Shown here piece after piece: positions 1 through 64,000 of a DNA stretch of 64,000 bases. A model generated the notes under the pieces. The model worked only from the letters and a program-made list of their open reading frames with translations. It did not search any database and had not been told where the DNA came from. This stretch comes from Psammoneis japonica. Its lineage: Eukaryota. The position numbers were made by a program, and so were the translations under genes. The first letter of the stretch is position 1; every line of letters begins with the position of its first letter. The stretch covers positions 62,001 to 126,000 of the forward strand of contig QPGO01000151.1 in the NCBI GenBank assembly GCA_008632985.1, in the 5' to 3' direction.

Positions 1-939
1 AGCAACAGTCAACCAAAGACATTGATGTCATGTGCAAAAACTCATTTGGACAGGAAGAGGGAGATGTGCTCCAAAGGAAGTCAACTGCAGGGGCTTCCAG
101 TCAAACTTTGAAGATGACACCCCATCAATGGCAAGGTGCAGTCATAAAGCCAAAATGATCCACAAGAACTTCTGCAAAATTTTTGCCCAAGGGTTGCAGC
201 AAAAAGATGCAAAAGGGATTCAACAAAGAACAGCTGAGAAAAAAGCATGAGCTGCAAAAGAAACAACGGGCCAATCACATGGGGGAAGAAAGAAACCAAG
301 CTCACAAAAGAAGGAAACAGGCAAGGTTGAAGGAAAATGTCAGCAAAGAATCAGGCAAGGAAGGATTCAACGAAAAAGAGGGCAGTGATGCAGATGGCAA
401 TGGTGACATCATGCAGGAGATTGAAGTGCAAGAGGAAGGTGACTTCCAAAACAACAAAGGGGATGAAGGCCAGGACAACCACAAGGAGAGTGTGCATGAG
501 GACAGCAAAAAAGATGAAATTGTTGAGACTGAAGAAGGTTCCGTGCAGCAGATGGCAGTCACCAGCTCAGAAGACAATGACAGAGATGACAGCAAAGAGG
601 AAGGTGGCCTCCAAAACAATGACAGGGACAAAGGCCAGGACAGGAAGAGTGAGCACAAGGACAGCAAAGATCAGGGTGGGCACAACAAGGCTGAAAGTGC
701 ACCCAAAGAAAGGGCAAGTGATGCCAGTTTGGCAGAGCTGAGTGGCAGCACTGATCACTGATTTGCAGAGGGGCTTTCCTGGAGCATCGCAGATCTCCCA
801 AACATGCAGTGCCACAAATCCATCTGCAGGTGCTCATCCAGTGGTTCAGTTGCATCACACTGTTTGGCAAATGTGATGATTCGTTGGCATGGTTCATTTT
901 TGCTCAACAAAAGTGGCCAAGGCCATTGCCACTCATCCC

Positions 940-1297
940 ATGCAATGTTGATGCAACCATGTGTCAATTTTGCATTTTTTCTGTTGGTCAAAGTGGCTGT
1001 GGCCATTGCCACTCCCGCACAAAATTGATGCAGCCATGCGTTGATTTTGCACGTCGATCATGCATTTTTTCTGTCAGCCAAAGTGGCTGTGGACATTGCC
1101 ACTTGCGTGCAAAATTGATGCAACCACGCATCAATTTTGCATGTCAATTTTGTGCAAGTGGCTGTGGCTGTTGCCACTCCCATGCAAAATTGACATGACC
1201 ATGCATCGATTTTGCACTGTGGCTCATGTTGTGAGTGACTCCAATTGGCAAAACACCAGAGATGCAAAATTGATGTGACCATGTGTTGATTTTGCAC
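940..1297. repeat. Five degenerate copies of a ~34-bp palindromic unit, period ~75-90 bp
   Basis: Units like tgcaaaattgatgcaaccacgcatcaattttgca at ~941, 1018, 1108, 1183 and 1263; most spacers share gtggctgtggccattgccactccc. Confidence 0.8.
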
Positions 1298-1404
1298 TCA
1301 TCTGTCTGTCTTTCTGCATGCTGAGCACCTGATGCAGAACACCTCACAACCTGACCCCAGCCCCTCCCTTGCCAAATCCACTCTTTGAAGTCAGCCAAAA
1401 TGAC

Positions 1405-1520
1405 CATTGTTTTCCTTGACGTCAGCCAAAACAATGGGTTGTTTTCCTTGACATCAAAAAAAAAAAACAGTTTGTTTTCCCTGGCATCAACAAAAACAAC
1501 AGGTTGTTTTCCTTGTCAGA
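1405..1520. repeat. Short degenerate tandem repeat (gttttccttgacrtca..aaaaca x4), possibly subterminal repeats of a DNA transposon
   Basis: Four similar units at ~1408, 1440, 1474 and 1505. Confidence 0.5.
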
Positions 1521-1619
1521 GCAGACTCATCATCGTCCATGATGGCAGAAAACATCTGAGCATCAAACAACAATGACAGCCATCAATCCACAACAAACTT
1601 CAGTCAACAGGAGATGTGA

Positions 1620-4600
1620 AAAATTGTCCCCGCGAAATGACAACAACGATGCCAATTCATCTGCAACAAGTGACATCCTCTCTTGGAGAGGCAAACCACA
1701 GAAACCCAAATTAAACCACCAGCCGCACTGGCTTGGGAGGCCAAGACACATGGATGCAAGTCACAGGTGCCTGGCCTTGGTGCTGGGACATTGCAAAAAG
1801 ATGCAAGAGCAAAGGCTCCAACACCGCTCCCCCGTGACCAATTTTGCAAGCAGATCTGCCAAGTTCATTTCTGCACTCTCCTTGCCAACATGAATGGTGC
1901 CCACTGCAACCACCTCTCACACCACATGGCAGTTGATTGCACCATGCTTCTTGTGCAAAACCAATTCAGGAACACTTGCATTTTTTGCCACACCATGATC
2001 ATCACAAAAGACACTTGCCAGTCCTTCAAGAGGTGTGCCACACATTCAAAGCTTGTGGCACAAAGCAACAATCAATTCTTTGCAAATCTGCATCACAGCC
2101 AACGCTTCCAAACATCACCAACTCAACAGTGTTCTGCCACTTGCTGAACCATGTGATTGGCGTGTCATTGACAAACATGAAGATCCCACTGTGAGACCTG
2201 TGAGACCTGTGAGTTGCAACATTGCCTGCATGGTTGGCATCAATGGAGGCACAGATGTTTGCCGGGTTGCCCCAAGGCTTTGGCACTTGTGACGGCAGTT
2301 CCTCCTTGACATCCCCACAAAACTCAGTCCAACCAGCATTTGAGTTAAAAACAGATTCTTCAATCACTGGTTCCTTTGGATCAAATCCAATGCTTCTTCA
2401 TGTGCGCAAACACATGGTGCAATGCTTCAAGATGTCCCTTCCTTGGATTAGCCTGACACTGAGACAGGGTTGAAACTTCATGCAAAATGTCAATGCAACC
2501 CAACTTGATTGCCCAACAGCAAATTCCCATCAACTGCAAATGCCTGTCCACTGAATCGGCACCCAATTTGTCTGTCACATCCAGCTCCAGCTTGTGCTTT
2601 GGGGTCAAAGGATCCTTCAGGCAGTTCTTCAAAACTTCCCCATTGCCATCGTCATCCAAGAGGCCTTTGACAGTCTTGACAGCCATTCTTGACGCATGCC
2701 CCAGGGGGGAGCTTGCCCAAATGGCACGACCATCCTCAGTCTGAACCTTCTCAACATCAGCTCCAAGGTGGATCTCCAGCTCTCCTTTGCTGCCAGGTTT
2801 CATGGCAAAATGCTCACCCACAGCAGTGACAACAGACTTTCCCTGATGGAAAATGATCAGAATGTCATTGACATGAACCAGAAGCATTTCACAACACTCA
2901 TGCCTGTCCTCATGAGTCACCATGCACAAGCAAACATCAGGATCTGCTCTCAATGATTCAAAGCCTGAGTTGTGTTAGACCGATGCCAACACAGACCTCC
3001 AAGAGCATCCTGAGTTCTTCAGACCATGCAATGCCTGAGTGACAACTGGCACCTTGCCCTGACACTTGCCACATTCCTTGCCACCTTCAAACCATGTCTT
3101 CTCTGCACACGGCGCATTTGAGCATGCATTCTTTAGATCAATTGCTGCAATGTCAATTCTGTTCAAAGCTGCCAACAAGAAACCAAGCCATGCACTGTCT
3201 CTAGAAAAAACACTTGAGTGCATTGTTGATGCCAGAGCCTCTGTTGTGTGACCTCCTGCCACAAATCTGGCCTTTCCAGTGAAACCATCTTGTCATTGAA
3301 AACCAAATGACATTTGATCTCCTGACAACCATGCAAAGTTGTGCTCTTGCCTTCCCAGACAACTTGTGGGGTTTCAGCCTTGTGCTCACACCATGCCACT
3401 TTTACCTTCTCCATTTCTTTGTCAATTTCATGGGCCCAACAATCTGTCCCCACTTCCTGATCAATCTGCAATGCATCTTCTGTTGATTTGGGCAAATGCA
3501 CTCCAACCTTGGGAGTCACACCAGCACTTCTTCTCAACCTTTGATGTGATGCGGCTCCACTTGTGTGAGACATGTGTGACCCACCAAGCAAGTGCCGGTT
3601 CCTCTGTCAACCTGTTTGCAACAGCACACTCAGCAACTTCAATTGGGTCAGACTCTTTCAGATCTTCAAGCTTGACCCATGACAAGCTGCCATCTTTCCA
3701 TCCAACCAAAAATTTCCAGCCCTTTGTCATGATTTTCTTCTTCTCCTTCCCATCAGTGGTTCGCATGGTGCCCTCAGAAATGGGTGTCACATCACCCATC
3801 TTTTTACAATCCTGCATCTCCTGTGAGACAGAGTGCTGGTTGGCTTTGCTGTGGACCTGAGCAAACACATTCTCGGCAATTACATTGGCCATGGTGTGCT
3901 TGTCTGTGGTCCTGCCAGTGTGCTCCACTTTGTGCTCACGAGTGTCAAACAATGGGTTTTGGTGCCAAGTCCCAATTGGACGCTCATCCTGTCCTCTTGT
4001 GCATTTGGTTGCAACACCTGGCCATTCACCGTCAGCCCCAAAGTCAAACATGAGTTCCATGCCCAGATGCTGATCAATTGCCTGGTCATTGTCATCTTCC
4101 GGTCATTCATCCAGCAGCAACATGTCCCCGCATTCTTCATCTGTTGGCATGACACTGCCTTCACACTCCACACTGGGGTTGCCTTCGACAGCAAAGTCAT
4201 CCAATGCAAATGCCAGCGCAGCTTCGTCACCATGCAAAACAAAGCCAGTGTCATCCAATTGTGCTTCGAGTTGTTCATTGAAGTTGTCAACCTCAACACA
4301 AATGTCAGGCTGCACCATGTCAGCCTGCGTCACATGCTCCACTGATGTCTTAGAGACTGTCTCCCCACTTTCTGCAATGATCCAACAGCACATGTCCGAC
4401 CCTGCTTTGTGTGAGATGCCAAGCCATCATGCAAGCCTTTGTGAGTCATCCATTGCACTTGGCTTGTTGGGCCTGTCCCCCCACCAGACTAAGTCACAGA
4501 AACCAAAGTCTAAATGCTCGCCTGTCTCCGGCATCTGACCAGCAACCTCTTCATGCCCAGTCCTCTTGTCTCTTCTTCTTGCCATGCATGACACCAGTTC

Positions 4601-7600
4601 TGATTCACAAACAAGACCAAAGTCCCACAGCCATTTTGGCACCTTCTTCTTTGTCTCATCCTCAGCCACCAACGCTTGGCCAAGAAACCGATTTTGTGCT
4701 CCACTGCCTGATTCTGGTTCTTTTGACCCTGTTCTGATGTCCTCAGCTGAATCCTTGTGCATCGCACATGATTCACAAATTTGGTGCTGCGTCCAGTGAA
4801 CTCTCCTGCTCCATCTGACATGAGACATTCTGGTGCACCCATGTCATCTGCAAATTCAACGAGAGACAAGCTTGCCTCCGACCTTGCGGTCATTGGCACA
4901 ACCTTCACAAATTTGCCCTGAGTGCAAATGTTGGCACACATGTTGCCGAGCAAAGACTTCACCTTGGACAATGAAGTGTCCATGGACCATGTCCCTTTCA
5001 GTCATTTGCGGTGCAAATCCAGGTGATCCACCCTCACTCTCCTGACATTGGCTGAGTTGCCATCCAAACACCATGCTGTTTCCAAGCCAACATTCCACTT
5101 CCAAGCCAACTCCTTGGCATTGATCTTAGAGTGTTGATGCTTGCTGTGCAGCTCTCTGACAGACCTTTCTTTGCTGTCCATGTCATCACGATGTGCACAA
5201 GCCACATTGGCTGAACCAACAAGCCTGTCACAGAATGATTGGAGGTGGCAAATTGGGGATGCACTGGTTGGCTCCACTTCAACTTTGCCCATCAAACCGC
5301 TTGGAACTTTGCCCTGTTGCATCTCATCTCCTCGATTTGTTCCTGTCACATGCCAGAGATCAACAATTAAACAGCGCGCATCTTTGACTGTTCCCCAGTC
5401 CATCCAGGTGAGCCCATGTCAATTTCTGTTGGATTCCATGCATCACCAGTCAGGAGCACAACCGGCAAATTTTGCTCCTCCAAATCTGTTGGAACACAAG
5501 ATTTGAAGGATGCAATTGTCCCCGTGGTGGTGAAGGGGATGAAAGACTCATCAGCTTCAATGCCAAAACCATTTCGGGTGTCGCAAGGGTTGTCATGCAC
5601 AGGCAAGTTGTGTGCCCAATGTTGATTGGGATTCAAGAGTGAGTGTTCCATGTCTGTTCCAAACCAAAGCATTCAGTCACCAACCAGCAGACATTCATGA
5701 GTCGTCTCTGGATCCGTCCACACAGTGCAACAATGCACCACAGGAACCTGTTTGATTGGCTCATGAGAGTCTAAGAAGGGGCAAACTTCACACACTTTGT
5801 TTGTCAATTCCACAAGTTTCCAGTTTGCTCCAGTGCAACATGCATCCACATGAGCATCACATTCATTCTGAGTGGCAAAAACAGGTGTGGTCAAATTCAT
5901 CATTGAGGCAGAAGTTGTTGATGAAATCACACATTTCAATGTTGCAGCAGTGCGCCTTGTTGTCACGTTTTCATTCAATTGGAAAATTGGGTGGGGTTCA
6001 GGCAACAGCAACAAGAGTGACACAAGCAAGACAGACAAGTGCACCATGTGCACCAACATTCCAGCAGCTTTGACCACCACCCCCAGCAGTCAAGTGAAAC
6101 TGTGGTGAGCTCCATGACTGAAAGCACGACCATTGCGTCCGCTGCGATCATGATCACCACCGCAACCATGACTGCCACCTTCATTCTGTGCCTGTTTGGA
6201 CTGTTTGCTTTGGTCCTCTTGATGAACGTGGGCTTCTGCTGCATGCCTGCTGCTGCCACCATCATGTCTGCTCCTTCCTGCAGGAGAACCGCGACCACCA
6301 CTGCATCCTTGCCCCATTTGTTCATGAGCACAGAAAACACAGTTGATTCCTCCGTTGAAACAGAGCTTGTCCCATCATTGAGGAGAAAAGCTCCTTGTGG
6401 GGTTGGAAACATTGACCCCATTGATCACAGTGGCATGGTCACCGCCTCTACCTTGACCCTGACCTTGACGTCCACCACGTCCTCTGCCGTGGCCGCACCC
6501 CCATGGAAACCACGGCCGCTGCTGCCTCCATGGCTAAATTTGGAAATCTTGCATTTGGTGTGACACCGGGCTTCCAACTGGGCACCTGCATGCAAATGAG
6601 AGACTTTGGATGAGAAGAAAGCACATGCCCCCGCAAAGTCACGAGGATGCTGGCTGCCAATGACAGCCATTGCTGCAATGAGACGTGGATCATCTGACCG
6701 GATTCCTTTCAAAAGAATTTCCACCTTCTGTCACTCAGACTTGTGGTCATCCAGGGATTTGTCCAAAGTGGCAAAAGCACTGGCGAGCTTCCAATTGAAT
6801 TTCTCAAATGGGAGTGACCCTTCCTTCTTGTAAAATGATGATTTGACATTGGCCGTTGCCAGGTGAATGCACTTGCTTGGCTTGCATCACCAAATGGTTC
6901 CATCTGAGCCCATCCTGCCATGTCAATCAAATGTTCCTTCAGCACACAAGATGTGCTGCAATTGTCCTCATCAAATGTGCTCCATTCAATGGCAACTGAC
7001 ACACATGCTGCTGCTGAGCATCCGTGAACATGGCTGGAGCCAACATCCTCCTTGCTGCGTGCCAAAGTGGCTCCTTCAAAACACAAAACTTCTGTGCCAA
7101 GAGATTCAAGAAAGCATCCTCACATGCATTGAAGTCCTCAGACTTAAACTTGATGAGACTGCTCACTGATGCATCTGATTCAGTGTGCTCCTTTTCAACT
7201 TGTCTGCCGTTTGGAGCCGAAGTCATGGCTGCTGCATTAAAATCTGCCACAACTGGCACTTGACTCCTCTTCAAATGATCCTGGCACCACCATGCCAACG
7301 CCTGCAAGTTCTTGATTTGGGCAGTGCCAAGAGTCACATGGCCATCTGCTGCAGTGCACGAGCCACCCTTTGCGCCAAGTCTTCAACATTGTGGTCATTT
7401 TCCACAACTGCAATGTTCTCCAAGGTTGCAAACCCTTCACAGAAGACCAATCTCGCCCTCACACTCTGGTCAACAACAACACAAACTTGTAAAACTGCAT
7501 CAATGTCAGCTGCCACCGCCAAAGCCGCAAGTGCTGCTGCCGCTGCCATCCTGTGGCAAAGAAACACCAATGTCCCCCCATGCGGGGAACAAGTGGCTCT

Positions 7601-8202
7601 GTGAGTCTGCATGGTCATGGAGGTTGCACTTTTCCAGTGTTGTGATGATGGGTTCACATGGCCACCTGACATCAGGGTGATCAGTCCTGTGTCGTTCAAC
7701 TTCATTGAGCATGCACTCGGGCATGCTGCCCACCAACACCGCAGCCCCCTCACACCCATTGTGTGTGTGAGGACAGCGACTGTCTTTGCGAGTGTTTTCC
7801 ATTGCAAGCTGTTCTGTGGACTATGCAGGCAACACGAGATGCATCTTCATGCACAACAATCTGAATTCTGATGCCATGCATACGATTCAGTGCCGATTCT
7901 ACAGCTGCACGTTCCATGCAAGCAACACAACGAACAACCGTGCAGGACGAACTGCGCTTGCAACCATTTCGATCAGCGTTTTGCTGATGGCTCTGATAAA
8001 GCAAATAAATCCTGATGTAATGAGAGGACGAGTGCAACACCTTAAGCCTAAAGAAAGTGGCAACAATGTCAATGTGAACCTGGACCTGATTAGATTGTGG
8101 GAGAGAACAATCATCACCAGTGTGTCTGCCCTGACCAGGGACAGACCACTCCATCCAAATTCATGGTTCCACCCGCCCGCCCATCACCCGATATCATCGT
8201 CA
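1620..8202 (-). mobile_element. Degenerate Ty1/copia LTR retrotransposon (diatom CoDi-like), order gag-PR-IN-RT-RNaseH
   Basis: Minus-strand fragments in copia order: gag (~7560-6430, IKNLQALAWW); protease (NECDAHVDACCTGAN, HSLLNPNQ, ~5900-5400); integrase (MDTSLSKVKSLLGN..LMSDGAGEFTG, ~4980-4300); WKDGSLSWVKLEDLKESDPIEVAE linker; RT (IDLKNACSNAP, LVHVNDIL for YVDD, ~3300-2400); RNase H (DANHAGNVAT, NLADLLAK, ~2300-1795). PPT-like atttcgcggggac at ~1626-1638. Confidence 0.92.
7990..8202 (-). repeat. Possible 5' LTR (TG at 8202 to CA at ~8013) and PBS-like TATCAGAGC (7990-7998) of the copia element
   Basis: Minus strand TGACGATG...TTACATCA followed ~14 nt later by TATCAGAGC, the core of the tRNA-iMet PBS TGGTATCAGAGC. 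No matching 3' LTR was seen. Confidence 0.35.
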
Positions 8203-8509
8203 GTCTCCCATGTTCAATGTTCAATGTGCTGGGAACGGAGCTTAGTAAAAGCTCTTCTCTCTAATGTTTTCTGCTCTTAGCTTTAGCAGAAGGTAGCTAG
8301 TGCTAGAGGTAAACAAAAAACAGCGATGATAATGCAGGAGCTAGACTGCCAAGACGTGCATAGAAGCGATTACAAAAAGTTCATTGAAAAACTGCAAACT
8401 ACACTACCAATAATTGAGCAAACATTTTATTTGTCTTGGTCATTCCCCACCCAGTTCCCCGTCCCATCCATAATATCTTCGCCCTATCAATAAACTGCTA
8501 GGAGATCAA

Positions 8510-9337
8510 TCAATCCGATCCAGGTTTTTCCTTTCCTTGCTCGGCAATTGCAGCTTTAACCGCGGATTTCTTTGCTCTTTTCGACATCTTTCCAACTACC
8601 ACAGACGCCTCTTTCCTTATCCGACGTGTTATGGATAGAATCTCGTCACTGGGCTTTCCATGGATATCACTGAGCTTTGACTTGGCAAACTGCAAAGTGC
8701 ACACTGCGTCTTCCTGGGATTCATATTCTCCAAGGTACAACAACCGCCCTTCCAACGGGTATTGAATCTTCCACTTTCCATCCTTGCCATGATACACGTG
8801 TTTGATCGATCCGGGTGCTGTTTTCTTTCCCGCCGGAGCCTTGTTTTCGACTAGTGCTGAGAACGATGGATCGCTCGCTTTTTTGTTTTCAAGAGCCTCA
8901 CGTATTTCTTTTCTTAGTTCGCGAACCCCTTTCACGACCTCGTCATTTGACTTGCCACGATGGACCTCCAGTTTTGGCTTTCCGAGCTCCAACGCAAAAA
9001 GAGCCTCCTCTTTCGTCGAATAGCTTCCTAAGCTCCGACCCCTTCCTTCAAATGGATATTGTACGTACCATCTACCGTTGCCCTGTAGGTTTACGTACAG
9101 AACCTTCTGGTCCTTCGTCTCGAGAGATTTGGAACGTTTCCTTTTTGGCGACTGAGCCTGTTCAGCCATCTTTCTCTTCTTCGGGGCAATTTTGGCTGCA
9201 TTTTCGGCTTGACTTTCAACAGGCTGCGCTGCCTCCTCGTCGCGAAAATATGTGAGCGGCCTCTGAAAGACTTGAGCAACACGGTATGCAATTCCGTGAT
9301 GATCAGGTGATCCTTGTTGCGATGCCGTATTTCCCAT
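8510..9337 (-). CDS. Protein with two AP2-like DNA-binding domains (~275 aa from the first ATG)
   Basis: Two repeats, YVNLQGNGRWYVQYPFEGRGRSLGSYSTKEEA and HVYHGKDGKWKIQYPLEGRLLYLGEYESQEDA, match the AP2 pattern W.A.I...GK...LG.F.T.EEA. Basic NLS-like PKKRK. The ORF-track start at 9484 is TTG; the first ATG is 9337 (MGNTAS). Confidence 0.75.
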   Translation of the reverse strand: MGNTASQQGSPDHHGIAYRVAQVFQRPLTYFRDEEAAQPVESQAENAAKIAPKKRKMAEQAQSPKRKRSKSLETKDQKVLYVNLQGNGRWYVQYPFEGRGRSLGSYSTKEEALFALELGKPKLEVHRGKSNDEVVKGVRELRKEIREALENKKASDPSFSALVENKAPAGKKTAPGSIKHVYHGKDGKWKIQYPLEGRLLYLGEYESQEDAVCTLQFAKSKLSDIHGKPSDEILSITRRIRKEASVVVGKMSKRAKKSAVKAAIAEQGKEKPGSD

Positions 9338-9559
9338 TTTGTCAACTTCTTGCGTCCGGAGATTTTTTTTTTTAACCAAACGTTTCAACAGGCTTTGCTC
9401 TCGACGACGCTTATTGAAACTGTTCACGACCTTGTGATTAAAAACCGGTACCCGTTTTCTGATCACGACGATGTCAGAGGGCAATCATCCATCTGGCGTT
9501 GTGATGACCTGCGACCTGCGACAATTGCTACCTTTGAGTCTTGCGTCGTCCCAAACTTT

Positions 9560-11650
9560 CGAAAAAAATTGGCATGTCTGATCATCGTCGCACTGTGGAA
9601 ATGGTGTGGCACAAGCAGCAGATCACTCGTCTCCATTCTCCATCTCATCCGTTTTGTGCATGACACCACACGCAACTGTCCCGATGTGCTTGGAAATGTG
9701 AGGTCACCATCAGAGGGGCCTCACCAATCAGCAACGGGTGTCACTCATTGGTGGGTGCCTCCTCCACCAGAACCTCTCACCACAACTTGGTTTGTTGCAA
9801 CCTTTGTCAGAGCTCAAGTCTTCTTTTGGCTGGATCTTGCAACACTGCTGGTGCAGCTGGAGCCCACAAGGTGGCATGGCTCAATCCCCCTTCTCTTGTG
9901 ATTTGTTTCTGTGGGAAGCCAAGCCATTTGGAGCAATGCCAGGCCCAGCAAAATGAAAAAAGAGTGCGCCGTTGCGTGCTCATGTGCAGCCAGCCTTCAC
10001 ACACAAAAATTCCAAGCAGCAAGACCAAACAATGCTCCACAGATGAAAGAGAGCATCCACCTCAAAAAGAGGAAAAGTGTGCTCAGAGCAGCAGAGAGAA
10101 CCCAGCAGCTCCTCTCTTGGAAGGCAGGGTGAGCATTTCTGGAGAACGAAGTTTGTGCTCTTGCTCAAAGAGTGGGCTTCTTTGTGAACTTGCAGCTGGT
10201 CCAAAGCACAGTGAGCAAGGAAGTCCACACTCACTCATTGTCTTGCTGATTGTGTCAGATTGTGCAGCTCATTTTGGGAAGTCTGCTGCTCATTTGCAGC
10301 TTGTCAAAGCCTTCCCCCCCCCCCCCCCCTGTGGCAAATGCCAAAGCAACTGTGAAAAAGGCATGTTTGGAACAAAAGTGCATGAAAAAGCACAACAGTT
10401 TCTTGGCCCAAAGTCTTTAAAGAATGCAAAGCACTGCTTTCACAGTGCTGCACCGAGGATGGCACACAAGTGAGGCTGAGTGTGTTGTCCTGTCATTTTG
10501 ACGGCTCAAATGTGAGTGTGGTTTTGAGCAGCTGGCACTCTGGCTCTTGTTGTCATGAGATTTTCTGGTGTCTAAGTTGGGGGCAAGGCAGAGAAAATTG
10601 GCAGCACCATGGGAGCTGGTGTGCACATGCGTGCCCTGCTGCCATTTGACTGCACATGATGTTGTGTCTGTGCTCTCCCACTTGTGACAGGTGCCCAACC
10701 TCCTGGCAGGCAGTGCCTCATGGAGCTCACATTTGACAATTTGCCCTCAGCATCACATTGCAGCCTTGCATGTGTGGGTTGAAGTTGGCACCAGTGTGTT
10801 CGGCATTTGCACTTGTGTGCCACAATGCAGGAGAGGCAGTTTTGCAGTGCTCGCTCATTTTGCGAGGCCATTGAAAAGGCAGGCTGCTTTTTGCAGCAAG
10901 AACTCAGATGCGTGGGGGAGCCAGCTGCATGACCACAGTTCTTTCTCCCACTGGCTGCTGGAGCACTTGCTCTGAGTGCACATCATTTTGCACCTGGTGC
11001 TCTCTACATTCTTGCAGCACTCCTTCTCACTTGTTGTCAATCATGAAATCGTGCAGCAATGGTTCTCAACAAAGCCTCCCAGGGAGACAAAATGTGGGCT
11101 CACACCAGTGCTTTCTCCAGCTGCTGGGCTCTTGTTGGCATCACAGCACACACCTTGACTGTTTTGTGCCACCACCACTGCATTGTCAGCCAACTCCATT
11201 GAAAGACCATGCCTTGAAAATGTGTTGTTGACACCACCCACTCACAGAGGTTGGTGTGGTCAGGTGTTGTTCATTTTGATGATGCTCTTGACAAGCAGGA
11301 AGCTGTGCTCTTTGGTCCAAGCTGGTGCACTTGCTTGGAGTTGTGAACACACCAAACCTGGAGCAACTCTTCCATCTCATGCTGTCTCAGCTTGTTCATG
11401 GGGTTGCAAATTGGCAACAATGGCTGCTGCCCTCACTCAGTGGTGCAAGCACATCAAGGAGGTCTGTCACCTGCTGGGCCAGTTGCACTTGTTGAGTGAA
11501 CTTGTCCTGTGGGCATCCAACTAACTGCCTCTGTCATCTGCTGCTTTTTGCGCCTGTTGTTCTCGAACGGCTGCCATCTCACGACATGGCTTGGTTGCAC
11601 TCCCACCTGTCCCACACCACCCTCTTGCCCTCTGCCACCCAGCTTTGGGT
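9560..11650. other. TpA/CpG-depleted block 2 (unidentified degenerate repeat)
   Basis: TA nearly absent; Tyr-free, Cys/His-rich spurious ORFs; no recognisable domain. Confidence 0.8.
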
Positions 11651-11652
11651 TT

Positions 11653-11679
11653 GAGAGAGAGAGAGAGAGAGAGAGAGAG
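11653..11679. repeat. (GA)n microsatellite
   Basis: gagaga run of ~13 units at the edge of the depleted block. Confidence 0.9.
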
Positions 11680-11893
11680 CAGCAGGCAGGACCTTTTGAT
11701 CCTTGCAAGCGCGCTCGACTGTCTTCGATGCGACGCACCGTTGAACAGCGGTGACAACCGCAAGGCAGACGTCGTTTGTACAGCATGTGACTGTTCTACC
11801 AGGTTACCATAGTTCTGCTAGACGCTTACCGTGCAGTACCGTAACTAGAGATCCCAATGGGAGAAAATTGTGTAAATCATCACCACATGCTGG

Positions 11894-12766
11894 CTACGGA
11901 TCTTTACTTAGAACCTTGACTAGAACGAAAATACCACCGGGAGCGTTCTGCTGAATTACCAACAACTCTGAATCCAGATACTTTACATCGAAGTACCCAG
12001 GTGAAGTTTCTGGGTCGATTCCCGGTATGCGTGGCAAATCAAATCCAAGAGGCGGCAAGAATCCATCCACATCTACTCCCAGGAACTCAACAGGCTGGAG
12101 TTTCACCTTTTCAAAGTCTAAACCAATTCTCATTGGCTGGTTCGCTCTAGACGAAGCTCTCGTTGTAACCTCCGCTCGAATTAGCGACGGCGGTACCAGC
12201 TTGGGAGGGAAGAGTGACTGAGCCTTGGGAATAAAATCAATAATGTTTGTGACAACGGGTGGCTCGAACACTTGATAAATGGCTCCGACTGTAAAAACCG
12301 GGGATGCCGCTAGAACTAAAACATCTTGAGCGGTGGTCCAAACCATGCGCCAGATTCCCTGAAGAGGAGACGGATCGGTATTTTGTGCACTGGACCCTAA
12401 AATACCACGGGAAGCGTCGGCTTCGGGGTTGAGCTTTTCCAAATCCGATAACAATTCCTCGACTTTTTGTCGGGCCGATTCCGTGGCTCCGTAGCCTCGG
12501 TCATAAGACGCGCCAAACTGTAAAAGCGATCGCTTCAGCGAATCCCGGAGTCCAGCGTCTATAGACAAATCATCCTGTACAGTATCGCCTGCCACACTCT
12601 CGTCAACAGCTGACCAGCATGTAGTTAAAGCGGGGTCGGGATTTCCTGCTGCACTCGCCTCTTTGCTCTTGACAAAACATGTTGGTATTGAACTGAACGC
12701 CTCAGTGCGAAAGAACAAAATTTGCATAAAGCATAGAGCGAGACATCCCACCACCGAATTTATCAT
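11894..12766 (-). CDS. Plastid lipid-associated protein / fibrillin (PAP_fibrillin) with bipartite plastid targeting
   Basis: Signal peptide ending TEA|FSS (diatom ASAFAP-like); LQGIWRMVWTT and GYFDVKYLDSELLV..GGIFVLVK fibrillin motifs; intact 290-aa ORF. Confidence 0.85.
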   Translation of the reverse strand: MINSVVGCLALCFMQILFFRTEAFSSIPTCFVKSKEASAAGNPDPALTTCWSAVDESVAGDTVQDDLSIDAGLRDSLKRSLLQFGASYDRGYGATESARQKVEELLSDLEKLNPEADASRGILGSSAQNTDPSPLQGIWRMVWTTAQDVLVLAASPVFTVGAIYQVFEPPVVTNIIDFIPKAQSLFPPKLVPPSLIRAEVTTRASSRANQPMRIGLDFEKVKLQPVEFLGVDVDGFLPPLGFDLPRIPGIDPETSPGYFDVKYLDSELLVIQQNAPGGIFVLVKVLSKDP

Positions 12767-13080
12767 TTAGAATGCTTTCTTTCTATGAACTCCAAGTGCA
12801 CAACAACACACCCTTTGACTTTGAAACGAAGTACAAATAAAGTATTATATACAGTGGTTTCCATAGCATCGACATGCAGGCGCCCAACCCTGTGGAAAAC
12901 CTCCGCGCGCCAAATCGTGACGTCATCACTTACACTCACCGCCCGCTACCATGCACTGCATGCATCCAAGTTCGAAGTTGGAAGTTGAATCGGAATCGGA
13001 TCATTCTGATTCACCTTCATCAACCTTGATTGAAAGGACGACTCTCCGACAGAACCAAGTTCTATAACAATCCATAAAAC

Positions 13081-14782
13081 ATGTCTGCATGGTATGTCAA
13101 AATGACGACGTAAGCGCTGTACTGCACAAGATGAGCGAATACTTCTCTCAATTTCTTTTTCGTTTGACTCATGAACACAGGGGCTCCGGAGGTCTTGCCA
13201 AGTCTTGCAATGCCTTGTTGACCAGAGTAGAGAACAACGATCCAACCTTGGATGATTTGGTGATACTTCCTTCAAAGACATTTGGAGAAGATGAAGCAAA
13301 CCGCATTTCTGCTGCTGTTGGTACGTGCAGACATCGCGGTTCGCCTGATCGCAACGCTGACTGTTGCTCACAATAGCTTGAACCATCGAACAACAGAAAA
13401 TAAAAGCAACACTCGCTTAAAGTCGTTGTCCGCCTCGGGACATGCTTTGCCATTGCCCGCCCTAAAACGGTTGGGCTCAGCAATGTCCTTACCACATTCA
13501 AATATTGTACATCTTGCTGTCGGCGATAGAAGTTTAGGAGACCATGGGGCAATGGCCTTATGCTCTTCGTTAGAGTCCTCTCGTGGTGGATCGCTTGAAA
13601 GCATAGATTTGGAATGGAAGGGATTGTAAGATACAGGTGTTTCTTGCATCTTGGTTTCGTTTCATTGTCTGTTTTTCCTTGAATGAATTTCTAATGTTTC
13701 TTCTTTCGCAATCGTACAATGCTCAGATCGGTCGATGCCATGGCCGCTCTCGGAAATGCTTTGGTTCTAGCCAAAGATTGCGATATCTTAACTTGTCGCG
13801 TAATGATGGTATCGGTGACGCTGGGGTTGCTGAATTTTGTAGATGCGCAGTATCCGACAAGTCTGTGGTCCCGTTTCCGAAGTTAGAATACCTCGATTTG
13901 TCAGACTGCGGAATTGGGCCGACCGGTGTATCTTGCCTAGTCGAATGTTTGAAGACAAAAATATCTTTAGACTCAAAACAAAATTTGCCCATGGAGTTGA
14001 AGCTGAGCTCAAATCCGCTGGGGCCGAATGGTTGCGCATCGATGTCGAAACTTCTCCGTGGGAAATCAGCCCTTACGTCACTCTCTATTTCAAAGTGCGA
14101 GGCTGGCGACGAGGGCATTCAAATGTTATCGGAACAATCGATCAAAGAACCATACAACCGGCTTCAGAAGCTGGACATTTCAGAAAATGGAGTCGGTGCA
14201 CCGGGCATAGCTGCTCTTGCAAAGTCGCTGTGGCGTGATGGTAGTTCGTGTTGGATAAGTCTGTCTCGCATTTTTCTTGCCGGAAACGATCTAGGTGAGC
14301 GCGGCGTCAAGTACCTAGCAGAAGCACTTTATCGAATTGAAAGTTGTGATGAGCAAGATGATCAATCTGTCGAAGGAAATATCACCATACGCGAGCTGGA
14401 CCTAAGCCAGACATGTTGTGGTGTTGGAGGAGCAGACGCTATTGTTCGGTGCGGGAGGCTCTCATCCTTGAGATTGTTCAACAACAAGCTCGGTTCTGAA
14501 GGATTTAAATCTTTATCAGCTGTCCTTCGTGGTGGTCATCCGTCAATAGAAAGCCTAGATTTGGGTGGGAATAACGCTGATCTGGACTCCGTCCTTGAGC
14601 TTCTGCATGCATTGACAGAGACAACACACGTTGATTCAAAGCTGCAAGTACTTGAAATTGGCGGGAACCAATGTGGTGACGATGTTGAAGAGGCAATCCA
14701 AAAGTTGCAACGTGTCCGGCCCAGTCTAGATGTGGCACGTGATCGTCCAAGAGGAGGTCAGGCGGGCCAAATGAAGACATGA
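13081..14782 (+). CDS. RNI-like leucine-rich repeat protein (4 exons, one apparent -1 frameshift)
   Basis: Exons ~13081-13091, 13181-13321, 13397-13625 and 13727-14782 with GT-AG introns give [27 protein letters not shown]. Many LxxLxLxxNxIG repeats follow. Frame break near 13750-13762. Confidence 0.8.
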
Positions 14783-15149
14783 CAACCTCGCTGTTAATCA
14801 TTCAAAATGGGATATGAGATGATCATAGAACTTCGCTTTTTTCACATTTGCCCTCTTGAGACGTTCATGCTCATCCATTCTCCTTCACCTGGTCGCACTG
14901 CGCGCCTGCCTAGACAACAGGCGGTCGTTGCATTGTGCCTCTAGCTACCGTAAGGCCCGAAGTTTAGACACTTACCCTCTCTCTAGAGTAGCAGCTAGCT
15001 ACTCTAGAGCTACTACCGGTAGTAGAGGACCGGCAGCACAACTTGACACCGTGAGATCCGCGCGACAATCGCGAGTCTTGCACGGTCTGTCTCCAGAGAT
15101 GTCTCTAACTCACTTTACACCAGATGCTTGGCAAAACTTTACTAACGGA

Positions 15150-17480
15150 ATGGATCTGGGCTGCGAGTCAAGGAGGAGGCTGATGGGTCCCAATTTGTGC
15201 AGTCCCAGTGGTGGCTGACTCACTCACTTTGCACCAAAAGCTTGGCAAAGAATTTGCAAATGGGGCGGCTCTGTGGGCCGTGGCCGAGAGTCAATGATGA
15301 GGCTGGTGGGTCCTGATTTGTGCAGTCCCAGTGCAGTGGTGGCTGATTGTCAATGTGCCTCACCCTCTTCATCATTGTGTGACCCTCCCTCACCCTCTGC
15401 ATCATTGTTCATTCCTGCATCCCACCCTGTGCCTCAATTCTTGACTTTCACTGCCAGCTGTGCTGGTCAATTTGTGCCTTCATGCTCTTCTTCTGCTGTC
15501 AGGGTATCCAATGCACAAGCAGCTTTTAGCTTGACAGCAATATTGGCCCAAGAAGCTGACTGAGTTTAATTTTGATCAAGAGCATTTGCACTGCACCAGA
15601 GAAACAGGTGGGAGTTGGTGGCTGAGATGCCACATTTTCATCAATCATTTGCCCTGAAACTTTTGCAGATGGCACAAAACCCAGGCACCATTTCTGGTGC
15701 CTGTCCACACCTGTTTTCCTGTCCCCACACATCTTTCCAGCTCCTTGACGTTGTCATCATCACCCAAGTCAAAGCCAATGGCACTCCTAACTTCCTCTTT
15801 TTTGTGGCTGGTCCTTGACTTCTTGTTTGTGCTCTCTCTGTGGGCCCAAAAGGGGCTGTTCTCCAGTTGCACTTTGTCTTGTTTTGTTTTCCTTCTTTTG
15901 CTGCTTCCTCCCAACAAAGTGAAACTTTTCTCATGGCAGGAGGGGAGCAGGAGTTGCTGGTGATGTTTGCTTCTGCCTTTTTCTCCAGGTGCAAGAGACA
16001 TTTGAGTTTGCACTCAGCAGCAGAAAACCCCGGCACCTGCAATGGCCAGCCCCAGTTGGTCCACTGAAAGGGGCTTTCTCTACCTGCACTTCTTTGGTGT
16101 TCTCATTGAAATTTCCACTGCGGGCAGAGCAGCAGGAGGTGTTGGCAATGTTTGCTTCTCTTCCTTTTCTCTGGGCCCCGCACAAGATCACTTGGCTGGC
16201 AGCAGGAAGCCAGCGTCTGGCACAGCCAGTCAGTGGGCCTGCTTGAGCCAAACAAGCCTGTTGTGGTGCAGGCTGGCTTTTGACCGTTTTGATTTTCCTT
16301 GGCACCATTTGCAAAGACAAAATCTTGCCCAGTGTGGCACCTCTTCTGCCTTGACAATGACTTTTTCTTCTTTTGTGCTGTGCCAGTGGGGAGGAGTCAG
16401 CTGTTTTGCTGCCACTGCTCATTGTTGCTTGTCGTGCTGGTGCTGCTTTTTTGGGCTGTGTTGCTGGCTGGACAGAGCAGATTTGCTCATCTTAACAATG
16501 GCAGCCTTCTGCCCTTCTCTGGGAACTTGTGCCGGCTTCAAGAACATGTCTTTGATGATGCCATGCAATGGGCAAGCTCTGGATCTCTGGGGGTGTTGCA
16601 AAACTCTCACAGAAGGGAGGGCTGTGACATTGTTCACATTTTTTGATTCTCAGTGCAAAACTCATGTGCACTTCCTCTGTGACACTTGTGACTTTGGACT
16701 CATTTCATGTCAGTTTGCAGCACAATGTTGGGCCATCCACTGACAACTTTCAACTTTTTTTTGCACAGCAGCTGTGCTCTTCTCTTTTGCATCTGCAAGC
16801 AGAGTGCCATCCAGCCCTCCCTGTGCACGAGGATTTTCCAAAATTTCAAGTGTGCAAAAAAAGGCACAAGAACAGCAACACAAAAGTGGCCAGTCTTTTG
16901 ATGTTGAAGACAAACATTTTGCTTCCCAACATGCAAGCTGCGGAGCTTGTGCACACAGAGAGTCGACACTTGCTCTTGCACATGTTGGGTGGCACTTGCC
17001 TTGTTTCCAGGCCAAGAAAGTTGCTGGCCCAGCATGATCTGATGCCCTTGTGCTCATTTTTGTGCTGGGCAGTGCACGTTGCTCTGGTGCTGGGGTGTGC
17101 GACTGCAGGCTGGGGGGGGGCACAGAAAAATTTTTGTTGGTGCAGCCGTGGTGCAGAGGAGTGACTGCAGGAATGGGCCACACATTTCATGGGAATGTGC
17201 TGCTGGCCCAACTTTGCAGAAAGCAGTGCCCGCCCCCCGTTTTCAGGTGCTGGTGTGTGCCCTCGGCAGCAACTCTCTGTGCTGTGATGGCGTGCTTCCC
17301 CCAGCCCTTTGGCTGCCTGGTGTGTGCTCTGCGGCTGCTCTTGGCATGCTAGCTCCACGGCTGCTGTGAGCCACTGGTGGGGCCTTGCCACGGCTGCACC
17401 GGAAGAGAGCTGAGCCATCATTTTGTGTTCCCTGGCCAACGGTTGGTGTGCATGCTGCCGCCCGGATGCGCAAGAGCAAA
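15150..17480. other. TpA/CpG-depleted block 3
   Basis: TA nearly absent; local duplication at ~15155-15220 and 15270-15347; no recognisable intact ORF. Confidence 0.8.
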
Positions 17481-17632
17481 GGGAAGGTGCATGAAGGAAT
17501 CCGGAATCAGATCTCACCGGGGTGGGTAATGGCGGGAAAATCTTGCCGCCCGGCATTCGGCATTCCAATTCGATCGGCGAAACAACACAAAACCTGCGAA
17601 GTGAAGAAGGCCATTCTTTGAAAGCGTCGACA

Positions 17633-17963
17633 ATGGGACAAGCATCATCAAAAGCACCAGAGGCACCAAAAGTACCTCCCTCTGTAAGTTTAGGGTTGAT
17701 TGATTTAGAGTTTTTTACATGCCTCCTGTGCTTCGACATGCCACCGGATTGAAAGCGTCATCCCTCACCCTCCTTTTCTCCGCACCCTGAATCAGCAAAA
17801 GGTGGGTATCAAATCGGGGAAGAAAATCTGCTGTTGTTGCCCGGAAACCAAAAAGGCTCGAGATGAATGTGTGGTTTTCAAAGGAGAAGAGCACGCGGAC
17901 TGCATCAAGTTGATTGAAGCACACAAGGCGTGCTTACGTTCAGAAGGGTTCGATGTGAAGTAA
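17633..17963 (+). CDS. COX17: Mitochondrial copper chaperone COX17 (2 exons, 68 aa)
   Basis: Exon 1 17633-17671 ([13 protein letters not shown]); intron 17672-17795; exon 2 17796-17963 [55 protein letters not shown], which has the CCxC and twin Cx9C signature. Confidence 0.93.
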
Positions 17964-18326
17964 GAGATTGAGAACGCTAGATTATTAGAGAGCAGCATTT
18001 TGGATGATAGCATTGGTCATTCATGTTTCAATGACGAAGATATCGAAATAAGAATCCTTTTGCGCTCGTGCCTTATCTGGTGAATGGATGTAGGCTTGGA
18101 GCATCTGAATCACCCTTCTCATTTCTAGTACCGTATGAGGTGGAACATACCAGAAGACTACTGCTACTTTCAGATACTTTGGTCGAGGAGCTTTCAGTTG
18201 CAAATCGATCATTGAGTCATTATGCATGCCCTAATGCTATTCCTTCAGGAGCGCCTTGAGCGTTAAATTCTAGTTCGGCGACGATCGACGCTAATAGACC
18301 CATCAACTGATGTGTTCCACTGGAAA

Positions 18327-19277
18327 CTACACCTCCTCCATTTCGCGATGAGTATCTGTCCCCGCTCCACCCTGCTGTGCTCCCGTGGCTGAAGCCGCAG
18401 TTGCTGTGAGTGCAAGCCCTGCATTCGCAGTGGCTTCGTTCGAGGGCAGACCCGGCATTGTAGCAACGTGCACTTTTCGGTATTCCAAAAGCACCGGATA
18501 AAGCTTTGACAGAGCCTCTTTTAAATCGTCAAGCGAGCGGGCGCCCGTCATGACCACTTTTCCCGACACAAATATGAGGAAGACGACACGGGGACTGACC
18601 AACCGATAAATAAGTCCGGGAAAAAGCTCCGGCTCATAACTCGCAAAAGCCGAGTGTGCATATACGAGTCCCTCTAATCGGATAGGAAATCCCACATCTG
18701 CGGTACCGACAATGTTTTGAACTTTGAAATCAATATATTCCTGCGGTTTGAATCCAACACGCTCCACAATTACGGCAAACGTCTTGGCAGCGAGGGATGC
18801 ATTGTGGGCTGACTTGACACCCGTAATACACATTTTTCCTGATGCAAACATTAGAGCTGTTGCACGGGGTTCCCTCAAACGCATAATGACAGCACCGAAC
18901 CGACGTGGATTGAACTCCGTGTTTCGGCATTTGAGCGCAATTCTCTTCAAATCTAGACGCACACCCAAGTTGGCTGTACCAAAAAAGCGTCAGACCGAAG
19001 CCATCAGATAAGTTAAAATGTCGAGCGTATGATACAAAATGACATGAGTACACCTCCATCAACCACGACACGAATAATAATCAGTCGATATTAATACACA
19101 AGTCTGCCGAGAACGACACTTACCAGTTGACGAAATATTCTGTATTCGGATCAGGGTTTTACCTCCGAGGCCATCTGAGGCCTCAATCACAGAACCTGCC
19201 ACGCTTGGAGCATGAGAAGCAGGTACACGAGGACTTTCGGAAGCTCCGTCACCTTCTCTAGCATCTGTACTCGCCAT
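18327..19277 (-). CDS. TBP: TATA-box binding protein (2 exons)
   Basis: Exon 1 19277-19124 (...IRIQNISST); intron 19123-18974; exon 2 [36 protein letters not shown]...[12 protein letters not shown], the canonical TBP repeats. Confidence 0.97.
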
Positions 19278-19512
19278 GGATAAGTTGAGACGTGCTACGA
19301 CTTCTGCTTTGCTTTTGTTGCCGGTTGCAAGTAACGCTATTGGTAGGATGTTGTCGTCGTGTCTGTCGTGTCTGTTGTTCTTATCTCGATCGAATAAGTA
19401 AGGTCCGTCCGTCGGTCCTTCTCCTCCTCGTCTCACCAGCCGCATGCGCACTCATCTCACCACTCACCACCAGCCACCACTCCACAATGAACGAACAACA
19501 TCAAAAGTTGCC

Positions 19513-20021
19513 ATGGTGACAAGCTTGCAGCAAGCGTCTACTACATCGAAAGGTGGTCCAGAAGTGTCGCGGAAGGGAGCCTTCGAAACGTGTTTTGCAG
19601 CCGGCTTAGATTTGTCGAAACTCACAACGTCGTCATCGGCAAGCATTCAAGGGAGTCGATCAAGTGCTTCGGCAGAGCTGTTGACTATCAAACAAAAGCA
19701 ACTCGAGAAGTCTTATCGGGAAGAACAGGAAGAGGTCAGAATAGAAAATCTTACAAATGAAAGAGTAAAACGCTTGCGAGAATCGCCCGACAAAGTGCCG
19801 TTGCCACCGAAAGAAACTGCTGTCTCTGGACGAGACCTACTCGCGTCAACGAATGTGTTTTCTACCCTTGTCTCCATGCACAAAGGTGATGATGCTGGCA
19901 ATGATAACTTAGATTGTCCAAGAACAGAACAAGAAGGCGGACGTTGGGAGGAAAATTGAAAGAAAAACCCATCATCGAAATCCAAAGTGGTCAGGAAGTA
20001 AGCCGTCGCTCCAAGTACTAG
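19513..20021 (+). CDS. Hypothetical protein, divergent from TBP
   Basis: ORF from ATG 19513 (MVTSLQQ) with normal composition. In-frame stop at 19959; a basic tail (..SRRSKY*) in a shifted frame ends near 20021. Confidence 0.45.
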
Positions 20022-20533
20022 TAGTGGCAACGTTAGAATTGCAGCTGTACTGCCACTGAATTTCCACGAAGCGCTACAGGTTCCAACCGTGAAACGGCAA
20101 TCGTTGTGAACCGCGGCCGAAAGCTGCGGATCATTTCCCATTTTGCTCCATCAGATTCATTGAGCACAAATTTCTACCTTTCAAACCTCCAGCTCTAAGG
20201 TCGTTCTCTTGGTTAAAGGCTAGGGCTAGCCCTCTAGAGAGCCCTCTATCCATACTATCTCTACTATTGTCTGTACTCTAGCTCTCTAGAGTAGAGAGTA
20301 GCAACTTCTACCGGCGAACTGATGTTGATTTTGGCAATCGCCTTTGGCCGGGATAGAGGACGCGACAAAGACGACTAATTCGAATGAAACCCCGCGCCAC
20401 CGCGTGCGCGCGACATAAATGTCACACCCAGTCACAATGAGCACCGAACGACGACCGTTCCTACTTCGCATCAGTTTCTTTGACTCTAAACGTAGCTCCC
20501 TTATAGCAATACCCGACGATTCAATACCATAAC

Positions 20534-23340
20534 ATGTCTCGGTAAGAAGGTTTATGAAAAGCAAAGTATGTAATTTTTGGATGAGAGACGATCGAGTTCT
20601 AATAAGTGCGTCTCCCTTTCTGAAGTTGGCTCTCATCAGTCAACACACTGTTAGAACAGCTTGACGGGAAAGTAGAAACAGCGGTTGAAGATCAAATACA
20701 TCGTGACGAAGATGACGATCAGCAGGGAGTCCAAAATGATGTGCTTGAAGATATACTATCCAAAAGAGGTTGGTAGACGAGGCGGAGCTGGAAGGTACCG
20801 AATCTGAAGAGCCGAAACAGAACGAAACGGATGATAGCGCTGACCCGGATGCCATTCCGGAAGCTGTCGCCGAAGCAGAACCGGCTGCTGAAATAGAACC
20901 AAGTGTGGAAAATGATAAGGAGACTCCAGGAGAACAAGATGATCAGTTAGAAACCAATCTCACAGCGCAGCCGGTGGAGACAACAACAGAAGTGTCTGAC
21001 GAAGTCCACGAAGGTAAAGAAAAGGACATTGAGCATGCTGAAGCCGAAGTAGAAAACTCAGAGATCAACTTAGATGAACTAGAGACTTCCGAAAAAGAGC
21101 CCTCCGCGTCAGTGCTGGTGGACCAACCTGAACCGACTCAACCACCTACGTCTGCGTCCGTGGATCAAGCAAAACCGACTAAGCAACCTGAATCAGTGGC
21201 GGAAGATCAGCCTGAACCAACTCAACCACCTCCACCAGCAGTTCCTCCTGCGCCGTCGAGAGGAAAAGATACAGAAACCTTAGTAGCGGAATTGAGGGAG
21301 GCACAAAAAGAGGCACGAACCCTGCGTCGACACGTTATTTCACTCAACACTCATTTGGAAGCCGCTGAGGCAGAGATTAGCGCTCAACGAACCGAGTTGG
21401 AGCGAGCGGCAGAGCGTATGGAAAAGGACCGTACTCGTTACAAGGATGAAAAGGAGAAATTAGTTGCTCGTCATGGCGAAGAGATAAAGTCTATTCGTCA
21501 GCAACACGACTTAGTGATTGCTGATCAAAAGAAAAGGTCAGATGAGCAACTAGAGGAAGCGAGAAAACGTATGATGGAGCTGGAGGAGCGTCGAATGCAA
21601 GAGGGTGGAGACTGGACTAAAGAGCTGGAGGAAGCGATTAAGCGGGAACAAGCTACAGTACAGCGACAAGTCGCTCTCGAGTAAGAAGCTATTGTGATGT
21701 GCGTTTCAGCGTGATTTACCTTCATTCTTTTACTGATGTGTAGTTTCTTCAATTCGTTGACAGGAATGAAAAGTCAACGCTACTTTCACAGCTTTCTACG
21801 TTGCAGTCGCAGCAGGCGGCTCTTGAAAGCCGTTTAGAATCTGTGACACAAACAGCTGAGACAGCCATGAATAGGGAACGAGAATCAGAAGACCGACTCG
21901 ACTCGGCTCTGTCACTCCACGCCCGACAGCTGAGTCAAAGGCAGGTAGGTCAAGCAGGTACCCTTTTCGTATTCGTTTTGGAAGCTTGTTTCCCACTTTT
22001 TTTTGTTGCTCTGGTCGATGCGATACCTTATCTGTAGGCACGAGAAGTTGAACTGGAACGCACAGTAGCGGAACTTGGTGCTGCTCTTGTCGTTGCAAGG
22101 AACCGCGAGATAAATCGACTAAAAGGTACTCAGGCTAGTGGAGAAATAACCGGTGGCTCGGAGGAACACACATCGCTAAGGACGAAGCTAGAAGCGTCTG
22201 AAGATGAGCTTGAGACTGTGAAGGCCCAACTTGAGCTGGAGCGCCAGCGAGTAAGTTACATCGTAGTATCGTTGCTGCGCTTCGTTTTCAGTTCGACGGG
22301 CCTCACTTTGCTGAACACAATTGGCTCGTTAAGTGTCCAAACGCTTCACCAGGAATTGCGTGACATGTCGCAAGAGAGAACAGAAGAGACATCAGCGGCT
22401 CATGCCAGGCAACGCAACCACGACCGTGAGCTTGCGGATATGACAGCGACGATATCGCGTCTACAAACAAAGTTGAGAGATTCAACGAAGGAAGCTTGTC
22501 GCGATCAGAGTGACTTGAGTGCGGATGATGCCTATTCAAAAGATGATGTTAGGATGAAAACTTTGACGGAACAGGTGCTCAAGCAGCAAGAGAAGATCGG
22601 AAACTACACAAGTGAAATATCTGCTCTCCGAAATCGCCTCCAAGCAGCTTTGAGACGAGCTGATAGCGCGGAACAGGCATTGACGGCGTCTGGAAATAGC
22701 GCTGACGCGTGGGACGCGTTGGAAAGAGGAATGACATCGGAGGATATGCCTGACGATTCATGGCGAAGAACAATGCGGAGGCGCGGAGCTAACCGAGGAG
22801 GACGAGCAGAGTCCTACGGTGGATCTATCCGTTCCGCAATTCGCCTGGCTCCCGGGCAAACGGAGAGGAAAGAAAAGATTGGTCGCGCAATTGATCACAT
22901 AGATCAGTGGTCCGTTGAAACCGGTACGGAGATTTGTCATTATGGGGCGTTGAATAATGCCTGTCAGACAGTGTTTGCTTCTGATAATTATATCTGCTCA
23001 CTGACATCCTGCCCCATTTTCTTATTCATTTTCCATATCCCTAGGGAAGTTTCTCCGTTTCAACCCTGTAGGTGCATGATGCCAATTGCCTGTGATACCG
23101 GTGTTCCATCGGATCCTTCTGACGCCCGTCTCTTTTTTGCTCCCTTCTACCTGTCAACAGCTTGCCAGGGGCGCCTTTCTCTTGTATCTGCTTATCCTTC
23201 ATATTTGGACATTCGTTTTGCTTATGTTCCACACGCACAACTTTGAAAACGTGCATGGAGACTTTGGCGCTGGAGGACATGCTCCTCATGGCCCACATGC
23301 TCTAATGCGCAACGAATCGCCGTCAATACCACACCCTTAG
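20534..23340 (+). CDS. Golgin-84 (GOLGA5)-like coiled-coil, tail-anchored protein, multi-exon
   Basis: Exon 1 ATGTCTCG (20534-20541) spliced to 20626 gives MSRWLSSVNTLLEQLD, a golgin-84-type N-terminus. Long coiled coil, then C-terminal FLRFNP-LARGAFLLYLLILHIWTFVLLMF transmembrane segment. Several GT-AG introns; -1 frame break at ~20770. Confidence 0.8.
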
Positions 23341-23411
23341 AGCTACAATACTAGGTACTCTAGTAGAATATAGCGAAGAAGACAATTATCTCTTATCACA
23401 CTGACTTTCTA

Positions 23412-26400
23412 CTATCTTTTGCCTCGTTTGTTATGCCGTCCACTGCAGTCCATGTAGCCGTTGTTGTAGGCTTCAATGTAACGAAACGTGTGTCGCATAT
23501 GAGCTAGCATGCCGATTGCCTTTTTCGCTTTGTTCGTATTCCGAGACGGGCGAGTAGTGGATTCATCTTCTTCCGTGTCTGAAAACTCCAAGTCTGTTAA
23601 CAATCGATAACTGGGCAAGAGCAACTTGGCTGTAGTTTCGGAACCGGGAACTTCGTCGGCGTGGCATTGGCAAATGTGGCAGTCTCTCCCATGTCTGCAT
23701 TTTTCTGCCTTTGGAGCGCCTCGTCCCTTCTTCACTTCGAAACGGATCGGCCGTGATAAGAAGTCCCTGTATTCCATTTCTTGTTCACTTTTTTTGCGAG
23801 AGCCATAGTAGTAGTCGTGCTCAAGGCGATCAGTCTCGCATTTTTCCTTGTATCGAAGTTTCTCTATTCGTTCTGCGTCAGCATTTTGTTTTCGATCCTT
23901 CATTCCTTTGTTGTATAGCTTTATCTCCGTGACATGTTCGCCGTCTTTCAAAGTATCGCCGTGCGTGTTCTGTAGCTCTTTAAGCTGCGCCTCCACCGCC
24001 ACAAGTGCGGAGGCAGTGGAATTACCAAAATCAATCGGAATAGAGTTAGACGCCTCGTAGTCAGACACGACGTGACTAAACTCCAAGCGTGACCAAGGCA
24101 ATTTATCACATGCGACAGCATTTTCTTCCGATTCCGGGGCCGAACCAGTTCCGAGGGTCTTTGGGTCGGAGAAAGACGATTCATGCCGTTGCGTCGCGGC
24201 CACACTCGCACCCCTACTTCTCTTCCGTTTGGGGCGCTCCGAAATTACCGGGGATGGCGCATTTGATGGCTCGGTGTCCTTCGTGCTTGTCGTACCATCA
24301 ATTGGAGCTTCGACTGGGGGAGAGACCGTTTTTGGGTGATAGTTTCTCGAAGAAGCTCCTCTTCTCTTTTCCTGTTGAGCTGAAAGTGGTTGCAGCTTAG
24401 TTGCCTCTCGACGTTCAATGAATGTCATTGGACCACTTCCGGGAACGTATTTGCAGAGTGAATGACATGACGGGCATTTGTCCTGGTCGTAAAAGCACCA
24501 GCCTTTGCATTCTGGACACGGGAAACCGTCTCTTGCGTGACCTGGCCCAGCAGCATGTTGCGACGTCTTCGCCTGTGTCGCGCCATACCGATTAATTTTC
24601 TTGATCTTACGTTTGGACTTTCCATAGCTCTCGGCATCGTAAGACACCCTTAAGTCTTTTTCAAACAGCGGCACACTCCCTTTACTTGAAACCCGCCAAC
24701 AATCATTTTCAAGGCTCGCTAATTCTCTACTCCGCCTCTTACTCTTTGACTTCGACGGTGGGATAAATGCGCTTGAAATATCAGAATCTTTCTCCTCAGC
24801 GTCTTTTTGTATACCTTCCATCATGTCCATACTTGATGATGCGTTAGCTCGCTCAGCTTCCGAGATAGAAATGGCTGTCATGCCACTATACTCCCGCCGA
24901 CGAGAACAAGCCTTCCCCGTGGCTTCGCTCCTTCTTGTGTGACGCTTCGTGCGCATATCAGCGCTTGACAACGGCGCCGTGTCTGTGACTGAATTGTTTC
25001 CTTCTGAGCTAACTCCGTGGATGGTGGTAGATTTCAGAACAGATGGAGAATCCAGCGCGGGTTTCGATGTCACTGAGTTATGAGTCTCCCCCGCCGCGGT
25101 CTCTCTCGCATCTTGAGAAGCAACTGAAATGGGCAAGGGCTCCGCGGCTTTGTTGTTACTCTTGCAGATCTTCGCACCATTTCCATCCACATATTTAACC
25201 GAAACGTGGCATTCAGGACATCTTGTCGCATCGTACGAGCACAATGCTGAACATCTAGGTGCGGGGCAGGTAAACCCATTGCCAACGAGATTCTCCGAAG
25301 TGCCGTTTTCAAAGGCTTTCTCTGCGTCTGTAGGCGCTTCAGGATCATATCGGACAGGTTCCATCTTGGTTCGTTTTGGCCGCCCCCTACCACTCGAGCC
25401 AATTATTTCCCCAGATGCGAAGGCGAATAATTGAATACCATGTTTCTCGGTCCCTGAAGAAGGACTTCGAGGGCGCCCCGTGGCTTTGCTCCGTTTTGTG
25501 CGCCTATCAGCGTTTAAGAACGGCGACGTATCTGTGACTGAATTGTTTCTTTCTGCGCTAACTCCTTGGATGGTGGTAGATTTCAGAATCGGTAGAGAAT
25601 CCAGCGCGGGCTTAGATATCGCTGAGTTATGGGTCTCGTTCCCCGCCGCAGTCTCTCTCGCATCCTGAGGAGCAACTGAAGTAGGAAAAGGCTCCGCGGC
25701 TTCGTTGTCACTCTTGCAGATCTTCGCACCATTTCCATCCACATATTTAACCGAAACGTGGCATTCAGGACATCTTGTCGCATCGTACGAGCACAACGCT
25801 GAACATCTAGGTGCGGGGCAGGTAAACCCATTGCCAACGAGATTCTTCGAAGTGCCGCTTTCAAAGGCTTTCTCCGCGTCTGTAGGCGCTTCAGGGTCAT
25901 ATCGGACAGGTTGCATCTTGGTTCGTTTTGGCCGCCCCCTACCACTCGAGCCAATTTTTCCCCCAGATGCGAAGGCGAATAATTGAATACCATGTTTCTC
26001 GGTCCCTGAAGAAGGACTTCGAGGGCGCCCCGTGGCTTCGCTCCGTTTTGTGCGACTTTTCGTGCGCCTATCAGCGCTTGACAACGGCGGCGTGTCTGTG
26101 ATTGAAATGTTTCTTTCTGCGCTAACTCCGTGAATGGTGGTGGATTTCGGAATCGATAGAGAATCCAGCGCGGGATTAGATATCGCTGAGTTATGGGTGT
26201 CGTCCCCCGCCGCGGTCTCTCTCGCATCCTGAGGAGCAACTGAAATGGGCAAAGGCTTCGCGGCTTTGTTGTTATTCTTGCAGATCTTCGCACCACTTCC
26301 ATCCACATATTTAACCGAAACGTGGCATTCAGGACATCTTGTCGCATCGTACGAGCACAATGCTGAACATCTAGGTGCGGGGCAGGTAAACCCATTGCCA

Positions 26401-29400
26401 ACGAGATTCTCCAAAGTGCCGTTTTCAAAGGCTTTCTCCGCGTCTGTAGGCGCTTCAGGGTCATATCGGACAGGTTCCATCTTGGTTCGTTTTGGCCGCC
26501 CCCAACCACTTGAGCCAATTATTTCCCCAGACACGAAGGCGAACAATTGAATACCATGTTTCTCGGTTCCTGAAGAAGGACTTCGAGGGCGCCCCGTGGC
26601 TTCGCTCCTTTTTGTGCGACGTTTCGTGCGCCTATCAGCGCTTGACAACGGCGCCGTGTCTGTGACTGAATTGTTTCTTTCTGCGCTAACTCCGTGAATG
26701 GTGGTAGATTTCAGAATCGATAGAGAATCCAGCGCGGGATTTGATATCGCTGAGTTATGGGTTCGTCCCCGCCGCGGTCTTTCTCACGTCCTGAGGAGGA
26801 ACTGAAATGGGCAAAGGCTCCCCGGCTTCATTGTCACTCTTGCAGATCTTCGCACCATTTCCATCCACATATTTAACCGAAGCATGGCATTCAGGACATC
26901 TTGTCGCATCGTACGAGCACAATGCTGAACATCTAGGTGCGGGGCAGGTAAACCCATTGCCAACGAGATTCTCCGAAGTGCCGTTTTCAAAGGCTTTCTC
27001 CGCGTCTGTAGGCGCTTCAGGGTCATATCGGACAGGTTCCATCTTGGTTCGTTTTGGCCTCCCCTTAATACTTGAGCCACTTATTTCCCCAGACGCGAAG
27101 GCGAACAATTGAATACCATGTTTCTCGGTCCCTGAAGGACCTTGAGGCTGCTTGCGCTTATTGTGTTTTCGAGGTTTCGTCTTCATGACCTCGATCAAAT
27201 CGTTTTGAGCTTCGGGCGACTTATTTGCATTTATTGCGCCTTCTCGGGATGGTGTATTGCCTCTCTTGCTGATGCTGTCATCATCTCCCAGCGAGTGTTG
27301 GTCCAAGTCCAAAGAATTCGTAACGGCCTCTTTTGCGACTCTCTTTGCCTTTTTATCGCCGCTTTGTACTTCTCCTCGGCGTTTCCCGTCCTTTTATCGA
27401 TTAAGTTGTACTCTTTCAAACACCTCAATGCGGCCTCACGAGCAATCTTTACTTGCTCCTTCGTATCAAACATACTAATGTAAATTCTCTTCCCACTATG
27501 GTTGACGTTGCATCGCATTTTCTTTCTTGTCATCGTTGCTTCGCTCAAGTCAGATTTTTCTGATCTTTGCTTCGTGTCACCAGCTTTCTCGTCGACCAAT
27601 TGATGCTGTCTTTTTTAACTTCTAAGAGCGCATGTGGCGCCGCCCGTTTCCTACCCGATGCGGGTCGTGAGACTTTCGGAATGTGGATTTCTCCAGAAGA
27701 ATTTCCTATCCTTCTCTTCCTTGGACGAGAATCCACCGTCGCTGCGCATTGTGTAGCGCTAATTTCAATGCCTGACGCATTTGATTGACGTTGAGATTCC
27801 CGATGAGAAGCGCTCGCCTTGTCTGTAGCTTTGCGACTCCTTGTGCTATGACCCGGGGGTCCATTGTTACCCAACAGCCCTAAGTCAACAGGAGGATAAT
27901 CTCCTTTACAACTGACGCGAACGTCGTTCTCTTCGCTCGCATCGGAGGTGATGTTGCGTGGATAGCCGTGCTTTGAACCTTCGTCCTGTATTGCATGATT
28001 CGCACCTTCGTTACTCATATCTATTCCAGGGTCGTCTTCGTGATCGCTTTTCGTGTCGTCACCCCGTTCCTGCTCCATACTCTCATTGAAGCTGCCATCG
28101 TGTCCGTGCACACACGGGACGGCATCAAAAGCTGCTCTCTTCGCAGAAGCAACAGCCCTCTCCACGTTTAAGTCCGACATCTGCTCCTCGTCGCGAGGCA
28201 GATATGCTTTCAAAAATTCATTTGCTGCATTTAGAGCAAGCACGGCTTTCGCTTCCGAGTCATACATCCCTATTCGCCTTTCCCATTTGGAAAAGATCAA
28301 CACTGACACTTCCCACTTTGATTCCGAAAATTTTCTGATACCACTTTCCGCAAACTGCCTTGAACTGCCTTCACTACCCTTGTCAGTCACAGCAGGTATC
28401 TCTTGGCTTGACGCTTTACTCGAAACAGGGCCAGTAGTATTCGAACACTCGTCGTCGTCGCCGTAAGGCAACACGCTTGCTACTTGCGCCTTCTCTACAT
28501 TTACCACCCGAGGGATGGTAATAGCGTCCGAAGTATCATTTGCTGTACCCAACTCTGGAGAAACCTTGTTATGACAGGCCCGTGCAGTTGAAGTGACCAA
28601 GTAATCAGACCCACTTCTCATTGCCCTGGCCGTAGACGGAGGAAGCAATGTCCTTATCTTCTGAGAAACAATACAATCGTCAACAACATTCTGAATAGCA
28701 GCAGTCATCTCCTCATCAAAGACGTGTGGCATTGTGGACATTGTTTTCTCGGTCGTATCGACTGTCCACCCGTCGTAGCCTTTCGGAAGGAGTCTGGGAA
28801 TCGCAACGCCGGTCGAAGCCAGGTACATTGTAGTTCTTATCACCTTTGCCACGTGGTCGCCCCACGCCTCTGGATGATGATCTTGTAAAAGATGCCGCAC
28901 AAGTGGTTTCATGTCGATTTCTGTCTTGCTCACCCGAGAACGGCAGCTGACCGATGCTGACAAGATGTTTTCGTCTTTAGAATCGTCTGCTGAAGTCACA
29001 ACTTTGCTGCTTGCCAATTTCAGCATATTGCATAGTTCAGCACATCCCAGTATGAGCTGAACCAGGAAAAGCGGAGGTGAAAATAAGCAGTTTTCTTTGT
29101 GGCGCAACACGGCAACGGTCACTGCAGGCACTGGGAGGTTTGCAAGAACACCACCGTATCTTTGGTTCGGACTGTCATCGGTGTCGTATGGATCCTCCGT
29201 GAGTTTTGCAAGAACACCACCGTATCTTTGTTTCCTCGGCCTGGCCTCGGCGAAGTATTCTTGAAAATAAACTACCCAAACACATCTCTCAGTGTCGTAG
29301 ATGCAGGACCCACAATTGGTTTTAATGCTGAGTGGGCGGTCCAAGTAATCATCTGATGAAATGGGAGAGGACCTGTTGTCAGAATCCGTTGAGGCTGATA

Positions 29401-29461
29401 GACATGATTGGAGAGCTTTCACAGCTTCTTGATATTCCTTCGCTGCGATAGAGTGATGCAT
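23412..29461 (-). CDS. Very large (~2000 aa) putative nuclear protein: two AP2-like domains plus 4-5 Zn-ribbon/AT-hook-like repeats, interrupted by 3 frameshifts
   Basis: Consecutive ORFs 27545-29461, 27231-27599, 26755-27312 and 23412-26648. AP2-like segments KWEVSVLIFSKWERRIGMYDSEAKAV and KMRCNVNHSGKRIYISMFDTKEQV. Repeats GRGRPKRTK...FTCPAPRCSALCSYDATRCPECH. The true start may lie in an upstream exon (donor near 29697). Confidence 0.65.
24910..27140 (-). repeat. Four near-identical intragenic tandem repeats of ~550-565 bp
   Basis: cgcatcgtacgagcacaa recurs at ~25227, 25780, 26343 and 26905; the protein units are visibly near-identical. Confidence 0.92.
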
Positions 29462-30069
29462 AGCGTTCGTTGATAATCCGCTACCTGGAGTGTCTTGAAC
29501 AGTAAGAATGACGGAATTGTGGTGAGTGCACTGCTATGGAAATGCAACAGTTCGATAAGTCAAGCACGAGGCGGATCAGAATAAAACGCGTGTTTGTATA
29601 ACGTCACGGGCGCATTGCGAAACAATCAGAAGAGCGTGGTATAGTAGAGGCAACCAATCATTCGAAACTACAATCTACTCTACAATAAGAGACTCACTTT
29701 CTTCTTCCAGCGGCTTTCTCTGATGTTGCGCAGAAGATGGGCAATCGGAGCTGTCCTGACGAATCATCGTTGCTGCTCAGAGACAGCTCGATTTATTGTC
29801 CGACGAGCACGACAATAGAGCTTCACAATTCGTTGGTGTTGGGGATTGCTCTTATCGATGATGCATTTGGTGAGTCCTTACATACGCCGTCATTCGCTGC
29901 TTCATGTCCATTGCGTCTCTTTCTTCTGCAGCGTGTAGTGTGCGCGCGGAAAGGCGCATGTCTCGATATCTGATTTGGCGCGCCAAGTTCAGGGGGCAGT
30001 AGGAAAACAAATTTTTATTCATCAATAGATATCTTTGTTTTTTAAAAGAGTGTTCGCATCAAGATGTAT

Positions 30070-30900
30070 GCATGCATAAACTCTACTACAGTTATACGGT
30101 ACTGTACTGCTCTCTCTATTATACTCTCTCTACTCTCTTAGCTACTACCGTAGAGTAGAGAGAGTAGGTAGATGAGTAGCTACTCTCTACTACTAGGGCC
30201 CTAGCTCTAGCTACTAGTAGAGAGTAGAGTAGTAGTAGTAGTAGTGGCAGTAGTACAGCAGCAGCAGCAGCAGTAGAGAGCCAGCTGCCAGCTAGAGAGA
30301 GTAGCAGCTAGCTACTTCTAGAGAGTAGAGGGTACACTCTCTCTACACTCTATGTACTGTACTCTCTCTCTACACTGTAGCTAGCGGTAGAGAGAGAGTA
30401 GAGTAGCTTCTAAGAGTAGAGCTCTCTCTAGAGCGTAGAGAGCTCTCTAGTGGAGAGAGAGTTGAGGGCCCTACAGCAGGGACTCTCTAGAGTGGAGTAG
30501 AGTAGAGTAGAGTAGAGTAGAGTAGAGTAGAGTAGAGTAGAGGGCCTATCGAAGGCGAAAAGGATATCATGTACAGTAGGAGGCGTCGTCGTCAGAGTAC
30601 TGTACAAAACAAGCAACAGCAACTAGAGGGATGAGCATCCCTCTCTCTGGCTAGCAACTTTCTACAGCACCGGCAGACAGTAGCTAGCCCTCTACTATAG
30701 CCCACTCCTCGTGAACAAGTAGTGTCTACGGTACAGTGTCACCTGTGTGGAAATGGTTTCAGGGGTGCATCTTGCCGTCGCTAGTCGGTACGCCAGGCGC
30801 CATCCTGGGTCCACTTTCCAGCACTTGTAGAAAAACATACATTGTCACAGTGCTGCTACACTCTACTCTCTAGAGAGTACCTAGTTGTAGAGCGCAGTCT
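30070..30900. repeat. TAG/CTA-rich low-complexity tract including (AGTAG)n at ~30496-30542
   Basis: Dense tagag/ctag/ctac/agtag words; about 9 AGTAG units; short (AGT)n and (AGC)n runs. Confidence 0.85.
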
Positions 30901-31146
30901 GGCGTGAAGCAGAAAAAAGGTTGGTCTAGCTAGAGATTTCAATGTGACGCATTAAGGTATCTAAGATGTCTCTTGAGAGACGAAGCTAACAAAAAGACTA
31001 AATTTACAGCATGTGCGAAAAGATTGTTCCACTTCAACGCGACCCAAACGTGCCCTCCGTCACGAAAGAGAATGCACTGCTACCAACGCAACCAAAGCGA
31101 AAGGAAGAAAAGTTAAAGTGTTCAGGACAACGACATGCTCTTCATG

Positions 31147-34100
31147 CTACATGGCAGCCTCTTCCTTGGGCCCGTCAGCGTAAACACTGGTGTGGTCGCT
31201 GCCGCACGGTTGCTTTTCCTCCTGGACAGATGCATTGGCATCAGTGTCGTACGCTGGCAGGGCACCAGGGGGAACGACCATGATGCATTCCTCTTTGCGA
31301 TGTGCCAGAGGAGGCAACAAATCACGAGTGCACACGGACGATTCTTCTTGTAGAGTAGAAGAACGGACAGAATCAAAGCCAGCTTCTTCCTGGAGCACCG
31401 TGGCCCCTTCACGGGCGTTTGTACCATGCGATTGACCTGCAACATGGGCAATCAAAAGAACGAATGAGGAGCTGATGATCAGATGCCACGATGAGACAAA
31501 ATCGAAACAATCCAATTACCGGATCTTACCACTCTGTTCTAAAGCCGCTGTCTCGTTCTCATTTGTCGCGGCTGAGACTTTGTCAAAAGAATTTGAAGCA
31601 AAAGTCTCGTTCGCAGCTTCCGCTTTCTTCCTGGAAGCTGAAGAGTTGATGTTCTCGTCTCTCAAGCCTGGAGATTCGACCGTTCCTCTCCCGTTCCAAG
31701 ATCCGATCCATCCGAGCCGGGCCATTGTCTCCTCAGCAGGAAATTCGCCGACTTTAGCTTCCACCCTATCAAGCAATGCCTTTTCTTCCTCGACAGTTGT
31801 GAATCTATAATTCAACGTGAACCACTTGTGGCACCGGCAGGAGCATCCTGCACAGTAGCCACAACTGATGCAACAAGGGCCTTTCTTGCAGGGGCAGCGA
31901 GACTGACGATCTTTGTTAAAATGACCAGTGTGATTGGTGGTGCTGTGCTTCCTGTCATTCAACGGATGCATCTGATCAAACCTCTTGTACCTTTCCTCTG
32001 TGTGGCAATCAACGCAAATATTATAATCCTTGTGCAAGATCTTCTCGCACCCGTCGCAATGCATGTACACATTCGACAACTCCTTTTGGCACAGACGGCA
32101 AAAGAAATCGCCGTTTCCATATGGATCAAGTGCAAAAGCGTCAGGATTTTCCCACGAGTTGGGCTTCTTCGCAATAGAGACACGGTCTGATCTAGACCTT
32201 GGGTTAGCTTGAGCCATGGCAGTGCTCTCGGCCTCTACGTGTTTTCCCACGACATAGCGAAGCGACGGAAGGATCCCCTTCAGTATTGTACCAGGGGAAG
32301 GAAATGCATGCGTGTCTGATCGACTTGTGCTCTTGGAGAACTGCATCCAACTGCTCTCCGCGACTTCCAAGGCGGTGGACCATCGCTGTGCCATCTGCAG
32401 AATGGAATGCTCCGGAATAGCGAGCGTTTCCTTTGACAAGTTGTTGCGGTTCAAAGCTGCACATTCCAGCATCGACACGATTTCGCGGTTGATCCCTTCG
32501 CTGGACACCCCTCGATACATCCAGTCCCAGGCTACCGAGACGCAAATTTCTTCCTTGTACGCCCCACCAAGATCATAAAGAATCGCACCACGGAGCTTCG
32601 CGTGGCAGTCCTTCTCTGGGAGGGGCGACGGTGCCATCTTTCGAAAGGCGTGCAGCCTTCCCTTGTTGATATGGACAAGCTGTCCTGGTTTTAGAATGAA
32701 AACTGAAGGACAATACCTTTGCCATACGAGAAGCGGCAATGAGGACGCTAATGGTGAGAGAAGAAAGCAGGAGGGTTACAAAATGAAAACAAGTACGTAC
32801 CCCATTTCTCTGCACCTCTCTATCGAGTCACATTCTGGCCAAGTTGGTTTTGCTCCCTGGTCGGAGAAAGTTTAAGCAAGTGAGAATCGGCAGTAGCAAA
32901 CATACATTTTCGTGGCAATAATCAAATTCCGGACGTACCACGCCATCCCCGTGGGGCAGACCGTATAAAGCGTCATACTGTCCCGTGCCGTTCATTCCCG
33001 ACCCGCTGAGAAGGTACAGAGCATACTTTTTGTGTTTTTCTGGCAGACGCCGCAACATCACGACTTCATTGTACCCTGAGAGACATTGATGTCCGGAATC
33101 TACTGTGCCGTGTCCATCTTGGTGAAAATGAGTAAAGGATGCTGGAGGGGTTACGTAAAGGTTTGGACCCATGAATGGACGACCATTCTCATTGACCTGC
33201 GCAACCGCAAAAAGCAAGTAGCGCACACGTGAGAAGCCATTGGGCGCGTTAGGAAATAAGTCTGCAACTGACGTACGTACCGCGTTCATCATGCAGTCTT
33301 TTCCTCCAGGCAGAATGCCAGGAAGCTTAAACTTAGAAGCGAAGTTTTCGTATGCAGTCGGCAGCAACTTGATGATATCGAAATCGATCATGTACAAGAC
33401 GGTGTCAATCACGTCAATACGATTCTCCCTCTTTTCGCCGTCAAAAAAAGCAAAGTCCGTGTCAGCCGATGTCCTTTCATCACGTTTGTAAGTCAGTATA
33501 TCATGCTTGCCTAGAGCATCCTGGCGCGCATCCAAATACCGAACATAGTCCTCAATCTTCATCGAAACGCACTTGTCCACTTCCTCGTACTCAACGGAAC
33601 TGCAGTCTTCCTTTCGCTCAAACTTGCGGAACTTGTGGTAATATTGCCGCCCCGCAATATTTCCAAGATGCTGGGCGCTCCACAAATCAGGATTGAGATC
33701 ATCCGCAAGTCCTTCACTTATGACTGAGATGTCATCGCGTTCCATCATTGACAAGAGAAACGCCTCATCGTCCTTGCTCACAAATACAGCGCCGCTATGT
33801 TTATTTCGAAAATTGCCATGAAGAACGCGTGAGTCATCATGCCATGTCCATTCACAATGGCCAGTGCTTGGAAACTCCGGGAGATCTGGAGGTGGAGGTG
33901 GAGGCAGCGGTGGCAGAGCTCGCTGGTGGTCGGTGTGTTCGAGAGTCAATGTCGGATTATACAAACGCCACGCGATTTCTTCATTGTACGAATCACAGTT
34001 TTCCGGCGTAGGAAGACCAGCGGTAAAGTGACTAATGTCGAGCGTGCGGGGCTTCGCTGGACGCAACTGCTCTCCTACATTTGAATGTGTTCCATCTGCC

Positions 34101-35863
34101 AGACTGACGGAGTTTTTTGAGCTTCTTGACGTAGCACCATGATGCTCCCTGAGCAATTCTGAAGCTTTTCGGGCTTCTTTCGTACTCCTCCGCAAGCGGC
34201 GTCCGCCGTCTTTTGATTCCGGAAGGTCCGCAGCAAATAGCCTAGCCCGCTTCGTCCCAGCGCCATGAGCGTTCGAGTCTGAATCTCGGCGATTCCGTTT
34301 CTTGGTTATCTTCTCCTTAGATGTCTTGAATTTTTCTGGATTTGCTTGTCTGTATTCTTCAGCGGCAGCTAATCCAGCTGCTTTTGCTTCCCACACGAGG
34401 CTTTTGATCTCCTCCTCGGATTTACCATCGGAGTTCTTCATAAATAGCATAGCCGTGTCATACCCAATCTGCGCTTCCTCCCTTGTTCTGTAAAGGCCGA
34501 AATAGCGCGCCTTGTTGCCAAACTTGTGCTGTGTCCTGTACTTTTGATTTTGATCAACCCAAAGAATAGGTTTGAGACCAGCGGGTTTTCCCTTGGCTCT
34601 GACGGCAACTTGCCTTGGACGATCTTCCTTGGAACTAGAATCTTTCGGCGCCTTGACGGCAACCTTCGTTGGCCGATCTTCCTTGGAACTCGAATCTATC
34701 GGCGCATTGACGGTACCTTCCCTTGGACGATCTTCCTTGAAACTAGAATCTTTCGGCGCCTTGACGGCAACCTCCGTTGGCCGATCTTCCTTGGAACTCA
34801 AATCTTTCGGCGCCTTGACGGCAACGTCCCTTGGACGATCTTCCTTGGAACTCGAATCTATCGGCGCTTTGACGGCCACTTCCCTTGGACGATCTTCCTT
34901 GGAACTCGAATCTTTCGGTGCATTGGACTTGTCAACGGCTGCTCGAGCAGCTTCTTTTGCTTCCACGACGAGCTTTTGAATCTCCTTCTCCGGTTTACCG
35001 TCGGAGTTCTTCATGATTGCCATCGCGGTTTCAAGCGCAAGCTGCGCTTCGTCCAACGTGTTGTATTTGCCGAAATAACGCTCCTTCTTGCCGAAAACAT
35101 GTGCAGGTCTAAAGCGCTTGCCTCCATCAGCACGGTATATATGTTTGACCCTTTTTCCTTGGCGGTCAACCAGTGGACGAGCTTTTGAAGGACGATCTTC
35201 CTTGGAACTCGAATCTTTCAGCGCCTTGACGGCAACTTCCCTTGGCCGATCTTCCTTGGAACTCGAATCTTTCCGAGCCTTGACGGCAACTTCGGTTGGA
35301 CGATCTTCATTGGAACTCGAATCTTTCAGTGCATTGAGCTTGTCAACGTCTGCTCGAGCAGCTTCTTTTGCTTCCACGACGAGCCTTTGAATCTCCTGCT
35401 CCGATTTACCGTCGGAGTTCTTCATGATTTGCATGGCGGTTGCAAGCGCAAGCTGCGCTTCCTCCATCGTTTTGTATGTGCCGAAATAGCGCTTCTTCTT
35501 GCCAAAAACATATATAGGTTTATAGCGTTTGCCTCCATCAACAATGTATATATGTTTGACCCTTTTTCCTTGGCGCTCGGCCCGCGGACGTGCTTCGGAG
35601 GAACCCGACCCATCCTCCAGAGCGGCAACAGGCCTCGAAGACGCTCTTGATGAACGGCGAGGACGGCTAGATGTGACCTGCCCCTCCACGATGCTTTGCG
35701 GCTGGGGTAGATCAGGCATCCCGCTCGGCATTGTCGCCTCCGTTGGATTGCTAGCGATCCCTGAGATGCTGGGTGAGATCTCGACATGTTTCCCGTGAAA
35801 ATCACAATTATCGGTCATGTCAACATCAATTATGGAGGAACCTACTGCCGATTTGCCCGACAT
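31147..35863 (-). CDS. JmjC-domain protein (putative histone demethylase) with three N-terminal AP2-like domains and a C-terminal Cys-rich zinc finger; 5 exons
   Basis: AP2-like x3 (GKKKRYFGTYKTMEEAQLA). JmjC: GPNLYVTPPASFTHFHQDGHG...PGQLVHINKGRLHAFRK...SVAWDW, with an HxD...H triad. Zn finger CRLCQKELSNVYMHCDGC...CVDC. Introns near 33280-33198, 32938-32858, 32800-32710 and 31529-31438; last exon ends 31147. Confidence 0.85.
34600..35335 (-). repeat. 54-bp (18-aa) coding repeats KAPKDSSSKEDRPxEVAV and a duplicated AP2-like module
   Basis: gatcttccttggaactcgaatct recurs ~6 times at 34620-34915 and ~3 times at 35190-35330. Confidence 0.9.
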
Positions 35864-36320
35864 AATATCTTTTGATGACTATCCTTCGTTATGTAAGAAT
35901 TGGAAAAAGCGGAGCTTTGAGAGTCGGCTGTTGGAATCAATCTTATGCGGTGGCTGCAGATACCGGTACAGAACACGGAACCTTACGACTTCAAGCCGAC
36001 TGATGCTGGACTTGCCCAAACGCACCTTGAACCTGAAAGAATCACTTGACGTTGAGAACTTCAAATGGAACAGAAATGCTGTATGCCTGTATGCACTATC
36101 GTTCAGGCTGTTTCTCTGGTGCTTTGGGTTTCAATGGGAGTGAAGAAGACCGCAGACCGTGTTTCTTCAGATCGCATTGTGGTTTTGCTCCACGGTCGGT
36201 CGCAAGTCGCAAGTCGAAGACTACTTCTATATAAGCAAGTATTCAAATCTGTATAAAATGATTTTTTTAAAGAAGACGAGCCACCGGCAGACGGACCATG
36301 CTATCGTGATCTATCCTATC

Positions 36321-36644
36321 CAGTGTTAACTAATTGCCAGGATCGATTGCAATCAGCCTCACTTTGATTGCAATCGCAATTGCAAACTCGATTGCAATGA
36401 CCTGATTGTCGGGAAAGAGCCGAGGTCGCAATCACAATCGACTGTTGCAATCGATTGCAATCGAAATTCGAGCTCTTTTTTTAGCTAAAATCAGTGAAAT
36501 AGCTCGATTTCTTCGCCTGCGGCGGGCTTCGTCAGACCGCGCAATCGCTGCGCGATTGCAATTAACCAATTGCTGTTCCACAGCGATGCAATCGACTGAT
36601 TGCAATCTGATTGCTGCAGAAAACTTTGCAATTAGTTAACCCTA
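36321..36644. mobile_element. 324-bp MITE-like element with 17-bp TIRs and many internal GATTGCAATC palindromes
   Basis: Left end CAGTGTTAACTAATTGC; right end GCAATTAGTTAACCCTA (reverse complement TAGGGTTAACTAATTGC, 15/17). Termini resemble hAT ends; no clear TSD. Confidence 0.7.
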
Positions 36645-37115
36645 TCGAGTGTAAGTTAGAAGTACCGTACTGTAGTAGTGTTGAAGTTAGTCTCTGCTCT
36701 CTGTCGTACCGTACATTACAGACTGTACTCGTATCTTTTATCTGCTCACCTCCCGAGTCGCTCCCAACATGCTCCCGAGCGGAATTCCTTGCACAAAACG
36801 GTGCGTTAGCTATGCCGTGTACTGTAGAGCGAGCTAGAGTAGTAGAGGAGAGAGGTCCGTTTCCTCTCCTTTCGAGATTGGGAAGTGAATTATTCCAAAT
36901 TGGTGAACCCCTCCGCTCTACTAGGTAGAGAGCTAGATTACTCTCTTTTGAAGTCCTGCAATCGTCAACTCGCCAACCTAGAGTGCAAAGGGTGTTTATT
37001 GACTTCTTACAGTACTTAAAAGTACTCGGAAAAGCAGTGGAACCCCATTATGAATATGTCGAGAGGAACCTCTTATGGTAGATTAACAGTGTCATTGCTC
37101 AGTCCGATACATCAT

Positions 37116-38516
37116 CTATTGACTAACGTTGTTCTCCACAAACACATTAAAGAGAGGAGGTTGCGGTATTTCTTTTCCCGTTGACAAGTCAACAATACAG
37201 CAACCCCGAACTTGCATTAGCCCAGCTGCAAGTGGGAGCAATCGAAAGCTCATGAGACAACTTCCACCAGACGGAGCAACTTCACCAAGGTTTCTAAAAC
37301 TGTTTCCGCACACGACAACACCGCTCATGTTGTTGAGCCTCATTTGTAATTGCAGATTCATACGACTACTAGAGTGATTCACAATAAGAAACTGCGCTTC
37401 TTGTGGTACTTCCAGTTGCATACGAGATGGAGGGTCCACGGGTTCAACCGTGACCGGAAGCACCTTGTCCAAAGCCGGAGCTGAACTCATTCCCTTTGTT
37501 AGCGCTGTTACCGACCGGTTTGCAGCCGCAGCCGCGACATCGACCGAGAGACCACTTCCGTGAACCACATATTTGCTTCCGGCGCCCATCATGAAGCGCG
37601 CCGTACTGGCTGGGCTTCCATCTGCATCCAGCAGCCCCGGCGGCTTTGTTTCGGGGCAAATGACGGGCGTGGAAGCAATTCGCCCCGTCTCGCCCATTGC
37701 CTTCCTCCATGTAAAGACCGCTTTCCCCAGCTCGTCACCACAAGCAATACCTCGTAGTGAAGCGTCTTGTGATGACGCCTTGACTAGAAACAAGTAGCGA
37801 AACGATGATCCGGGCTCGAGTCTGCCAGAGCTGTCAAACAACTCTGCTCCGCTCAGTCGTTCTAGCGTACTTCCCTTTTTTGTTGTAGTTGTTGGAGTCG
37901 TTCTACCAATACGTTCTGCAGTCAATCCATCTGGCGGTTGAAATTCCGCAGAACTTATACATAGTCCAATACCCGAAACATTCTCCACCGCAATCGACAC
38001 AAAGCAAGACGCATCTCCCGACCTCATGGTTAGCTCTCGAATGTTGAGTGGACTCGACACATTGAATCGATAAAACTTGCGCAGAGTTTTCGTTCCTCCA
38101 TCGGCTGCACCGTATCCAACCTCGACTCGCAAAATGTGCTGACCCGGCTCTTCCAGAGCTTGGCTGACAATGGCATCGACGCCTCCACCGGCCGGCACGT
38201 CGACTTGGCTTGTCTCTAGATTCGTCTTTAGGGCAAACTTGTGAGACGGCGTTTGGAGTTGTGCCGAGACTGTGAGACGAAGTACGGGAAGTGTTTTGGA
38301 AACATTCAGTGCTCCCAGGTATGCCGTGAAGGTTTCACCGACATTGATGAGCCCAAACGAGTCCGGTAGAGCTAGCGTTGAGTTGAAGAGAAATTGCGTG
38401 CTCAACGTGCCAGCGGCAGCAGCTTGGAGTTGTGAGCTTTGCAACCGCATCACCTTGAGCGTTGGAACAGCCGTTTCACCGGAACTTGCCGTCATGCTAC
38501 CGCCCTGTTTTGACAT
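37116..38516 (-). CDS. TRAPPC13: Trafficking protein particle complex subunit 13 (Trs65/DUF974 family)
   Basis: LKVMRL, LPDSFGLINVGETFTAYL and EPGQHILRVEVGY..LRKFYRFNV motifs; intact 466-aa ORF. Confidence 0.88.
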   Translation of the reverse strand: MSKQGGSMTASSGETAVPTLKVMRLQSSQLQAAAAGTLSTQFLFNSTLALPDSFGLINVGETFTAYLGALNVSKTLPVLRLTVSAQLQTPSHKFALKTNLETSQVDVPAGGGVDAIVSQALEEPGQHILRVEVGYGAADGGTKTLRKFYRFNVSSPLNIRELTMRSGDASCFVSIAVENVSGIGLCISSAEFQPPDGLTAERIGRTTPTTTTKKGSTLERLSGAELFDSSGRLEPGSSFRYLFLVKASSQDASLRGIACGDELGKAVFTWRKAMGETGRIASTPVICPETKPPGLLDADGSPASTARFMMGAGSKYVVHGSGLSVDVAAAAANRSVTALTKGMSSAPALDKVLPVTVEPVDPPSRMQLEVPQEAQFLIVNHSSSRMNLQLQMRLNNMSGVVVCGNSFRNLGEVAPSGGSCLMSFRLLPLAAGLMQVRGCCIVDLSTGKEIPQPPLFNVFVENNVSQ

Positions 38517-38961
38517 GATTCCTTAGTTGAGTTGAAGGCCTTGATTGTTGTTGCCAAACTTAAAACACACAAAAACAAAACTTTGCACCTTGCACCGACT
38601 GCCACATCGTTGCCGCTGTCCGCACTCTACTACCGGTAGAGGTGGCATCAATTATTGGGTTTGGTCATCCGTGCTGCAAGAAATTGGCGTTCGCGCGCGC
38701 GCACTATGTCAGTGGTCCATGTAGAATCCTACGGACCACGTACGAAATCAAATGACCAGTACGAAACCCACGTAGCCTCCACGATGGCTCGTCGCTCAAC
38801 GGACAAAGCACAAAGCACGGCCAAAAAGGCACGACCGACAGCACACCATCAAGAACCGACCGCTCGCGCCTCGCGCCGCAACAACTTTGCTTTGTCGCGG
38901 TCGGTGTGTTTGTCGACTAGGAGCGTCTCTACTTCTTGTTGACAAAAGCCTACTAGGTCTA

Positions 38962-40150
38962 ATGTTTGTCTCTAACAGCCGGTATTTGCTGTGTGTCCTT
39001 GTGGTGTGCTTACCAGTGCTTGGTTTTGCTGGAGCGCAGCAGGAAACTCCTGCTCCATCGACATCATCACAATCACCGACTACAGCACCTTCTTCTACTC
39101 TGGCCGCTACAGGTTCTCCATCTGCCTTACCAGCCACGGATGCTCCTTCTACGTCGCCAACAACGACTACCGACGTTGCATCTAGTGAACCTACCGCACC
39201 AGCGACAGACAGTCCCACCGTGTCACCACCGCCACCAACGACGACACCAACAATAGCAACAACAAATCCCATTGTTGAAGCCCCCACGACTGTTCCGGCT
39301 TCCACCACAAATGCTCCATCCGGTCCAACCTGGAGTGGTTGTGTCGAACCCAATGGGGATAACGGGGGACTTGTAACGATTGGAGACCCAACCATTATTT
39401 GTCTCACGGTTGGACCCGGTGGGAACTGGGCAAACGGAGTGAATTATATTCGCTGGGTCTTTCGGCCAGAAGCCGACCGGTACTCGCGATTTCATATTCC
39501 AGACTGTAAGTGGGCTGATTGCCATTTATTTAACAGATTGTTGAAGAGCGTAACAACTCATCTATCCATCATTCTATTTTCTCTCGTGCAAAGCCTTTAA
39601 TGACTTGGTGAGTAATGCTGCAAGCTCGCCACTCGGAGATCGGAACCTTACGGTGCATACGGCATCGCAAGACTTTTTGAGCTTTCTTCGCGTCTACTAT
39701 GATCCCGTGCAGAAGCGTATCTTTCCTTACCTTACAGCCATTATTGACGTGGACGACGGAGTTGTCACGGGGATTGCGTGGGACAATGCTTGCGTCTTTT
39801 GCTCGGGTGGACGCTGTGTGGAAAACACCTTTGACTTTGCGGGGACCAGCTCGGTCGATTTGGAATTGGACGCGCAAACCAAGGGATGTTACTTGTCTGT
39901 GGAGGAATGTGCTGCGGTGCTTTTTGATACCGAGACGGGCAGCTCACCAAGTGGAGGATACGAAGCCTCGGAAGGAAACACTTGCGACATCACGTTGTAT
40001 GTGGTTTGGACTGGTACAGACAGCAAGGGAAATGCATTTCAGAGCTCTGGTTACCGGTTTGGTGCTTTTCCGGAAGCTCGGTTGCAGGACCGCGTGAGGA
40101 ACAACTTGCCGGATTTCCCTGATTTCGATAATATTAATCCATTTCTTTAG
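38962..40150 (+). CDS. Secreted protein with a Ser/Thr/Pro-rich linker and a Cys-containing C-terminal domain (2 exons)
   Basis: Signal peptide MFVSNSRYLLCVLVVCLPVLGFAGA; mucin-like stalk; intron 39506-39593 joins the exons in frame; WDNACVFC...CDITLYVVWTGTD. Confidence 0.75.
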
Positions 40151-41134
40151 TTCGCTCAAATGAGTATTTCTCATGAGTGTGGCCGAAGAGACGAAAGAGA
40201 GTTATTTTCAAATTGCGAAGTCTCTATTCATATAATGTTAGACCTTGCTTGATTGCGTGATTGTTTCTTCGAGCAATGTCTTATGACTTGTAGTCTAGGG
40301 ATTTCGGTGTGTGCACTCACTATTGAATTCTATCATCCCAAAGCCGTGGACATCAAAGCCAGAAAACGTGCTGTCTGGTCATGCGTGAGGCACAAAAAAT
40401 GAGCAAAGAAGCTAGCAGAAGACCCTCCTCCAGTGCCTTCCCTTCTCGATTAGAGAGCAGCTTTTTATGAGAAATTTGGAGATCGACCTGAAAAGTGCTT
40501 CTGCTCTTGCAGCTTTTCTGCCACATGGGCAGCATGCGAGATTGCTTGGAGGCTGCACTCTAGAAGTGGCATTCACACAAGCAACGCAAACACACATGTT
40601 CCATGCTTCAGGAAGCTCACCACTCACATTGGAGTGATTGACAATTGTGCCCATGTCAAGATCCCTTTCTTGCACAAAATCTGCTTCTTCCCTGACATTT
40701 TATTTAACTTGCCAAATTTCATCACAGCGTGCTTTTGACAGACTCACATTGTAAAACTGGCACCCATGTTGCTTTCCCCCTTTGCTTGTGTGCTTCTTCT
40801 TGAGCAAGTGAGTGACTTTGGAGCTCTTGCCAGGCACACTTCAGGTGCAAAAGTGGCAAGCACATGAAAGATGTCCCCAAAGGAAGAAGACGCTTGTGAC
40901 AGCACAGCCAGCGCCTGATCTCTTTTCCAGAGCTGTGCACTCTGTTTTGAGCTGGTTTGTTCTGACGCCTCAACAGTGCCAGCCAAGTTGCTGAAATGCA
41001 GAGCTCCAGGTTTGCTGGCCCCTCCAAGAACTGTGAATGACTGTGCTTGTCTCTGCAACCAGCCAATGCATTGTGCTTGAGTTGAGAGCTGCTTGGCTGT
41101 CTCACTTTGTGTGCACTCCTCCTTTGCAATCAGG

Positions 41135-41582
41135 TGCAATGTACAGCTCTACTAACAAGAGTTAATGTATCACGGCGACGTGTTACAGCCTTTAAATGTC
41201 ACAAAGGGCGTGACAAAATAACTTTTTGTCTGCATGCATACTGCATTATGAATTCATAGCGGAGTGGTTTATCGTATGACCATTAGGCAGGAGGCCAGGG
41301 GTTCGAAACCCGAGTGGGAGTTGTCTGCAGCAACGTTGATCACTGTCGAACGCGTAAAACTCTGTGCAGTTCTGTATGTTCCTTCGTACGTACCCACACT
41401 GTTCCGCCAAAACCGTGCAGTGTCAGCACACGTTAGTAAAGAGCCGCATGGACGCGTGATACATGGGGAGGAGTGCAATATACAGCTACTAATAAGAGTT
41501 AATGTATCACGGCGACGTGTTACAGCCTTTAAATGTCACAAAGGGCGTGACAAAATAACCTTTTGTCTGCATGCATGCTGCA
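41135..41582 (+). mobile_element. TRIM-like non-autonomous LTR retroelement (448 bp)
   Basis: Direct repeats at 41135-41245 and 41474-41582, each TG...CA with an imperfect terminal IR (TGCAATAT/ATACTGCA). PPT GGGGAGGAG directly before the 3' LTR. 4-bp TSD CAGG at 41131-41134 and 41583-41586. Confidence 0.85.
41257..41310 (+). promoter_or_regulatory. tRNA-type RNA polymerase III internal promoter (A and B boxes) inside the TRIM
   Basis: A box TAGCGGAGTGG (41257-41267) fits TRGCNNARYGG; B box GGTTCGAAACC (41300-41310) fits GGTTCGANNCC; spacing is tRNA-like. Confidence 0.7.
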
Positions 41583-44512
41583 CAGGAGCATTGATGGGAA
41601 CTTCCATTTGCCTTTTGATCACTGATTTTGATTTTGCCTCATCTCAAATCCAACAAAATAAAAAAAAATCCAAAAACAACAAAAACGTGAGATTCTGGCC
41701 AACACTCTGACAGCAACAATCATCACCATCAATTGCCCAACAGAAGTTGCCGCAGAAAGATGCAATGCCTTTGCATTTGCACCAATCATTTTCTTGCAAA
41801 CAACATCATCATCACACTTGTTGGCTCCAAATGACTTGGACTTCTTGCTCTGCAATGTGCCCTTTTGGTGTGGTGTCATCTTGCTCAAACAAACTGCCGC
41901 GGTGTGCTGCAGTTGTTGGCGATGTGGTGGCTGTCAATTTGCAAGTCTTGCAAGAAGCAGGCTTTTGGATGACATGTTCAATCTGCACCCCAGTGTCTTT
42001 GCAAAACCAGCACTGATTCATTTCTGCCTGCAACACACAAAACCAGCATGGTGGCCATGTTGTGACAATGTCCTTTGAATCTTTTAACTGGCGCCATTGA
42101 CAATCTTTTTGCTGCAAACACTGAGCTTCAGCAAGTGGCCTTGTGTCCTGTCAAAACAGCAGAAATGTGCACACCTGCCACAGTGGGTGACTGTGCCTGC
42201 TTTTGTTTGAGCCAAGAGCGCGCAACAACAAATGTGGTTGTGGCATGTTGCGTGGCAAGAAAAACATCTTGCAGCCCAACTGGCTGCATTTGCCCATGTG
42301 GACAGTTGCAAAAAGGCAAACACAACCCCAAACAAGGCAGCACCTGTTGTCCCTTCCCATTGCTTGATTGTGAGTTTCAAGTGGCTGCAGTCATTGGTGC
42401 ACTCACCAATGTGGCTCCCACACACCACTTGAACAAGAAGCCAAGGACTGCATCTTTGGACATGTTCACATGAGTGGTTGTTGATCAGCACAAGATGCTC
42501 AAAAGTGTCAGTGTGTTCTGTTGGATCTCCTTTGTGGCAAAGTTCTTTGCTGCCACCAGCTCTCCATGATGGAGATTGTCACCATGGGATGCTCTTGAAG
42601 ACTTTCATGCCACCAGCTCAGCTGGACCAGAGAAGGTCAGTCCAGTGCTGCTGCCCTCTCTCCAAGACCCAGTTTGCAGTTTGTTTGATCTCAAGCTGTC
42701 GTTGGAGCCAAGGCTTCCAATCAGGCAGAGCCCACCACAATTGCTCAATGCAACTTGAAGCACATGCTCTGCTGTGTTGGAATGCAGCTTGACAGCTTGT
42801 GCATCATTCTGCAATGGGCTCTTCTTGTGTGATGCAAGTGTGCGACTTGTTGGAGAGCAGAACCATCTCTAGAATGGAACCAAGATCCTGTGGCAGCATG
42901 CTTGAACATTGAACTGTGTTAGAAGGGTGCCAAGGACATTCCACTGGGTGACCAAAGTGTGCACAAATTTGTCAAAGATGGTGATTCTGCAATGATGCTG
43001 AAAGGATGCTGTGTCAGTCAAGATTGAACTCATGTGGGGTTTGGCAAATGTGAAGGCACCATTTTGCCAGCCAGAACCAACAGCACTCCTGATGATCCCT
43101 GTTTGGTGCAAGAGGACCAATGCATGGATTTCATGCTGCAAAGGGGTGCTGGAGGTCATGATGTGCATGGCGTGTCCATGGAGAACAAAAAGGCAGTGTT
43201 TGTGGTTGCTGTCATTTGGTTGTGCCAGTTGCTTGCCATCATTGATTTATTTTAGGAGGCCTTTCTTCAGCACAAGCCTCTCCTTCCTTTTGACCCAGCA
43301 GACAAAGCTGTCGCTCAAGAAATGGCAGAAATCATCAATGCCGGTGCACAGCTGCTTTGACAAATCATGCACCTCCACAAGCTTGAAGAATTGTTGGAAG
43401 GTGAAGTCCAGGTGATTGACCAGGCCAGGATCACAAATGTGAGATGGGTGCTGCCTCATCAGAAAAGGTCATCATTCAATGGCAGGCATTGTTGAAAAGG
43501 GCCGCATCTTCTTGGGACATTTGCTTTCACACTTGTTGAAACCACAATGGTGCCCAAACTGTGCAGTGCTTGTCTTTTTTGGGCCAATGTTGACAACGTG
43601 TGCCACATGTTGGTGCAAATCTCAACAGATTTTGTCTTGATCATGGTGCGTGTGCAGCTTCGGGCACCCCAAAAGACTTGATGACTCACCATCAAAGCTG
43701 CGCTTTTTTGATGTTTGACACGCACACGCATGCACGCATGCATGCATCTCACTGATTCCTGAAATGTCAGTTGTGCAGGTCAATGGCAATGGAAGCAGTG
43801 CCCCGCTGAAAGCACAGTGTTGCTGAGACAAAAAATCTGCAGAGAGAATTGTTCAGTGTGGCACTCCCAGCCAGGGCAGCACGTTGTTGGTTGGCGGCAC
43901 TCAGCATCATGTTGGCAGTGAGACATCTCTTGCCTGAGCTGCTCAATCTCTGTGTTTGCATCTTTGAGCTTTGCATGTGCATCATCAAGCTTTTCTTGTG
44001 GGCCTCTCTTGAGCTTCAGTGCAGACGTGACTCAATTTCCAGCAGTTTGGACAAAGGCGTTTGATCAAACCGAGACTTTTCTTTTGCCTCAACATCAGAG
44101 CATGTGCTTCGAAGGCCTCATGAACAATCTTCGGTGCAACAGCAGAGAGGGCAGCCAGGGATTGTGCACTAAAGTCGAGCAGAGGGCAGCATCATTCTTG
44201 AGACAAATGCACACAATTCAAGAATGATCAAGGGCAAAATTGTCGGGTCACCGTGTTCGTGCGTGCGTTTTTCACGCGAGAAAGGGAAGCACACGAGACT
44301 ACACATCATCGCAGCCGCGACTCTTCAATCTTGTATCGTGCCGCTTGCTGAAGCGAAGCTGTAACCTTACTTACCGGTACGTACAGTAAGTAGCCCATCA
44401 AGCCAAGATCTACGGTATCTATCTTATTACTCTGCATTTTTTCTTTCGACATCACTACTACTTTCTAAACTGTAACCCTTCAACAAAATTTAGTAGAAAG
44501 CAAGGGACCAGG

Positions 44513-47500
44513 ATGCCATCCACAGAACTACCAGCAGCAACGGCACAAGACGAATGGGTCTCTGGTCCCCTTTTGATCCTCGACAGTGGCAACAATCGCA
44601 CGGAGATCTGCCACATACAGCCAGGATACCGCTACAAGGATTACCGAATCAAGCCCGGCTGCATTGTCGAGCGAGCAAGTTGTACTATTCGCTACGTTGA
44701 AGCCAATTCAAAGGAAGCTATTGACAAACTTGAGGGATTCAACGACTCTCGGAAGATGGAAGCAGGTTTGGAAGCCGGAGTTGGTCAATTTATTACGCTG
44801 GGAAGATTGGAAGGAAGGGCCGGGACCTCTCGAGCCTCTGGCCAAATGCAGGAGCAGTCATCGCGATTCACGCACGCAGCGATTGTCTTGTACGGAAGCA
44901 CAAAAAAGAACAAGTTTCATAAGAAAAAAAGTCGCATCCACATCCAGCTCGAGATTCTAGTCGAAAAAAACATGTCATCGAACATCGGCAGCACCCGCGC
45001 TGCTCAAACTGGTCACATCAAAGACGGGAAAAAAAGCGGAAATAACCTCAAAGCTTCCTAACATATCTCGGATCGGTAAAAGCAAAAGTCGTCGAGGTCA
45101 TCGTGAAAAGGACCTTGAGAGGAAAGAGTCGAAATCTCACACATGTACTATCAGTACTACAGAACATGATGACGATGAGGAAGACATTGTTGTCAAGCCC
45201 GTTGTATTGTCAGAAGCAGCGATCGACAATGACAGAACACGAAAGCTTCTGGAACAGAAGCTTCAGAACCCTTCACGTCAGCTGAAGGAATCAGACAGCA
45301 TTGCTGTGCTATCGCTGTGCATTGAGGATGGGATAAGGAATGCAGCAAGCGTCTCAGGAAAAGATGCTGTTGTAGTGCTGGGGAACACCGGTTGTGGTAA
45401 AAGCACTTTGGTAAATTACTTGCTGGGTTGCGACATGATGGAAAAGTCCCCTCGAGAGCTAGGCATCAAAAGCCTTGCAAAGCTCATCGTAGTCAAGCCG
45501 ATGGCAGAAGGGGGGCGACGCGATGAGGTAATGTTAATCGGTCATACTAAAACGTCGAAGACGTTCGTACCTCAGATTGTGCAGGATCCTTCATGCAGGT
45601 CTGTGGCATACTGTGACTGCCCAGGGTTCTTGGACAACAGAGGGGCCGAGATAAACATTGCGAACGCCGTGAACATGAAGGGTGTGATGAAGCAAGCAAA
45701 AAGTGTAAAGATCCTCATCCTTATAAACTATCATAGCCTGCTGGCTGATCGTGGGAGAGGACTTACGGATATGTTGACAATCTGTTCCCAGCTCTTTGGG
45801 AGTACTGCAAATGTCTCCCGTCACCAGAAATCTTTGCTTCTGGGGATTACTCAAGCTCCAGATCACATTGACATGTTGTCCCTTAAGGAATGGTTGCTAG
45901 AGGACACTCCGGATATTATGAGTGTTCTATCAGAGCGGCTGTTTCTTTACGATCCTCTTAATCGAGGAAATGAAGATTTCTGGTCAAGAGAAGAATGCCG
46001 GGATCATCTTGTTCGGCTAGAATCGATTCCGCAGGCATCATCAAAAATGATGTTTCAAACCGTACTGACGGCAAGAGACGAAACGGCGTTGATGCGCATT
46101 GTAGAAATGCAAGCCAGATCTCTAAGAGATGCACTTCGTCAGGGTGAATTTCATTCCGCTGGTGTTCGTTGGAAACTTCTGCAACGACTTCGTGCCATTG
46201 ACAATATTTCGATTGAACGAATGCTCTCGTCTATCCGATTGCGTTTGCAACATGAAGTATCAAGGCGAATCGCATTATTCAGAGATTATTGCCCCCATTA
46301 TCAATTCAAGGAAGCGGAAGCTCAGCTTTCATCGCTAAGAGATCTGTCACGTTATTTCCCCGAAGATGACCTCGATCTCGACTTGAGACTACTCTTGAGC
46401 CACATGAAATTCTTCAAGGGAAAGCAGGAATCGGAGATGGAGAGAGAACAAACATACATAGCTGAGCAGAAACGATATGAAGCAGAAACCGCGAAGTTGT
46501 TGGAGGTCATTGATCGCCAAAAAAGCGAAACCGAAAAGCGTCTTGAGCAGCTCAACGACGAGCATTGTTTGGAAACAGAGAAGCTTCGAGGTGAGATGGA
46601 CCGGCAGAGCACGCTTCACGATGAACAAATAAAGATGCTTCAGGAGGAGAGTGCATCTGCGCTATCCAAGCAAAAAGAATTGCTTGCTCTGAGTCAAGCC
46701 CTCAGCGAGGAAGAAAGGACGAAATTGGAGGATGAACAGACCCGACTTATTGAGCTCTACAACAGAAGAGTCGAAGAAGCGGAGAACGAGAAAGCGATTT
46801 TTCAGGCGGAGTTTGAAAATATGATAATCCAGCAGGAGAAGACTCAGTCAGAGTCAAAGGAAGCGCTTGAAGCGCACATAGTTGCTTTAGAGTGTCAGCG
46901 ACAAGAAGCTGAAAGAGCCAATCTTTTGCGTCGGCAGTCTCTTGAGCATCAGAGGCAGATAGAAATACAGACGCAAGTGAGGAAAGAAACAACACGTCGA
47001 GCTGACGCATTTGGAGTTGCGGAGTGGCAGACGTACTTTCATGGGCATGTTGAGTCAGACATGCCGCTACCGCAGCACGTCAACGAAATCTTGGACGGGC
47101 CTTGTCCATTTTGGCCGGCTATGAGAGTTAGAGATACACACCTACTCACGTACATCCCTGCGACTTTGAACGGCAGGAGCTTCACGCTTCGTGTTCTCTC
47201 CGAAATATCATTAGAGTTAGACCCTCCCGCACACGTCATGGCGGATGATAACATCTTGGAGGCACTCGGTGATGAAGAATCCAAAGGTCCGTACTGGCTT
47301 TTAATAACACGCGGCGTGATTCCTCGAAGCTTGAATCGGCTTTACGGAGATCAGAAAGTTATGATCTCACAGTACGGCTATGACATGCCACGTGCTCTTG
47401 AAACGGCTACGTCTATCATGGCTCATTATGCCCGGACAAAGGAAAAGCTCTACGCAATTGGGTCCGGACCGGACGGCAAAGGAACTTATACCTACTGCCA

Positions 47501-47717
47501 AGAGAAGGTTGCCTGGAAAGGCGGTCAATCTAAAAGTGGCTTTCACAAAGTAGGAGACTATCCATCTCTTGTAGGTGGATTCGACGCCGCCTCAGCCCTC
47601 ACCGTCTCCACAACTAGATACGTTGCCGACGAACGCGGTGATTCAACTCAAGGTGTGGCGGGCTGTCGAAGATTGTATAGCAAGTTAAGCTCCGCTTACA
47701 GAAGTGGGTCAACGTAA
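44513..47717 (+). CDS. P-loop GTPase-like + coiled coil + C-terminal domain resembling proteins of environmental Chlamydiae; intronless, with one +1 frameshift
   Basis: Walker A GNTGCGKST and DCPGFLDNRG. The 45207 frame is open back to 44961 and joins ORF 44513-45061 if one A is removed from an A7 run. C-terminal AFGVAEWQTYF..LP..ILDGPCPFWP..THLL..YWLLIT..TYTYCQE..VGGF..GVAGCRRL. Confidence 0.75.
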
Positions 47718-47968
47718 GCAGTGAACGAAACGTATTTCAAAATACAATACTGTTGAGTGGAGTTTGTGTTTCTTTTATGGTAAATTTAATACAAATTTGT
47801 TTTGCGACGTTGGTGTCTTGTCTCAGTGAGGCGGCGGGAAACCCGCTGCCACCCTGTTATAAAGCATACAAATGAACTGATAGATACTACGACGTTGTGT
47901 TGACACCCTGCCCCTTGGCACAATGATTGAATTGATTTGATATATCACACAACGCGCCCACTCGCGAC

Positions 47969-49648
47969 TCAGATGTCTTCGATGACTTCAAGGTTCTCGG
48001 GCTTAATTTTCAATGTACGATTCCTATCGTCTAAGAGCTGAACCTGTACGCGACCGCTAGGGCCAACTTGACCGTCGGTGACAACAGCTAGGACACCGTT
48101 CATGTCCTTTGCAACGAGATTCGTTAACTCAACCAACGTCCCCTCAGCGAATGGTTTATAGGAGACTTGGATGTTCTCTGGCTTCACGTTCACCTTCTTG
48201 GACAAACTTGGGATGTCAATAACAACACGGGATCCCCCGTCCTTAACAACGAGTCCCTTGATGCCGTTCATCTCTGCTTTCGGCAAGTTAACGAGTGTCA
48301 CCTCTTGTCCCGGCACAAATGCCGTTACAACTTCAGCTTTGACACCGGGTGTCGTCGCCTTGTCCGGTATGGTCTCCACGACAGTTGCGACAGGAATATT
48401 CTCGGAGTGTGAAGGACCTGGTTTTTCCTCGGGAGGAGAACGAGGAACCATGGAAACTGGTTGCGAGCCGACCCTAGCCAGTTTGAGAAAGGCGTGTGTA
48501 AGCACATGCTCTCCAGCATCATAGCACTTCTGGCAGAGAAAGAAATCCCAGCACTCGGCACACTTGTAGCAAGGTCCTCTGATGCCAATCTTGAGGCAGC
48601 CCCGGCACGTGCGATCATGAACCACTATGCATTTGCTTTCGCCACTGGCAATGCACCCCACGGCACACTTGCATTTCCCATCCGCGCCGTCACAATGCGA
48701 GCAGTGCTTGTGCGTAACAGGCTCCTCGCGTGGGAGTAGAAAAGTCGCAGAAGAGCCGACTCGTGCATACCTTTCGAAAGCGTGGTCCTTGTTGTGAGCG
48801 CCGGCGTTGTAACACTTTTCGCAAAGATCGTAGTCGAAGCACATGTTGCACTTGTACCGCGGGCCCTCGATGGAAGGAGTTTTGCAAGAATCGCACAAGA
48901 TACCGGAATGAACAACCTTACAAAGACTCTCCTCCGTGGCCGGGCAGCCTTCCTTGCAGCTGCAAGGGCCATCGAGGCCCTTGCAATGCGAACAGTGCTT
49001 TCTGGCCGCACTGCATTCAGTGGAATTCTTGACCGTGCAACCATGCTTGCAGGCGCACTGGCCAGAACGTCCATTGCAATGAGAGCAATGGTCCGGGCTT
49101 TCATCATCGCTATTGCCCGATAGCATGGCGCTTAGAAACAGAGCTCCAAGGAGACCAATCGCTGAGATATCGTCTCCACTTGAGACACCACGGCGACGGC
49201 TGTAACTCTGAAGAGGCTCAATGTAGAACTTCTCAAGCCAGCGCTTGTTGCACACCATTATAGTGCGTACTTGCCTACGCTCACCACCAATAACTGCATC
49301 TTCATGGACAGCCAGTATGTTACTAACTTTAGACAGCTCGTAGAACTCGTTGCTAGTGCCTCTTGGAAGCAGCTTGTTCTCATCATCGAGAAAGATGGTT
49401 TTGTTCGCTAACGTTTCGAGGTCGAAATCGTCGTATGCAAGCTTGAAGATGGCATCCTGGCGTTGCTTTGGGAGATGATGGGCGTTCTCGTAATCGAGGA
49501 GCTCGTCAACGATAATGTCAACACCACAAGATGCTGTTCCGCATCGCAAGTAGTAAGAAAGGCGACACACGTCGTGGTCGGGAACGGTGGTGCTCCTGCC
49601 GGTCGCCTTCACGTCCGTTTCCTCTGTTCCGATAATAAAAGCGACCAT
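47969..49648 (-). CDS. Protein with two ZZ-type zinc fingers, HCSHC Cys-rich repeats and two C-terminal SH3/KOW-like repeats
   Basis: HSGILCDSC..IEGPRYKCNMCFDYDLCEKC..H is the ZZ signature, present twice. Three HCSHCxGxxGxCxCxxGC units. C-terminal GxxVxLxNL..MNG..VKPEN twice. Intact 559-aa ORF. Confidence 0.85.
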   Translation of the reverse strand: MVAFIIGTEETDVKATGRSTTVPDHDVCRLSYYLRCGTASCGVDIIVDELLDYENAHHLPKQRQDAIFKLAYDDFDLETLANKTIFLDDENKLLPRGTSNEFYELSKVSNILAVHEDAVIGGERRQVRTIMVCNKRWLEKFYIEPLQSYSRRRGVSSGDDISAIGLLGALFLSAMLSGNSDDESPDHCSHCNGRSGQCACKHGCTVKNSTECSAARKHCSHCKGLDGPCSCKEGCPATEESLCKVVHSGILCDSCKTPSIEGPRYKCNMCFDYDLCEKCYNAGAHNKDHAFERYARVGSSATFLLPREEPVTHKHCSHCDGADGKCKCAVGCIASGESKCIVVHDRTCRGCLKIGIRGPCYKCAECWDFFLCQKCYDAGEHVLTHAFLKLARVGSQPVSMVPRSPPEEKPGPSHSENIPVATVVETIPDKATTPGVKAEVVTAFVPGQEVTLVNLPKAEMNGIKGLVVKDGGSRVVIDIPSLSKKVNVKPENIQVSYKPFAEGTLVELTNLVAKDMNGVLAVVTDGQVGPSGRVQVQLLDDRNRTLKIKPENLEVIEDI

Positions 49649-51977
49649 AGTCCTAGGTGCTAAATCTTAAAGGATAGATCTGGCTGTGATGTTTGTCAAA
49701 GTTAAAGTCGCGTTTTTATGACATTGTTGCTTGCGAACCACATGGAGATATCGCTTCTTCCGCGATCCTTTCAGTCATGCCGAATCACGCACGAGGCATA
49801 AATCTCACTACTACTCTCTACAGTACAGTACATACTGTAGCTATGTAGGGAGAGGGCATTACGAATATTTATGCCCACTTGCATTCGATACGTCAGATGC
49901 TATTGCCATCGAGTGACCCTTTCTCGTCACTCACCGAAACCGAGCACCCACTCGACTGGCGTGAGTTCGCGCGGAGCCTTCGTTTGTTCCTCCTTGCTCT
50001 GCACTGCACTCTCTACATGGGGGCGGCTGCTGCCAGCAGAGAACGAGCAGAGAGAGCTGCCAGCTACAGAGAGTAGAGAGGACAGGTGCTGCTGTGCTGA
50101 CACTGCTGCTTTGGGTGCAGCAGAGACAACTTTGGGCAGAAAGTTTGTTCGCGCATCTTCACTTCTCACCAACCCATCATTGGTGTGGCAGCAGAGTGTG
50201 CAAGAGCTGCTCCACATTGACTTTGCAGCTGTGACCACACACAAAAGTTCTTCCTTGTTCTGTGTGTGCAACAGACCAAGAGTTCTGCCATTGTTGTGGA
50301 AAACATCATTCTGTTCCTTCTGGGTCTCTCATTGTCCTCTCCTGATGGGGTGCGGCAAACAAGCTCGACAACTTTTTGCTGCAGTTGCTGCCAGACAACG
50401 GCCGCTGTCGCACATCTTGTCGATGGCTTGCTTGCTTCCTCCTTTGAAATGAGAGCTGTGCAATGCCATTGACTTAAAATCCAAAGGAAGCAATGACAAG
50501 AGATCATTTTTTGTTTTCATGGAGAAGCTCCTGCAATCATGAGCTTGCTGCCCAGAGTCTCTTTCCTGACAGCATGACGACCGCCCTTGTTGAAAATCAA
50601 ACACCACAGAAGGATGCACAGTTGGTCAGACATGAGCCTTCCTCAAGTGTCCAAAAATTTGATGCCCGGTTGTCAGAGTCAGCTGGCTCAGCATGGCTTC
50701 TGTTGTTTGTCCAAGAGTCTTGATGCATCCAAAGACACCATGCTGAGCACAGCATGCACCTGTCTTCATCACCTGACAGACTTTCAGCCAGAGCACTTTT
50801 CACAATCTTGCTTTCAGTGTCACATTTCATTCTGAATGTTTCCATGCTGTCAGTGCTTGTCCAGGCAGCTCTTTGCTTTTGAGCAAAGCCAGAGTTTTGT
50901 GAACAAAGCATGGCGTTTCTGTTGGAATCATCATGTCATGTGGCTGCAATGTTGCAATCTTTGAGCCAAGACTCAAAAAACTGCAGTCCCATGTGTGTTG
51001 AGCATTGTTGACAAACAAAGTCAATGCAGCAATCAAGTGAGAAATGCAGTGCCAGAGTTTTGCTTTTGCGGAAGAACGTCAATGTCAATGATGGGCATAC
51101 CCCTTTTTGTCTTGAGTCATGCCAAGCAAGACAAATGCTCTGGCTTTGGCAGCACATCTTGGGAATGAGAGATTGGACAAAGTGCTTGCTTCATCCTTTT
51201 CTTCAGCTCCCTGAAACCATTGACAAATCTGGCTGTGCTTGGTCTTTCTTTGGCACGGCAAATGACGATGGAGCCACCCACTGGGATCAGCTGATGCATT
51301 TGAGAATGCCCGCATGTGCAAGGCACTCTGCTTCCTTGTGTGGCGCAGCTTCATGCCAACAAGGCACTTTGTGCAGACATCCATGGTGTGGCTCTGTGTC
51401 TTCTTTTAGCAGGATGTCGCAGGGTTCTTCTCCTTTCCACTGTCCCAGTGTCCCATTGCTGAGTGTCCTTGAGAGGCGTGCCAGCCTCAGAAGCAGTGCT
51501 CACTTCCTGACATTTCAGTGGAAGAAGGAGCACCACAGTCATTGGCTCATCTGCTGCCACACATTGTTGGCACCCACAGTTTTGTCAAATTCTTCCATTT
51601 GCATGCCAGGGAAAGGTGCCAATTTCTTGCCATGTGTTGTCAAAGATCTCTCTGGTCAGTGTGTCTGCAACTCTGCCTGTGTTCTGCCCACACAATTGCA
51701 GGGCTGACACCCTCCATGAAACAGAAAAATGCAAAGTGCTGCATTGGAAACAAGAAATGCAGGACAAACATCCAAACAAGTTTCCAGGAGGACCAACAAA
51801 GACAGCATCACACCATGCACCAAACCAGAGCAGCTTGTGGCAAATGTCAGCAGCCCATGGCACCCATGTCAGCAACACAAACAGCCTTGGTGAGCACATC
51901 TGTGGGGTTGACAATGCCTGCAACATGTTTTTGGCAACAATTGTCTGGGCCACCTGCTGGCTTTTAATTGCAAAGAA

Positions 51978-52121
51978 GTGTGTGTGTGTGTGTGTGCCTG
52001 TCATCAACACGTTTGAGTCCCAAAGGGACTTGGCAAGATTTTTGCCATGTCTTCTTCTTCTTCTTCTTCTTCTTCTTCTTCTTTTCTTCTTCTTCTTCTT
52101 CTTCTTCTTCTTCTTCTTCTT
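51978..52121. repeat. (GT)n and (CTT)n microsatellites
   Basis: gtgtgt run at ~51978-51997; cttctt run at ~52050-52121. Confidence 0.9.
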
Positions 52122-52282
52122 GTTGGTTGCCAGCTGTTTTTGTCAACAAAAAGCAGAGATTTGAGGAAACCCCAGTTTTGCCAGCAAAAGAGCTCATCTG
52201 CAGCACTTGTTTTGCTCACCAGTGACACAAGCATGTGGGAACCAAACACAGCTTCAGCACACCATGCAAATTGGGGGGGGGG

Positions 52283-52476
52283 NNNNNNNNNNNNNNNNNN
52301 NNNNNNNNNNNNNNNNNNNNNNNNNNNNNNNNNNNNNNNNNNNNNNNNNNNNNNNNNNNNNNNNNNNNNNNNNNNNNNNNNNNNNNNNNNNNNNNNNNNN
52401 NNNNNNNNNNNNNNNNNNNNNNNNNNNNNNNNNNNNNNNNNNNNNNNNNNNNNNNNNNNNNNNNNNNNNNNNNNNN
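52283..52476. other. Assembly gap (N run)
   Basis: Run of n bases following a G homopolymer. Confidence 0.99.
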
Positions 52477-54356
52477 AAATGCAGACAGCACTGCAACAGG
52501 GCACCCAGTGTGTCAAGTCTGCACCAGCTGGCACATGCAATGACAACATTCACCGAGTGCAGAGTGGAAAGAAAACTTGTGCAACTTTGTCTTCTCACAA
52601 TGCTCATTTGTTCCTTTGCTGGGCTGATGGACAATTGTGACTCTGAGGAACTTTTTGTGGCAACAGGAGCAGCCTTGGAATTGTTGTGGGGCTCAGCATG
52701 TGCAGCTTGCTTTTTGGGGTGTTCTGTTCAATGCAACTGCAGCAGCAAACAGCAATGGCCTCACTTGTTTGAAGTGCATTGACTCTGTTTGGCTTGGTCA
52801 ATGACCAAGGATTTTGAAATGAGGAGAGTCTTTGCTCTCAAGCTGGGAAAGTCTCATTGGCAATGGTCTTTGTGCACACATGCCAAAGCAAAGTTGTCAA
52901 CTTGGCAGAGGAACAGAGCCTTCTTGGTGAACTAAAAGTGCCAGAGCAGATGCATCTGTCTCATGAGCTGCGCTGAAAAAAAAAAAAGCAACTTCATGTC
53001 AGAGAGGAAGCTGCTGACCCAACAATGTTCCCACAGTGCTGCTCAAGACCCAAGTGTCCTTGAATTGCACAAGCTTTGTTGGCAAAACATGCGGGCAATT
53101 GACCTTCTTTCCAAAGTGTTTCTCTTGCACCATGAAGCATGTGCATCATTGACAGAGGAACACACTGGGGAGCCATCAGTGCAGATGTCACAAACGTTGC
53201 CAAACACAGGCAGCAAGAGCAAAGAACATTTGATGGGCTGATTGATCAGTGCAAGCAGAGTGAGCACAGACAAGTTTGCAGAGAGCTGGAGCCACACACT
53301 CAGAACCGTGATTGACAAAACTGAAAGTGCTTGCCCTTTTTTGTGCTCTTGCCCCAGTTGGACATTTTGCAAAGTTTGCTTTGTGTGAGAGCAAGATGAT
53401 CAAGGGTTCAAAAAGTCAACAAAACTCCATGCAAGCAGTGCACTGGTGAAAAAGCAACATTGAAACTCAAAATCTTGGAGTGCACAAGCCAACGCAACTC
53501 ACGCTCAGCACCATCTTTCACAGGTGCATTGGCATCATCAATTAAAACAATGTGTGCACTCTTGAGAACATCCCAAGTGTGGCCATGAGTGATGAGAACA
53601 TCCATCAAAGACAGGTTCCAATTTTTGCATCTGTGATGCAAATGCACCACTGAGCAGCTCACCCATGAGTCGAGTGAAAAACCATGTGTCCAAGCTGCAA
53701 AAGAGAATCCTCAACAGGGCACACAAGAGAGTGTGGCAGCAAAGGGAATCTCAGAGAGAAAGCAAACTTGTCCATGGCTGGCAATTTTCCATTGATTGAG
53801 GTGCGGTTGGTTCACATTTTTGGGTGCACTCTGCACAGATGGATGAAGTTCCCCCCAACTTTGTTGAGATTTGGTGGGGTCCCCAAGAGTGCAACATTTC
53901 AGAAACAGGGCAATTTTCAACCAGGAAACAAGCCCAAATGTGGCAGCCAACAGTGCTGAAAGAGCCAAAGCCATCAACCTTGCCTGTGACAACAGCACAG
54001 CATCTTAGTTCTTTTGGAAGAAAGAGCGTTCTTGATGTGGATGTGGTTGCAGAAAGTGCACAGCTGCCAGAATCAACAGGCAGCCCAGCTCCAATGTCCA
54101 ATGAGCATCTCAGTGGTGGGTTTTCTCAGTTTGCCAAGAGTGTGCCACCAGCCAGCCCTGCTTCACAGTCAAAAGACACAACAAGACATTGAGCTCCCAT
54201 TCGATGTTTGTCACCTTAACCCACACACCAAGAGCACACTCATCTGGACATTTTGGACAGTGCTTTTTCTTTGACAAAAGAGAGAGAGAGGTCACAAAGC
54301 CAGTCCAACAGGCTGCTTTGCACAGTGCATGGCACATTGCCATGAAAATGCTTTTG

Positions 54357-55232
54357 CAGCATGCCTCAGCACTGGACAACACGGCAAGACTGTGCACAGC
54401 CTCTTGCATGTGGCAACGCAGCATTGTCAGCATGCACCTGGGAAGCACAACCACAGGAGGGCGTGGCTCCATGTCTCAGGCAATCTAGAAGGATGCCAAG
54501 AGAGCACCCGTGTGAAGCACACTGACCTGTTGTCTGGCCCACAACAGTGGCGTGATTCCACACGATGATCACTTGTGCACAGCGCGCGATGGTGTGATTC
54601 GCATGATCCACAATGTGAATGCACGATCGATTGGCACAATCCAAAATGCAAATGAACAGCTGATTTGACAAGATTCCCCATTCACACAATTCCATTTCTC
54701 TGCACATGAACCAGCTCACAATTTTCACAATGACACAATTGAAACACATCTGCATTTTTGTAGATTTTGCAACCTGGCGCACTGTGCGGGAGTGACATTG
54801 CTGTGCCCCATGCATGCAATGGGCGACAAAAATGTGGATGTGTTTCAATTGTGTCATTGTGAAAATTGTGAGCCAGTTCATGTGCAGAGAAATGGAATCG
54901 TGCAAACAGGGGATCTTGTCAAATTGGCCATTTGTTCACATTTTGGATCGCACCAATCGATCGTGCATTCGCATTGTGGATCGTGCGAATCATGCCATCA
55001 CACGCTGTGCACAAGTGATGTCATCATGTGGAATCACGCCACTGTTGTGGGCCAGACAACAGGTCAGTGTGCTTCACATGGGTGCTCTCTTGGCATCCTT
55101 CTGGATTGCCCAAGACATGGAGCCACACCCTCCCACAGTCGTGCTTCCCAGGCACGTGCTGACAATGCTGCATTGCCATGTGCAAGAGGCCATGCACGGT
55201 CTTGCCGTGTTGTCCAGCACTGAAGCATGCTG
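54357..55232. mobile_element. Foldback / long-TIR element: ~405-bp inverted arms with a ~64-bp spacer
   Basis: 54357-54761 is the reverse complement of 54826-55232 (e.g. cagcactggacaacacggcaaga / tcttgccgtgttgtccagcactg). Mirrored ORF translations appear on opposite strands. Confidence 0.88.
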
Positions 55233-58200
55233 TGCTTTGAGTGATGCTGTCACTCATGCACAGCAACTGGCACACTGTCTTGCCTGAAACCAATGCTGTC
55301 ATGTTGTTGATCTTTCACTTTCAGATTTTTCACACAGACAAGGTTGCATGGCAGCACAGATCATGCTTGATGCCACAGACTCTTTGGTCTGTTTGGCATT
55401 GATGCACACAGCAGGAGAAAAACACACCCCAAGACTCAAGCAAGCATGTGCAAAATGGGGCACACCCTTCACATGCTTGTGGGTGACTGTTTTGTGCAAA
55501 TGATGGCCACTGTTGTGAGCAGCAAGATGCTGGTGCCAAGAAAAAGATGTTTGGCACCAACTGTCCCATGGAGTTGAGCAAAGCATCTGCAGCCACCTCT
55601 TTTTTAGAACTTGATTTGTCAGCAGTGCGGTGCTCAAGCAGAGTCAGGGCTTTGTTGGACTTTGAGAAAGAAGAGCACAATGTTGACAAAAACAATCTTG
55701 AGCTCAGGGCTGTTCTGGCAATGTTGGTTGCGTGCAGCATTGTCCATTGAGGCAACAGCTGGTAGAGCCAAAACACCCACAAAAGCCTTGTCATGACAAG
55801 TGAGGGCCACAGAAACAAGAAGGACTTTCTCTTGGCATTTGTGCCAATGGTGCTGAGCAACAAAGGCACTTGTGCCATGTTCAGGGGTGTTGACACATCA
55901 CATCAGATGTTTTCAGATCAAAACCTTTTGTTGAGAAAGAGCAAACCCCACTCATCAATTGAAGTGGAGCACAGACTTGGGTGCTGGAAAAGACATGTGC
56001 AGCCAACCAGGCATGGCAAATCAGATCATCCCTCCTCAACAAAGAGCATGTGATCTCAACAGGACAAAGGCTCTGTGGACCAAAAGCAGTGCAAAGTGAT
56101 GAGAGCAGCTACAAAGCTGCAGAATCAAAAAGAGTTCTCAAGGTGTTGTCACTTTGAGTCAGCAACCAAGTTCTGTTGTTGTCAATCTGCTGGGATGGTT
56201 GGAAGATTTTGTCATGCCCAAGTCAACTTGTTGCTCAAAGGTGATGAGACACAAATGGCATCAACTGCTCTTGCAAATGCTCCAAGCCATGAGAAGTGCC
56301 ATGATGCTCAAAACTTCTTGCCTGTTTGCTTCCTTCTCACCAGATTTTCTCTCCCCCAACAAAAAAAATTGGGGTGGTGCCATCATTGTTTTTGGGGGGG
56401 CACTGCAGAAATGCCTCAAGAACCAGAGCAATGGTGCTGAGCCCAGACATTGCAGGAGAGGCACTTTGGCTGGAAAATGAGGGCGGTGAAGTGGAGGGCA
56501 CCCAGCAGGGCTGACAGCCCCCAATTTGCAGCTGCCCTTCTTCCATGTGGTGTCTCTGGACAAAAGAAGGTGGACCACATGCCATGTCCAAGTTCAGGTC
56601 ACACTGTTGGAGGTGAGCAAATCTTCATGAGTGCCACTGACTGCTTTCTTGGTGCCTGCAGCACCAGGAATGGAGGAGGCACAAATGGCTTTTGCCTGGT
56701 CATCCAGTGGTCTGAGATCCAACTTTCTCCTCCCCTCCCTCAAAGAGCGGGCAGCTGTGCCAACTCTGGACCCATCAGCAGCTGCTGACAATGCCTGCAC
56801 ACTGTGAACTTGAGTGAACTGCATGGGCAGGCAGCTGCTCCTGTGCTGCTCTTCAATCTTGTGACCTGAAAGTTGTTTGCCTTGCTTGGGAATGCAGTTG
56901 CAGCAAAGTCCCCCTTCTGTGACAGTGCCCATTGCTGCCACCTTGGGAGCCCATCCATGTTGCCACCTCTGTCAGGCACCTCATTGCTGGAGGAGATGTT
57001 GTTGTTCTTTGCCAGTGCATGGGGTCACATGCCCGCGCAGTTGCCAGCAGCAATGGCCAGCATTCAAGCCACACAGTCAAATCCAAAGCTGTCAACCAAT
57101 GACTTGGAGGCATCAATCCAAGGCAGGTGGCACTTTTCCCCCCCTTGTCTTGACGTTGCAATTGTTGCCATGTCTCCTCCATGTCAACCAACTCTCTTGG
57201 AGCAAGGCCTGTGGCTTCAGTTTCCCTGCAATGATGGGGATGATGGTTGGCATTGCATGTTGAGCAAGGTCCATGTTTGTGGTCAAACAGTCATGGACCA
57301 AAACTGCCCATGTTGCGCTGTGTCATCTGTCAAGGTTGCAGCCACCCTTGGCTGAGCTGGAGCCACAAAAGGCTTTGTGAAAGATGACAGGGTCATTTTC
57401 CAGATGTGTGCCAGTGTGGCACAATTGTGTGCCACAGCTCAAGTTTGACACCCTTTGTGTCCTCCACCCTGGTCATTGACACATGGTCAGAGAGTCAGCT
57501 TCTGCCTGCCTCCAGTGCAAGCAGAGTCCAACTGTTGATGGAGCAGCTGTCAACCCATGTGAGCTCCAAAAGCTGGCTGGCAAAATGTGCACAGGTCACA
57601 CTGCCAAAACCAAAGATGTTGTGCCAGTGCTGGTGCTTTGTTTGCACAGTTGGAAATTCTGCAGCCAGCACTGTTGTCTTGCAGTTGTCACTTCTTTTCT
57701 CAGCCACTCAGCCAAATGACCTGGTGCATGATTGGGAAGATTGCTGACAGAGAGCACAGCAAACAGCGGGCATTGGTGCAGGGCAAGTGGTCTGATGTTT
57801 GGCTCATGAAAGTGCTTTGTCAAAGACCTGGTTTTTTGACCAGCTTGCATTCCACAGGAAAGCCTGCTGCTTTGACTCTTTGTTCACCGCAATGGATTAG
57901 AACAGATTTTTTGCGTGGTTGAATGCACGCAAAATTTTTTTGCCATGACTCACCACAGGACAGCGACGCCATGAGCCCCAACGGTGTTGTCTTTGCCATT
58001 GTTGCAGATGACACATGCTGATAAAACATTGCTCTTCATTTGGAAAAAGCATTTGGAATCAGGTGTTGTGTTTGAGAAACTCCAGCATTGAATTGTGGAT
58101 GGGGCAAACAATGGCAAAACAGATTCATGCAGGCTGTTGTTTTTGCATCAAAGTGTGAGCAGCACACGTTGTTGTCTCTTGCGTTGTTGTGTGCTGCTCC

Positions 58201-59299
58201 CTGCGTTTTATGCAATGCCTTGGCAATGCACACCAATCTGTCATTTTCTGTCTTTACATTCATTCATTGCATCTGAGTTCATTGACAGTGCTGCTGATGG
58301 TGTTGCCATGTTGCAGCATTGTCCATCGCTCCAATTCAGACACCAGTGCTGATGCTGCGTGGGAATTCTGAGGACACACACTGACAACAAATCACTCTTC
58401 ATTGTTCAGAAAAAACATTTGAAAACTGGTGCTGTGTTTGAGAGAGGCTTTGATTGTGGATGGGGGGGCAAAAAAGATGCAGCCAGCAGTTGGGCTTTGT
58501 TTTGGCATCAAAGCAAGTCATGTTGTTGTCTGTTGCATTGTCATTTGTCACTCAATGGATTTTTTGTAGTGCAAGCCAGACGGAATGGCATCAGACACGG
58601 CATTGTCTTCACCTTGACAAAACAAGCTGTTTTGTCAAGGTGCATTTCACCAAGCCATGCATGGACATGTGAGTGTGAGCACATTTGCCGTTTGCCATGG
58701 CCATCAACAAAGGCAGGTGCACAGCCTTGCATTTTTGAGCACTTTGATGAAAGCAAAAAGTTTGCCACTCAAAGTGGCAAGCTTGACAAAAGCTGGCCAG
58801 CAGAGAGGAGGTCATTCAGGGAATGCATGGAATGGAAAAAACTTGATGTTGTGACAACTCAAACATCAGCTGCAATTTGGCACAATGAGCTCCTTCAACT
58901 TCAACTTTTCCAAAATCAAAGGGTCAGTGCATGTGAAACTTTCGTTTGTTTTTTATGCACTCTCCCCTTTTGATTTTTGAAATGATCAGCATTGAAGGAC
59001 TTTGCTGTGCAGAATGCAATTTTTGGTCAGCATTGCACCACATGTGAAAAATGTTCTCTGCACACACTCTTTTTCAATTTTTGGAGCTTGTGTTTGTGGC
59101 CTGCTTCAACTTGCTCAACTGATGTTTGAACATGCCCTCTGTTTCTCCAGATGTCAGACAGCCAGTTTTTGCCAAGTGTGCTGTGAAATGATGTCCTCTT
59201 GCCTCTCATCTGTCTCATCCACCAGCCCTCTTTTTGCACTGTTCACTCAAATCTCCAGTGCACTGTGGCCAAGGAAGAGGAAGCATCTGCTGGAGCTGG

Positions 59300-60800
59300 C
59301 TGTCATCAGGAGCTGGTGAAAGCACAAACCAAAAGTGTCATCACACAGGGCTTTCCTTTCCAAGACAACCCACCCCATCCCAAGTTGATGCTGAAGGAGC
59401 AATGGCCAGCCACACTCCATCCAACCTCACCCCTGACAATGCTGCCATCACTTCCTCCATTCCTCCTGCCAACCAAACTCCTGTCAACCTGAAACCCTCC
59501 AAAAAGTGCTTTGCTTGTGGTCCTCAACCTCCTTTTGACAAAACCCATCATCAACAAGCACTGCATTGTGCAGTGGTCAAAGCAAGAGATGCCATCTTTG
59601 CTTGCATTGCCACTCAGGAGCAACAAGGCTGTGCCTTGCTTCAAACATGCCATGCACATCTCTCTGATTCTTTGAAGCAAGATGCCACCACAACCAACAA
59701 TGCTCACTTGGAAGAGTTCATTGTGTGACCAAAGAACCACAGGCTGTGTCAGACATGGCTTGTGATTTGGGTTCACGAAACAGGTGGTTGTGCCAAACAG
59801 TGTCAGCGTGCTTTGACACTGTGGCTTTCTCTGCGTTTGCCTGCAAATGCAAAATTGTCTTTGACCATGCTGCTGGAGCACCTGGACATGGCAAAGGAGA
59901 GGTTGATGGAATTGGAGCCTGTGTCAAATCACTTGCATGTCAAGAAATGCAGCTCACAGCTGCTGCAGAAGCAAATGATGAAGACAACAGTGCCGGTGCT
60001 TTGGCTGTGGATGACAACAATGTTGCAACAGAGCAAAGTCACAAAAAAATGCCAAAGGAGCAGTTGGTGACAGGAAACAAGCTTTGAGGGAATGCCTTCG
60101 AAAGTTGAAAGAAAGGGCATGTCATCTGCAAGACCACATTGATGTTCTTTTTTTTGTTGAAGTCAAGTTGCAAGGACTGGTGCAACTGCATCAGTGCCAT
60201 TGTGGCATTGATGCCATGTGCCATTTTTAATTTGAACCCCTTGTTTCTGTCTCCTGTTGGATGGCCTTGGGTTGCCATGAAATGCATTCCTTGTGCTTGC
60301 AATGGCTGCCTTGATCAGCTCAGAAGACCTTGGGGGCAAAGAATTTTGGGCCAGCTGAGCAGCCTTGACATGCAGCTGGCAACCGAGCCTGCAAACTGTG
60401 GCTCATCACCAAGGGATGACTGAATGATTGGCAAGTTTGTCAGGTGATTCCAACTGAGAGTGATGGCAGCAAGGTGCAATTGGTTCTCCAATCTGTGTTG
60501 GACATTTTGAACAAGGAGGTGGCAGAGCAAATTGTTGCAAGCAGCTGTGTCACATTGTCTTGTGAATCTGATGAGGGCTGTTGTCTGCTGCAACAGGATG
60601 AACTGCCCCACAAAGCACAGGACAAAGGTGCTGTGTGGAATTGGTTTGATCCACCTGTGGCTGTCAAGGCTGGTGAATGGGTTTGCACAGGAGTGCATCT
60701 AAAAATTGTGGTGTTCCAAGGGCCAGAGGATGCACTCCTGGAGACTCCACTGGGGAGCATCAAATGAGAGCATTGCTCAAGCAAATTGTGGTTGCAAACA
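59300..60800 (+). mobile_element. Degenerate DDE-type DNA transposase remnant (Sola2-like motifs, family uncertain)
   Basis: Fragments HAHLSDSLKQDATT, IWVHETGGCAKQC (from TDGCAKQY) and DHAAGAPGHGKGEVDGIGACVK resemble SDG..QY...HGK..DG.G transposases. Confidence 0.55.
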
Positions 60801-61112
60801 CTGAGCTGAATGAACCATCAGCCTTTCTGCAACTTCCAAGATGTGCAACAGGAACAACGCTTGACTTCTTAATTCACATCATGTGACTGAGGACGAGCAT
60901 GAAGCCTTTCTTGATGCAATCCACCAGTGCAAGCCACTGCATCATTTGATGATGATGACAATGATGACAACAGCAAAAGTGATGAGCCAGAGGAAGAAAA
61001 CAATGATGATGAGGAAGACAGTGTGGGGGGAGGGGAGTGGGACAGCAAAAGTGATGAGCCCAAGGAACAAAATGGGGCAATTGGACAACAGACAAGCACC
61101 ACAATTGTCACT

Positions 61113-63990
61113 TCACATCACGCAAATGGGTTGACCATCTGAAAACAGGCATTTCCCAAGCCACAATTCACAAGCTTTCCTTTTGCCAACCCCCAGCTGC
61201 TTCACCACTTTTGGAATTTCAACAAACTGGTGCACAGTGGCCACTTGTTTTTCTTGCTTGTTCACCACACATTTCACCTCATGTTCCTCATTTCCATGAC
61301 ACCAGTTCAACCACTTGACATTGCTTGTTGGCAATGCAAAATGGTGATTGGAGTCAAAGATCCACCCACAGCACAAGGCAATGCAGCAGTTGTTCACTGG
61401 GTGGCACAAAGTCATGCAGTTGTCATTGCAGGTCATCACATCAAATTGACCACCCACTTTCAAGGAAATGATTTGCCAGAAAACTTCATTTTGGAGCTCC
61501 TTTGTGGGAACTTTCCCTTCAAATGGTTGCTCAGCATGCTCCTTGCAAATGGCACATGATTCTTGTTGTCAGCTTCAACCTGTTTGGCAGATGTTTCAAT
61601 GTGAGATGCAATGCAATCTCTTGTTTCCAAGTCACCAACACAATGAAGAACACCGGCCAGGAACAAAAACATGCAAGTGTTTTTGTTCCCTTGCAAGAAT
61701 TTCACAGGCGGGCCACTCACTGGCAAGTTGATCTCTGTCAATGACAACATCATGTTTCCTTCTGGCAACCAAGCAAAAACCATCCTCTGGCTTCTGATCT
61801 TTTGTGGCATTCTTTCCAAACATCTAAAACCTGTGTCTTGAAATTGTGCTCAGCCCAATCTCAGGTCAAGCAGCTTTTGTGGCTGCTCTCCAGAGTGCAA
61901 CAAACAAAATGAACAACCTTTTGTGCAATCTCCTCCTGACTCCTTCTCTTGACTTTCACAAACTGTGTTGAATTGCAAACAAAGTGTGCTTTTGGCTTGG
62001 TCTCTTCCACACCTTTTTGATGCACAGCCTGGACTCTGTTGAGTTTCTTTTTGGCAATGAGTGCACCAACACACCTGTTCATGGTTCATGGGACAGCCCC
62101 CCCCATTCATTCATTGGTGCCACTGTCAAACCATGCTTCAAACAACATGCAGCCAGAGTTTGGCTCATCAAAGCAACCAAACAAGTGTGGAACAGGCTCC
62201 ACTGAGTTGCCAGGGTGCTTTTTTTTGTGATCCCATGAACTTGGCTCAGTCCAAATTAATTTTGCAACCTTCAACATTGCTCGAGCATTGCCGTGCCTTT
62301 GCTCAGTTGTCTCCCTTTCTTTTTGGTGGCACTCATCTTTACTTGGCAGCCAAACCAATGATGCTCTTGGTGCTCTTGGTCTTGGCTTTGAGGTGCAAAG
62401 GCCATGAAAATCATTGCCATTGCTTGCTTGGTCCATTGACAGCTTTCAACATCTCCTTTTGGCATTTGTGATGTGCATCTCCCACCTTCTCCTTCTTCTT
62501 TTCCTTTCTGTCTCTGAGTTGCACAAGTTGTCTGCAGCTGTGTCTGCCTTGCGCAAATCATCCAAGTGATCTGCACGCAGCTTGACTTCCATCGTGCAAC
62601 AATGGCATTGCATTTTTCTGCACAACAAATGCTGTTGCAGTTGGAGAGCTGCCCCACACCAATCAACAATGTGAGCCAGGGGCGTCTTGAAAAATTCCTT
62701 CTCTTTTGTGTTGTGTGAGAATTGCCATTGTGACAATTCTCTGTTGTTTGCAACTGACTCCACCAACTCAGAGAGCACCACTTTGGTGAAAAAGACTTCT
62801 TGTGCAAACAGCTGCACCTTGTTCCAGAAAAAAAGTTGCTGCTCTCATCAGTCAAAAAAACACACAGCACATGGTTGCACCACCAACCAACAACAACATC
62901 ATGTGCAATGCCTCCAACAGTGACACCTCTTTGTGATGGCATGGACCAAACATGAAAACTTTTCTGCAACCCTGACTGTCAGAATGACATGCCAGCACAA
63001 TGTGCAGCCAGCATCAGCAGAAAGTCTGGGAGTGCAAGGATCATCCTTCTCCACATCATTGTCTGAATTGTCAGGATCTGTCCTGCTGTGACACTTGTCA
63101 TGAAAAACACAATCGTTGTTGTTGTGAATGTTGGACACTTCAATTTGTTCCATTTCTTGACAACTGGAGCATGATGCAGCTTGTTGTCCACCTGATTCCT
63201 TTGAGCAGCTTCTGATGTGATCAAATGATGGTTGTGTGTTTCACACCAATTTTTTCTTGATCATAAAATGAGGCACTTTGGGTCACACACAAACTTGACA
63301 TGCAGTCCTTCAAAGCCAAAATGTCAAGCTCACTCTTCTTTCCTAACAGTGTCTTCACTCTCAAACAACTGTCAAACACTGTCTTCCCAAAAGGCAGCCA
63401 TGCAGTCCTTTTCATGTCACAGCTCAACTTTTTGGGTGTGCACTTTTCCAAATCACCAAGGTTGACCTGGCTTTCTTCATGAATTTCTTCAAACTTGTCA
63501 GCGCAAAATGACTCTCCCAAATGCAGCTTCTTTTGTCAAGTGGTTGATCCCAAAACTCAGGATCCCCACTTGTTGCAGTGGTGTGGGTGATGTGCTTTTG
63601 GCTAGAATGAGGCAATGTGCCAGAGCAACACCTCCAGAGCTCATTTGAGCAACTGGCTCCAAGCACACAGTGCTGGAGTGTTGTCTCCATCGTTTTCTAC
63701 AAGCTTCTCCCACTCCTCCCAGTGCTGGCAAACCACTTTCAAGTCTGAAAGTTGAGACATGGCATTCACAACATTCTCAAAACCCAGCACTTGTTGCAAC
63801 AAGGCAACAGTGTCTTCTGACAATGAAGGCACACACTCCAATTGTTGTTCATGCCCAAAAAAAGGCTTGAACAACAAGTCCAATTGAAAAAAGACAACAC
63901 CACAATTGGATGGCACCATCATCCACTCATCATCACCCAGCCCAATCTTCAAAACTGAAGAGTCATTCACACAGACACAATCAACAAGCA
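61113..63990 (-). pseudogene. Degenerate ORF convergent with the transposase remnant, probably transposon cargo; papain-like Q..C..H..D pattern
   Basis: FLQGNKNTCMFLFLAGVLHCVGD ... CIALCCGWIFDSNHHFALP..LNWC; fragmented by stops and Tyr-free. Confidence 0.35.
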
Positions 63991-64000
63991 CGCCAGTTCC

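Follow-up and report, generated by a model that had tools for sequence, protein, structure and literature searches.

A 64,000-nt stretch of DNA from the diatom Psammoneis japonica (hereafter the window) contains six blocks that have lost nearly all TpA and most CpG dinucleotides. These blocks are probably silenced foreign or mobile DNA in the diatom nuclear genome that has been subject to a local hypermutation acting at the DNA level through two arms, one directed at TpA and the other at CpG. The footprint resembles a targeted, DNA-mutating form of defence for which there is a single earlier report, from an alga that is not related; new here are the diatom host, the near-saturation of the change and the loss of CpG alongside TpA.

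Composition of the blocks

Dinucleotides were counted in 1-kb windows and then block by block over the window (Table 1). Within the pooled block limits (28,935 bp in total), 66 TpA (obs/exp 0.03) and 333 CpG (0.20) were found, with CA (3373; 1.82) and TG (3254; 1.85) in excess, and the 34,871 bases outside hold 1378 TA (0.60) and 2034 CG (0.98), with CA at 1.11 and TG at 1.12. With the TA density of the DNA around them the blocks would contain 1143 TA (Poisson P effectively 0). Pyrimidine-purine (YR) steps are equally frequent per base inside (7026/28935 = 0.243) and outside (8263/34871 = 0.237), as is G+C at about 0.48, both of which are predicted by transitions within YR steps. Block borders are sharp, at under about 100 bp, and the adjoining gene DNA is normal, for instance at 7821-9529 (TA obs/exp 0.51, CG 0.93). 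An initial annotation had estimated by eye about 20 TA in 1-7800 and about 30 in 50090-64000, close to the 22 and 29 counted, and its description of few CG, excess TG/CA and normal TA and CG in neighbouring genes agrees with these values. It had also spoken of five transposon-derived blocks. The TA-poor blocks themselves stand, and number six, or five when the two parts on either side of 41142-41556 are counted together; a transposon origin is supported for block 1 alone, the one identifiable block, which its sequence matches show to be a copia retrotransposon. Block 2 has no Pfam match and its 269-aa ORF is without a homologue, block 3 has a single weak protein match (E 1.4e-4) and blocks 5 and 6, the latter interrupted by an N gap at 52283-52476, have no significant Pfam match; we assume that blocks 2-6 are foreign DNA. 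The 415 bp at 41142-41556 have a TA obs/exp of 1.0 and a CG obs/exp of 1.1, and neither a tRNA nor an Rfam family was found in the segment to which they belong. The presence of such a normal segment within a TA-free region indicates that the process is not currently acting on everything in that neighbourhood.

Table 1. Features of the window (positions counted from its first letter).
Feature	Position	Strand	Description
TpA-free block 1	1..7820		TA 22, obs/exp 0.042; CG obs/exp 0.25; continues past left window end
TpA-free block 2	9530..11778		TA 4, obs/exp 0.03; CG obs/exp 0.25
TpA-free block 3	15144..17672		TA 9, obs/exp 0.063; CG obs/exp 0.25
TpA-poor block 4	40467..41141		TA 4, obs/exp 0.09; CG obs/exp 0.18
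TpA-free block 5	41583..44299		TA 7, obs/exp 0.038; CG obs/exp 0.25
TpA-free block 6	50075..64000		TA 29, obs/exp 0.03; CG obs/exp 0.14; continues past right window end
Normal-composition segment between blocks 4 and 5	41134..41582	+	339-bp unit repeated 1.3 times
Decayed Ty1/copia gag-pol coding region	1797..5999	-	tblastn to P0121 and copia polyprotein matches
Tandem repeats of ~80-90 bp in block 1	870..1298	+	copies differ mainly by transitions; TRF period 90
Tandem pair across left border of block 3	15095..15350	+	copy alignment
Palindrome in block 6, internal clock	54355..55234		arms ~440 bp; arm comparison

The two strands are affected about equally, TG and CA being present in similar numbers (3254 versus 3373). 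Adjacent TG/CA sites are in the same state in 3283 of 6641 pairs, compared with a fraction of 0.502 in shuffles (z -1.15), and no same-strand runs of TG or CA were detected in the blocks against these shuffles. With the gene-rich remainder of the window standing in for the ancestral composition, the 66 surviving TAs show a marked context: 56 are preceded by a pyrimidine (643/1374 outside; P 5e-10) and 52 are followed by a purine (649/1374 outside; P 4e-7), such that one RTAY survives versus 369 outside and 43 YTAR survive versus 287 outside. CG has survived at 119/1022 sites that read TCG on either strand and at 214/1012 sites that do not (P 8e-7). The change is specific to the dinucleotide, symmetric between the strands and confined to the blocks.

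Direction of change in the copia retrotransposon

The retrotransposon in block 1 matches residues 29-1417 of protein P0121 in seven tblastn pieces and copia polyproteins with an E value of 1.9e-234 and 50% identity. It is interrupted by in-frame TGA stops and several frame changes, and its RVT_2 match is weak (E 5.5e-4, below the Pfam cut-off). Codon changes were polarised on the 487 columns that show at least 70% conservation among 30 copia homologues. Tyr is kept in 0/22 conserved Tyr columns, which now read Cys (TGY) in ten cases, His (CAY) in eleven and Phe in one, whereas residues with codons that exclude TA and CG are retained in 164/233 columns. In the 42 conserved Arg columns, Arg persists in 13, TGN is found in 11 and CAN in five. 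Changes of Ile to ACA (4) or ATG (3), Leu to TCA (4), Thr to ATG (4), Pro to CTG (3), Ala to GTG (3) and Val to GCA (2) follow from the same rule, TA or CG to TG or CA, and the YxDD motif of the reverse transcriptase has become HVND. A general TC>TT change is absent (E>K 5/40 and D>N 3/41 versus K>E 3/32 and N>D 3/17), and C>T in the blocks is CpG-specific. The conversion of TpA to TpG/CpA and the destruction of Tyr codons, both put forward in the initial annotation, are thus supported by the polarised spectrum, the former also by the internal duplicates described below.

That copies of the same elements might be equally free of TA finds no support among environmental relatives from metagenomes, in which TpA is normal in 79/79 cases (obs/exp 0.55-0.88); 600-bp windows with two or fewer TA are absent from these relatives (443 kb) and make up 224 of 634 in the stretch studied here. 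The loss of TA is therefore no inherent property of the element. L077, a copia relative from the metagenomes, has a CpG obs/exp of 0.21 and a normal TpA of 0.72. The public protein P0221 carries 11 Cys and nine His at 25 Tyr columns and retains 38/53 Arg and an open frame of 1400 aa. The loss of Tyr in a protein that mostly keeps its Arg shows that the TpA and CpG arms are separable.

Mutation after duplication

An 880-bp palindrome in block 6 was taken as an internal clock. Its arms, compared at 396 positions, differ by 50 transitions and one 2-bp indel, with no transversions. TA, CG, TG or CA steps account for 48 of these substitutions (17 CA<>TG doubles, nine CG<>TG, four CG<>CA and one TA<>CA), leaving two others; recoding from ACGT to a purine/pyrimidine alphabet raises the arm identity from 84.3% to 97.4%. 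We estimate that each arm has lost at least about 96% of its TA and about 52% of its CG, with about 0.3% of other sites changed, which would place TpA roughly 10^3-fold and CpG roughly 10^2-fold above a background that consists of two changes. For the tandem repeats in block 1, the same recoding raises the identity from 69.6% to 83.7%. Divergence between repeats within a retroelement might also arise at the cDNA stage. In the tandem pair that spans the edge of block 3, four TA are kept in the outer copy (15095-15222), and each of the four homologous places in the inner copy reads TG or CA. Three of the four substitutions between the two young 112-bp copies in the normal segment between blocks 4 and 5 are TA<>TG/CA. 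Mutation came after these local duplications, and a post-integration origin is favoured.

A composition inherent in the blocks or shaped by selection (avoidance of TA and CG, for instance against a nuclease or an RNA-decay factor), or else neutral decay under a genome bias, might be suggested by the mild TpA deficit that is general here, at 0.60 even in genes. However, the relatives of the element are normal in TA and, L077 apart, in CG, conserved catalytic residues have been destroyed and stops introduced, young duplicates without a single transversion have fully diverged at YR steps and the intergenic DNA outside the blocks is TA-rich. This explanation is already contradicted and we give it almost no credence.

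Read support

Contigs (X1) were built from raw reads independently, using 31-letter words, and are 0.9-2.9 kb in length; the reads belong to the single DNA run that contains the sequence, from one sample of one study, possibly the source of the assembly, and are not independent of it. Over the blocks these contigs are likewise without TAs and differ from the window by 0-2 letters (1-2 in each of records 1-4 over block 1, none in records 5-6 over block 2), at a depth of about 60-70, as in genes. The TA-free sequence is not an artefact of assembly polishing. An artefact of sequencing, base-calling or assembly in heavily modified DNA, a concern raised at the outset, is highly improbable even though the supporting run may be the assembly's own, since errors at a modified TpA would yield a mixture of CA and TG and not a fixed state. 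Moreover, the changes are coherent by codon (Tyr>Cys/His, Arg>Trp/Cys/stop/Gln), and the Tyr>Cys/His pattern recurs in P0221, an unrelated second protein.

Contig depth is that of single-copy DNA in blocks 2 and 3 and over 1-1334, and the idea that repetition triggers the process, implied when it was first termed repeat-targeted, finds no support here. Of the 40 letter differences listed between window and run contigs, 18 fall in block 3; at single-copy depth these are TG<>CA doubles, CG<>TG/CA and TA<>TG, allelic or otherwise. Four X1 contigs become unlike the window before 7886, which we read as a repeat border, and the TA-free border of block 1 lies at 7822-7881. Such a mutated tract stopping near a repeat border in a retrotransposon would suit an element that was dead on arrival, its RNA or cDNA having been hyper-edited before integration by an ADAR-, ADAT- or APOBEC-like restriction, and independent mutation of each copy would fit the 193/291 contigs that are only 90-95% alike. 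Editing of one strand, however, predicts strand bias and runs, in contrast to the even split between TGY and CAY codons (10 versus 11), the similar TG and CA numbers in each block and the lack of runs. Copies of a tandem unit of normal composition already differ by TA<>TG/CA, the outer copy at the border of block 3 escaped, block 3 varies at single-copy depth as described above and the comparable process in the chlorarachniophyte Bigelowiella natans strikes integrated DNA viruses in situ, according to the available text of a preprint (Mettrop et al. 2026, bioRxiv 10.64898/2026.01.13.699255). We therefore regard editing before integration as improbable, and mutation of the integrated DNA as the preferred reading.

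A probable two-armed hypermutation

Arm 1 would convert TpA to TpG or CpA through A>G on either strand (A:T>G:C), with strict dinucleotide specificity, both strands being hit with equal frequency and independently from site to site; it would be strongest at RTAY and weakest at YTAR and about 95-97% complete. Arm 2 would convert CpG to TpG or CpA, be about 80% complete and act somewhat faster at TCG on either strand. Arm 1 cannot make stop codons and would disable proteins by erasing Tyr, ATA, TTA, CTA and GTA codons; motifs of the TATA type and TA target sites would be lost as well. Stops would come from arm 2 (CGA>TGA). A second mutagenic activity on TpA besides CpG>TpG/CpA, as first proposed, agrees well with a TpA obs/exp of 0.03 in blocks next to normal genes and with the equal effect on both strands. 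Its suggested purpose, genome defence, likewise holds as the probable one.

The initial remark that no described mechanism was known is now outdated. Mettrop et al. report for B. natans a TpA hypermutation that strikes integrated DNA of NCLDVs and virophages; in the available text, of 231 mutations that arose de novo within two integrated viral regions of mutation-accumulation lines, 230 were A>G or T>C, each at a TpA step and with a rate about 1000 times the background, and TpA-poor clusters rich in CpA and TpG were enriched for RT/DDE genes (bioRxiv 10.64898/2026.01.13.699255). Both systems make transitions only at TpA, giving TpG or CpA by strand, are limited to integrated, partly silent foreign DNA adjoining normal genes, run at about 10^3 times the background and raise sequence variation inside the affected regions, so far as the accessible part of the preprint describes them. 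By analogy, arm 1 may well be the process watched in these lines. The hosts differ, however (Stramenopila here, Rhizaria there), as do the targets, the one identified here being a copia retrotransposon, and the degree of saturation (obs/exp 0.03 versus a Rho of 0.45 in the B. natans NCLDV region). The strong CpG>TpG/CpA arm has no counterpart in B. natans, CpG going unmentioned in the available preprint text, which also does not report the RTAY-sensitive, YTAR-resistant context. Finally, de novo events were observed in B. natans, whereas the process is known here from its footprint alone.

Our leading guess for arm 1 is adenine deamination in DNA by an ADAT2/TadA-like deaminase, such enzymes converting A to I, which is read as G. 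In the natural tRNA substrate of TadA and ADAT2/3 a U always precedes the edited A (U33-A34), and a 5'-U/T rule holds for TadA, ADAT2/3, the evolved TadA of adenine base editors and ADAR. To our knowledge, no polynucleotide adenosine deaminase has been tied to a genomic TpA footprint. An ADAT2-type deaminase is also proposed for B. natans in the accessible preprint text, which cites DNA editing by trypanosome ADAT2/3 (bioRxiv 10.64898/2026.01.13.699255). Some ADAT2 enzymes can act on A as well as C in DNA. In the part of the report available, the amphioxus enzyme edits DNA with a preference for GAA, not TA, at adenine and for TCG at cytosine (PMC10354150). Hence, ADAT2 chemistry alone does not predict TpA. 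The TCG preference is a point of likeness, but C>T here is CpG-specific, with no general TC>TT.

The same targeted TpA hypermutation could in principle act on thymine, which would be oxidised or modified to 5-hydroxymethyl- or 5-formyl-uracil by a TET/JBP-type dioxygenase and then mispair with G or be misrepaired, giving T>C. The signature is strand-symmetric, A>G after T being indistinguishable from T>C before A; in dinoflagellate DNA, TpA and TpC are the preferred sites of 5-hydroxymethyluracil, and 5-formyluracil promotes A:T>G:C mutations. We nevertheless consider this route unlikely, as a persisting, misread modification predicts a mixture of CA and TG at each site and the contigs are long and single-state, and as the sole published proposal for the signature, in the preprint text available, is adenine deamination (bioRxiv 10.64898/2026.01.13.699255). 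Deamination of adenine thus stays our preferred chemistry for arm 1.

Arm 2 would most plausibly reflect the deamination of CpG that carries methylation, whether this happens spontaneously on transposons methylated by DNMT5 or is driven by a RID-like DNMT4. Diatom transposons are CG-methylated through DNMT5a, according to the available part of Hoguin et al. 2023 (PMC9998398), and the decay of methylated transposons likewise produces CpG>TpG/CpA limited to silenced elements. Such decay cannot, however, remove TpA, and the loss of about half of the CpG from the palindrome against some 0.3% change elsewhere hints at more than spontaneous decay.

Other DNA-mutating systems share part of this footprint. 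APOBEC3/AID enzymes also represent host-driven deamination that kills retroelements, but they act on C and leave strand-asymmetric (plus-strand G>A), same-strand clustered runs, unlike the pattern in the blocks. Fungal RIP, which converts CpA to TpA in Neurospora, likewise makes only transitions, on both strands and within sharp limits, and inactivates mobile or repeated DNA. RIP, however, creates TpA, raises A+T and makes many stops (TAA, TAG), whereas here TpA is destroyed, G+C stays at 0.48 and arm 1 can make none. Horns et al. reportedly described in 2012 a basidiomycete form of RIP that converts TCG to TTG, a pattern that the TCG bias of the CpG arm resembles.

Composition of the TpA-poor blocks

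Dinucleotides were counted per 1-kb window and then per block, with block limits set by mapping all TAs. The near-absence of TA described from visual inspection in the initial annotation agrees almost to the number with these counts. Within the blocks (28,935 bases) TA occurs 66 times (observed/expected 0.03), where 1143 would be expected at the density outside, and CG occurs 333 times (0.20), with CA (3373; 1.82) and TG (3254; 1.85) in excess. The corresponding values for the 34,871 bases outside the blocks are 1378 for TA (0.60), 2034 for CG (0.98), and ratios of 1.11 and 1.12 for CA and TG. AA, AT and TT are not depleted in the blocks. Pyrimidine-purine (YR) steps per base are alike in the blocks and outside (0.243 versus 0.237), as is the G+C content (about 0.48 in both), which points to transitions within pyrimidine-purine steps. 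The block edges are sharp and the DNA between the blocks has a normal composition.

Positions of the TpA-poor blocks and other features in the window
Feature	Position	Strand	TA count
Block 1	1–7820		22
Ty1/copia gag-pol remnant	1797–5999	minus	
Block 2	9530–11778		4
Block 2 ORF	9664–10470		
Four skipped GT..AG intervals	13090–13727 and 17683–17796		
Block 3	15144–17672		9
Block 3 ORF	16849–17670		
1123-codon open frame	23412–26783	minus	
Four ~550-bp tandem copies	24915–27139		
Opposite composition	30001–31000		
(TAGAG)11	30488–30542		
Long open frame	32828–35878	minus	
54-bp and 411-bp tandem repeats	34354–35604		
TRAPPC13 gene	37116–38522		
Block 4	40467–41141		4
339-bp unit repeated 1.3 times	41142–41556		
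Block 5	41583–44299		7
Block 6	50075–64000		29
(TCT)24 and run of N together	52041–52476		
Run of N	52283–52476		
Palindrome	54355–55234		

Only one place has the opposite composition, a 1-kb window with observed/expected values of 1.5 for TA, 0.42 for CG and 0.81 for CA/TG, which includes a (TAGAG)11 repeat. Block 6 contains a (TCT)24 microsatellite followed by 194 N, and the G+C content of 0.37 in that 1-kb window is due to the gap and the simple repeat.

Identity of the blocks

Block 1 contains a near full-length Ty1/copia gag-pol remnant, which aligns in seven pieces with residues 29–1417 of a 1418-aa copia polyprotein, in keeping with the copia order of integrase, RT (RVT_2) and RNase H. 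Its read-through of 820 residues gives a copia match with an E-value of 1.9e-234 (50% identity, 92% covered); the Pfam profile RVT_2 is matched weakly and under its cut-off (E 5.5e-4), which shows how far the mutation blinds profile searches. A search for direct repeats in the ACGT and the purine/pyrimidine alphabets found no LTR pair flanking the block 1 ORF; the element runs off the start of the window, and its 3' LTR may lie beyond it. Neither alphabet revealed shared repeats.

Pfam scans covered 62 block ORFs of at least 120 aa and 121 of at least 75 aa, the latter being part of 186 listed, with the remainder in the first scan or in block 1. Apart from the block 1 remnant, they gave scattered sub-threshold matches only, which were treated as noise. 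No homologue was found for the ORF of block 2, and that of block 3, compared with 1.84 billion representatives, has a single match of 64 residues (E 1.4e-4), which is not informative. A scan for stop-poor frames singled out no further coding remnants. The description of five transposon-derived blocks in the initial annotation is thus upheld by homology for block 1, and the Pfam and homologue searches gave no origin for the remaining five blocks. A foreign or mobile origin beside normal host genes is seen for block 1 only (copia homology, sharp borders, normal flanks).

Direction of the substitutions

To read the direction of change, the block 1 read-through, with stops written as X, was aligned to 30 homologues, giving 487 columns with conservation in 70% or more of the homologues. 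At 22 Tyr columns the window has no Tyr, and instead 10 Cys (TGT/TGC), 11 His (CAT/CAC) and one Phe; in the reverse transcriptase, YxDD has become HVND. Arg is kept in 13 of 42 columns, with 11 now TGN (Trp, Cys or stop) and five CAN. Ile is replaced by ACA (4) or ATG (3), Leu by TCA (4) and Val by GCA (2), so that ATA>ACA/ATG, TTA>TCA and GTA>GCA changes, all A:T>G:C transitions, are present; Thr is replaced by ATG (4), Pro by CTG (3) and Ala by GTG (3). Of the 233 columns for residues whose codons are unable to hold TA or CG (K, N, E, D, Q, F, W, M, G, H, C), 164 are unchanged. Set against these kept residues, the shifts at Tyr, Arg and other codons identify TpA>TpG/CpA (arm 1) and CpG>TpG/CpA (arm 2) as real, polarised substitutions. 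The initial annotation is upheld on the direction, with TA going to TG or CA alongside CpG loss, and on a targeted mutator, with repeats as a possible target.

The initial annotation would be refuted by young intact copies equally free of TA; metagenome relatives of the element speak against this, with a TA observed/expected of 0.55–0.88 in 79 of 79 loci (the best 79 of 564 confirmed). Windows of 600 bp with at most two TA number zero in these relatives (443 kb) versus 224 of 634 in the window, the sample being skewed to intact copies and silent on the frequency of mutated copies elsewhere. The loss of TA and CG is not a property of the element family. One metagenome contig encoding a copia relative (L077) has a CpG observed/expected of 0.21 with normal TpA (0.72) and a G+C content of 0.40, so that in some other host CpG has decayed while TpA was spared.

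Raw-read contigs and further copies

One study contains the stretch, and a DNA run from it (X1) is represented by Logan contigs built from raw reads. The X1 contigs cover blocks 1 and 2 in pieces of 0.9–2.9 kb with 0–2 other letters and at the depth of neighbouring genes; over block 3 the contigs are shorter and depart from the window at some places. Misreading of a modified base at TpA would produce a mixture of CA and TG at every site, which is incompatible with long contigs in a single state. A polishing artefact is excluded by X1, although this run is not independent: no platform is recorded for it, and the assembly may have been built from it. Of the refuting outcomes named in the initial annotation, TA present in the reads is not borne out by these read-derived contigs, with the same limit on X1 as a possible source of the assembly.

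On positions 1–20000, 193 of 291 X1 contigs are only 90–95% alike and are mostly piled on 1335–8004; we read them as other, independently mutated copia copies. Blocks 2 and 3 and positions 1–1334 are at gene depth in X1, with the 90% cut-off possibly missing mutated copies; summed contig depth is not copy number, and fully mutated copies would fall near or below that cut-off. The differences between X1 and the window comprise 59 transitions and 18 transversions. Blocks 1 and 3 hold 30 of the 40 listed (46 more lie beyond those listed), and 21 of these 30 are CG<>TG/CA, TA<>TG/CA or TG<>CA doubles. There is no difference in block 2 among those listed.

Strand choice, sequence context and separability of the two arms

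Both strands are equally affected, with 10 TGY versus 11 CAY codons in the Tyr columns and similar numbers of TG and CA in every block. Neighbouring TG/CA sites are in the same state in 3283 of 6641 pairs, against a fraction of 0.502 in shuffles (z −1.15), and strand choice is independent between neighbouring sites. Many separate events on duplex DNA are favoured by this independence, and editing of a single-stranded RNA or cDNA in one shot is disfavoured.

Among the 66 TAs left, a 5' pyrimidine (56 cases) and a 3' purine (52 cases) are strongly over-represented. RTAY is left once in the blocks versus 369 times outside, and YTAR 43 versus 287 times. Sorted by flanking bases, the TG and CA gains agree with an A>G change favoured by a following pyrimidine, a modest effect for which the outside DNA serves as a proxy. 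CpG survival is 119 of 1022 where TCG is present on either strand versus 214 of 1012 without it (P 8e-7). No general TC>TT excess is seen at the protein level in the copia alignment columns, and hence the C>T arm is CpG-specific. A single deaminase preferring a 5' T was considered for both arms and rejected as the main reading on account of this CpG specificity and the lack of a TC>TT excess.

Arm 1 makes no stop codon, because TGA could come only from TAA. It inactivates its targets through missense changes and strips them of TAA and TAG, with stops arising from CGA>TGA through arm 2.

The same TpA erasure is found in at least one other public record, a copia polyprotein in NCBI/ENA (P0221) that is annotated as a protein. 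In its open frame of 1400 aa Tyr makes up 0.43%, versus a median of 3.42% among 117 matches, and its 25 Tyr columns include 11 Cys and nine His; three control homologues kept Tyr in 20 of 25, 20 of 26 and 25 of 26 columns. Arg is kept in P0221 in 38 of 53 columns. Arms 1 and 2 can occur separately, as in this protein sequence with Tyr lost and Arg kept, and CpG loss may be a second, separate process.

Internal duplicates as clocks

The arms of an 880-bp palindrome in block 6 differ at 50 transitions, no transversion and one 2-bp indel (396 positions compared), and their identity rises from 84.3% as ACGT to 97.4% as purine/pyrimidine. Adjacent CA<>TG doubles account for 17 of the differences, together with nine CG<>TG, four CG<>CA and one TA<>CA, and only two transitions lie elsewhere. 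Such doubles are expected if an ancestral TA (or CG) changed on opposite strands in the two arms; the discordant sites show no significant strand bias (12 versus 5). CG is intact in both arms at six sites and in one arm at 13, from which we estimate a CpG loss of about 52% per arm. The doubles give an estimate of about 27 ancestral TA, of which one survives, in one arm. About 0.3% of the sites outside TA and CG have changed per arm. As a rough inference resting on two background changes, the rate over background would be about 10^3 for TpA and 10^2 for CpG.

By these differences the mutations are younger than the duplication, and two smaller duplicates agree. At the left border of block 3, the outer copy of a tandem pair has four TA and the inner copy has TG or CA at 4/4 homologous places. 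Between blocks 4 and 5 lie 415 bp of normal composition (TA observed/expected 1.0, CG 1.1), formed by a 339-bp unit repeated 1.3 times, in which two 112-bp copies differ by four substitutions, three of them TA<>TG/CA. This segment may have been inserted at a later time and been spared by the mutator. A GGTTCGAAACC-like stretch lies within it; ARAGORN and Rfam detected no tRNA and no RNA family in the window, this segment included.

Comparison with known systems

A full-text literature search for TpA loss or RIP-like mutation in diatoms returned no diatom report and only a 2026 preprint on Bigelowiella natans. Mutation-accumulation lines of this alga carried 302 nuclear point mutations, of which 231 were located in two integrated viral regions; A>G or T>C changes, each of them at TpA, made up 230 of these 231 (bioRxiv 10.64898/2026.01.13.699255). 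The rate was about 6e-7 per site per generation, some 1000 times background, in some lines only, and the genome has clusters poor in TpA and rich in CpA+TpG in which RT/DDE genes are enriched; the authors put forward a DNA adenine deaminase of ADAT2 type (bioRxiv 10.64898/2026.01.13.699255). The initial annotation knew of no described mechanism; a process of this kind has been described once, very recently (bioRxiv 10.64898/2026.01.13.699255). The window resembles B. natans in having A:T>G:C transitions at TpA on either strand, in another supergroup lineage. It differs in its saturated footprint and in the CpG arm, as neither CpG nor diatoms are mentioned in the preprint. The lack of a G:C>A:T excess in B. 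natans does not hold for the window, where CpG observed/expected is 0.20 in the blocks versus 0.98 outside.

Fungal RIP gives rise to TpA through C>T transitions and increases A+T; it acts premeiotically on duplicated sequence and involves a RID/DNMT4-type enzyme. The footprint in the window is alike in logic and opposite at TpA, which is lost at a G+C of 0.48 inside and outside the blocks.

Diatom transposons are CG-methylated via DNMT5a, and DNMT4, related to RID, has been reported in 31 of 60 diatom species, its function being not known (PMC9998398). Methylation by DNMT5a, or DNMT4, could be behind the CpG arm. The changes that methylation-driven decay of CpG would leave, CpG>TpG/CpA, are present in the blocks, including the CG<>TG and CG<>CA differences between the palindrome arms. 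For arm 1, ADAT2 of amphioxus has been described to act on DNA, deaminating C in a TCG and A in a GAA context (PMC10354150), so that the chemistry is possible, but a TpA context is not predicted from it.

Interpretation and implications

We consider it likely that silenced foreign DNA in this genome undergoes TpA-specific A:T>G:C hypermutation in situ, at the DNA level, together with hypermutation or decay of CpG. Adenine deamination by an ADAT2/TadA-like enzyme is the leading candidate for the chemistry of arm 1, which we put forward tentatively. A wider and rather improbable reading would make TpA-directed DNA editing an old defence common to the SAR supergroup, because it now has one example among rhizarians and one among stramenopiles. 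Its partner in diatoms would be an enzymatic RIP-like CpG mutator. The two would jointly erase both self-complementary YR steps of silenced invaders, at rates 10^2 to 10^3 times the background, and in the end leave them without any Tyr codon, TAA/TAG stop, TATA motif or CpG. On this SAR-wide reading, the RTAY>YTAR and TCG preferences would be fingerprints of the enzymes, usable for their identification.

Should the footprint come from the activity described in B. natans, targeted A:T>G:C editing in the nucleus would reach beyond a single alga. It would then be present in diatoms, which are dominant and genetically tractable primary producers, and would constitute a third kind of mutational genome defence alongside RIP and APOBEC. 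Its unusual traits would be that it is GC-neutral when combined with CpG decay, makes no stop codons and removes Tyr entirely from its targets. The finding extends a barely known defence to diatoms and adds a footprint at saturation, preferences in sequence context and duplicates that serve as internal clocks. The search for the enzyme can start concretely from the saturated blocks, from the duplicates mutated in part and from the context preferences. For base-editing work, a natural deaminase of adenine in DNA that is strictly specific for TpA would be of interest, and the process could put transgenes at risk. Protein profiles fail to annotate transposons in such DNA, as with the reverse transcriptase, which Pfam did not report at its cut-off, and gene callers produce false long ORFs because only TGA stops remain, of which P0221 is a public example.

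Host genes and other repeats

The TRAPPC13 gene has its best matches, at 63–67% identity, among diatom transcriptomes and genomes, and PAP-fibrillin, LRR and ZZ-domain genes lie near it; the host of the DNA is a diatom. Four tandem copies of a ~550-bp unit, about 92% identical and with normal TA and CG, sit within a 1123-codon open frame without a Pfam match. The presence of these repeats in a host gene of normal TA and CG content indicates that local tandem repetition alone does not trigger the mutator. Tandem repeats of 54 bp and 411 bp, also of normal composition, lie in a second long open frame with no family assigned.

RNA runs matching 5000–13000 are not listed. The contigs of a second run (X2), labelled 'DNA?', map on positions 1–20000 to genes only and not to blocks 1–3, the uncovered part being no evidence on expression. 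They skip four GT..AG intervals of 76–112 bp, which we read as intronic, belonging to the LRR gene and to a gene next to it, and X2 is probably a transcript assembly despite its label.

Follow-up and report, generated by a model that had tools for sequence, protein, structure and literature searches.

The copia element

Near the start of the window, the 64,000-nucleotide stretch of Psammoneis japonica DNA analyzed here, the minus strand carries a degenerate polyprotein gene (pol) of the Ty1/copia type (positions 1797–5924). Seven colinear tblastn segments align it with residues 29–1417 of a 1418-aa relative. The gene is dead, with six frame changes and 10 in-frame stop codons, eight of them TGA and two TAA. 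At E ≤ 1e-5 there are 448 relatives, the best of which are 58–60% identical; all 120 of those listed carry the RVT_2-type RT domain (PF07727), and the only named relatives among those listed are from Fragilaria crotonensis. Integrase lies upstream of RT and RNase H in a single polyprotein, an order read from colinearity rather than from domain-by-domain scores. When the raw open reading frame (ORF) pieces were searched with Pfam, RVT_2 alone was returned, at an E value of 0.008, too weak to pass the cut-off. Diatom Ty1/copia retrotransposons carry the lineage name CoDi. No LTR pair was found between positions 1–1800 and 5900–8200 by seed search, by purine/pyrimidine-collapsed words or by transition-tolerant alignment (score 238, nulls 191–323); truncation of the copy, or LTRs that can no longer be recognized, may be the reason.

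The C-terminal RNase H end of pol occupies positions 1797–2102 of the minus strand, as defined by a tblastn HSP to residues 1316–1417 of relative P0004 and by a per-codon table against 59 relatives. Here two conserved Arg columns hold TGA stops and two conserved Tyr are gone. Positions 1795–2080, which the preliminary description had read as a copia RNase H end, do form this end of pol, in a Ty1/copia retrotransposon that is dead and sits in the nuclear genome of a diatom; their minus-strand translation, in the frame starting at 2078, runs from ELIVALCHKL, a stop and MCGTPLEG to NLADLLAK, exactly as quoted there. Codon comparison with the relatives also locates two damaged RT motifs on the minus strand. 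The catalytic YVDD reads HVND (2864–2875), through TAT to CAT at a TpA and GAT to AAT after a C-ending codon, that is, at a CpG. The motif NAYL reads NACS (3119–3130), through TAC to TGC and TTA to TCA, both at TpA. Both motif readings had been given in the preliminary description and agree with the relatives, which carry Tyr at either motif in 58 of 59 cases, both Asp in 59 of 59 and Leu in 58 of 59.

Short-read contigs of one public run cover positions 1–20000 at a depth of about 60–70, with few differences from the assembly; the run is possibly the sample behind that assembly, and this agreement is hence not independent. Several of the listed differences between contigs and assembly are double changes from TG to CA.

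Substitutions at conserved codons

In place of the copia pattern of the preliminary description, the window pol was compared column by column with 59 full-length intact relatives. A column was called conserved when at least 80% of the relatives share the same residue, and 20 related pol loci passed through the identical pipeline served as controls. The window pol is substituted at 134 of 493 conserved columns. Unambiguous changes of CpG to TpG or CpA account for 37 of these substitutions and unambiguous changes of TpA to TpG or CpA for another 37. Of the other 60, 13 could be either a class change or a transversion, 14 are transitions of another kind, 18 are transversions and 15 require several steps; the 47 that lie outside both classes count against a full explanation by the two classes. 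The controls hold 18 TpA-class and 90 CpG-class changes among 780 substitutions. Measured against them, the TpA class is strongly enriched (37/134 versus 18/780; Fisher p = 2e-20), and the CpG class is enriched with a modest odds ratio of 2.9 (Fisher p = 5e-6) because CpG transitions are frequent in the relatives too. Altogether, 74–87 of the 134 changes lie in CG or TA contexts, compared with 108–112 of 780 in the controls. Both mutation classes that the preliminary description proposed are therefore present, their direction set by conserved residues.

None of the 25 conserved Tyr (TAY) is kept in the window pol: 13 have become His via CAY, 11 Cys via TGY and one Phe. The relatives retain Tyr at these columns in at least 80% of cases (median 96%), and the control loci do so at 288 of 320 positions (Fisher p = 1e-22). 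Intact relatives carry Tyr there, not His or Cys, and the conserved tyrosines orient the change as loss of TA, as had been argued. Over 1363 aligned codons the window pol contains no Tyr at all, compared with 2.8–5.0% in relatives (all 120 listed of the 448). Conserved Arg is altered at 25 of 40 columns, mostly to Cys, Trp, Gln, His or a stop (TGY, TGG, TGA, CAR and CAY codons), and 12 of the 15 survivors are on AGR codons, which contain no CpG. The observed/expected ratio (o/e) is 0.22 for CpG and 0.05 for TpA in the window pol, compared with 0.76–1.34 and 0.54–0.78, respectively, in the 20 related pol loci. With class changes set aside, the window pol matches the consensus at 88–90% of conserved columns, and working relatives do so at 85–100%.

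The outcomes on the two strands are balanced. Tyr became His 13 times and Cys 11 times, and CpG changes comprise 21 C to T (31 including ambiguous cases) and 16 G to A. At the 24 Tyr sites that became His or Cys, an upstream purine accompanies nine His and five Cys and an upstream pyrimidine four His and six Cys, which is a trend only.

Within positions 1795–2080, 54 columns reach the 80% conservation threshold; the window pol keeps the shared residue at 35 of them and is substituted at 19. The 19 comprise eight unambiguous CpG transitions, two Arg replaced by TGA (either CGA to TGA or a transversion of AGA), five TpA changes (Tyr to His, Tyr to Cys, Val to Ala, and Asn to Asp and Thr to Ala after a T-ending codon), two transversions and two that need more than one change. 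Every CpG-class replacement listed in the preliminary description (Arg to Cys, Arg to stop, Pro to Leu, Ser to Leu, Ala to Val, Arg to His and Thr to Met) falls at a column on which the relatives agree. Its TpA list stands for Tyr to His, Tyr to Cys, Val to Ala and Thr to Ala after ctt; Ile to Thr (ATA to ACA) is weaker, given a column that holds Val in 41 of 59 relatives and Ile in 17.

Sequences of this kind recur in databases. Among the 150 best representatives for the RT piece, seven (JGI, ENA and Logan records) are Tyr-free fragments in which conserved Tyr is again His or Cys.

Depleted blocks

The signature is wider than the 286-base stretch in which it was noticed and is not specific to the copia element: about 45% of the window is depleted of TpA (o/e about 0.04) and CpG (o/e about 0.18), balanced by a gain of TG and CA. 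The depleted DNA forms five blocks. The copia element and its flanks lie in the first (1–7875; TpA o/e 0.03–0.07, CpG o/e 0.18–0.31). Three others were delimited by TpA and CpG composition at 9451–11500, 15551–17500 and 41560–44160, and the largest, with a run of 194 N inside, extends from 50026 to 63975, the end of the window (TpA o/e 0.03, CpG o/e 0.09–0.17). Block edges are sharp to within tens of bases, and the genes between blocks are normal, with a CpG o/e of 1.02. The depletion of the two dinucleotides coincides: among 127 windows of 500 bases, both are low in 50, TA alone in five, CG alone in four and neither in 68.

The compositional shift is specific. Between normal and depleted blocks, the frequency of CG falls from 0.0612 to 0.0107 and that of TA from 0.0372 to 0.0025, and TG rises from 0.0695 to 0.1134 and CA from 0.0681 to 0.1173 (CpA o/e 1.83 in depleted blocks); the sum of the four is 0.236 in normal and 0.244 in depleted DNA. 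The other 12 dinucleotides shift by at most 0.018 (GA, then TC and GC), compared with 0.035–0.051 for these four. Depleted DNA retains 69 TA and 301 CG, normal DNA 1171 and 1927. The remaining TA may in part be newly created, which would blur any context preference.

The signature runs 1.8 kb past the end of pol and through the four blocks without copia similarity, and tblastn of 120 copia relatives against the window gave no match outside 1–8000. A Pfam search of 70 ORFs, each 110 aa or longer, from those four blocks returned one weak and meaningless match. No homologues were found for the ORF at 59668–60084, in which a GHGKG..DG.G motif was seen by eye; blastn found no paralogous transposon copies within the window; and tRNA and Rfam scans of an unmutated island at 41142–41556, which contains a T-loop-like string, gave no match. 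This island, a candidate young insertion, includes repeats that differ at four positions, three of them TA/TG or TA/CA pairs. In the public short-read run, the copia element has many paralogues, with 88–95% likeness to it. The blocks probably represent silenced mobile DNA, with a mobile origin established for one of them and assumed for the rest; against such targeting, none of the four other blocks was identified as a transposon, and three depleted blocks show the depth of single-copy DNA in that run.

The largest block contains a palindrome (54357–55232; arms 54357–54761 and 54826–55232), which allows the process to be followed within the window. Arm-against-arm alignment over 405 positions reveals 33 substitution events: 17 swaps of CA and TG, 13 of CG against TG or CA, one of TA against CA, two other transitions and no transversions. 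Thus, 31 of the 33 events belong to the two classes. In a normal block, tandem 550-base coding repeats (24915–27137, 92% identity) are unaffected, with 36 class events among 103 and two swaps (p = 8e-10 for class events and 8e-11 for swaps, palindrome versus tandem repeats). The process acted in place, after local duplication and independently on each palindrome arm. Because the arms differ at 31 class events versus two others in 405 positions, class sites would have mutated, by rough inference, hundreds of times faster than background. The tandem repeats are untouched, so duplication alone is probably no trigger. The direction assigned to both classes is best taken as resting on protein conservation together with the palindrome rather than on an ancestral DNA copy.

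Proposed mechanism and alternative explanations

These observations are most probably explained (we would put it at about 80%) by compound CpG and TpA hypermutation of resident DNA in bounded blocks, with the damage to the copia element as its local read-out. Two strand-symmetric transitions, CpG to TpG or CpA and TpA to TpG or CpA, act in the same blocks. Both end in TG or CA, which are open to neither class, so that the blocks would drift until nearly free of CG and TA, and the net effect would be irreversible inactivation of mobile elements. The CpG class is probably 5-methylcytosine deamination, since transposons of diatoms carry CpG methylation that is laid down by DNMT5a (PMC9998398). 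The TpA class would reflect active, probably enzymatic editing of A:T to G:C at TpA in DNA, with deamination of adenine to hypoxanthine as the leading candidate. It may be the same process as that seen experimentally in the alga Bigelowiella natans, where the available part of a preprint by Mettrop et al. (2026) describes TpA hypermutation of integrated giant-virus and virophage DNA, with de novo changes of TpA to TpG or CpA arising in the integrated viral DNA at about 6e-7 per site per generation (bioRxiv 10.64898/2026.01.13.699255).

A similar composition might arise with no editor if old methylated heterochromatin lost CG and TA through spontaneous mutation and repair bias. CpG decay in methylated repeats requires no special enzyme, nothing within the window identifies an editor, and the frame changes and TAA stops of pol point to some ordinary decay of the element. 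Passive decay is nevertheless unlikely, as TpA loss is more complete than CpG loss, class events dominate the differences between the palindrome arms, and the rest of pol is as close to the consensus as that of working relatives; furthermore, we know of no spontaneous TpA to TpG or CpA bias of comparable strength. The constant sharing of blocks by the two classes would be accounted for by coupled repair as in antibody somatic hypermutation, whereby a T:G mismatch arising from 5-methylcytosine leads to error-prone synthesis of the polymerase eta type at WA motifs, and polymerase eta hot spots include TA. However, ApA is not depleted (AA o/e 1.25 in depleted and 1.17 in normal blocks), no A:T transversions occur in the palindrome, and database fragments devoid of Tyr in which Arg is largely retained hint at TpA loss with CpG intact. 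The B. natans process, in the available part of the preprint, likewise produces the TpA class with essentially no G:C to A:T mutation (bioRxiv 10.64898/2026.01.13.699255), and coupled repair is considered very unlikely.

Other alternatives concern the chemistry and the timing of the change. A T to C change on one strand is an A to G change on the other, and the data fit equally well a thymine modification, such as a 5-hydroxymethyluracil or base-J-like product of a TET/JBP enzyme, that mispairs with G; the letters alone would not separate it from adenine deamination. In dinoflagellates, hydroxymethyluracil is concentrated at TpA, and in the telomere repeats of trypanosomes base J takes the place of a T that precedes A. 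Such a modification is nonetheless rather improbable here, as nothing in the literature searched attests a base of this kind in diatoms and the sole experimental precedent, B. natans, favors an ADAT2-like deaminase, by homology alone in the part of the preprint available. Editing at the RNA or cDNA stage before integration, by ADAR-like conversion of A to I and APOBEC-like conversion of C to U, would suit a retrotransposon, and edited LTR elements are known in vertebrates. To our knowledge, however, ADAR enzymes are a metazoan family. The preference of ADAR for a 5ʹ U, noted in the accessible part of the preprint, is consistent with TpA (bioRxiv 10.64898/2026.01.13.699255). Editing of this kind is highly improbable, since both strands were hit equally, the signature continues beyond pol and into four non-copia blocks, and the palindrome arms mutated independently once formed in the genome. 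We give almost no credence to the view that no mutation occurred and that the pattern reflects native family composition, selective avoidance of UpA and CpG, or an artifact of sequencing or assembly. TpA is mildly under-represented window-wide (o/e 0.57 in normal blocks), but relatives have normal composition, the changes wreck catalytic motifs and create stops, the pattern is restricted to blocks, and the short-read contigs agree with the assembly.

The hypermutation reading can be extended, tentatively and with considerable doubt, to a diatom genome defense by dedicated DNA editing that erases CpG and TpA, both of them self-complementary pyrimidine–purine steps, from DNA that invades the genome. 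The TpA arm of this defense would consist of a natural deaminase of adenine in double-stranded chromosomal DNA. The system would be shared with chlorarachniophytes and hence old within the SAR supergroup, and one ADAT2/TadA-like enzyme active on both A and C might serve both arms.

Nearly every CG and every TA of the dead copia element has turned to TG or CA, indicative of a hypermutation at the DNA level that only one other alga has been reported to show so far; loss of TpA from transposons of diatoms is not described in the literature searched. The finding extends hypermutation of foreign DNA specifically at TpA, a recent and unexplained phenomenon, from one chlorarachniophyte to diatoms, and the process is seen at saturation on a retrotransposon, alongside CpG decay. 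Diatoms are major phytoplankton with genetic tools, which makes the enzyme question testable, and the base-editing field would take an interest in a naturally occurring enzyme that edits adenine in duplex DNA, should this prove to be the cause. For annotation, absence of Tyr, excess His, Cys and Trp, and stops that are TGA only provide a simple diagnostic. Such elements evade profile searches, as the single sub-threshold Pfam match illustrates, and long spurious ORFs derived from them are already in protein databases, as among the representatives of the RT piece.

Comparison with known systems

As a diatom Ty1/copia element, the window pol is colinear with RVT_2 polyproteins of 1350–1440 aa, whose named listed members come from Fragilaria crotonensis, and differs in being a dead copy with no recognized LTRs. 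The signature resembles ascomycete RIP, which likewise inactivates mobile DNA in bounded blocks, at the DNA level, on both strands alike and through transitions alone, creating stops and killing catalytic motifs. However, RIP changes C to T mainly at CpA and enriches TpA, whereas here TpA is abolished and half of the changes are A:T to G:C; no rise in TpA through C to T at CpA or CpN is seen (TpA o/e 0.04, CpA o/e 1.83). Diatom DNMT4 is the nearest relative of RID, the DNMT-like factor of RIP, and is given no known function in the available part of the source (PMC9998398). Decay by deamination of 5-methylcytosine shares the change of CpG to TpG or CpA on both strands and in repeats only, with Arg CGN codons becoming TGN or CAN and genes keeping a CpG o/e of about 1, but it covers just one of the two classes, and methylation of this locus is presumed from the diatom literature. 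Animal APOBEC and ADAR editing likewise yields hypermutated retrotransposon copies with context-specific transitions. It is strand-asymmetric and precedes integration, whereas the changes here are not confined to one strand relative to the transcript, followed integration and extend beyond the element.

The TpA class is most like that of B. natans. In the part of the preprint available, the changes there are A:T to G:C solely at TpA, giving TpG or CpA by strand; they do not spread beyond delimited stretches of foreign or mobile DNA, and long-term loss of TpA is accompanied by gain of CpA and TpG. Correspondingly, A:T to G:C change in the window is restricted to TpA on both strands, with AA, AT and other A- or T-containing dinucleotides unchanged, and is confined to five blocks, one of them established as mobile DNA, with host genes spared. 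TpA-poor coding sequences of B. natans are also described as enriched for reverse transcriptase and DDE domains. The hosts are distant, B. natans being a chlorarachniophyte (Rhizaria) and the present host a diatom (Stramenopiles). According to the same partial source, B. natans viral insertions are still 3.3% TpA and the mutation rate was measured, whereas the retrotransposon and the other blocks here are 0.25% TpA and the rate is inferred from sequence. Finally, essentially no G:C to A:T mutation is described for B. natans in that source, whereas CpG is lost in the same blocks here. Change of CpG to TpG or CpA is as frequent as the TpA class (37 of 134 each), so the diatom signature is compound.

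A dead copia element and its codon-level substitutions

The minus strand read downward from 2078 gives the translation in the preliminary description exactly, both TGA stops included, and the stretch at 1795–2080 is, as proposed there, a copia RNase H end: by tblastn it matches the C-terminal residues 1316–1417 of P0004, an intact relative of 1418 amino acids. Seven colinear tblastn segments, of which this is the last, cover P0004 residues 29–1417 over window positions 5924–1797 and alternate among three frames, giving six frame changes in the polyprotein gene (pol). At E ≤ 1e-5, a read-through of the RT part, with TAA rendered as X, matched 448 relatives, identity reaching 58–60% in the best; all 120 of those listed carry Pfam RVT_2, many are 1350–1440 amino acids long, and the only named organism among those listed is the diatom Fragilaria crotonensis. 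This makes the element a dead Ty1/copia; neither an LTR pair nor, within the 64-kb window, a second copia copy was found. A TRAPPC13-like host gene lies near it (37119–38522, minus strand), with best matches among the diatoms Attheya, Thalassiosira, Skeletonema and Seminavis at no more than 67% identity; the host is accordingly a diatom, though none of these is close to it. In one public DNA run, summed depth over the copia is 184–534, with 374 contigs on the stretch (38 at ≥99% identity, 60 at 95–99%, 193 at 90–95% and 83 below 90%), so diverged paralogues of this family are numerous.

For codon-level comparison, 1363 window codons were mapped onto an alignment of 59 full-length relatives, and columns with the same residue in at least 80% of relatives were taken as conserved (n = 493). 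At 359 of these the window has the conserved residue, and at 134 it is substituted. None of 25 conserved tyrosines is retained (13 His, 11 Cys, 1 Phe). That these were ancestrally tyrosine, as the preliminary description assumed, is borne out by the relatives, 80–100% of which have Tyr at the same columns (median 96%). Conserved arginine survives at 15 of 40 columns, 12 of the 15 in AGR codons, which lack CpG; the losses comprise, among others, 7 changes to Cys, 6 to Trp, 4 to a stop, 3 to Gln and 2 to His.

The 134 substitutions were classed by single-step change from any codon for the conserved residue, a class change being CpG or TpA to TpG or CpA. CpG changes account for 37 (21 C>T, 16 G>A) and TpA changes for another 37 (20 T>C, 17 A>G); 13 are ambiguous between a class change and a transversion, 14 are other transitions, 18 transversions and 15 multi-step. 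Twenty related pol loci from metagenome contigs, passed through the identical pipeline, gave 780 pooled substitutions: 18 TpA, 90 CpG, 130 other transitions, 286 transversions, 247 multi-step and 9 ambiguous, with Tyr retained at 288 of 320 columns. The window differs from these controls in TpA changes (Fisher, p = 2e-20), CpG changes (p = 5e-6) and Tyr retention (p = 1e-22). Both mutation classes, claimed for the RNase H end from the sequence alone, are indeed present there, with 10 CpG-class (2 ambiguous) and 5 TpA-class changes among 19 substitutions at 54 conserved columns, the remainder being 2 transversions and 2 multi-step; likewise, all four changed residues in the RT motifs YVDD>HVND and NAYL>NACS are of CpG or TpA class.

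Composition of the depleted blocks

Window pol has 51 CG and 14 TA in 4128 bases (observed/expected ratio, o/e, 0.22 for CpG and 0.05 for TpA), no Tyr, and 9.0% His plus Cys. The family's own composition was considered as the cause and rejected, since the 20 control loci have CpG o/e of 0.76–1.34 and TpA o/e of 0.54–0.78, and all 120 listed relatives contain 2.8–5.0% Tyr.

The depletion extends well beyond pol. Approximately 28–29 kb of the 64 kb has 0–3 TA per 500-base window versus the usual ~15–30, with CG low too and TG and CA roughly doubled. It falls into five blocks (1–7875, 9451–11500, 15551–17500, 41560–44160 and 50026–63975), all with edges sharp to tens of bases. Loss of TA and loss of CG go together: among 127 windows of 500 bases, 50 are low in both and 68 in neither, leaving 5 with low TA alone and 4 with low CG alone. 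Between normal and depleted sequence, CG falls from 0.0612 to 0.0107 and TA from 0.0372 to 0.0025, whereas TG rises from 0.0695 to 0.1134 and CA from 0.0681 to 0.1173, so that the sum of the four hardly moves (0.236 versus 0.244). Base composition is the same, and the other 12 dinucleotides shift far less (largest GA 0.071 to 0.054, TC 0.075 to 0.063 and GC 0.065 to 0.074), so that CG and TA have simply been turned into TG and CA. TpA loss is the more complete, with 69 surviving TA versus 1171 in normal sequence and 301 CG versus 1927. Among surviving TA, TTAA is enriched 4.9-fold and CTAA/TTAG 3.2-fold, and ATAT and GTAC are absent (chi-square p = 6e-19); a process that prefers TA with a pyrimidine after it would leave such a pattern, but this is a lead only, since some survivors are perhaps newly made.

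The 1.8 kb past the end of pol (1–1797) is as depleted as pol itself; it contains 90-base tandem repeats (963–1217) and an acidic, Lys-rich ORF (159–761, plus strand), and its depth in the public run is single-copy, unlike the copia body. In the other four blocks, Pfam and homology searches identified no transposon. The largest block includes an assembly gap of 194 N (52041–52234) after poly-pyrimidine low-complexity sequence.

Mutation in place on each copy

The TA-free sequence is not an assembly product, as short-read contigs of the public run, which may come from the source sample, cover 1–20000 at ~60–70 depth with few differences. Of the differences from the run (40 listed and 75 further), 31 of the 40 lie in depleted blocks and comprise 4 adjacent TG-to-CA doubles, 12 CG to TG/CA sites, 2 TA to TG/CA and 9 others.

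A palindrome in the largest block (arms 54357–54761 and 54826–55232) records the process twice. Its arms differ at 50 of 405 aligned positions, 48 of them within paired pyrimidine-purine steps: 17 CA/TG swaps, 9 CG/TG, 4 CG/CA and 1 TA/CA. Apart from these, the arms differ only at two C/T positions and by a single 2-base indel, with no transversion anywhere. A CA/TG swap arises where an ancestral CG or TA was resolved in one direction in the first arm and in the opposite direction in the second. Tandem repeats within normal blocks served as controls: the first has 36 class events among 103 and 2 swaps (against the palindrome, p = 8e-10 by class events and p = 8e-11 by swaps), and the second has 9 class events versus 41 other differences and no swaps. 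If gene conversion between the arms is assumed to be absent, each arm would have had ~54 ancestral class sites, of which about three quarters are resolved, versus a background change of 0.25% per arm; as a rough estimate, mutation would then have been several hundred times faster at class sites than elsewhere. The near-perfect palindrome spans 54265–55341 (arms ~400–500 bases, spacer ~20–64 bases) and is locally less CpG-poor (19 CG in 54501–55000, o/e 0.72), with TA gone.

Editing of RNA or cDNA would act on one strand. Against this, Tyr codons ended as His (13) about as often as Cys (11), and the two outcomes at CpG are similarly balanced. Mutation acted in place, at the DNA level and separately on each copy.

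Spared and partly affected sequences

Duplication alone is probably insufficient as a trigger, since tandem 550-base coding repeats at 24915–27137 are spared. They belong to a long ORF (23412–26783 and onward) that contains approximately four such units at 92% identity, in which a Cys-rich motif recurs. Depth in the public run is single-copy for three depleted blocks, although paralogues that mutated independently could fall under the 88% likeness limit applied there.

An island at 41142–41556 with normal TA density is flanked on both sides by depleted stretches and may be a young insertion on which the process is just starting. At either end lies one copy of a 112-base direct repeat (41134–41245 and 41473–41582; 94.6% identical), and three of the four differences between the copies are TA/TG or TA/CA. 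ARAGORN and Rfam scans, prompted by a T-loop-like GGTTCGAAACC string within it, returned nothing. In an otherwise normal intergenic region, a TA-rich simple repeat of GAGTA/CTCTA-type units (30020–30560; TpA o/e 1.73, CpG o/e 0.21) is untouched by the TpA process. An intact ORF at 8510–9484 (minus strand) lies between two depleted blocks, the second starting a few codons from the ORF start; no Pfam family was found for it, and it shares with a second minus-strand ORF (32828–35878) a repeated motif of ~60 residues, roughly K.I.Y...G.W/Y....FG...R.LG.Y.T.EEA..A.

Occurrence in public protein data

An exhaustive HMMER search with a 197-residue RT ORF returned 1448 proteins. Among the best 150 representatives, seven (P0248, P0258, P0274, P0293, P0325, P0340 and P0345) have 0–1 Tyr in 131–380 residues and 6–11% His plus Cys, versus medians of 4.6% Tyr and 4.3% His plus Cys in the other 143. 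Once aligned, they have His or Cys at most of the conserved Tyr columns (one, for instance, 4 His and 4 Cys at 9 such columns, another 7 His and 4 Cys at 13), and seven ordinary short matches aligned alongside retain Tyr. These fragments, found in JGI, ENA and Logan records, are only 32–41% identical to the query, which places the TpA signature in other copia lineages and other public data sets as well. Several retain most Arg, a hint that TpA changes can proceed in the absence of CpG changes. Such Tyr-free, His- and Cys-rich RT fragments are pseudogene translations passing as hypothetical proteins in public collections.

Possible mechanisms and precedent

The two transition classes, each context-specific and strand-symmetric, are limited to blocks, acted after integration or duplication and share TG/CA as their endpoint. 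The CpG class would be explained by deamination of 5-methylcytosine. In diatoms, DNMT5a is described as mediating CpG methylation of transposons, and DNMT4, the nearest relative of the fungal RIP factor RID, as present in many species (PMC9998398). The TpA class would call for an active editing process. Polymerase-eta-like coupled repair is an unlikely source, as ApA is untouched; thymine modification with mispairing would fit the sequence as well as adenine deamination does. Literature searches turned up no description of diatom transposons losing TpA, and among the sources drawn on here the only precedent for this class is a 2026 preprint on Bigelowiella natans (bioRxiv 10.64898/2026.01.13.699255). 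According to its authors, two integrated viral regions received 231 of 302 nuclear mutations in mutation-accumulation lines; all but one of these were A>G or T>C, all of those at TpA, at a rate of ~6e-7 per site per generation, and ADAT2-like adenine deamination was proposed.

Follow-up and report, generated by a model that had tools for sequence, protein, structure and literature searches.

TpA-restricted hypermutation of foreign DNA has a single prior description, a 2026 preprint on the integrated viral DNA of an unrelated alga, Bigelowiella natans (Mettrop et al., bioRxiv 10.64898/2026.01.13.699255). In the parts of the preprint drawn on here, an ADAT2-like protein is the candidate agent, and ongoing episodic activity is described in mutation-accumulation lines. 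Its main text never uses the words context, flanking, trinucleotide or tetranucleotide (0 occurrences of each). RIP of ascomycetes, as far as the cited account covers it, also consists of dinucleotide-specific transitions that are limited to repeats, with context as the diagnostic (PMC2621366). Adenine deamination is also described on RNA: the bacterial tRNA adenosine deaminase TadA acts on the motif UACG in a hairpin loop, with relaxed UAUG-type motifs on overexpression (PMC10027721), and Tad2/Tad3 (ADAT2/3) carries out fungal sexual-stage A-to-I mRNA editing (PMC9600606, PMC11156358, PMC10027721).

A literature search found no description of TpA erasure in diatoms. In the 64-kb stretch of Psammoneis japonica DNA analysed here (the window), two-state segmentation delimited six TA-depleted blocks, 29.3 kb in total and not assigned to a strand, at 1..7879 (block 1; TA 23, CG 112, CA+TG 1791 in the segmentation), 9591..11706 (block 2), 15169..17456 (block 3), 40489..41140 (block 4), 41564..44241 (block 5) and 50083..64000 (block 6). 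Observed/expected ratios in the blocks were 0.04 for TA, 0.18 for CG and 1.84 for CA/TG, against 0.61, 1.00 and 1.10 in gene regions of the same base composition. T at -1 was the condition for loss, A being lost solely when T precedes it. The loss was restricted to repeat blocks; gene regions were spared, as was a 550-base tandem repeat within them that carried no TA mutation (TA vs TG/CA made up 15 of its 105 differences). Block edges were sharp, with no partly mutated transition zones at 500-base resolution. The initial 780 bases of block 3 are an insertion missing from some source-sample contigs (joint 15168>15949). Between blocks 4 and 5 lies a 423-base unmutated island within depleted DNA (41141..41563, no strand; TA 31, CG 24), with 110-base direct repeats on either side, which serves as an internal control. 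Self-comparison of the window gave 19 repeat pairs, 0 of which had one member in a depleted block and an unmutated partner. In block 6, read-through translations gave no recognised Pfam family, and its open frames were not longer than expected by chance.

The window displays what was described in B. natans, namely TpA loss with CpA+TpG gain, on both strands, with repeats hit and genes spared. As far as the text of the preprint allows comparison, the two also share TpA as the only target, strand-dependent TpG/CpA products, foreign or repeat-like DNA as substrate, genome clusters poor in TpA and rich in CpA+TpG, and a proposed adenine deaminase. They differ in that this host is a diatom and not a chlorarachniophyte, that erasure is near-complete here and that CpG is lost too, a loss the preprint does not report. 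RIP was considered and rejected, since the direction of mutation is opposite: RIP converts CpA to TpA (C:G>T:A) and so enriches TpA in the cited account, whereas here TpA is erased and CpA/TpG rise, and the genic tandem repeat has escaped.

Block 1 contains the relic of a Ty1/Copia-type polyprotein (RVT_2) on the minus strand at 1797..5921 (tblastn span against protein relatives). Searches matched it to 64 protein relatives, the strongest at E 7e-205, and for many of these PF07727 is recorded; the direct Pfam RVT_2 match in read-through translations of the block fell below the cut-off (E 0.002). The relic is full of TA>TG/CA and CG>TG/CA changes, in-frame stops included. At 28 conserved Tyr codons it now carries 15 His, 12 Cys, 1 Phe and 0 Tyr, and at 52 conserved Arg positions 21 Arg, 8 Cys, 7 Trp, 5 stops, 4 Gln, 2 His and 5 others. 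Since the depth of source-sample contigs across 1335-8004 is ~10x single copy, block 1 is a multi-copy repeat. Source-sample contigs compared with 1-20000 differ at 787 places, and among the differences between copies transitions predominate (161 A>G, 160 C>T, 125 G>A and 139 T>C, against 15-34 per transversion type). TG-vs-CA differences between copies in this part of the window include those at 4929-30, 16788-91 and 17190-91. These differences, together with the replacement of conserved Tyr by both His and Cys, mean that both strands were hit. The 80 metagenome Copia loci compared with block 1, or with the intact relative L052 considered below, had at most ~66 % nucleotide identity over long matches and up to ~76 % in stretches <300 bases; they are used as composition baselines, not as ancestors.

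The original prediction was that TA sites surviving in 1700-7500 are mostly YTAR, with no RTAY, implying a T-A-Y target. All of the survivors that it listed exist, to within 1-2 bases, and the region holds 21 TA, comprising 15 YTAR, 4 YTAY, 2 RTAR and 0 RTAY. They are TTAA at 1712, 2346, 5368, 7145 and 7238; TTAG at 2449, 2976, 3134, 4351 and 5127; CTAG at 3202; CTAA at 4490, 4511, 5772 and 6535; TTAC at 3403, 3805 and 3881; CTAC at 6449; and GTAA at 6831 and 7490. Block 1 as a whole, which includes this region, has 15/5/3/0 survivors (YTAR/YTAY/RTAR/RTAY, plus strand). Of the 4 TA in block 2, 3 are YTAR and 1 YTAY; block 3 has 8 (5 YTAR, 1 YTAY, 2 RTAY), block 4 has 4 with YTAR in 2, block 5 has 7 with YTAR in 5, and block 6 has 29 (17 YTAR, 6 YTAY, 5 RTAR, 1 RTAY). 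YTAR is the top class in 6/6 blocks. One further depleted block had been said to behave alike apart from a single ATAC, which is real (51098, block 6), and GTAT at 15505 and ATAT at 15541, both RTAY and both in block 3, had been overlooked. Across the six blocks 75 TA remain, as 47 YTAR, 15 YTAY, 10 RTAR and 3 RTAY, so that YTAR makes up 63 % of survivors; with block edges trimmed by 200 bases the counts are still 43/14/9/3.

The YTAR excess far exceeds chance whichever of four baselines is used. Gene regions of the window have 284/356/364/370 in the same class order (chi-square 84.6, p 3e-18), and 1700-7500 by itself departs from non-depleted window DNA (284/1374 YTAR; Fisher p 1e-6). In 72 unmutated Copia relatives (17,618 TA) the classes are 16.7/29.6/19.0/34.7 % (p 8e-26), so that NTAN survival, once normalised to genes and unmutated elements as had been proposed, is not uniform. 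Among all YR steps in the depleted blocks 23.4 % are Y..R (binomial P(>=47 of 75) = 5e-13), and CA+TG steps alone, the back-mutation expectation, would yield 23.2 % YTAR (P = 4e-13). These baselines bear on the idea that mutation did not discriminate at all and that the excess stems from ancestral tetramer make-up, back-mutated TA or selection on sites. Its basis is that ancestral nucleotide sequences are represented by stand-ins (gene regions and Copia relatives 43-73 % identical, for 75 survivors in one window) and are not known directly. Neither the composition of the Copia relatives nor back-mutation comes near the observed share, however, and 12 of the 14 TA within the Copia frame match residues conserved in relatives, and so fit the ancestral protein, which marks the remaining TA as survivors rather than new arrivals. 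Selection is ruled out by the in-frame stops of the relic and the failure to save any conserved Tyr (0/28), and many of the survivors (TTA Leu) could have mutated without changing the residue. We regard this explanation as extremely improbable.

The survivors were described by a model with two independent strands, where the base that follows the A on a strand fixes how readily that strand is hit. The fitted hit parameters, which derive from cells of 0-17 counts, were 0.51 for A at +1, 1.18 for G, 2.25 for C and 2.50 for T. The model accounts for all 16 NTAN counts (deviance 9.2 on 12 df against the saturated model) and is far better than uniform survival (likelihood-ratio statistic 84.2, 3 df). 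Relative survival was 0.165 for YTAR and 0.008 for RTAY, and since their geometric mean (0.037) is close to the 0.035 observed for the mixed classes, the product rule of independent strands holds. Per strand, survivors relative to those with A at +1 were ~0.14-0.18 for C or T and ~0.5 for G, and four base levels fit better than a two-level Y/R split (p 9e-4), with G intermediate. The T-A-Y target originally predicted is thus supported by the survivors in a graded form (T ~ C > G > A) and not as a plain Y/R rule, with moderate support from the products (see below).

Bases beyond +1 also differ around survivors. Among surviving TAA strands, A is found at +2 in 40/74 vs 178/581 (p 1e-4) and at +3 in 35/74 vs 156/581 (p 6e-4); around survivors on both strands its frequency is 0.52 vs 0.28 at +2 and 0.41 vs 0.27 at +3. 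TTAA is the best-preserved tetramer (17 vs ~54 expected at gene density). Such protection past the nearest neighbour on both strands, with TTAA kept best, would be expected if TA in T-run/A-run flanks were shielded and no enzyme read the bases, but we consider shielding quite unlikely, and its variants (rigid A-tracts, exclusion from mutator-recruiting chromatin, or N6-methyladenine at TAR) no more probable. The +1 effect is strong alone and follows a gradation over A, G, C and T instead of mere A-richness, and TAG, which has no A-tract, survives at twice the level of TAC/TAT. The tracts are also just 2-4 bases long, which is too short for nucleosome exclusion.

Since RTAY is a self-complementary class, survivor counts alone cannot split T-A-Y from R-T-A, in which A>G would be determined by a purine at -2 and not by the 3' pyrimidine; both are equally compatible with those counts. 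The product counts moderately favour T-A-Y. With the gene baseline, the excess of TG.Y over CA.Y was +12.9 per kb (bootstrap CI 7.5-18.1, 0/2000 <=0), positive in 5/6 blocks, block 1 giving -0.1 per kb. With the Copia baseline, block 1 showed YTGY +14.6 vs YCAY +3.5 per kb, a difference that was positive for 99 % of 70 single-locus baselines and is contrary to R-T-A, which predicts YTAY>YCAY; RCAR +12.8 vs RTGR +12.4 was neutral (+0.4 per kb, positive in 60 % of baselines). R-T-A also predicts a higher Cys share after purine, whereas the Cys:His products of conserved Tyr were 6:14 after purine and 7:4 after pyrimidine (Cys 30 % vs 64 %), a contrast that is non-significant (one-sided p 0.08 under a relaxed conservation rule and 0.20 under a strict one) and corresponds by hand arithmetic to a likelihood ratio for T-A-Y of ~8-23.

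The intact Copia relative L052, in a separate record, carries the same survivor signature as the depleted blocks, although it may be a non-independent locus. Its TA o/e is 0.14 and its classes are 30/25/3/1 (YTAR/YTAY/RTAR/RTAY); 18/19 of its Tyr codons follow a pyrimidine vs 889/1975 in 45 relatives (p 7e-6), Tyr is down to 1.3 % and its Arg codons are solely AGR. The ORF of this element is intact, and its pattern combines the effects of mutation and of selection. The 5' flank outweighs the 3' flank in L052 (RTAR 3 vs YTAY 25), as R-T-A would have it, but this asymmetry is explained by selection retaining Tyr codons. Overall we judge a 5' determinant very unlikely.

We propose that silent repeats are probably subject to a mutator that changes TpA to TpG/CpA, with the two strands hit independently of each other and the 3' neighbour governing the rate. 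It would act on silent repeat blocks and convert A:T pairs on both strands. The chance of an A being hit would be raised by C or T at +1 and lowered by A at +2/+3. YTAR, in which both strands read TA-purine, would be hit slowest, chiefly as TTAA and as CTAA/TTAG within T-run/A-run flanks, and RTAY would be driven nearly to extinction. We infer, with moderate support from the products, that what matters is the base next to the mutated A on its 3' side. The CpG loss in depleted blocks would be a separate process, the ordinary decay of 5-methylcytosine. The agent would be an enzyme that reads sequence, and the simplest candidate is a DNA adenine deaminase that recognises T(-1)/Y(+1) and converts A to I, which is read as G. 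Judged from the sequence, we are evenly divided on whether the agent is a deaminase of some kind, and that it is TadA-like is a doubtful suggestion.

A>G on one strand is T>C on the other, so the chemistry is not separable by counts. T-A-Y A>G and R-T-A T>C give identical outcomes, and all counts fit equally well a route in which the T of 5'-R-T-A-3' becomes C. Oxidised thymine is able to mispair with G, and the lesion could be 5-hydroxymethyl- or 5-formyl-uracil from a TET/JBP-type enzyme, with a 5' pyrimidine, especially a T-run, being protective. We hold such thymine chemistry, in general and in this enzymatic form, to be unlikely; to our knowledge no thymine-directed system yields near-complete TpA-specific T>C. 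Adenine deamination is also what is proposed in the sole paper on a TpA signature, in the parts of it used here (10.64898/2026.01.13.699255).

If the agent is an adenine deaminase, its flanks can be set against those of known enzymes, within what the cited sources cover. TadA shares the T/U immediately 5' of the target A and the pyrimidine immediately 3', but it acts on RNA loops, whereas nuclear DNA is hit here on both strands and T serves as well as C at +1. The preference of TadA for C at +1 is compatible with the parameters fitted here, which are broader (C ~ T over G and A), and the G at +2 (TACG) is not scorable since CpG itself is erased in the depleted blocks. Fungal Tad2/Tad3 likewise strongly requires U at -1 and is influenced by +1 to +3, but it edits RNA rather than DNA and favours A/G with C depleted at +1 and +3, while the sites that escape in the depleted blocks are those with A/G at +1 and A at +2/+3; this preference, as given in those sources, was therefore rejected, being opposite in sign at +1 and +3. 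ADAR would share the A>I chemistry proposed here and disfavours G at -1, but its substrate is dsRNA and its neighbour preferences are weak, with slight G/A at +1, in contrast to the absolute T at -1 and preferred pyrimidine at +1 found here (PMC9600606). On this analogy, the +1 preference would resemble that of TadA (UACG) and be opposite to that of fungal Tad2/Tad3 and ADAR.

The T-A-Y flank preference is the new part of this TpA erasure. Neighbour preferences are the usual means of distinguishing the enzymes behind mutation patterns, and the preference for T-A-Y over T-A-R together with the 16-tetramer model makes the identity of the enzyme testable. A candidate must deaminate TAT/TAC far better than TAA, the reverse of fungal ADAT2/3 mRNA editing. 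The flank signature also lets annotators separate old TA survivors from new sites, and helps in the search for transposons evading the eraser. Live Copia elements like L052 may be evolving around the eraser by purging R-TA-Y, in an arms race. Tentatively, and with rather low confidence in the combination, the eraser may be a distinct TadA/UAC-type DNA deaminase, reading T at -1 and a pyrimidine at +1 and avoiding purine runs, not of the ADAT2/3 or ADAR kind, that Copia elements evade; if real, it was perhaps horizontally acquired and is used as a genome defence. If this is true, the arms race between a TadA-type eraser and live Copia elements would be legible directly in tetramer counts.

In the window, ordinary gene-bearing DNA is interleaved with blocks in which TA and CG are almost gone and CA/TG is roughly doubled. 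Two-state segmentation placed six depleted blocks at 1–7879 (block 1), 9591–11706 (block 2), 15169–17456 (block 3), 40489–41140 (block 4), 41564–44241 (block 5) and 50083–64000 (block 6). Combined they span 29.3 kb and hold 75 TA and 301 CG, compared with 1374 TA in the 34.5 kb making up the rest of the window. With both strands pooled, the observed/expected ratios (o/e) of TA, CG and CA/TG were 0.04, 0.18 and 1.84 within the blocks and 0.61, 1.00 and 1.10 outside them. Base composition is the same in the blocks as in the rest of the window, and at a resolution of 500 bases the blocks begin and end abruptly. The window comes from the nuclear genome of a plastid-bearing, diatom-like organism and carries a PAP_fibrillin gene at 11894–12766, between blocks 2 and 3. 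A TA-poor segment of 780 bases at 15169–15948 is an insertion polymorphism, absent from part of the source-sample contigs (joint 15168>15949), and its left end is the start of block 3. Within 1–20000 the contigs from run X2 (labelled 'DNA?') are confined to DNA outside the depleted blocks (15 of 30 bins), and a skip in them, 18973>19124 with ends CT..AC, resembles an intron; it is possible that they are transcripts, and if so the depleted blocks are unrepresented among them. Among the NCG contexts of all depleted blocks, TCG was lost most (survival 0.06–0.11 versus 0.14–0.27).

The TA dinucleotides left in the blocks were classed by the purine (R) or pyrimidine (Y) on either side. All 75 survivors comprise 47 YTAR, 15 YTAY, 10 RTAR and 3 RTAY, with YTAR the commonest class in 6 of 6 blocks, and trimming 200 bases off the block edges left 43/14/9/3, that is, no change. 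The stretch 1700–7500, from which the original prediction of a T-A-Y target had been drawn, contains 21 TA, namely 15 YTAR (TTAA 5, TTAG 5, CTAA 4 and CTAG 1), 4 YTAY, 2 RTAR and 0 RTAY. Every site named in that prediction was found, offset by at most 1–2 bases. The one RTAY it had listed, ATAC, is present at 51098, and two that it had left out are GTAT at 15505 and ATAT at 15541.

The survivors differ from the TA of the gene regions (284/356/364/370 in the same class order; chi-square 84.6, p 3e-18), with odds ratios of 6.4 for YTAR and 0.11 for RTAY. Since all changes are transitions, which keep the purine/pyrimidine class of each position, the pyrimidine-purine steps within the blocks themselves are also a valid baseline. 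These steps are flanked Y..R in 23.4 % of cases, for which the probability of at least 47 of 75 is 5e-13; for the CA and TG steps alone, the expected yield of back-mutation, the values are 23.2 % and 4e-13. Furthermore, a 14-protein alignment led to 80 Copia loci from metagenome contigs, 72 of them with normal TA and CG, and the 17,618 TA of these unmutated relatives are distributed 16.7/29.6/19.0/34.7 %. Against this baseline p was 6e-10 for the Copia element in block 1 (22 TA, 15/2/5/0 in coding orientation) and 8e-26 for all 75 survivors; with unmutated transposons as the reference, the flank bias increases. From the four baselines survival is therefore not uniform after the normalisation that had been proposed, and the flank bias of surviving TA is real and robust.

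The Copia element is the relic of a Ty1/Copia-type polyprotein gene (1797–5921, minus strand). It was aligned with 64 protein relatives (best E 7e-205), the nearest named ones coming from the diatom Nitzschia, and 751 positions are conserved among them. Of the 28 conserved Tyr, 0 are kept: 15 have become His, 12 Cys and 1 Phe. Of the 52 conserved Arg, 21 are kept, while 8 have become Cys, 7 Trp, 5 stop, 4 Gln, 2 His and 5 something else. These replacements are direct before/after evidence of TA>CA/TG and CG>TG/CA. CpG decay in the relic is strand-biased, coding-strand C>T (Arg to Cys, Trp or stop) accounting for 20 cases versus 6 of Gln or His. Fourteen TA are left in the aligned frame, 12 of them within a codon, or across two adjacent codons, whose conserved residues are still specified, for example TTA Leu (three times), CTA Leu, GTA Val, TCT-AGA Ser-Arg and TCT-AAG Ser-Lys (twice); the other two are in-frame TAA of secondary origin. 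The remaining TA are therefore mostly true survivors. Selection as the cause of their survival was ruled out, because the element is broken, 0 Tyr were saved and silent escape (TTA>TTG) was open to many of them.

We modelled the two strands as independently exposed, with survival given by exp(-(r[N2] + r[complement of N1])) and r set by the base 3' of the A. The fitted r was 0.51 for A, 1.18 for G, 2.25 for C and 2.50 for T; the differences between these values are robust, while their absolute level hinges on the assumed ancestral TA density. The model gave a likelihood-ratio statistic of 84.2 (3 df) versus uniform survival and a deviance of 9.2 (12 df, p 0.68) versus the saturated 16-cell model, and the four-level r beat a purine/pyrimidine split (p 9e-4). 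Per strand and relative to A at +1, survivors amount to about 0.5 for G, 0.18 for C and 0.14 for T. Bases further out are also skewed: surviving TAA strands carry A at +2 in 40/74 cases compared with 178/581 in gene DNA (p 1e-4) and A at +3 in 35/74 compared with 156/581 (p 6e-4), and surviving TAG strands carry A at +2 in 27/45 compared with 273/707 (p 0.007). The usual survivor is thus a TA with a short run of T/C before it and of A/G after it. These results support TA followed by a pyrimidine as the preferred target in graded form, T ~ C > G > A, with A at +2 and +3 also protective; the plain Y/R split first proposed is a simplification.

Since RTAY is its own complement class, survivor counts are blind to whether the mutated A is read by the pyrimidine 3' of it (T-A-Y) or by the purine 5' of the TA (R-T-A). 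The products are predicted to differ, T-A-Y turning YTAY into YTGY and RTAR into RCAR and R-T-A doing the opposite. Relative to the gene baseline, with strands pooled, TG.Y exceeded CA.Y by +12.9 per kb (bootstrap 95 % 7.5–18.1; 0/2000 resamples at or below 0), and the product excess by 3' base (A -15.1, G +2.2, T +4.7, C +8.1) follows the graded order of r. On this baseline the TG.Y excess was positive in five blocks and -0.1 in block 1. When block 1 was instead compared with coding sequence from the 72 Copia relatives, YTGY gained +14.6 and YCAY +3.5 per kb, and the gain of YTGY over YCAY was positive versus 99 % of 70 single-locus baselines. On the same baseline RCAR (+12.8) and RTGR (+12.4) showed no difference in block 1; an RCAR excess would be masked there because CpG decay falls mostly on the coding strand (20 versus 6 from Arg codons). 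At conserved Tyr, the Cys:His ratio was 7:4 after a pyrimidine and 6:14 after a purine under relaxed conservation, and 6:4 and 6:11 under strict conservation, a shift in the direction predicted by T-A-Y (one-sided p 0.08 and 0.20, respectively). Without being decisive, the three product tests point to the base 3' of the mutated A as the determinant, and we hold this reading with moderate confidence.

Some stretches of the window serve as controls. An island of 423 bases at 41141–41563 is unmutated within depleted DNA. At 41134–41582, direct repeats of 110 bases flank the island; they differ at 4 positions, of which 3 are TA versus TG/CA. The island includes a tRNA-like GGTTCGAAACC stretch and may be young, having been inserted after the mutation. 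Gene-like DNA contains tandem repeats at 24915–27137 and 34359–35595 (units of about 550 bases at 92 % identity, and shorter units). Copies of the 550-base repeat, the sole tandem repeat compared copy to copy, differ at 105/1631 places, only 15 of which are TA versus TG/CA, and TA-specific divergence is absent between them. The intergenic stretch 30001–31000 consists of simple repeats (tagag/ctact-type) that are TA-rich (o/e up to 1.7), CG-poor and not TA-mutated. In the window, then, being repeated is not enough to trigger the process.

One Copia relative from the metagenome contigs, L052, has a TA o/e of 0.14 and very low CG throughout its 6.4 kb, together with an intact ORF of 1423 codons (1574–5845 of locus positions 1–6400). 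Its 59 TA comprise 30 YTAR, 25 YTAY, 3 RTAR and 1 RTAY (p 6e-15 versus relatives). Arg at conserved positions is encoded by AGR only, Tyr makes up 1.3 % of residues versus 3.6 % in relatives, and a pyrimidine precedes 18/19 of its Tyr codons versus 889/1975 in 45 intact relatives (p 7e-6). L052 shows the same avoidance of the susceptible R-TA-Y as the window and looks like a live element from which that motif has been cleared. It may not be independent of the genome of the window. Either filtered mutation or evasion would account for this avoidance. Three other relatives (L073, L053 and L047) have strongly lost CpG (o/e 0.03–0.21) with mild or absent TA loss (0.47–0.82); depletion of TA and of CpG are therefore separable.

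A TpA-erasing process has one precedent, in a preprint on Bigelowiella natans, where A>G/T>C is reported for two regions of integrated viral DNA and solely at TpA, with about 230 de novo TpA mutations in mutation-accumulation lines; an adenine deaminase resembling ADAT2 is put forward as the cause (bioRxiv 10.64898/2026.01.13.699255). The words context, flanking, trinucleotide and tetranucleotide have 0 occurrences in the main text of that preprint, and our literature search for a TpA>TpG/CpA signature found no description beyond it. As described in the cited reports, the 15 mRNA sites that bacterial TadA edits in E. coli are all UACG, with UAUG and others added upon overexpression (PMC10027721); fungal Tad2/Tad3 requires U at -1 and, at +1 and +3, favours A/G and disfavours C (PMC9600606, PMC10027721); and ADAR has weak preferences, with +1 slightly enriched in G/A (PMC9600606). 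On these descriptions, T at -1 is common to the diatom signature, TadA, fungal Tad2/Tad3 and ADAR, whereas the diatom preference at +1 resembles that of TadA, though broader in that T is as good as C, and runs counter to what fungal ADAT2/3 shows. Chemically, the signature and fungal RIP are opposites. The link to an enzyme, which the original prediction had put forward as a hypothesis for a TadA-like one, is still a hypothesis, if now a sharper one. What is new here is the detail: the flank preference, the two-strand model and a seemingly live element that avoids TA.

Follow-up and report, generated by a model that had tools for sequence, protein, structure and literature searches.

A young, still polymorphic TRIM-like retrotransposon in a diatom genome and the probable targeted loss of TpA dinucleotides

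Introduction

The two LTRs of a retrotransposon are identical at insertion, and the differences found between them later have arisen since. In a window of 64,000 nt of Psammoneis japonica DNA (assembly GCA_008632985.1, contig QPGO01000151.1, positions 62,001 to 126,000; "the window" is this whole stretch, and positions below are counted from its first letter), two short direct repeats within 41135-41582 differ mainly at TA dinucleotides. The locus thus raises the question whether a process that removes TA has been caught at work. A first-pass annotation had answered yes: it held that three of four substitutions between the repeats remove a TA, each on the side facing the flank, that the CpGs of the repeats are intact, and that TA loss looks ongoing, post-insertional and possibly faster than CpG loss. 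Here we analyze the element, its sister copies and the DNA in which it lies.

Results

The element is a miniature LTR retrotransposon whose insertion is still polymorphic

The host of the window is a diatom and the DNA is nuclear. An uninterrupted ORF of 468 aa on the minus strand (37116-38522) encodes TRAPPC13 according to Pfam; in protein comparison its best relatives reach up to 67% identity, and among the 120 matches listed the named ones are all diatoms (Thalassiosira, Skeletonema, Cyclotella, Seminavis, Attheya and Bacillariaceae). Pfam cut-offs were passed by 4 of 13 long ORFs, and PAP-fibrillin, LRR and ZZ families are also present. The window further contains a 1123-aa intronless ORF without a Pfam family (23412-27393, minus strand), which carries internal tandem repeats of ~550 bp that are ~92% identical (24915-27137), and other ORFs of 400-1000 aa without a Pfam family at 27545-29533, 32828-35878 and 31516-32775.

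Exploring the sequence around 41135, we found an element of 448 bp on the plus strand that has two terminal repeats, a short non-coding interior, TG..CA ends, a short target-site duplication and a polypurine tract, i.e. the features of a miniature LTR retrotransposon. Its 5' LTR (41135-41245, 111 nt) and 3' LTR (41474-41582, 109 nt) are direct repeats, 96% identical and spaced 337-339 nt from start to start. Between them lies an internal region of 228 nt (41246-41473), in which the polypurine tract GGGGAGGAG (41465-41473), read directly, adjoins the 3' LTR. The duplication CAGG, also read directly, flanks the element at 41131-41134 and 41583-41586. Regarding the coding capacity of the interior, the ORF at 41252-41707 had no Pfam match. 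No TGG start lies within ~20 nt of the 5' LTR end, and ARAGORN finds no tRNA in the window. At the junction of 5' LTR and interior (41246-41265), where a primer-binding site is expected, there is a 12-nt perfect palindrome centred on GAATTC.

The interior carries a tRNA-type A-box and B-box pair resembling a pol III promoter (41257-41310, 32 nt apart), recognised by the consensus motifs of the two boxes. This pair is the sole match in the window, and 300 simulated 64-kb sequences yielded none. A search of the element for tRNAs with ARAGORN gave no hit, relaxed ARAGORN gave only a poor fold at the 70% threshold, and an Rfam search with E up to 1 gave no tRNA or ribozyme match. We therefore rejected a tRNA gene or tRNA-derived SINE, as the A and B box motifs come with no cloverleaf by either program.

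The element is mobile, as contigs of the same sample reveal both many copies at different sites and an insertion polymorphism. A 323-nt contig of a public run from this sample (depth 54) represents the empty site: it joins 41130 to 41583, skipping 452 bases, that is 448 plus 4, and the four letters of the duplication fit either side of the joint. The insertion is therefore polymorphic and the 4-bp duplication is proven. The read evidence here and below consists of contigs of one sample only, which is probably the source of the window assembly. Filled and empty haplotypes differ by 1.2-1.9% in their flanks. Between the empty-site haplotype and the window we counted nine differences in ~580 nt of flank (40835-41130 and 41587-41882), all nine of them transitions, including two CpG losses and one CpG gain relative to the window.

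Sister copies were represented by 1105 contig pieces that match the element at 80% likeness or more. Summed depth on the element ranges from 1e4 to 1.9e5 (1.1e4-1.1e5 in the internal region) as against 54-62 in the flanks, where depth is not to be equated with copy number; the interior equals the LTRs in abundance within the run. Fifteen contigs break off at 41473/41474 and four at 41582, with flanks that differ among them, and the LTR ends are therefore the boundaries of the family. Within the window itself, blastn detected no second copy, and a scan in a purine/pyrimidine alphabet, which is blind to transitions, detected no further copy (shuffled maximum 28). In public metagenome contigs, neither of two element patterns had a match.

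Together, the data identify this locus as a young and still polymorphic member of a very abundant family of non-autonomous, TRIM-like LTR retrotransposons, with a length of 448 bp. Plant TRIM and Cassandra retrotransposons, the latter with a pol III 5S promoter, share with it the size class, LTRs of ~110 nt, a short non-coding interior, the polypurine tract, the duplication and the copy number, and in Cassandra a pol III-type promoter motif likewise lies inside the element. Unlike plant TRIMs, whose target duplication is 5 bp, the present element has a duplication of 4 bp, no recognised primer-binding site and a diatom host, and unlike Cassandra it carries its pol III-like motifs, which are of tRNA type, in the interior rather than in the LTR.

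Three of four substitutions between the LTRs touch a TA

The two LTRs differ by four substitutions, all of which are transitions, and by a 2-bp CT indel at ~41147, base for base as the first-pass annotation had listed them. At site 1 the 5' LTR reads G at 41141 (TG) where the 3' LTR reads A at 41480 (TA), and at site 2 it reads C at 41156 (CA) where the 3' LTR reads T at 41493 (TA). At site 3 the 5' LTR has the TA (A at 41240) and the 3' LTR the TG (G at 41577). The remaining difference, T at 41223 versus C at 41560, is outside TA or CG context. All four CpGs of the LTR are kept in both repeats, in agreement with what had been claimed. The overall divergence of 3.7% falls to 0.9% when TA sites are left out.

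Considered alone, the LTR pair is non-significant evidence for TA loss: of all transitions that so TA-rich an LTR could undergo, 37% alter the TA count, and at least three such changes among four have P=0.15 when unpolarised, which bears out the earlier caution that the numbers are small. With all three differences read as losses, and 18% of LTR sites lying in a TA, P becomes 0.02. One explanation is chance, namely that four ordinary neutral transitions occurred, three of them touching TA, and that a TA process may exist but has yet to reach this copy. The TA-richness of the LTR speaks for chance, and so do the flank haplotypes, which also differ by transitions alone, so that transitions are common here. 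However, 3 of the 22 TA dinucleotides in the LTR have changed as against one other change in ~109 aligned sites, and the LTRs stand 3.7% apart as against 1.2-1.9% between flank haplotypes although the insertion is still polymorphic. Given also that two of the three TA-type sites were polarised as losses (see below), we consider chance quite unlikely. The numbers fit a TA change rate an order of magnitude above background, with a very wide error. The claim that TA loss is ongoing and post-insertional is supported by the empty-site contig, because the insertion is still polymorphic.

Measured from the outer ends of the element, the three TA-type differences are found at distances of 5, 21 and ~6 nt. 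All three fall among the 6 of 22 LTR TAs that are nearest to these ends (20/1540 = 0.013), a post hoc figure that leans on site 3. An edge effect toward the flanks, as described earlier, is unproven.

Sister copies polarise the changes as losses of TA

The sister contigs vary at 55 places. A>G (20) and T>C (24) together account for 44/55, and the remainder are C>T (8), T>A (2) and G>A (1). Contig depths sum over collapsed repeats and do not count independent copies, and copies that are related have changes in common through descent. Forty of the 55 places were listed individually, 31 of them inside the element, and among these 31 there are 18 T>C and 11 A>G (29/31). In 27 of the 31 the change is a TA-site loss, in which a TA of the window copy shows T>C at its first base or A>G at its second; with TA positions making up 62/448, the binomial P is 1e-19. 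Four places do not follow this pattern, namely 41223 T>C, 41246 T>C, 41272 T>A and 41447 C>T. The change at 41447 would generate a TA, and the window copy may itself have lost one there. The 3' neighbor of the struck adenine leans weakly to pyrimidines, in listed rows that come from related copies.

Six TA sites (41275/6, 41387/8, 41490/1, 41493/4, 41500/1 and 41505/6) carry both T>C and A>G among the copies. TA is the ancestral state at these six, because only TA joins CA and TG by single steps, and elsewhere it is predicted by parsimony. CG as an alternative ancestor of CA and TG is implausible because the 24 CpGs of the window copy hardly vary across the family. At most family TA sites the majority of depth reads CA or TG, and a majority-rule consensus would therefore mislead on the ancestor. 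The possibility that TG or CA is ancestral and TA derived thus has the majority reading in its favor at most sites, whereas the sites with two derivatives yield TA. The TA-loss process has already struck most TA sites in most sister copies.

Polarising the LTR differences with the family resolved two of the three TA-type sites as TA losses. At site 1 most of the family (80% of depth) has C at 41479 and keeps the A, and therefore G41141 of the 5' LTR is derived (TA>TG). At site 2, C at 41493 accounts for 57% of family depth and G at 41494 for 46%; as both CA and TG occur, the ancestor is TA and the 5' LTR has acquired C41156 (TA>CA). The family is ambiguous at site 3, where 51% of its depth reads G at 41240 and no CA variant is among the places listed, so that a TA>TG loss, which would make G41577 of the 3' LTR the derived base, is probable from the general spectrum alone. 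At the non-TA difference 17 of 17 contigs read C, and therefore T41223 of the 5' LTR is derived (C>T). The statement that three of four substitutions remove TA thus holds at sites 1 and 2, with site 3 left ambiguous. The 3' LTR is near the family form. We consider it likely that the three TA-type differences are the work of the TA-loss process.

The start of the 5' LTR is almost unmatched in the run (depth 24.8 in the bin 41115-41149, versus 48125 at the matching start of the 3' LTR), which makes three changes private to this copy: G41141, the CT insertion and C41156. This bears on ectopic gene conversion, in which the LTR ends would have received CA/TG variants and the CT indel from older, mutated copies. 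The clustering of the three private changes within 16 nt would suit such an event, as would a very abundant family in which most copies have CA or TG at these sites. Yet the near absence of the 5' LTR form from the run means that no abundant donor is seen, and the family varies to CA at site 1, where the 5' LTR carries TG, which makes gene conversion very unlikely.

TA and CG are purged from the non-genic DNA around the element while genes are spared

The element is a sharp island of TA and CG (31 TA and 24 CG in 448 bp) within non-genic DNA, which we call the sea, that has lost most of both. TA is absent for ~390 bp to its left, and the right flank (41587-44250) contains 7 TA in ~2600 bp. These sea flanks are single-copy in read-contig depth (54-150 in the left flank, 40501-41130). 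The sea comprises 29.3 kb (1-7750, 9501-11750, 15251-17250, 40501-44250 minus the element, and 50001-64000) and has only 77 TA (O/E 0.039) and 309 CG (O/E 0.183), with TG and CA each at ~1.85. In the gene blocks (34.3 kb) O/E is 0.60 for TA and 0.99 for CG. The summed share of TA, CG, TG and CA is 0.243 in the sea versus 0.236 in the rest of the window, which fits a conversion of TA and CG into TG and CA; G+C is 48.2% versus 48.9%. An assembly gap of 194 N lies inside the sea (52283-52476).

Long open frames fill the sea (1-8000 and 50000-64000) because the stops TAA and TAG have been lost. None of the 96 sea ORFs of at least 110 aa in the ~29 kb scored above the Pfam cut-off, with three weak, chance-level matches only. 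The idea that the sea consists of decayed transposons was not borne out, as the 96 ORFs contain no transposon or viral protein remnant recognisable by Pfam.

TA loss is confined to particular regions, with a TA O/E of 0.04 in the sea versus 0.6 in genes. At the codon 3-1 junctions of 10 long ORFs the values are 0.59 for TA and 0.99 for CG; since these junctions are normal, the process passes genes by, and selection is not the sole reason for their intact TA. Between two minus-strand ORFs there is a TA-rich spacer of low complexity (~30050-30700, TA O/E 1.5) with TAGAG/CTCTA-like runs, and short intergenic DNA in gene blocks thus escapes the TA purge. The CpG depletion of the sea suggests that it may be methylated, silent chromatin.

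TA is lost faster than CpG

The claim that TA loss is faster than CpG loss drew support from two sides. In the family, at least 27 of 62 TA positions were hit versus at most 2 of 48 CpG positions, the latter as C>T places (Fisher P=2e-6). The second and independent source, which served as a control inside the window for direction as well as rate, is a degenerate palindrome of 876 bp in the sea (54357-55232), whose arms of ~430 nt are 86.6% identical and which may be a hairpin element or an inverted duplication. Its arms differ by 57 mismatches, 52 of which are transitions. We counted 17 aligned CA/TG pairs between the arms, versus 1.6 expected and a maximum of 7 in 2000 permutations, and such double transitions dominate what separates the arms. 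Both arms retain CG at 6 sites and only one of them does so at 13; TA is retained by both arms at none and by one arm at a single site. A simple two-copy model gives a loss per arm of ~0.98 for TA and ~0.52 for CpG, a rate ratio of ~5.5. Three other duplicates in the sea have 6, 1 and 3 CA/TG pairs versus 0.7, 0.2 and 0.3 expected, and three repeats inside genes have 2, 0 and 0. Strand coordination in the palindrome, at 12 CA versus 5 TG in one arm, was not significant.

The palindrome also bears on two other accounts of the missing TA, namely an artefact of sequencing or assembly, and selection against TA rather than mutation. That the read evidence comes from one sample only would leave room for these. 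However, the sea reappears in independent contigs of the run, the genes of this assembly are normal, and each TA site has been fixed as CA or TG, with different outcomes in the two arms of the palindrome; selection maintaining an O/E of 0.04 across 29 kb of non-coding DNA is implausible. We regard artefact or selection as extremely improbable.

Discussion

A directional, post-insertional process of TA loss very probably exists in this genome. Our reading of the locus, which we think likely, is that a young TRIM-like copy has met a region-targeted process that turns TpA into TpG or CpA several times faster than CpG decays and that spares genes. The element would have inserted, with its 4-bp duplication, into non-genic DNA purged of TA and CG; there a region-targeted process at the level of DNA would convert A:T to G:C in TpA on either strand, and the three TA-type LTR differences would be its first hits on the young copy.

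TA loss is transition-only, TA-specific and two-stranded, and the retroelement family is struck by it. On the sense strand T>C is at least as frequent as A>G, which shows that the process acts on DNA and not on sense RNA. This point weighs against editing before integration, in which ADAR-like RNA editing or reverse transcriptase errors would produce hyperedited copies that then integrate. A preference of ADAR-type enzymes for a 5' U, which is cited in bioRxiv 10.64898/2026.01.13.699255, would be in keeping with such editing, but it predicts A>G on the sense strand only, it would leave both LTRs alike, and it cannot purge the single-copy, non-TE sea or the palindrome arms. We consider it barely credible.

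As to the agent of this DNA-level process, a DNA adenine deaminase is possible, at somewhat less than an even chance and by analogy. In such a scheme the adenine after T would be deaminated to inosine and read as G by an ADAT2/TadA-like enzyme with a 5'-T preference, as in the analogy of Bigelowiella, and targeting may follow silent or methylated chromatin. The process may also creep from the purged flanks into the insertion, although we find this doubtful.

Because TA is strand-symmetric, a deaminated A is indistinguishable in the sequence from a modified T. The T in TpA might be oxidised or otherwise modified by a TET/JBP-type enzyme, to 5-hydroxymethyluracil or a base-J-like product, and then mispair with G to give T>C; the sequence outcome would be identical to that of adenine deamination. 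In dinoflagellates, according to older literature, hydroxymethyluracil prefers TpA, which favors this route, and T>C rows slightly exceed A>G rows (18 versus 11 among the listed element places). On the other hand, we know of no thymine modification of this kind in diatoms. Modified thymine appears unlikely.

Targeted mutation of TA to TG or CA is a rare kind of process, reported so far in one other alga; our search of the literature on TpA depletion or TpA hypermutation in diatoms found none. In the chlorarachniophyte Bigelowiella natans, Mettrop et al. describe a TpA-specific hypermutation of integrated viral DNA (bioRxiv 10.64898/2026.01.13.699255). Across 15 mutation-accumulation lines, two integrated viral regions gained 231 mutations, of which A>G and T>C made up 230; these A>G/T>C changes were all on TpA, at ~6e-7 per site per generation; adenine deamination was proposed, with an ADAT2-like candidate named; and low-TpA genes were enriched for RT and DDE domains. 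The diatom case resembles it in that A>G and T>C at TpA make up nearly all changes, the product being TpG or CpA depending on the strand, and in that the changes are confined to certain regions, with other regions normal and TpA depletion accompanied by a gain of CpA and TpG. The two differ in host, a stramenopile diatom as opposed to a rhizarian. The purge is far deeper here (TA O/E 0.04 over 29 of 64 kb versus a Rho of 0.45 in the NCLDV region of B. natans), and its targets are a retroelement family and non-genic DNA in which no viral or TE remnant could be recognised; TA loss here coincides with CpG depletion. The B. natans process was measured in mutation-accumulation lines, whereas that of the diatom is deduced from copies and duplicates.

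Repeat-induced point mutation (RIP) of fungi, in which C>T mostly at CpA creates TpA, requires duplicated DNA. Like RIP of ascomycetes, the diatom process is dinucleotide-specific, transition-only and two-stranded, and the damage it does to repeated or invading DNA remains visible in base composition. Unlike RIP it runs in the opposite direction, as TA is lost where RIP creates it, and the sea flanks are single-copy in depth. Fungal RIP was rejected on these grounds, the direction being opposite in both family and palindrome. With CpG decay by methylation and deamination the sea shares its CG O/E of 0.18, its excess of TG and CA and the 13 palindrome sites at which CG persists in one arm, and CpG decay probably also runs in this compartment. 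It differs from CpG decay in that TA is removed, and in that CpGs of the family are nearly untouched while its TA sites are mostly struck.

Taken to its furthest, this reading would have a diatom genome-defence editor deaminate the adenine of TpA in silenced double-stranded DNA, erase ~96% of TpA, outrun CpG decay and creep into insertions. Since the signature recurs in a rhizarian alga, the system would be old, SAR-wide and RIP-like with opposite polarity. As a whole we find this somewhat improbable.

If the reading is right, several consequences follow. LTR-divergence clocks overestimate insertion age in such genomes, as illustrated by 3.7% in a still polymorphic insertion. The majority-rule consensus of a TE family is mis-polarised at TA sites. 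Purged DNA without TAA and TAG is a trap for gene finders, with 96 spurious ORFs of at least 110 aa in 29 kb. The young element family provides a ready assay, given that new insertions are TA-rich and old ones TA-free. If true, TpA-targeted A:T>G:C hypermutation would not be limited to one chlorarachniophyte and would shape about half of the diatom DNA sampled; it would constitute a second, mirror-image counterpart of fungal RIP and point to a natural DNA adenine editor with TA specificity.
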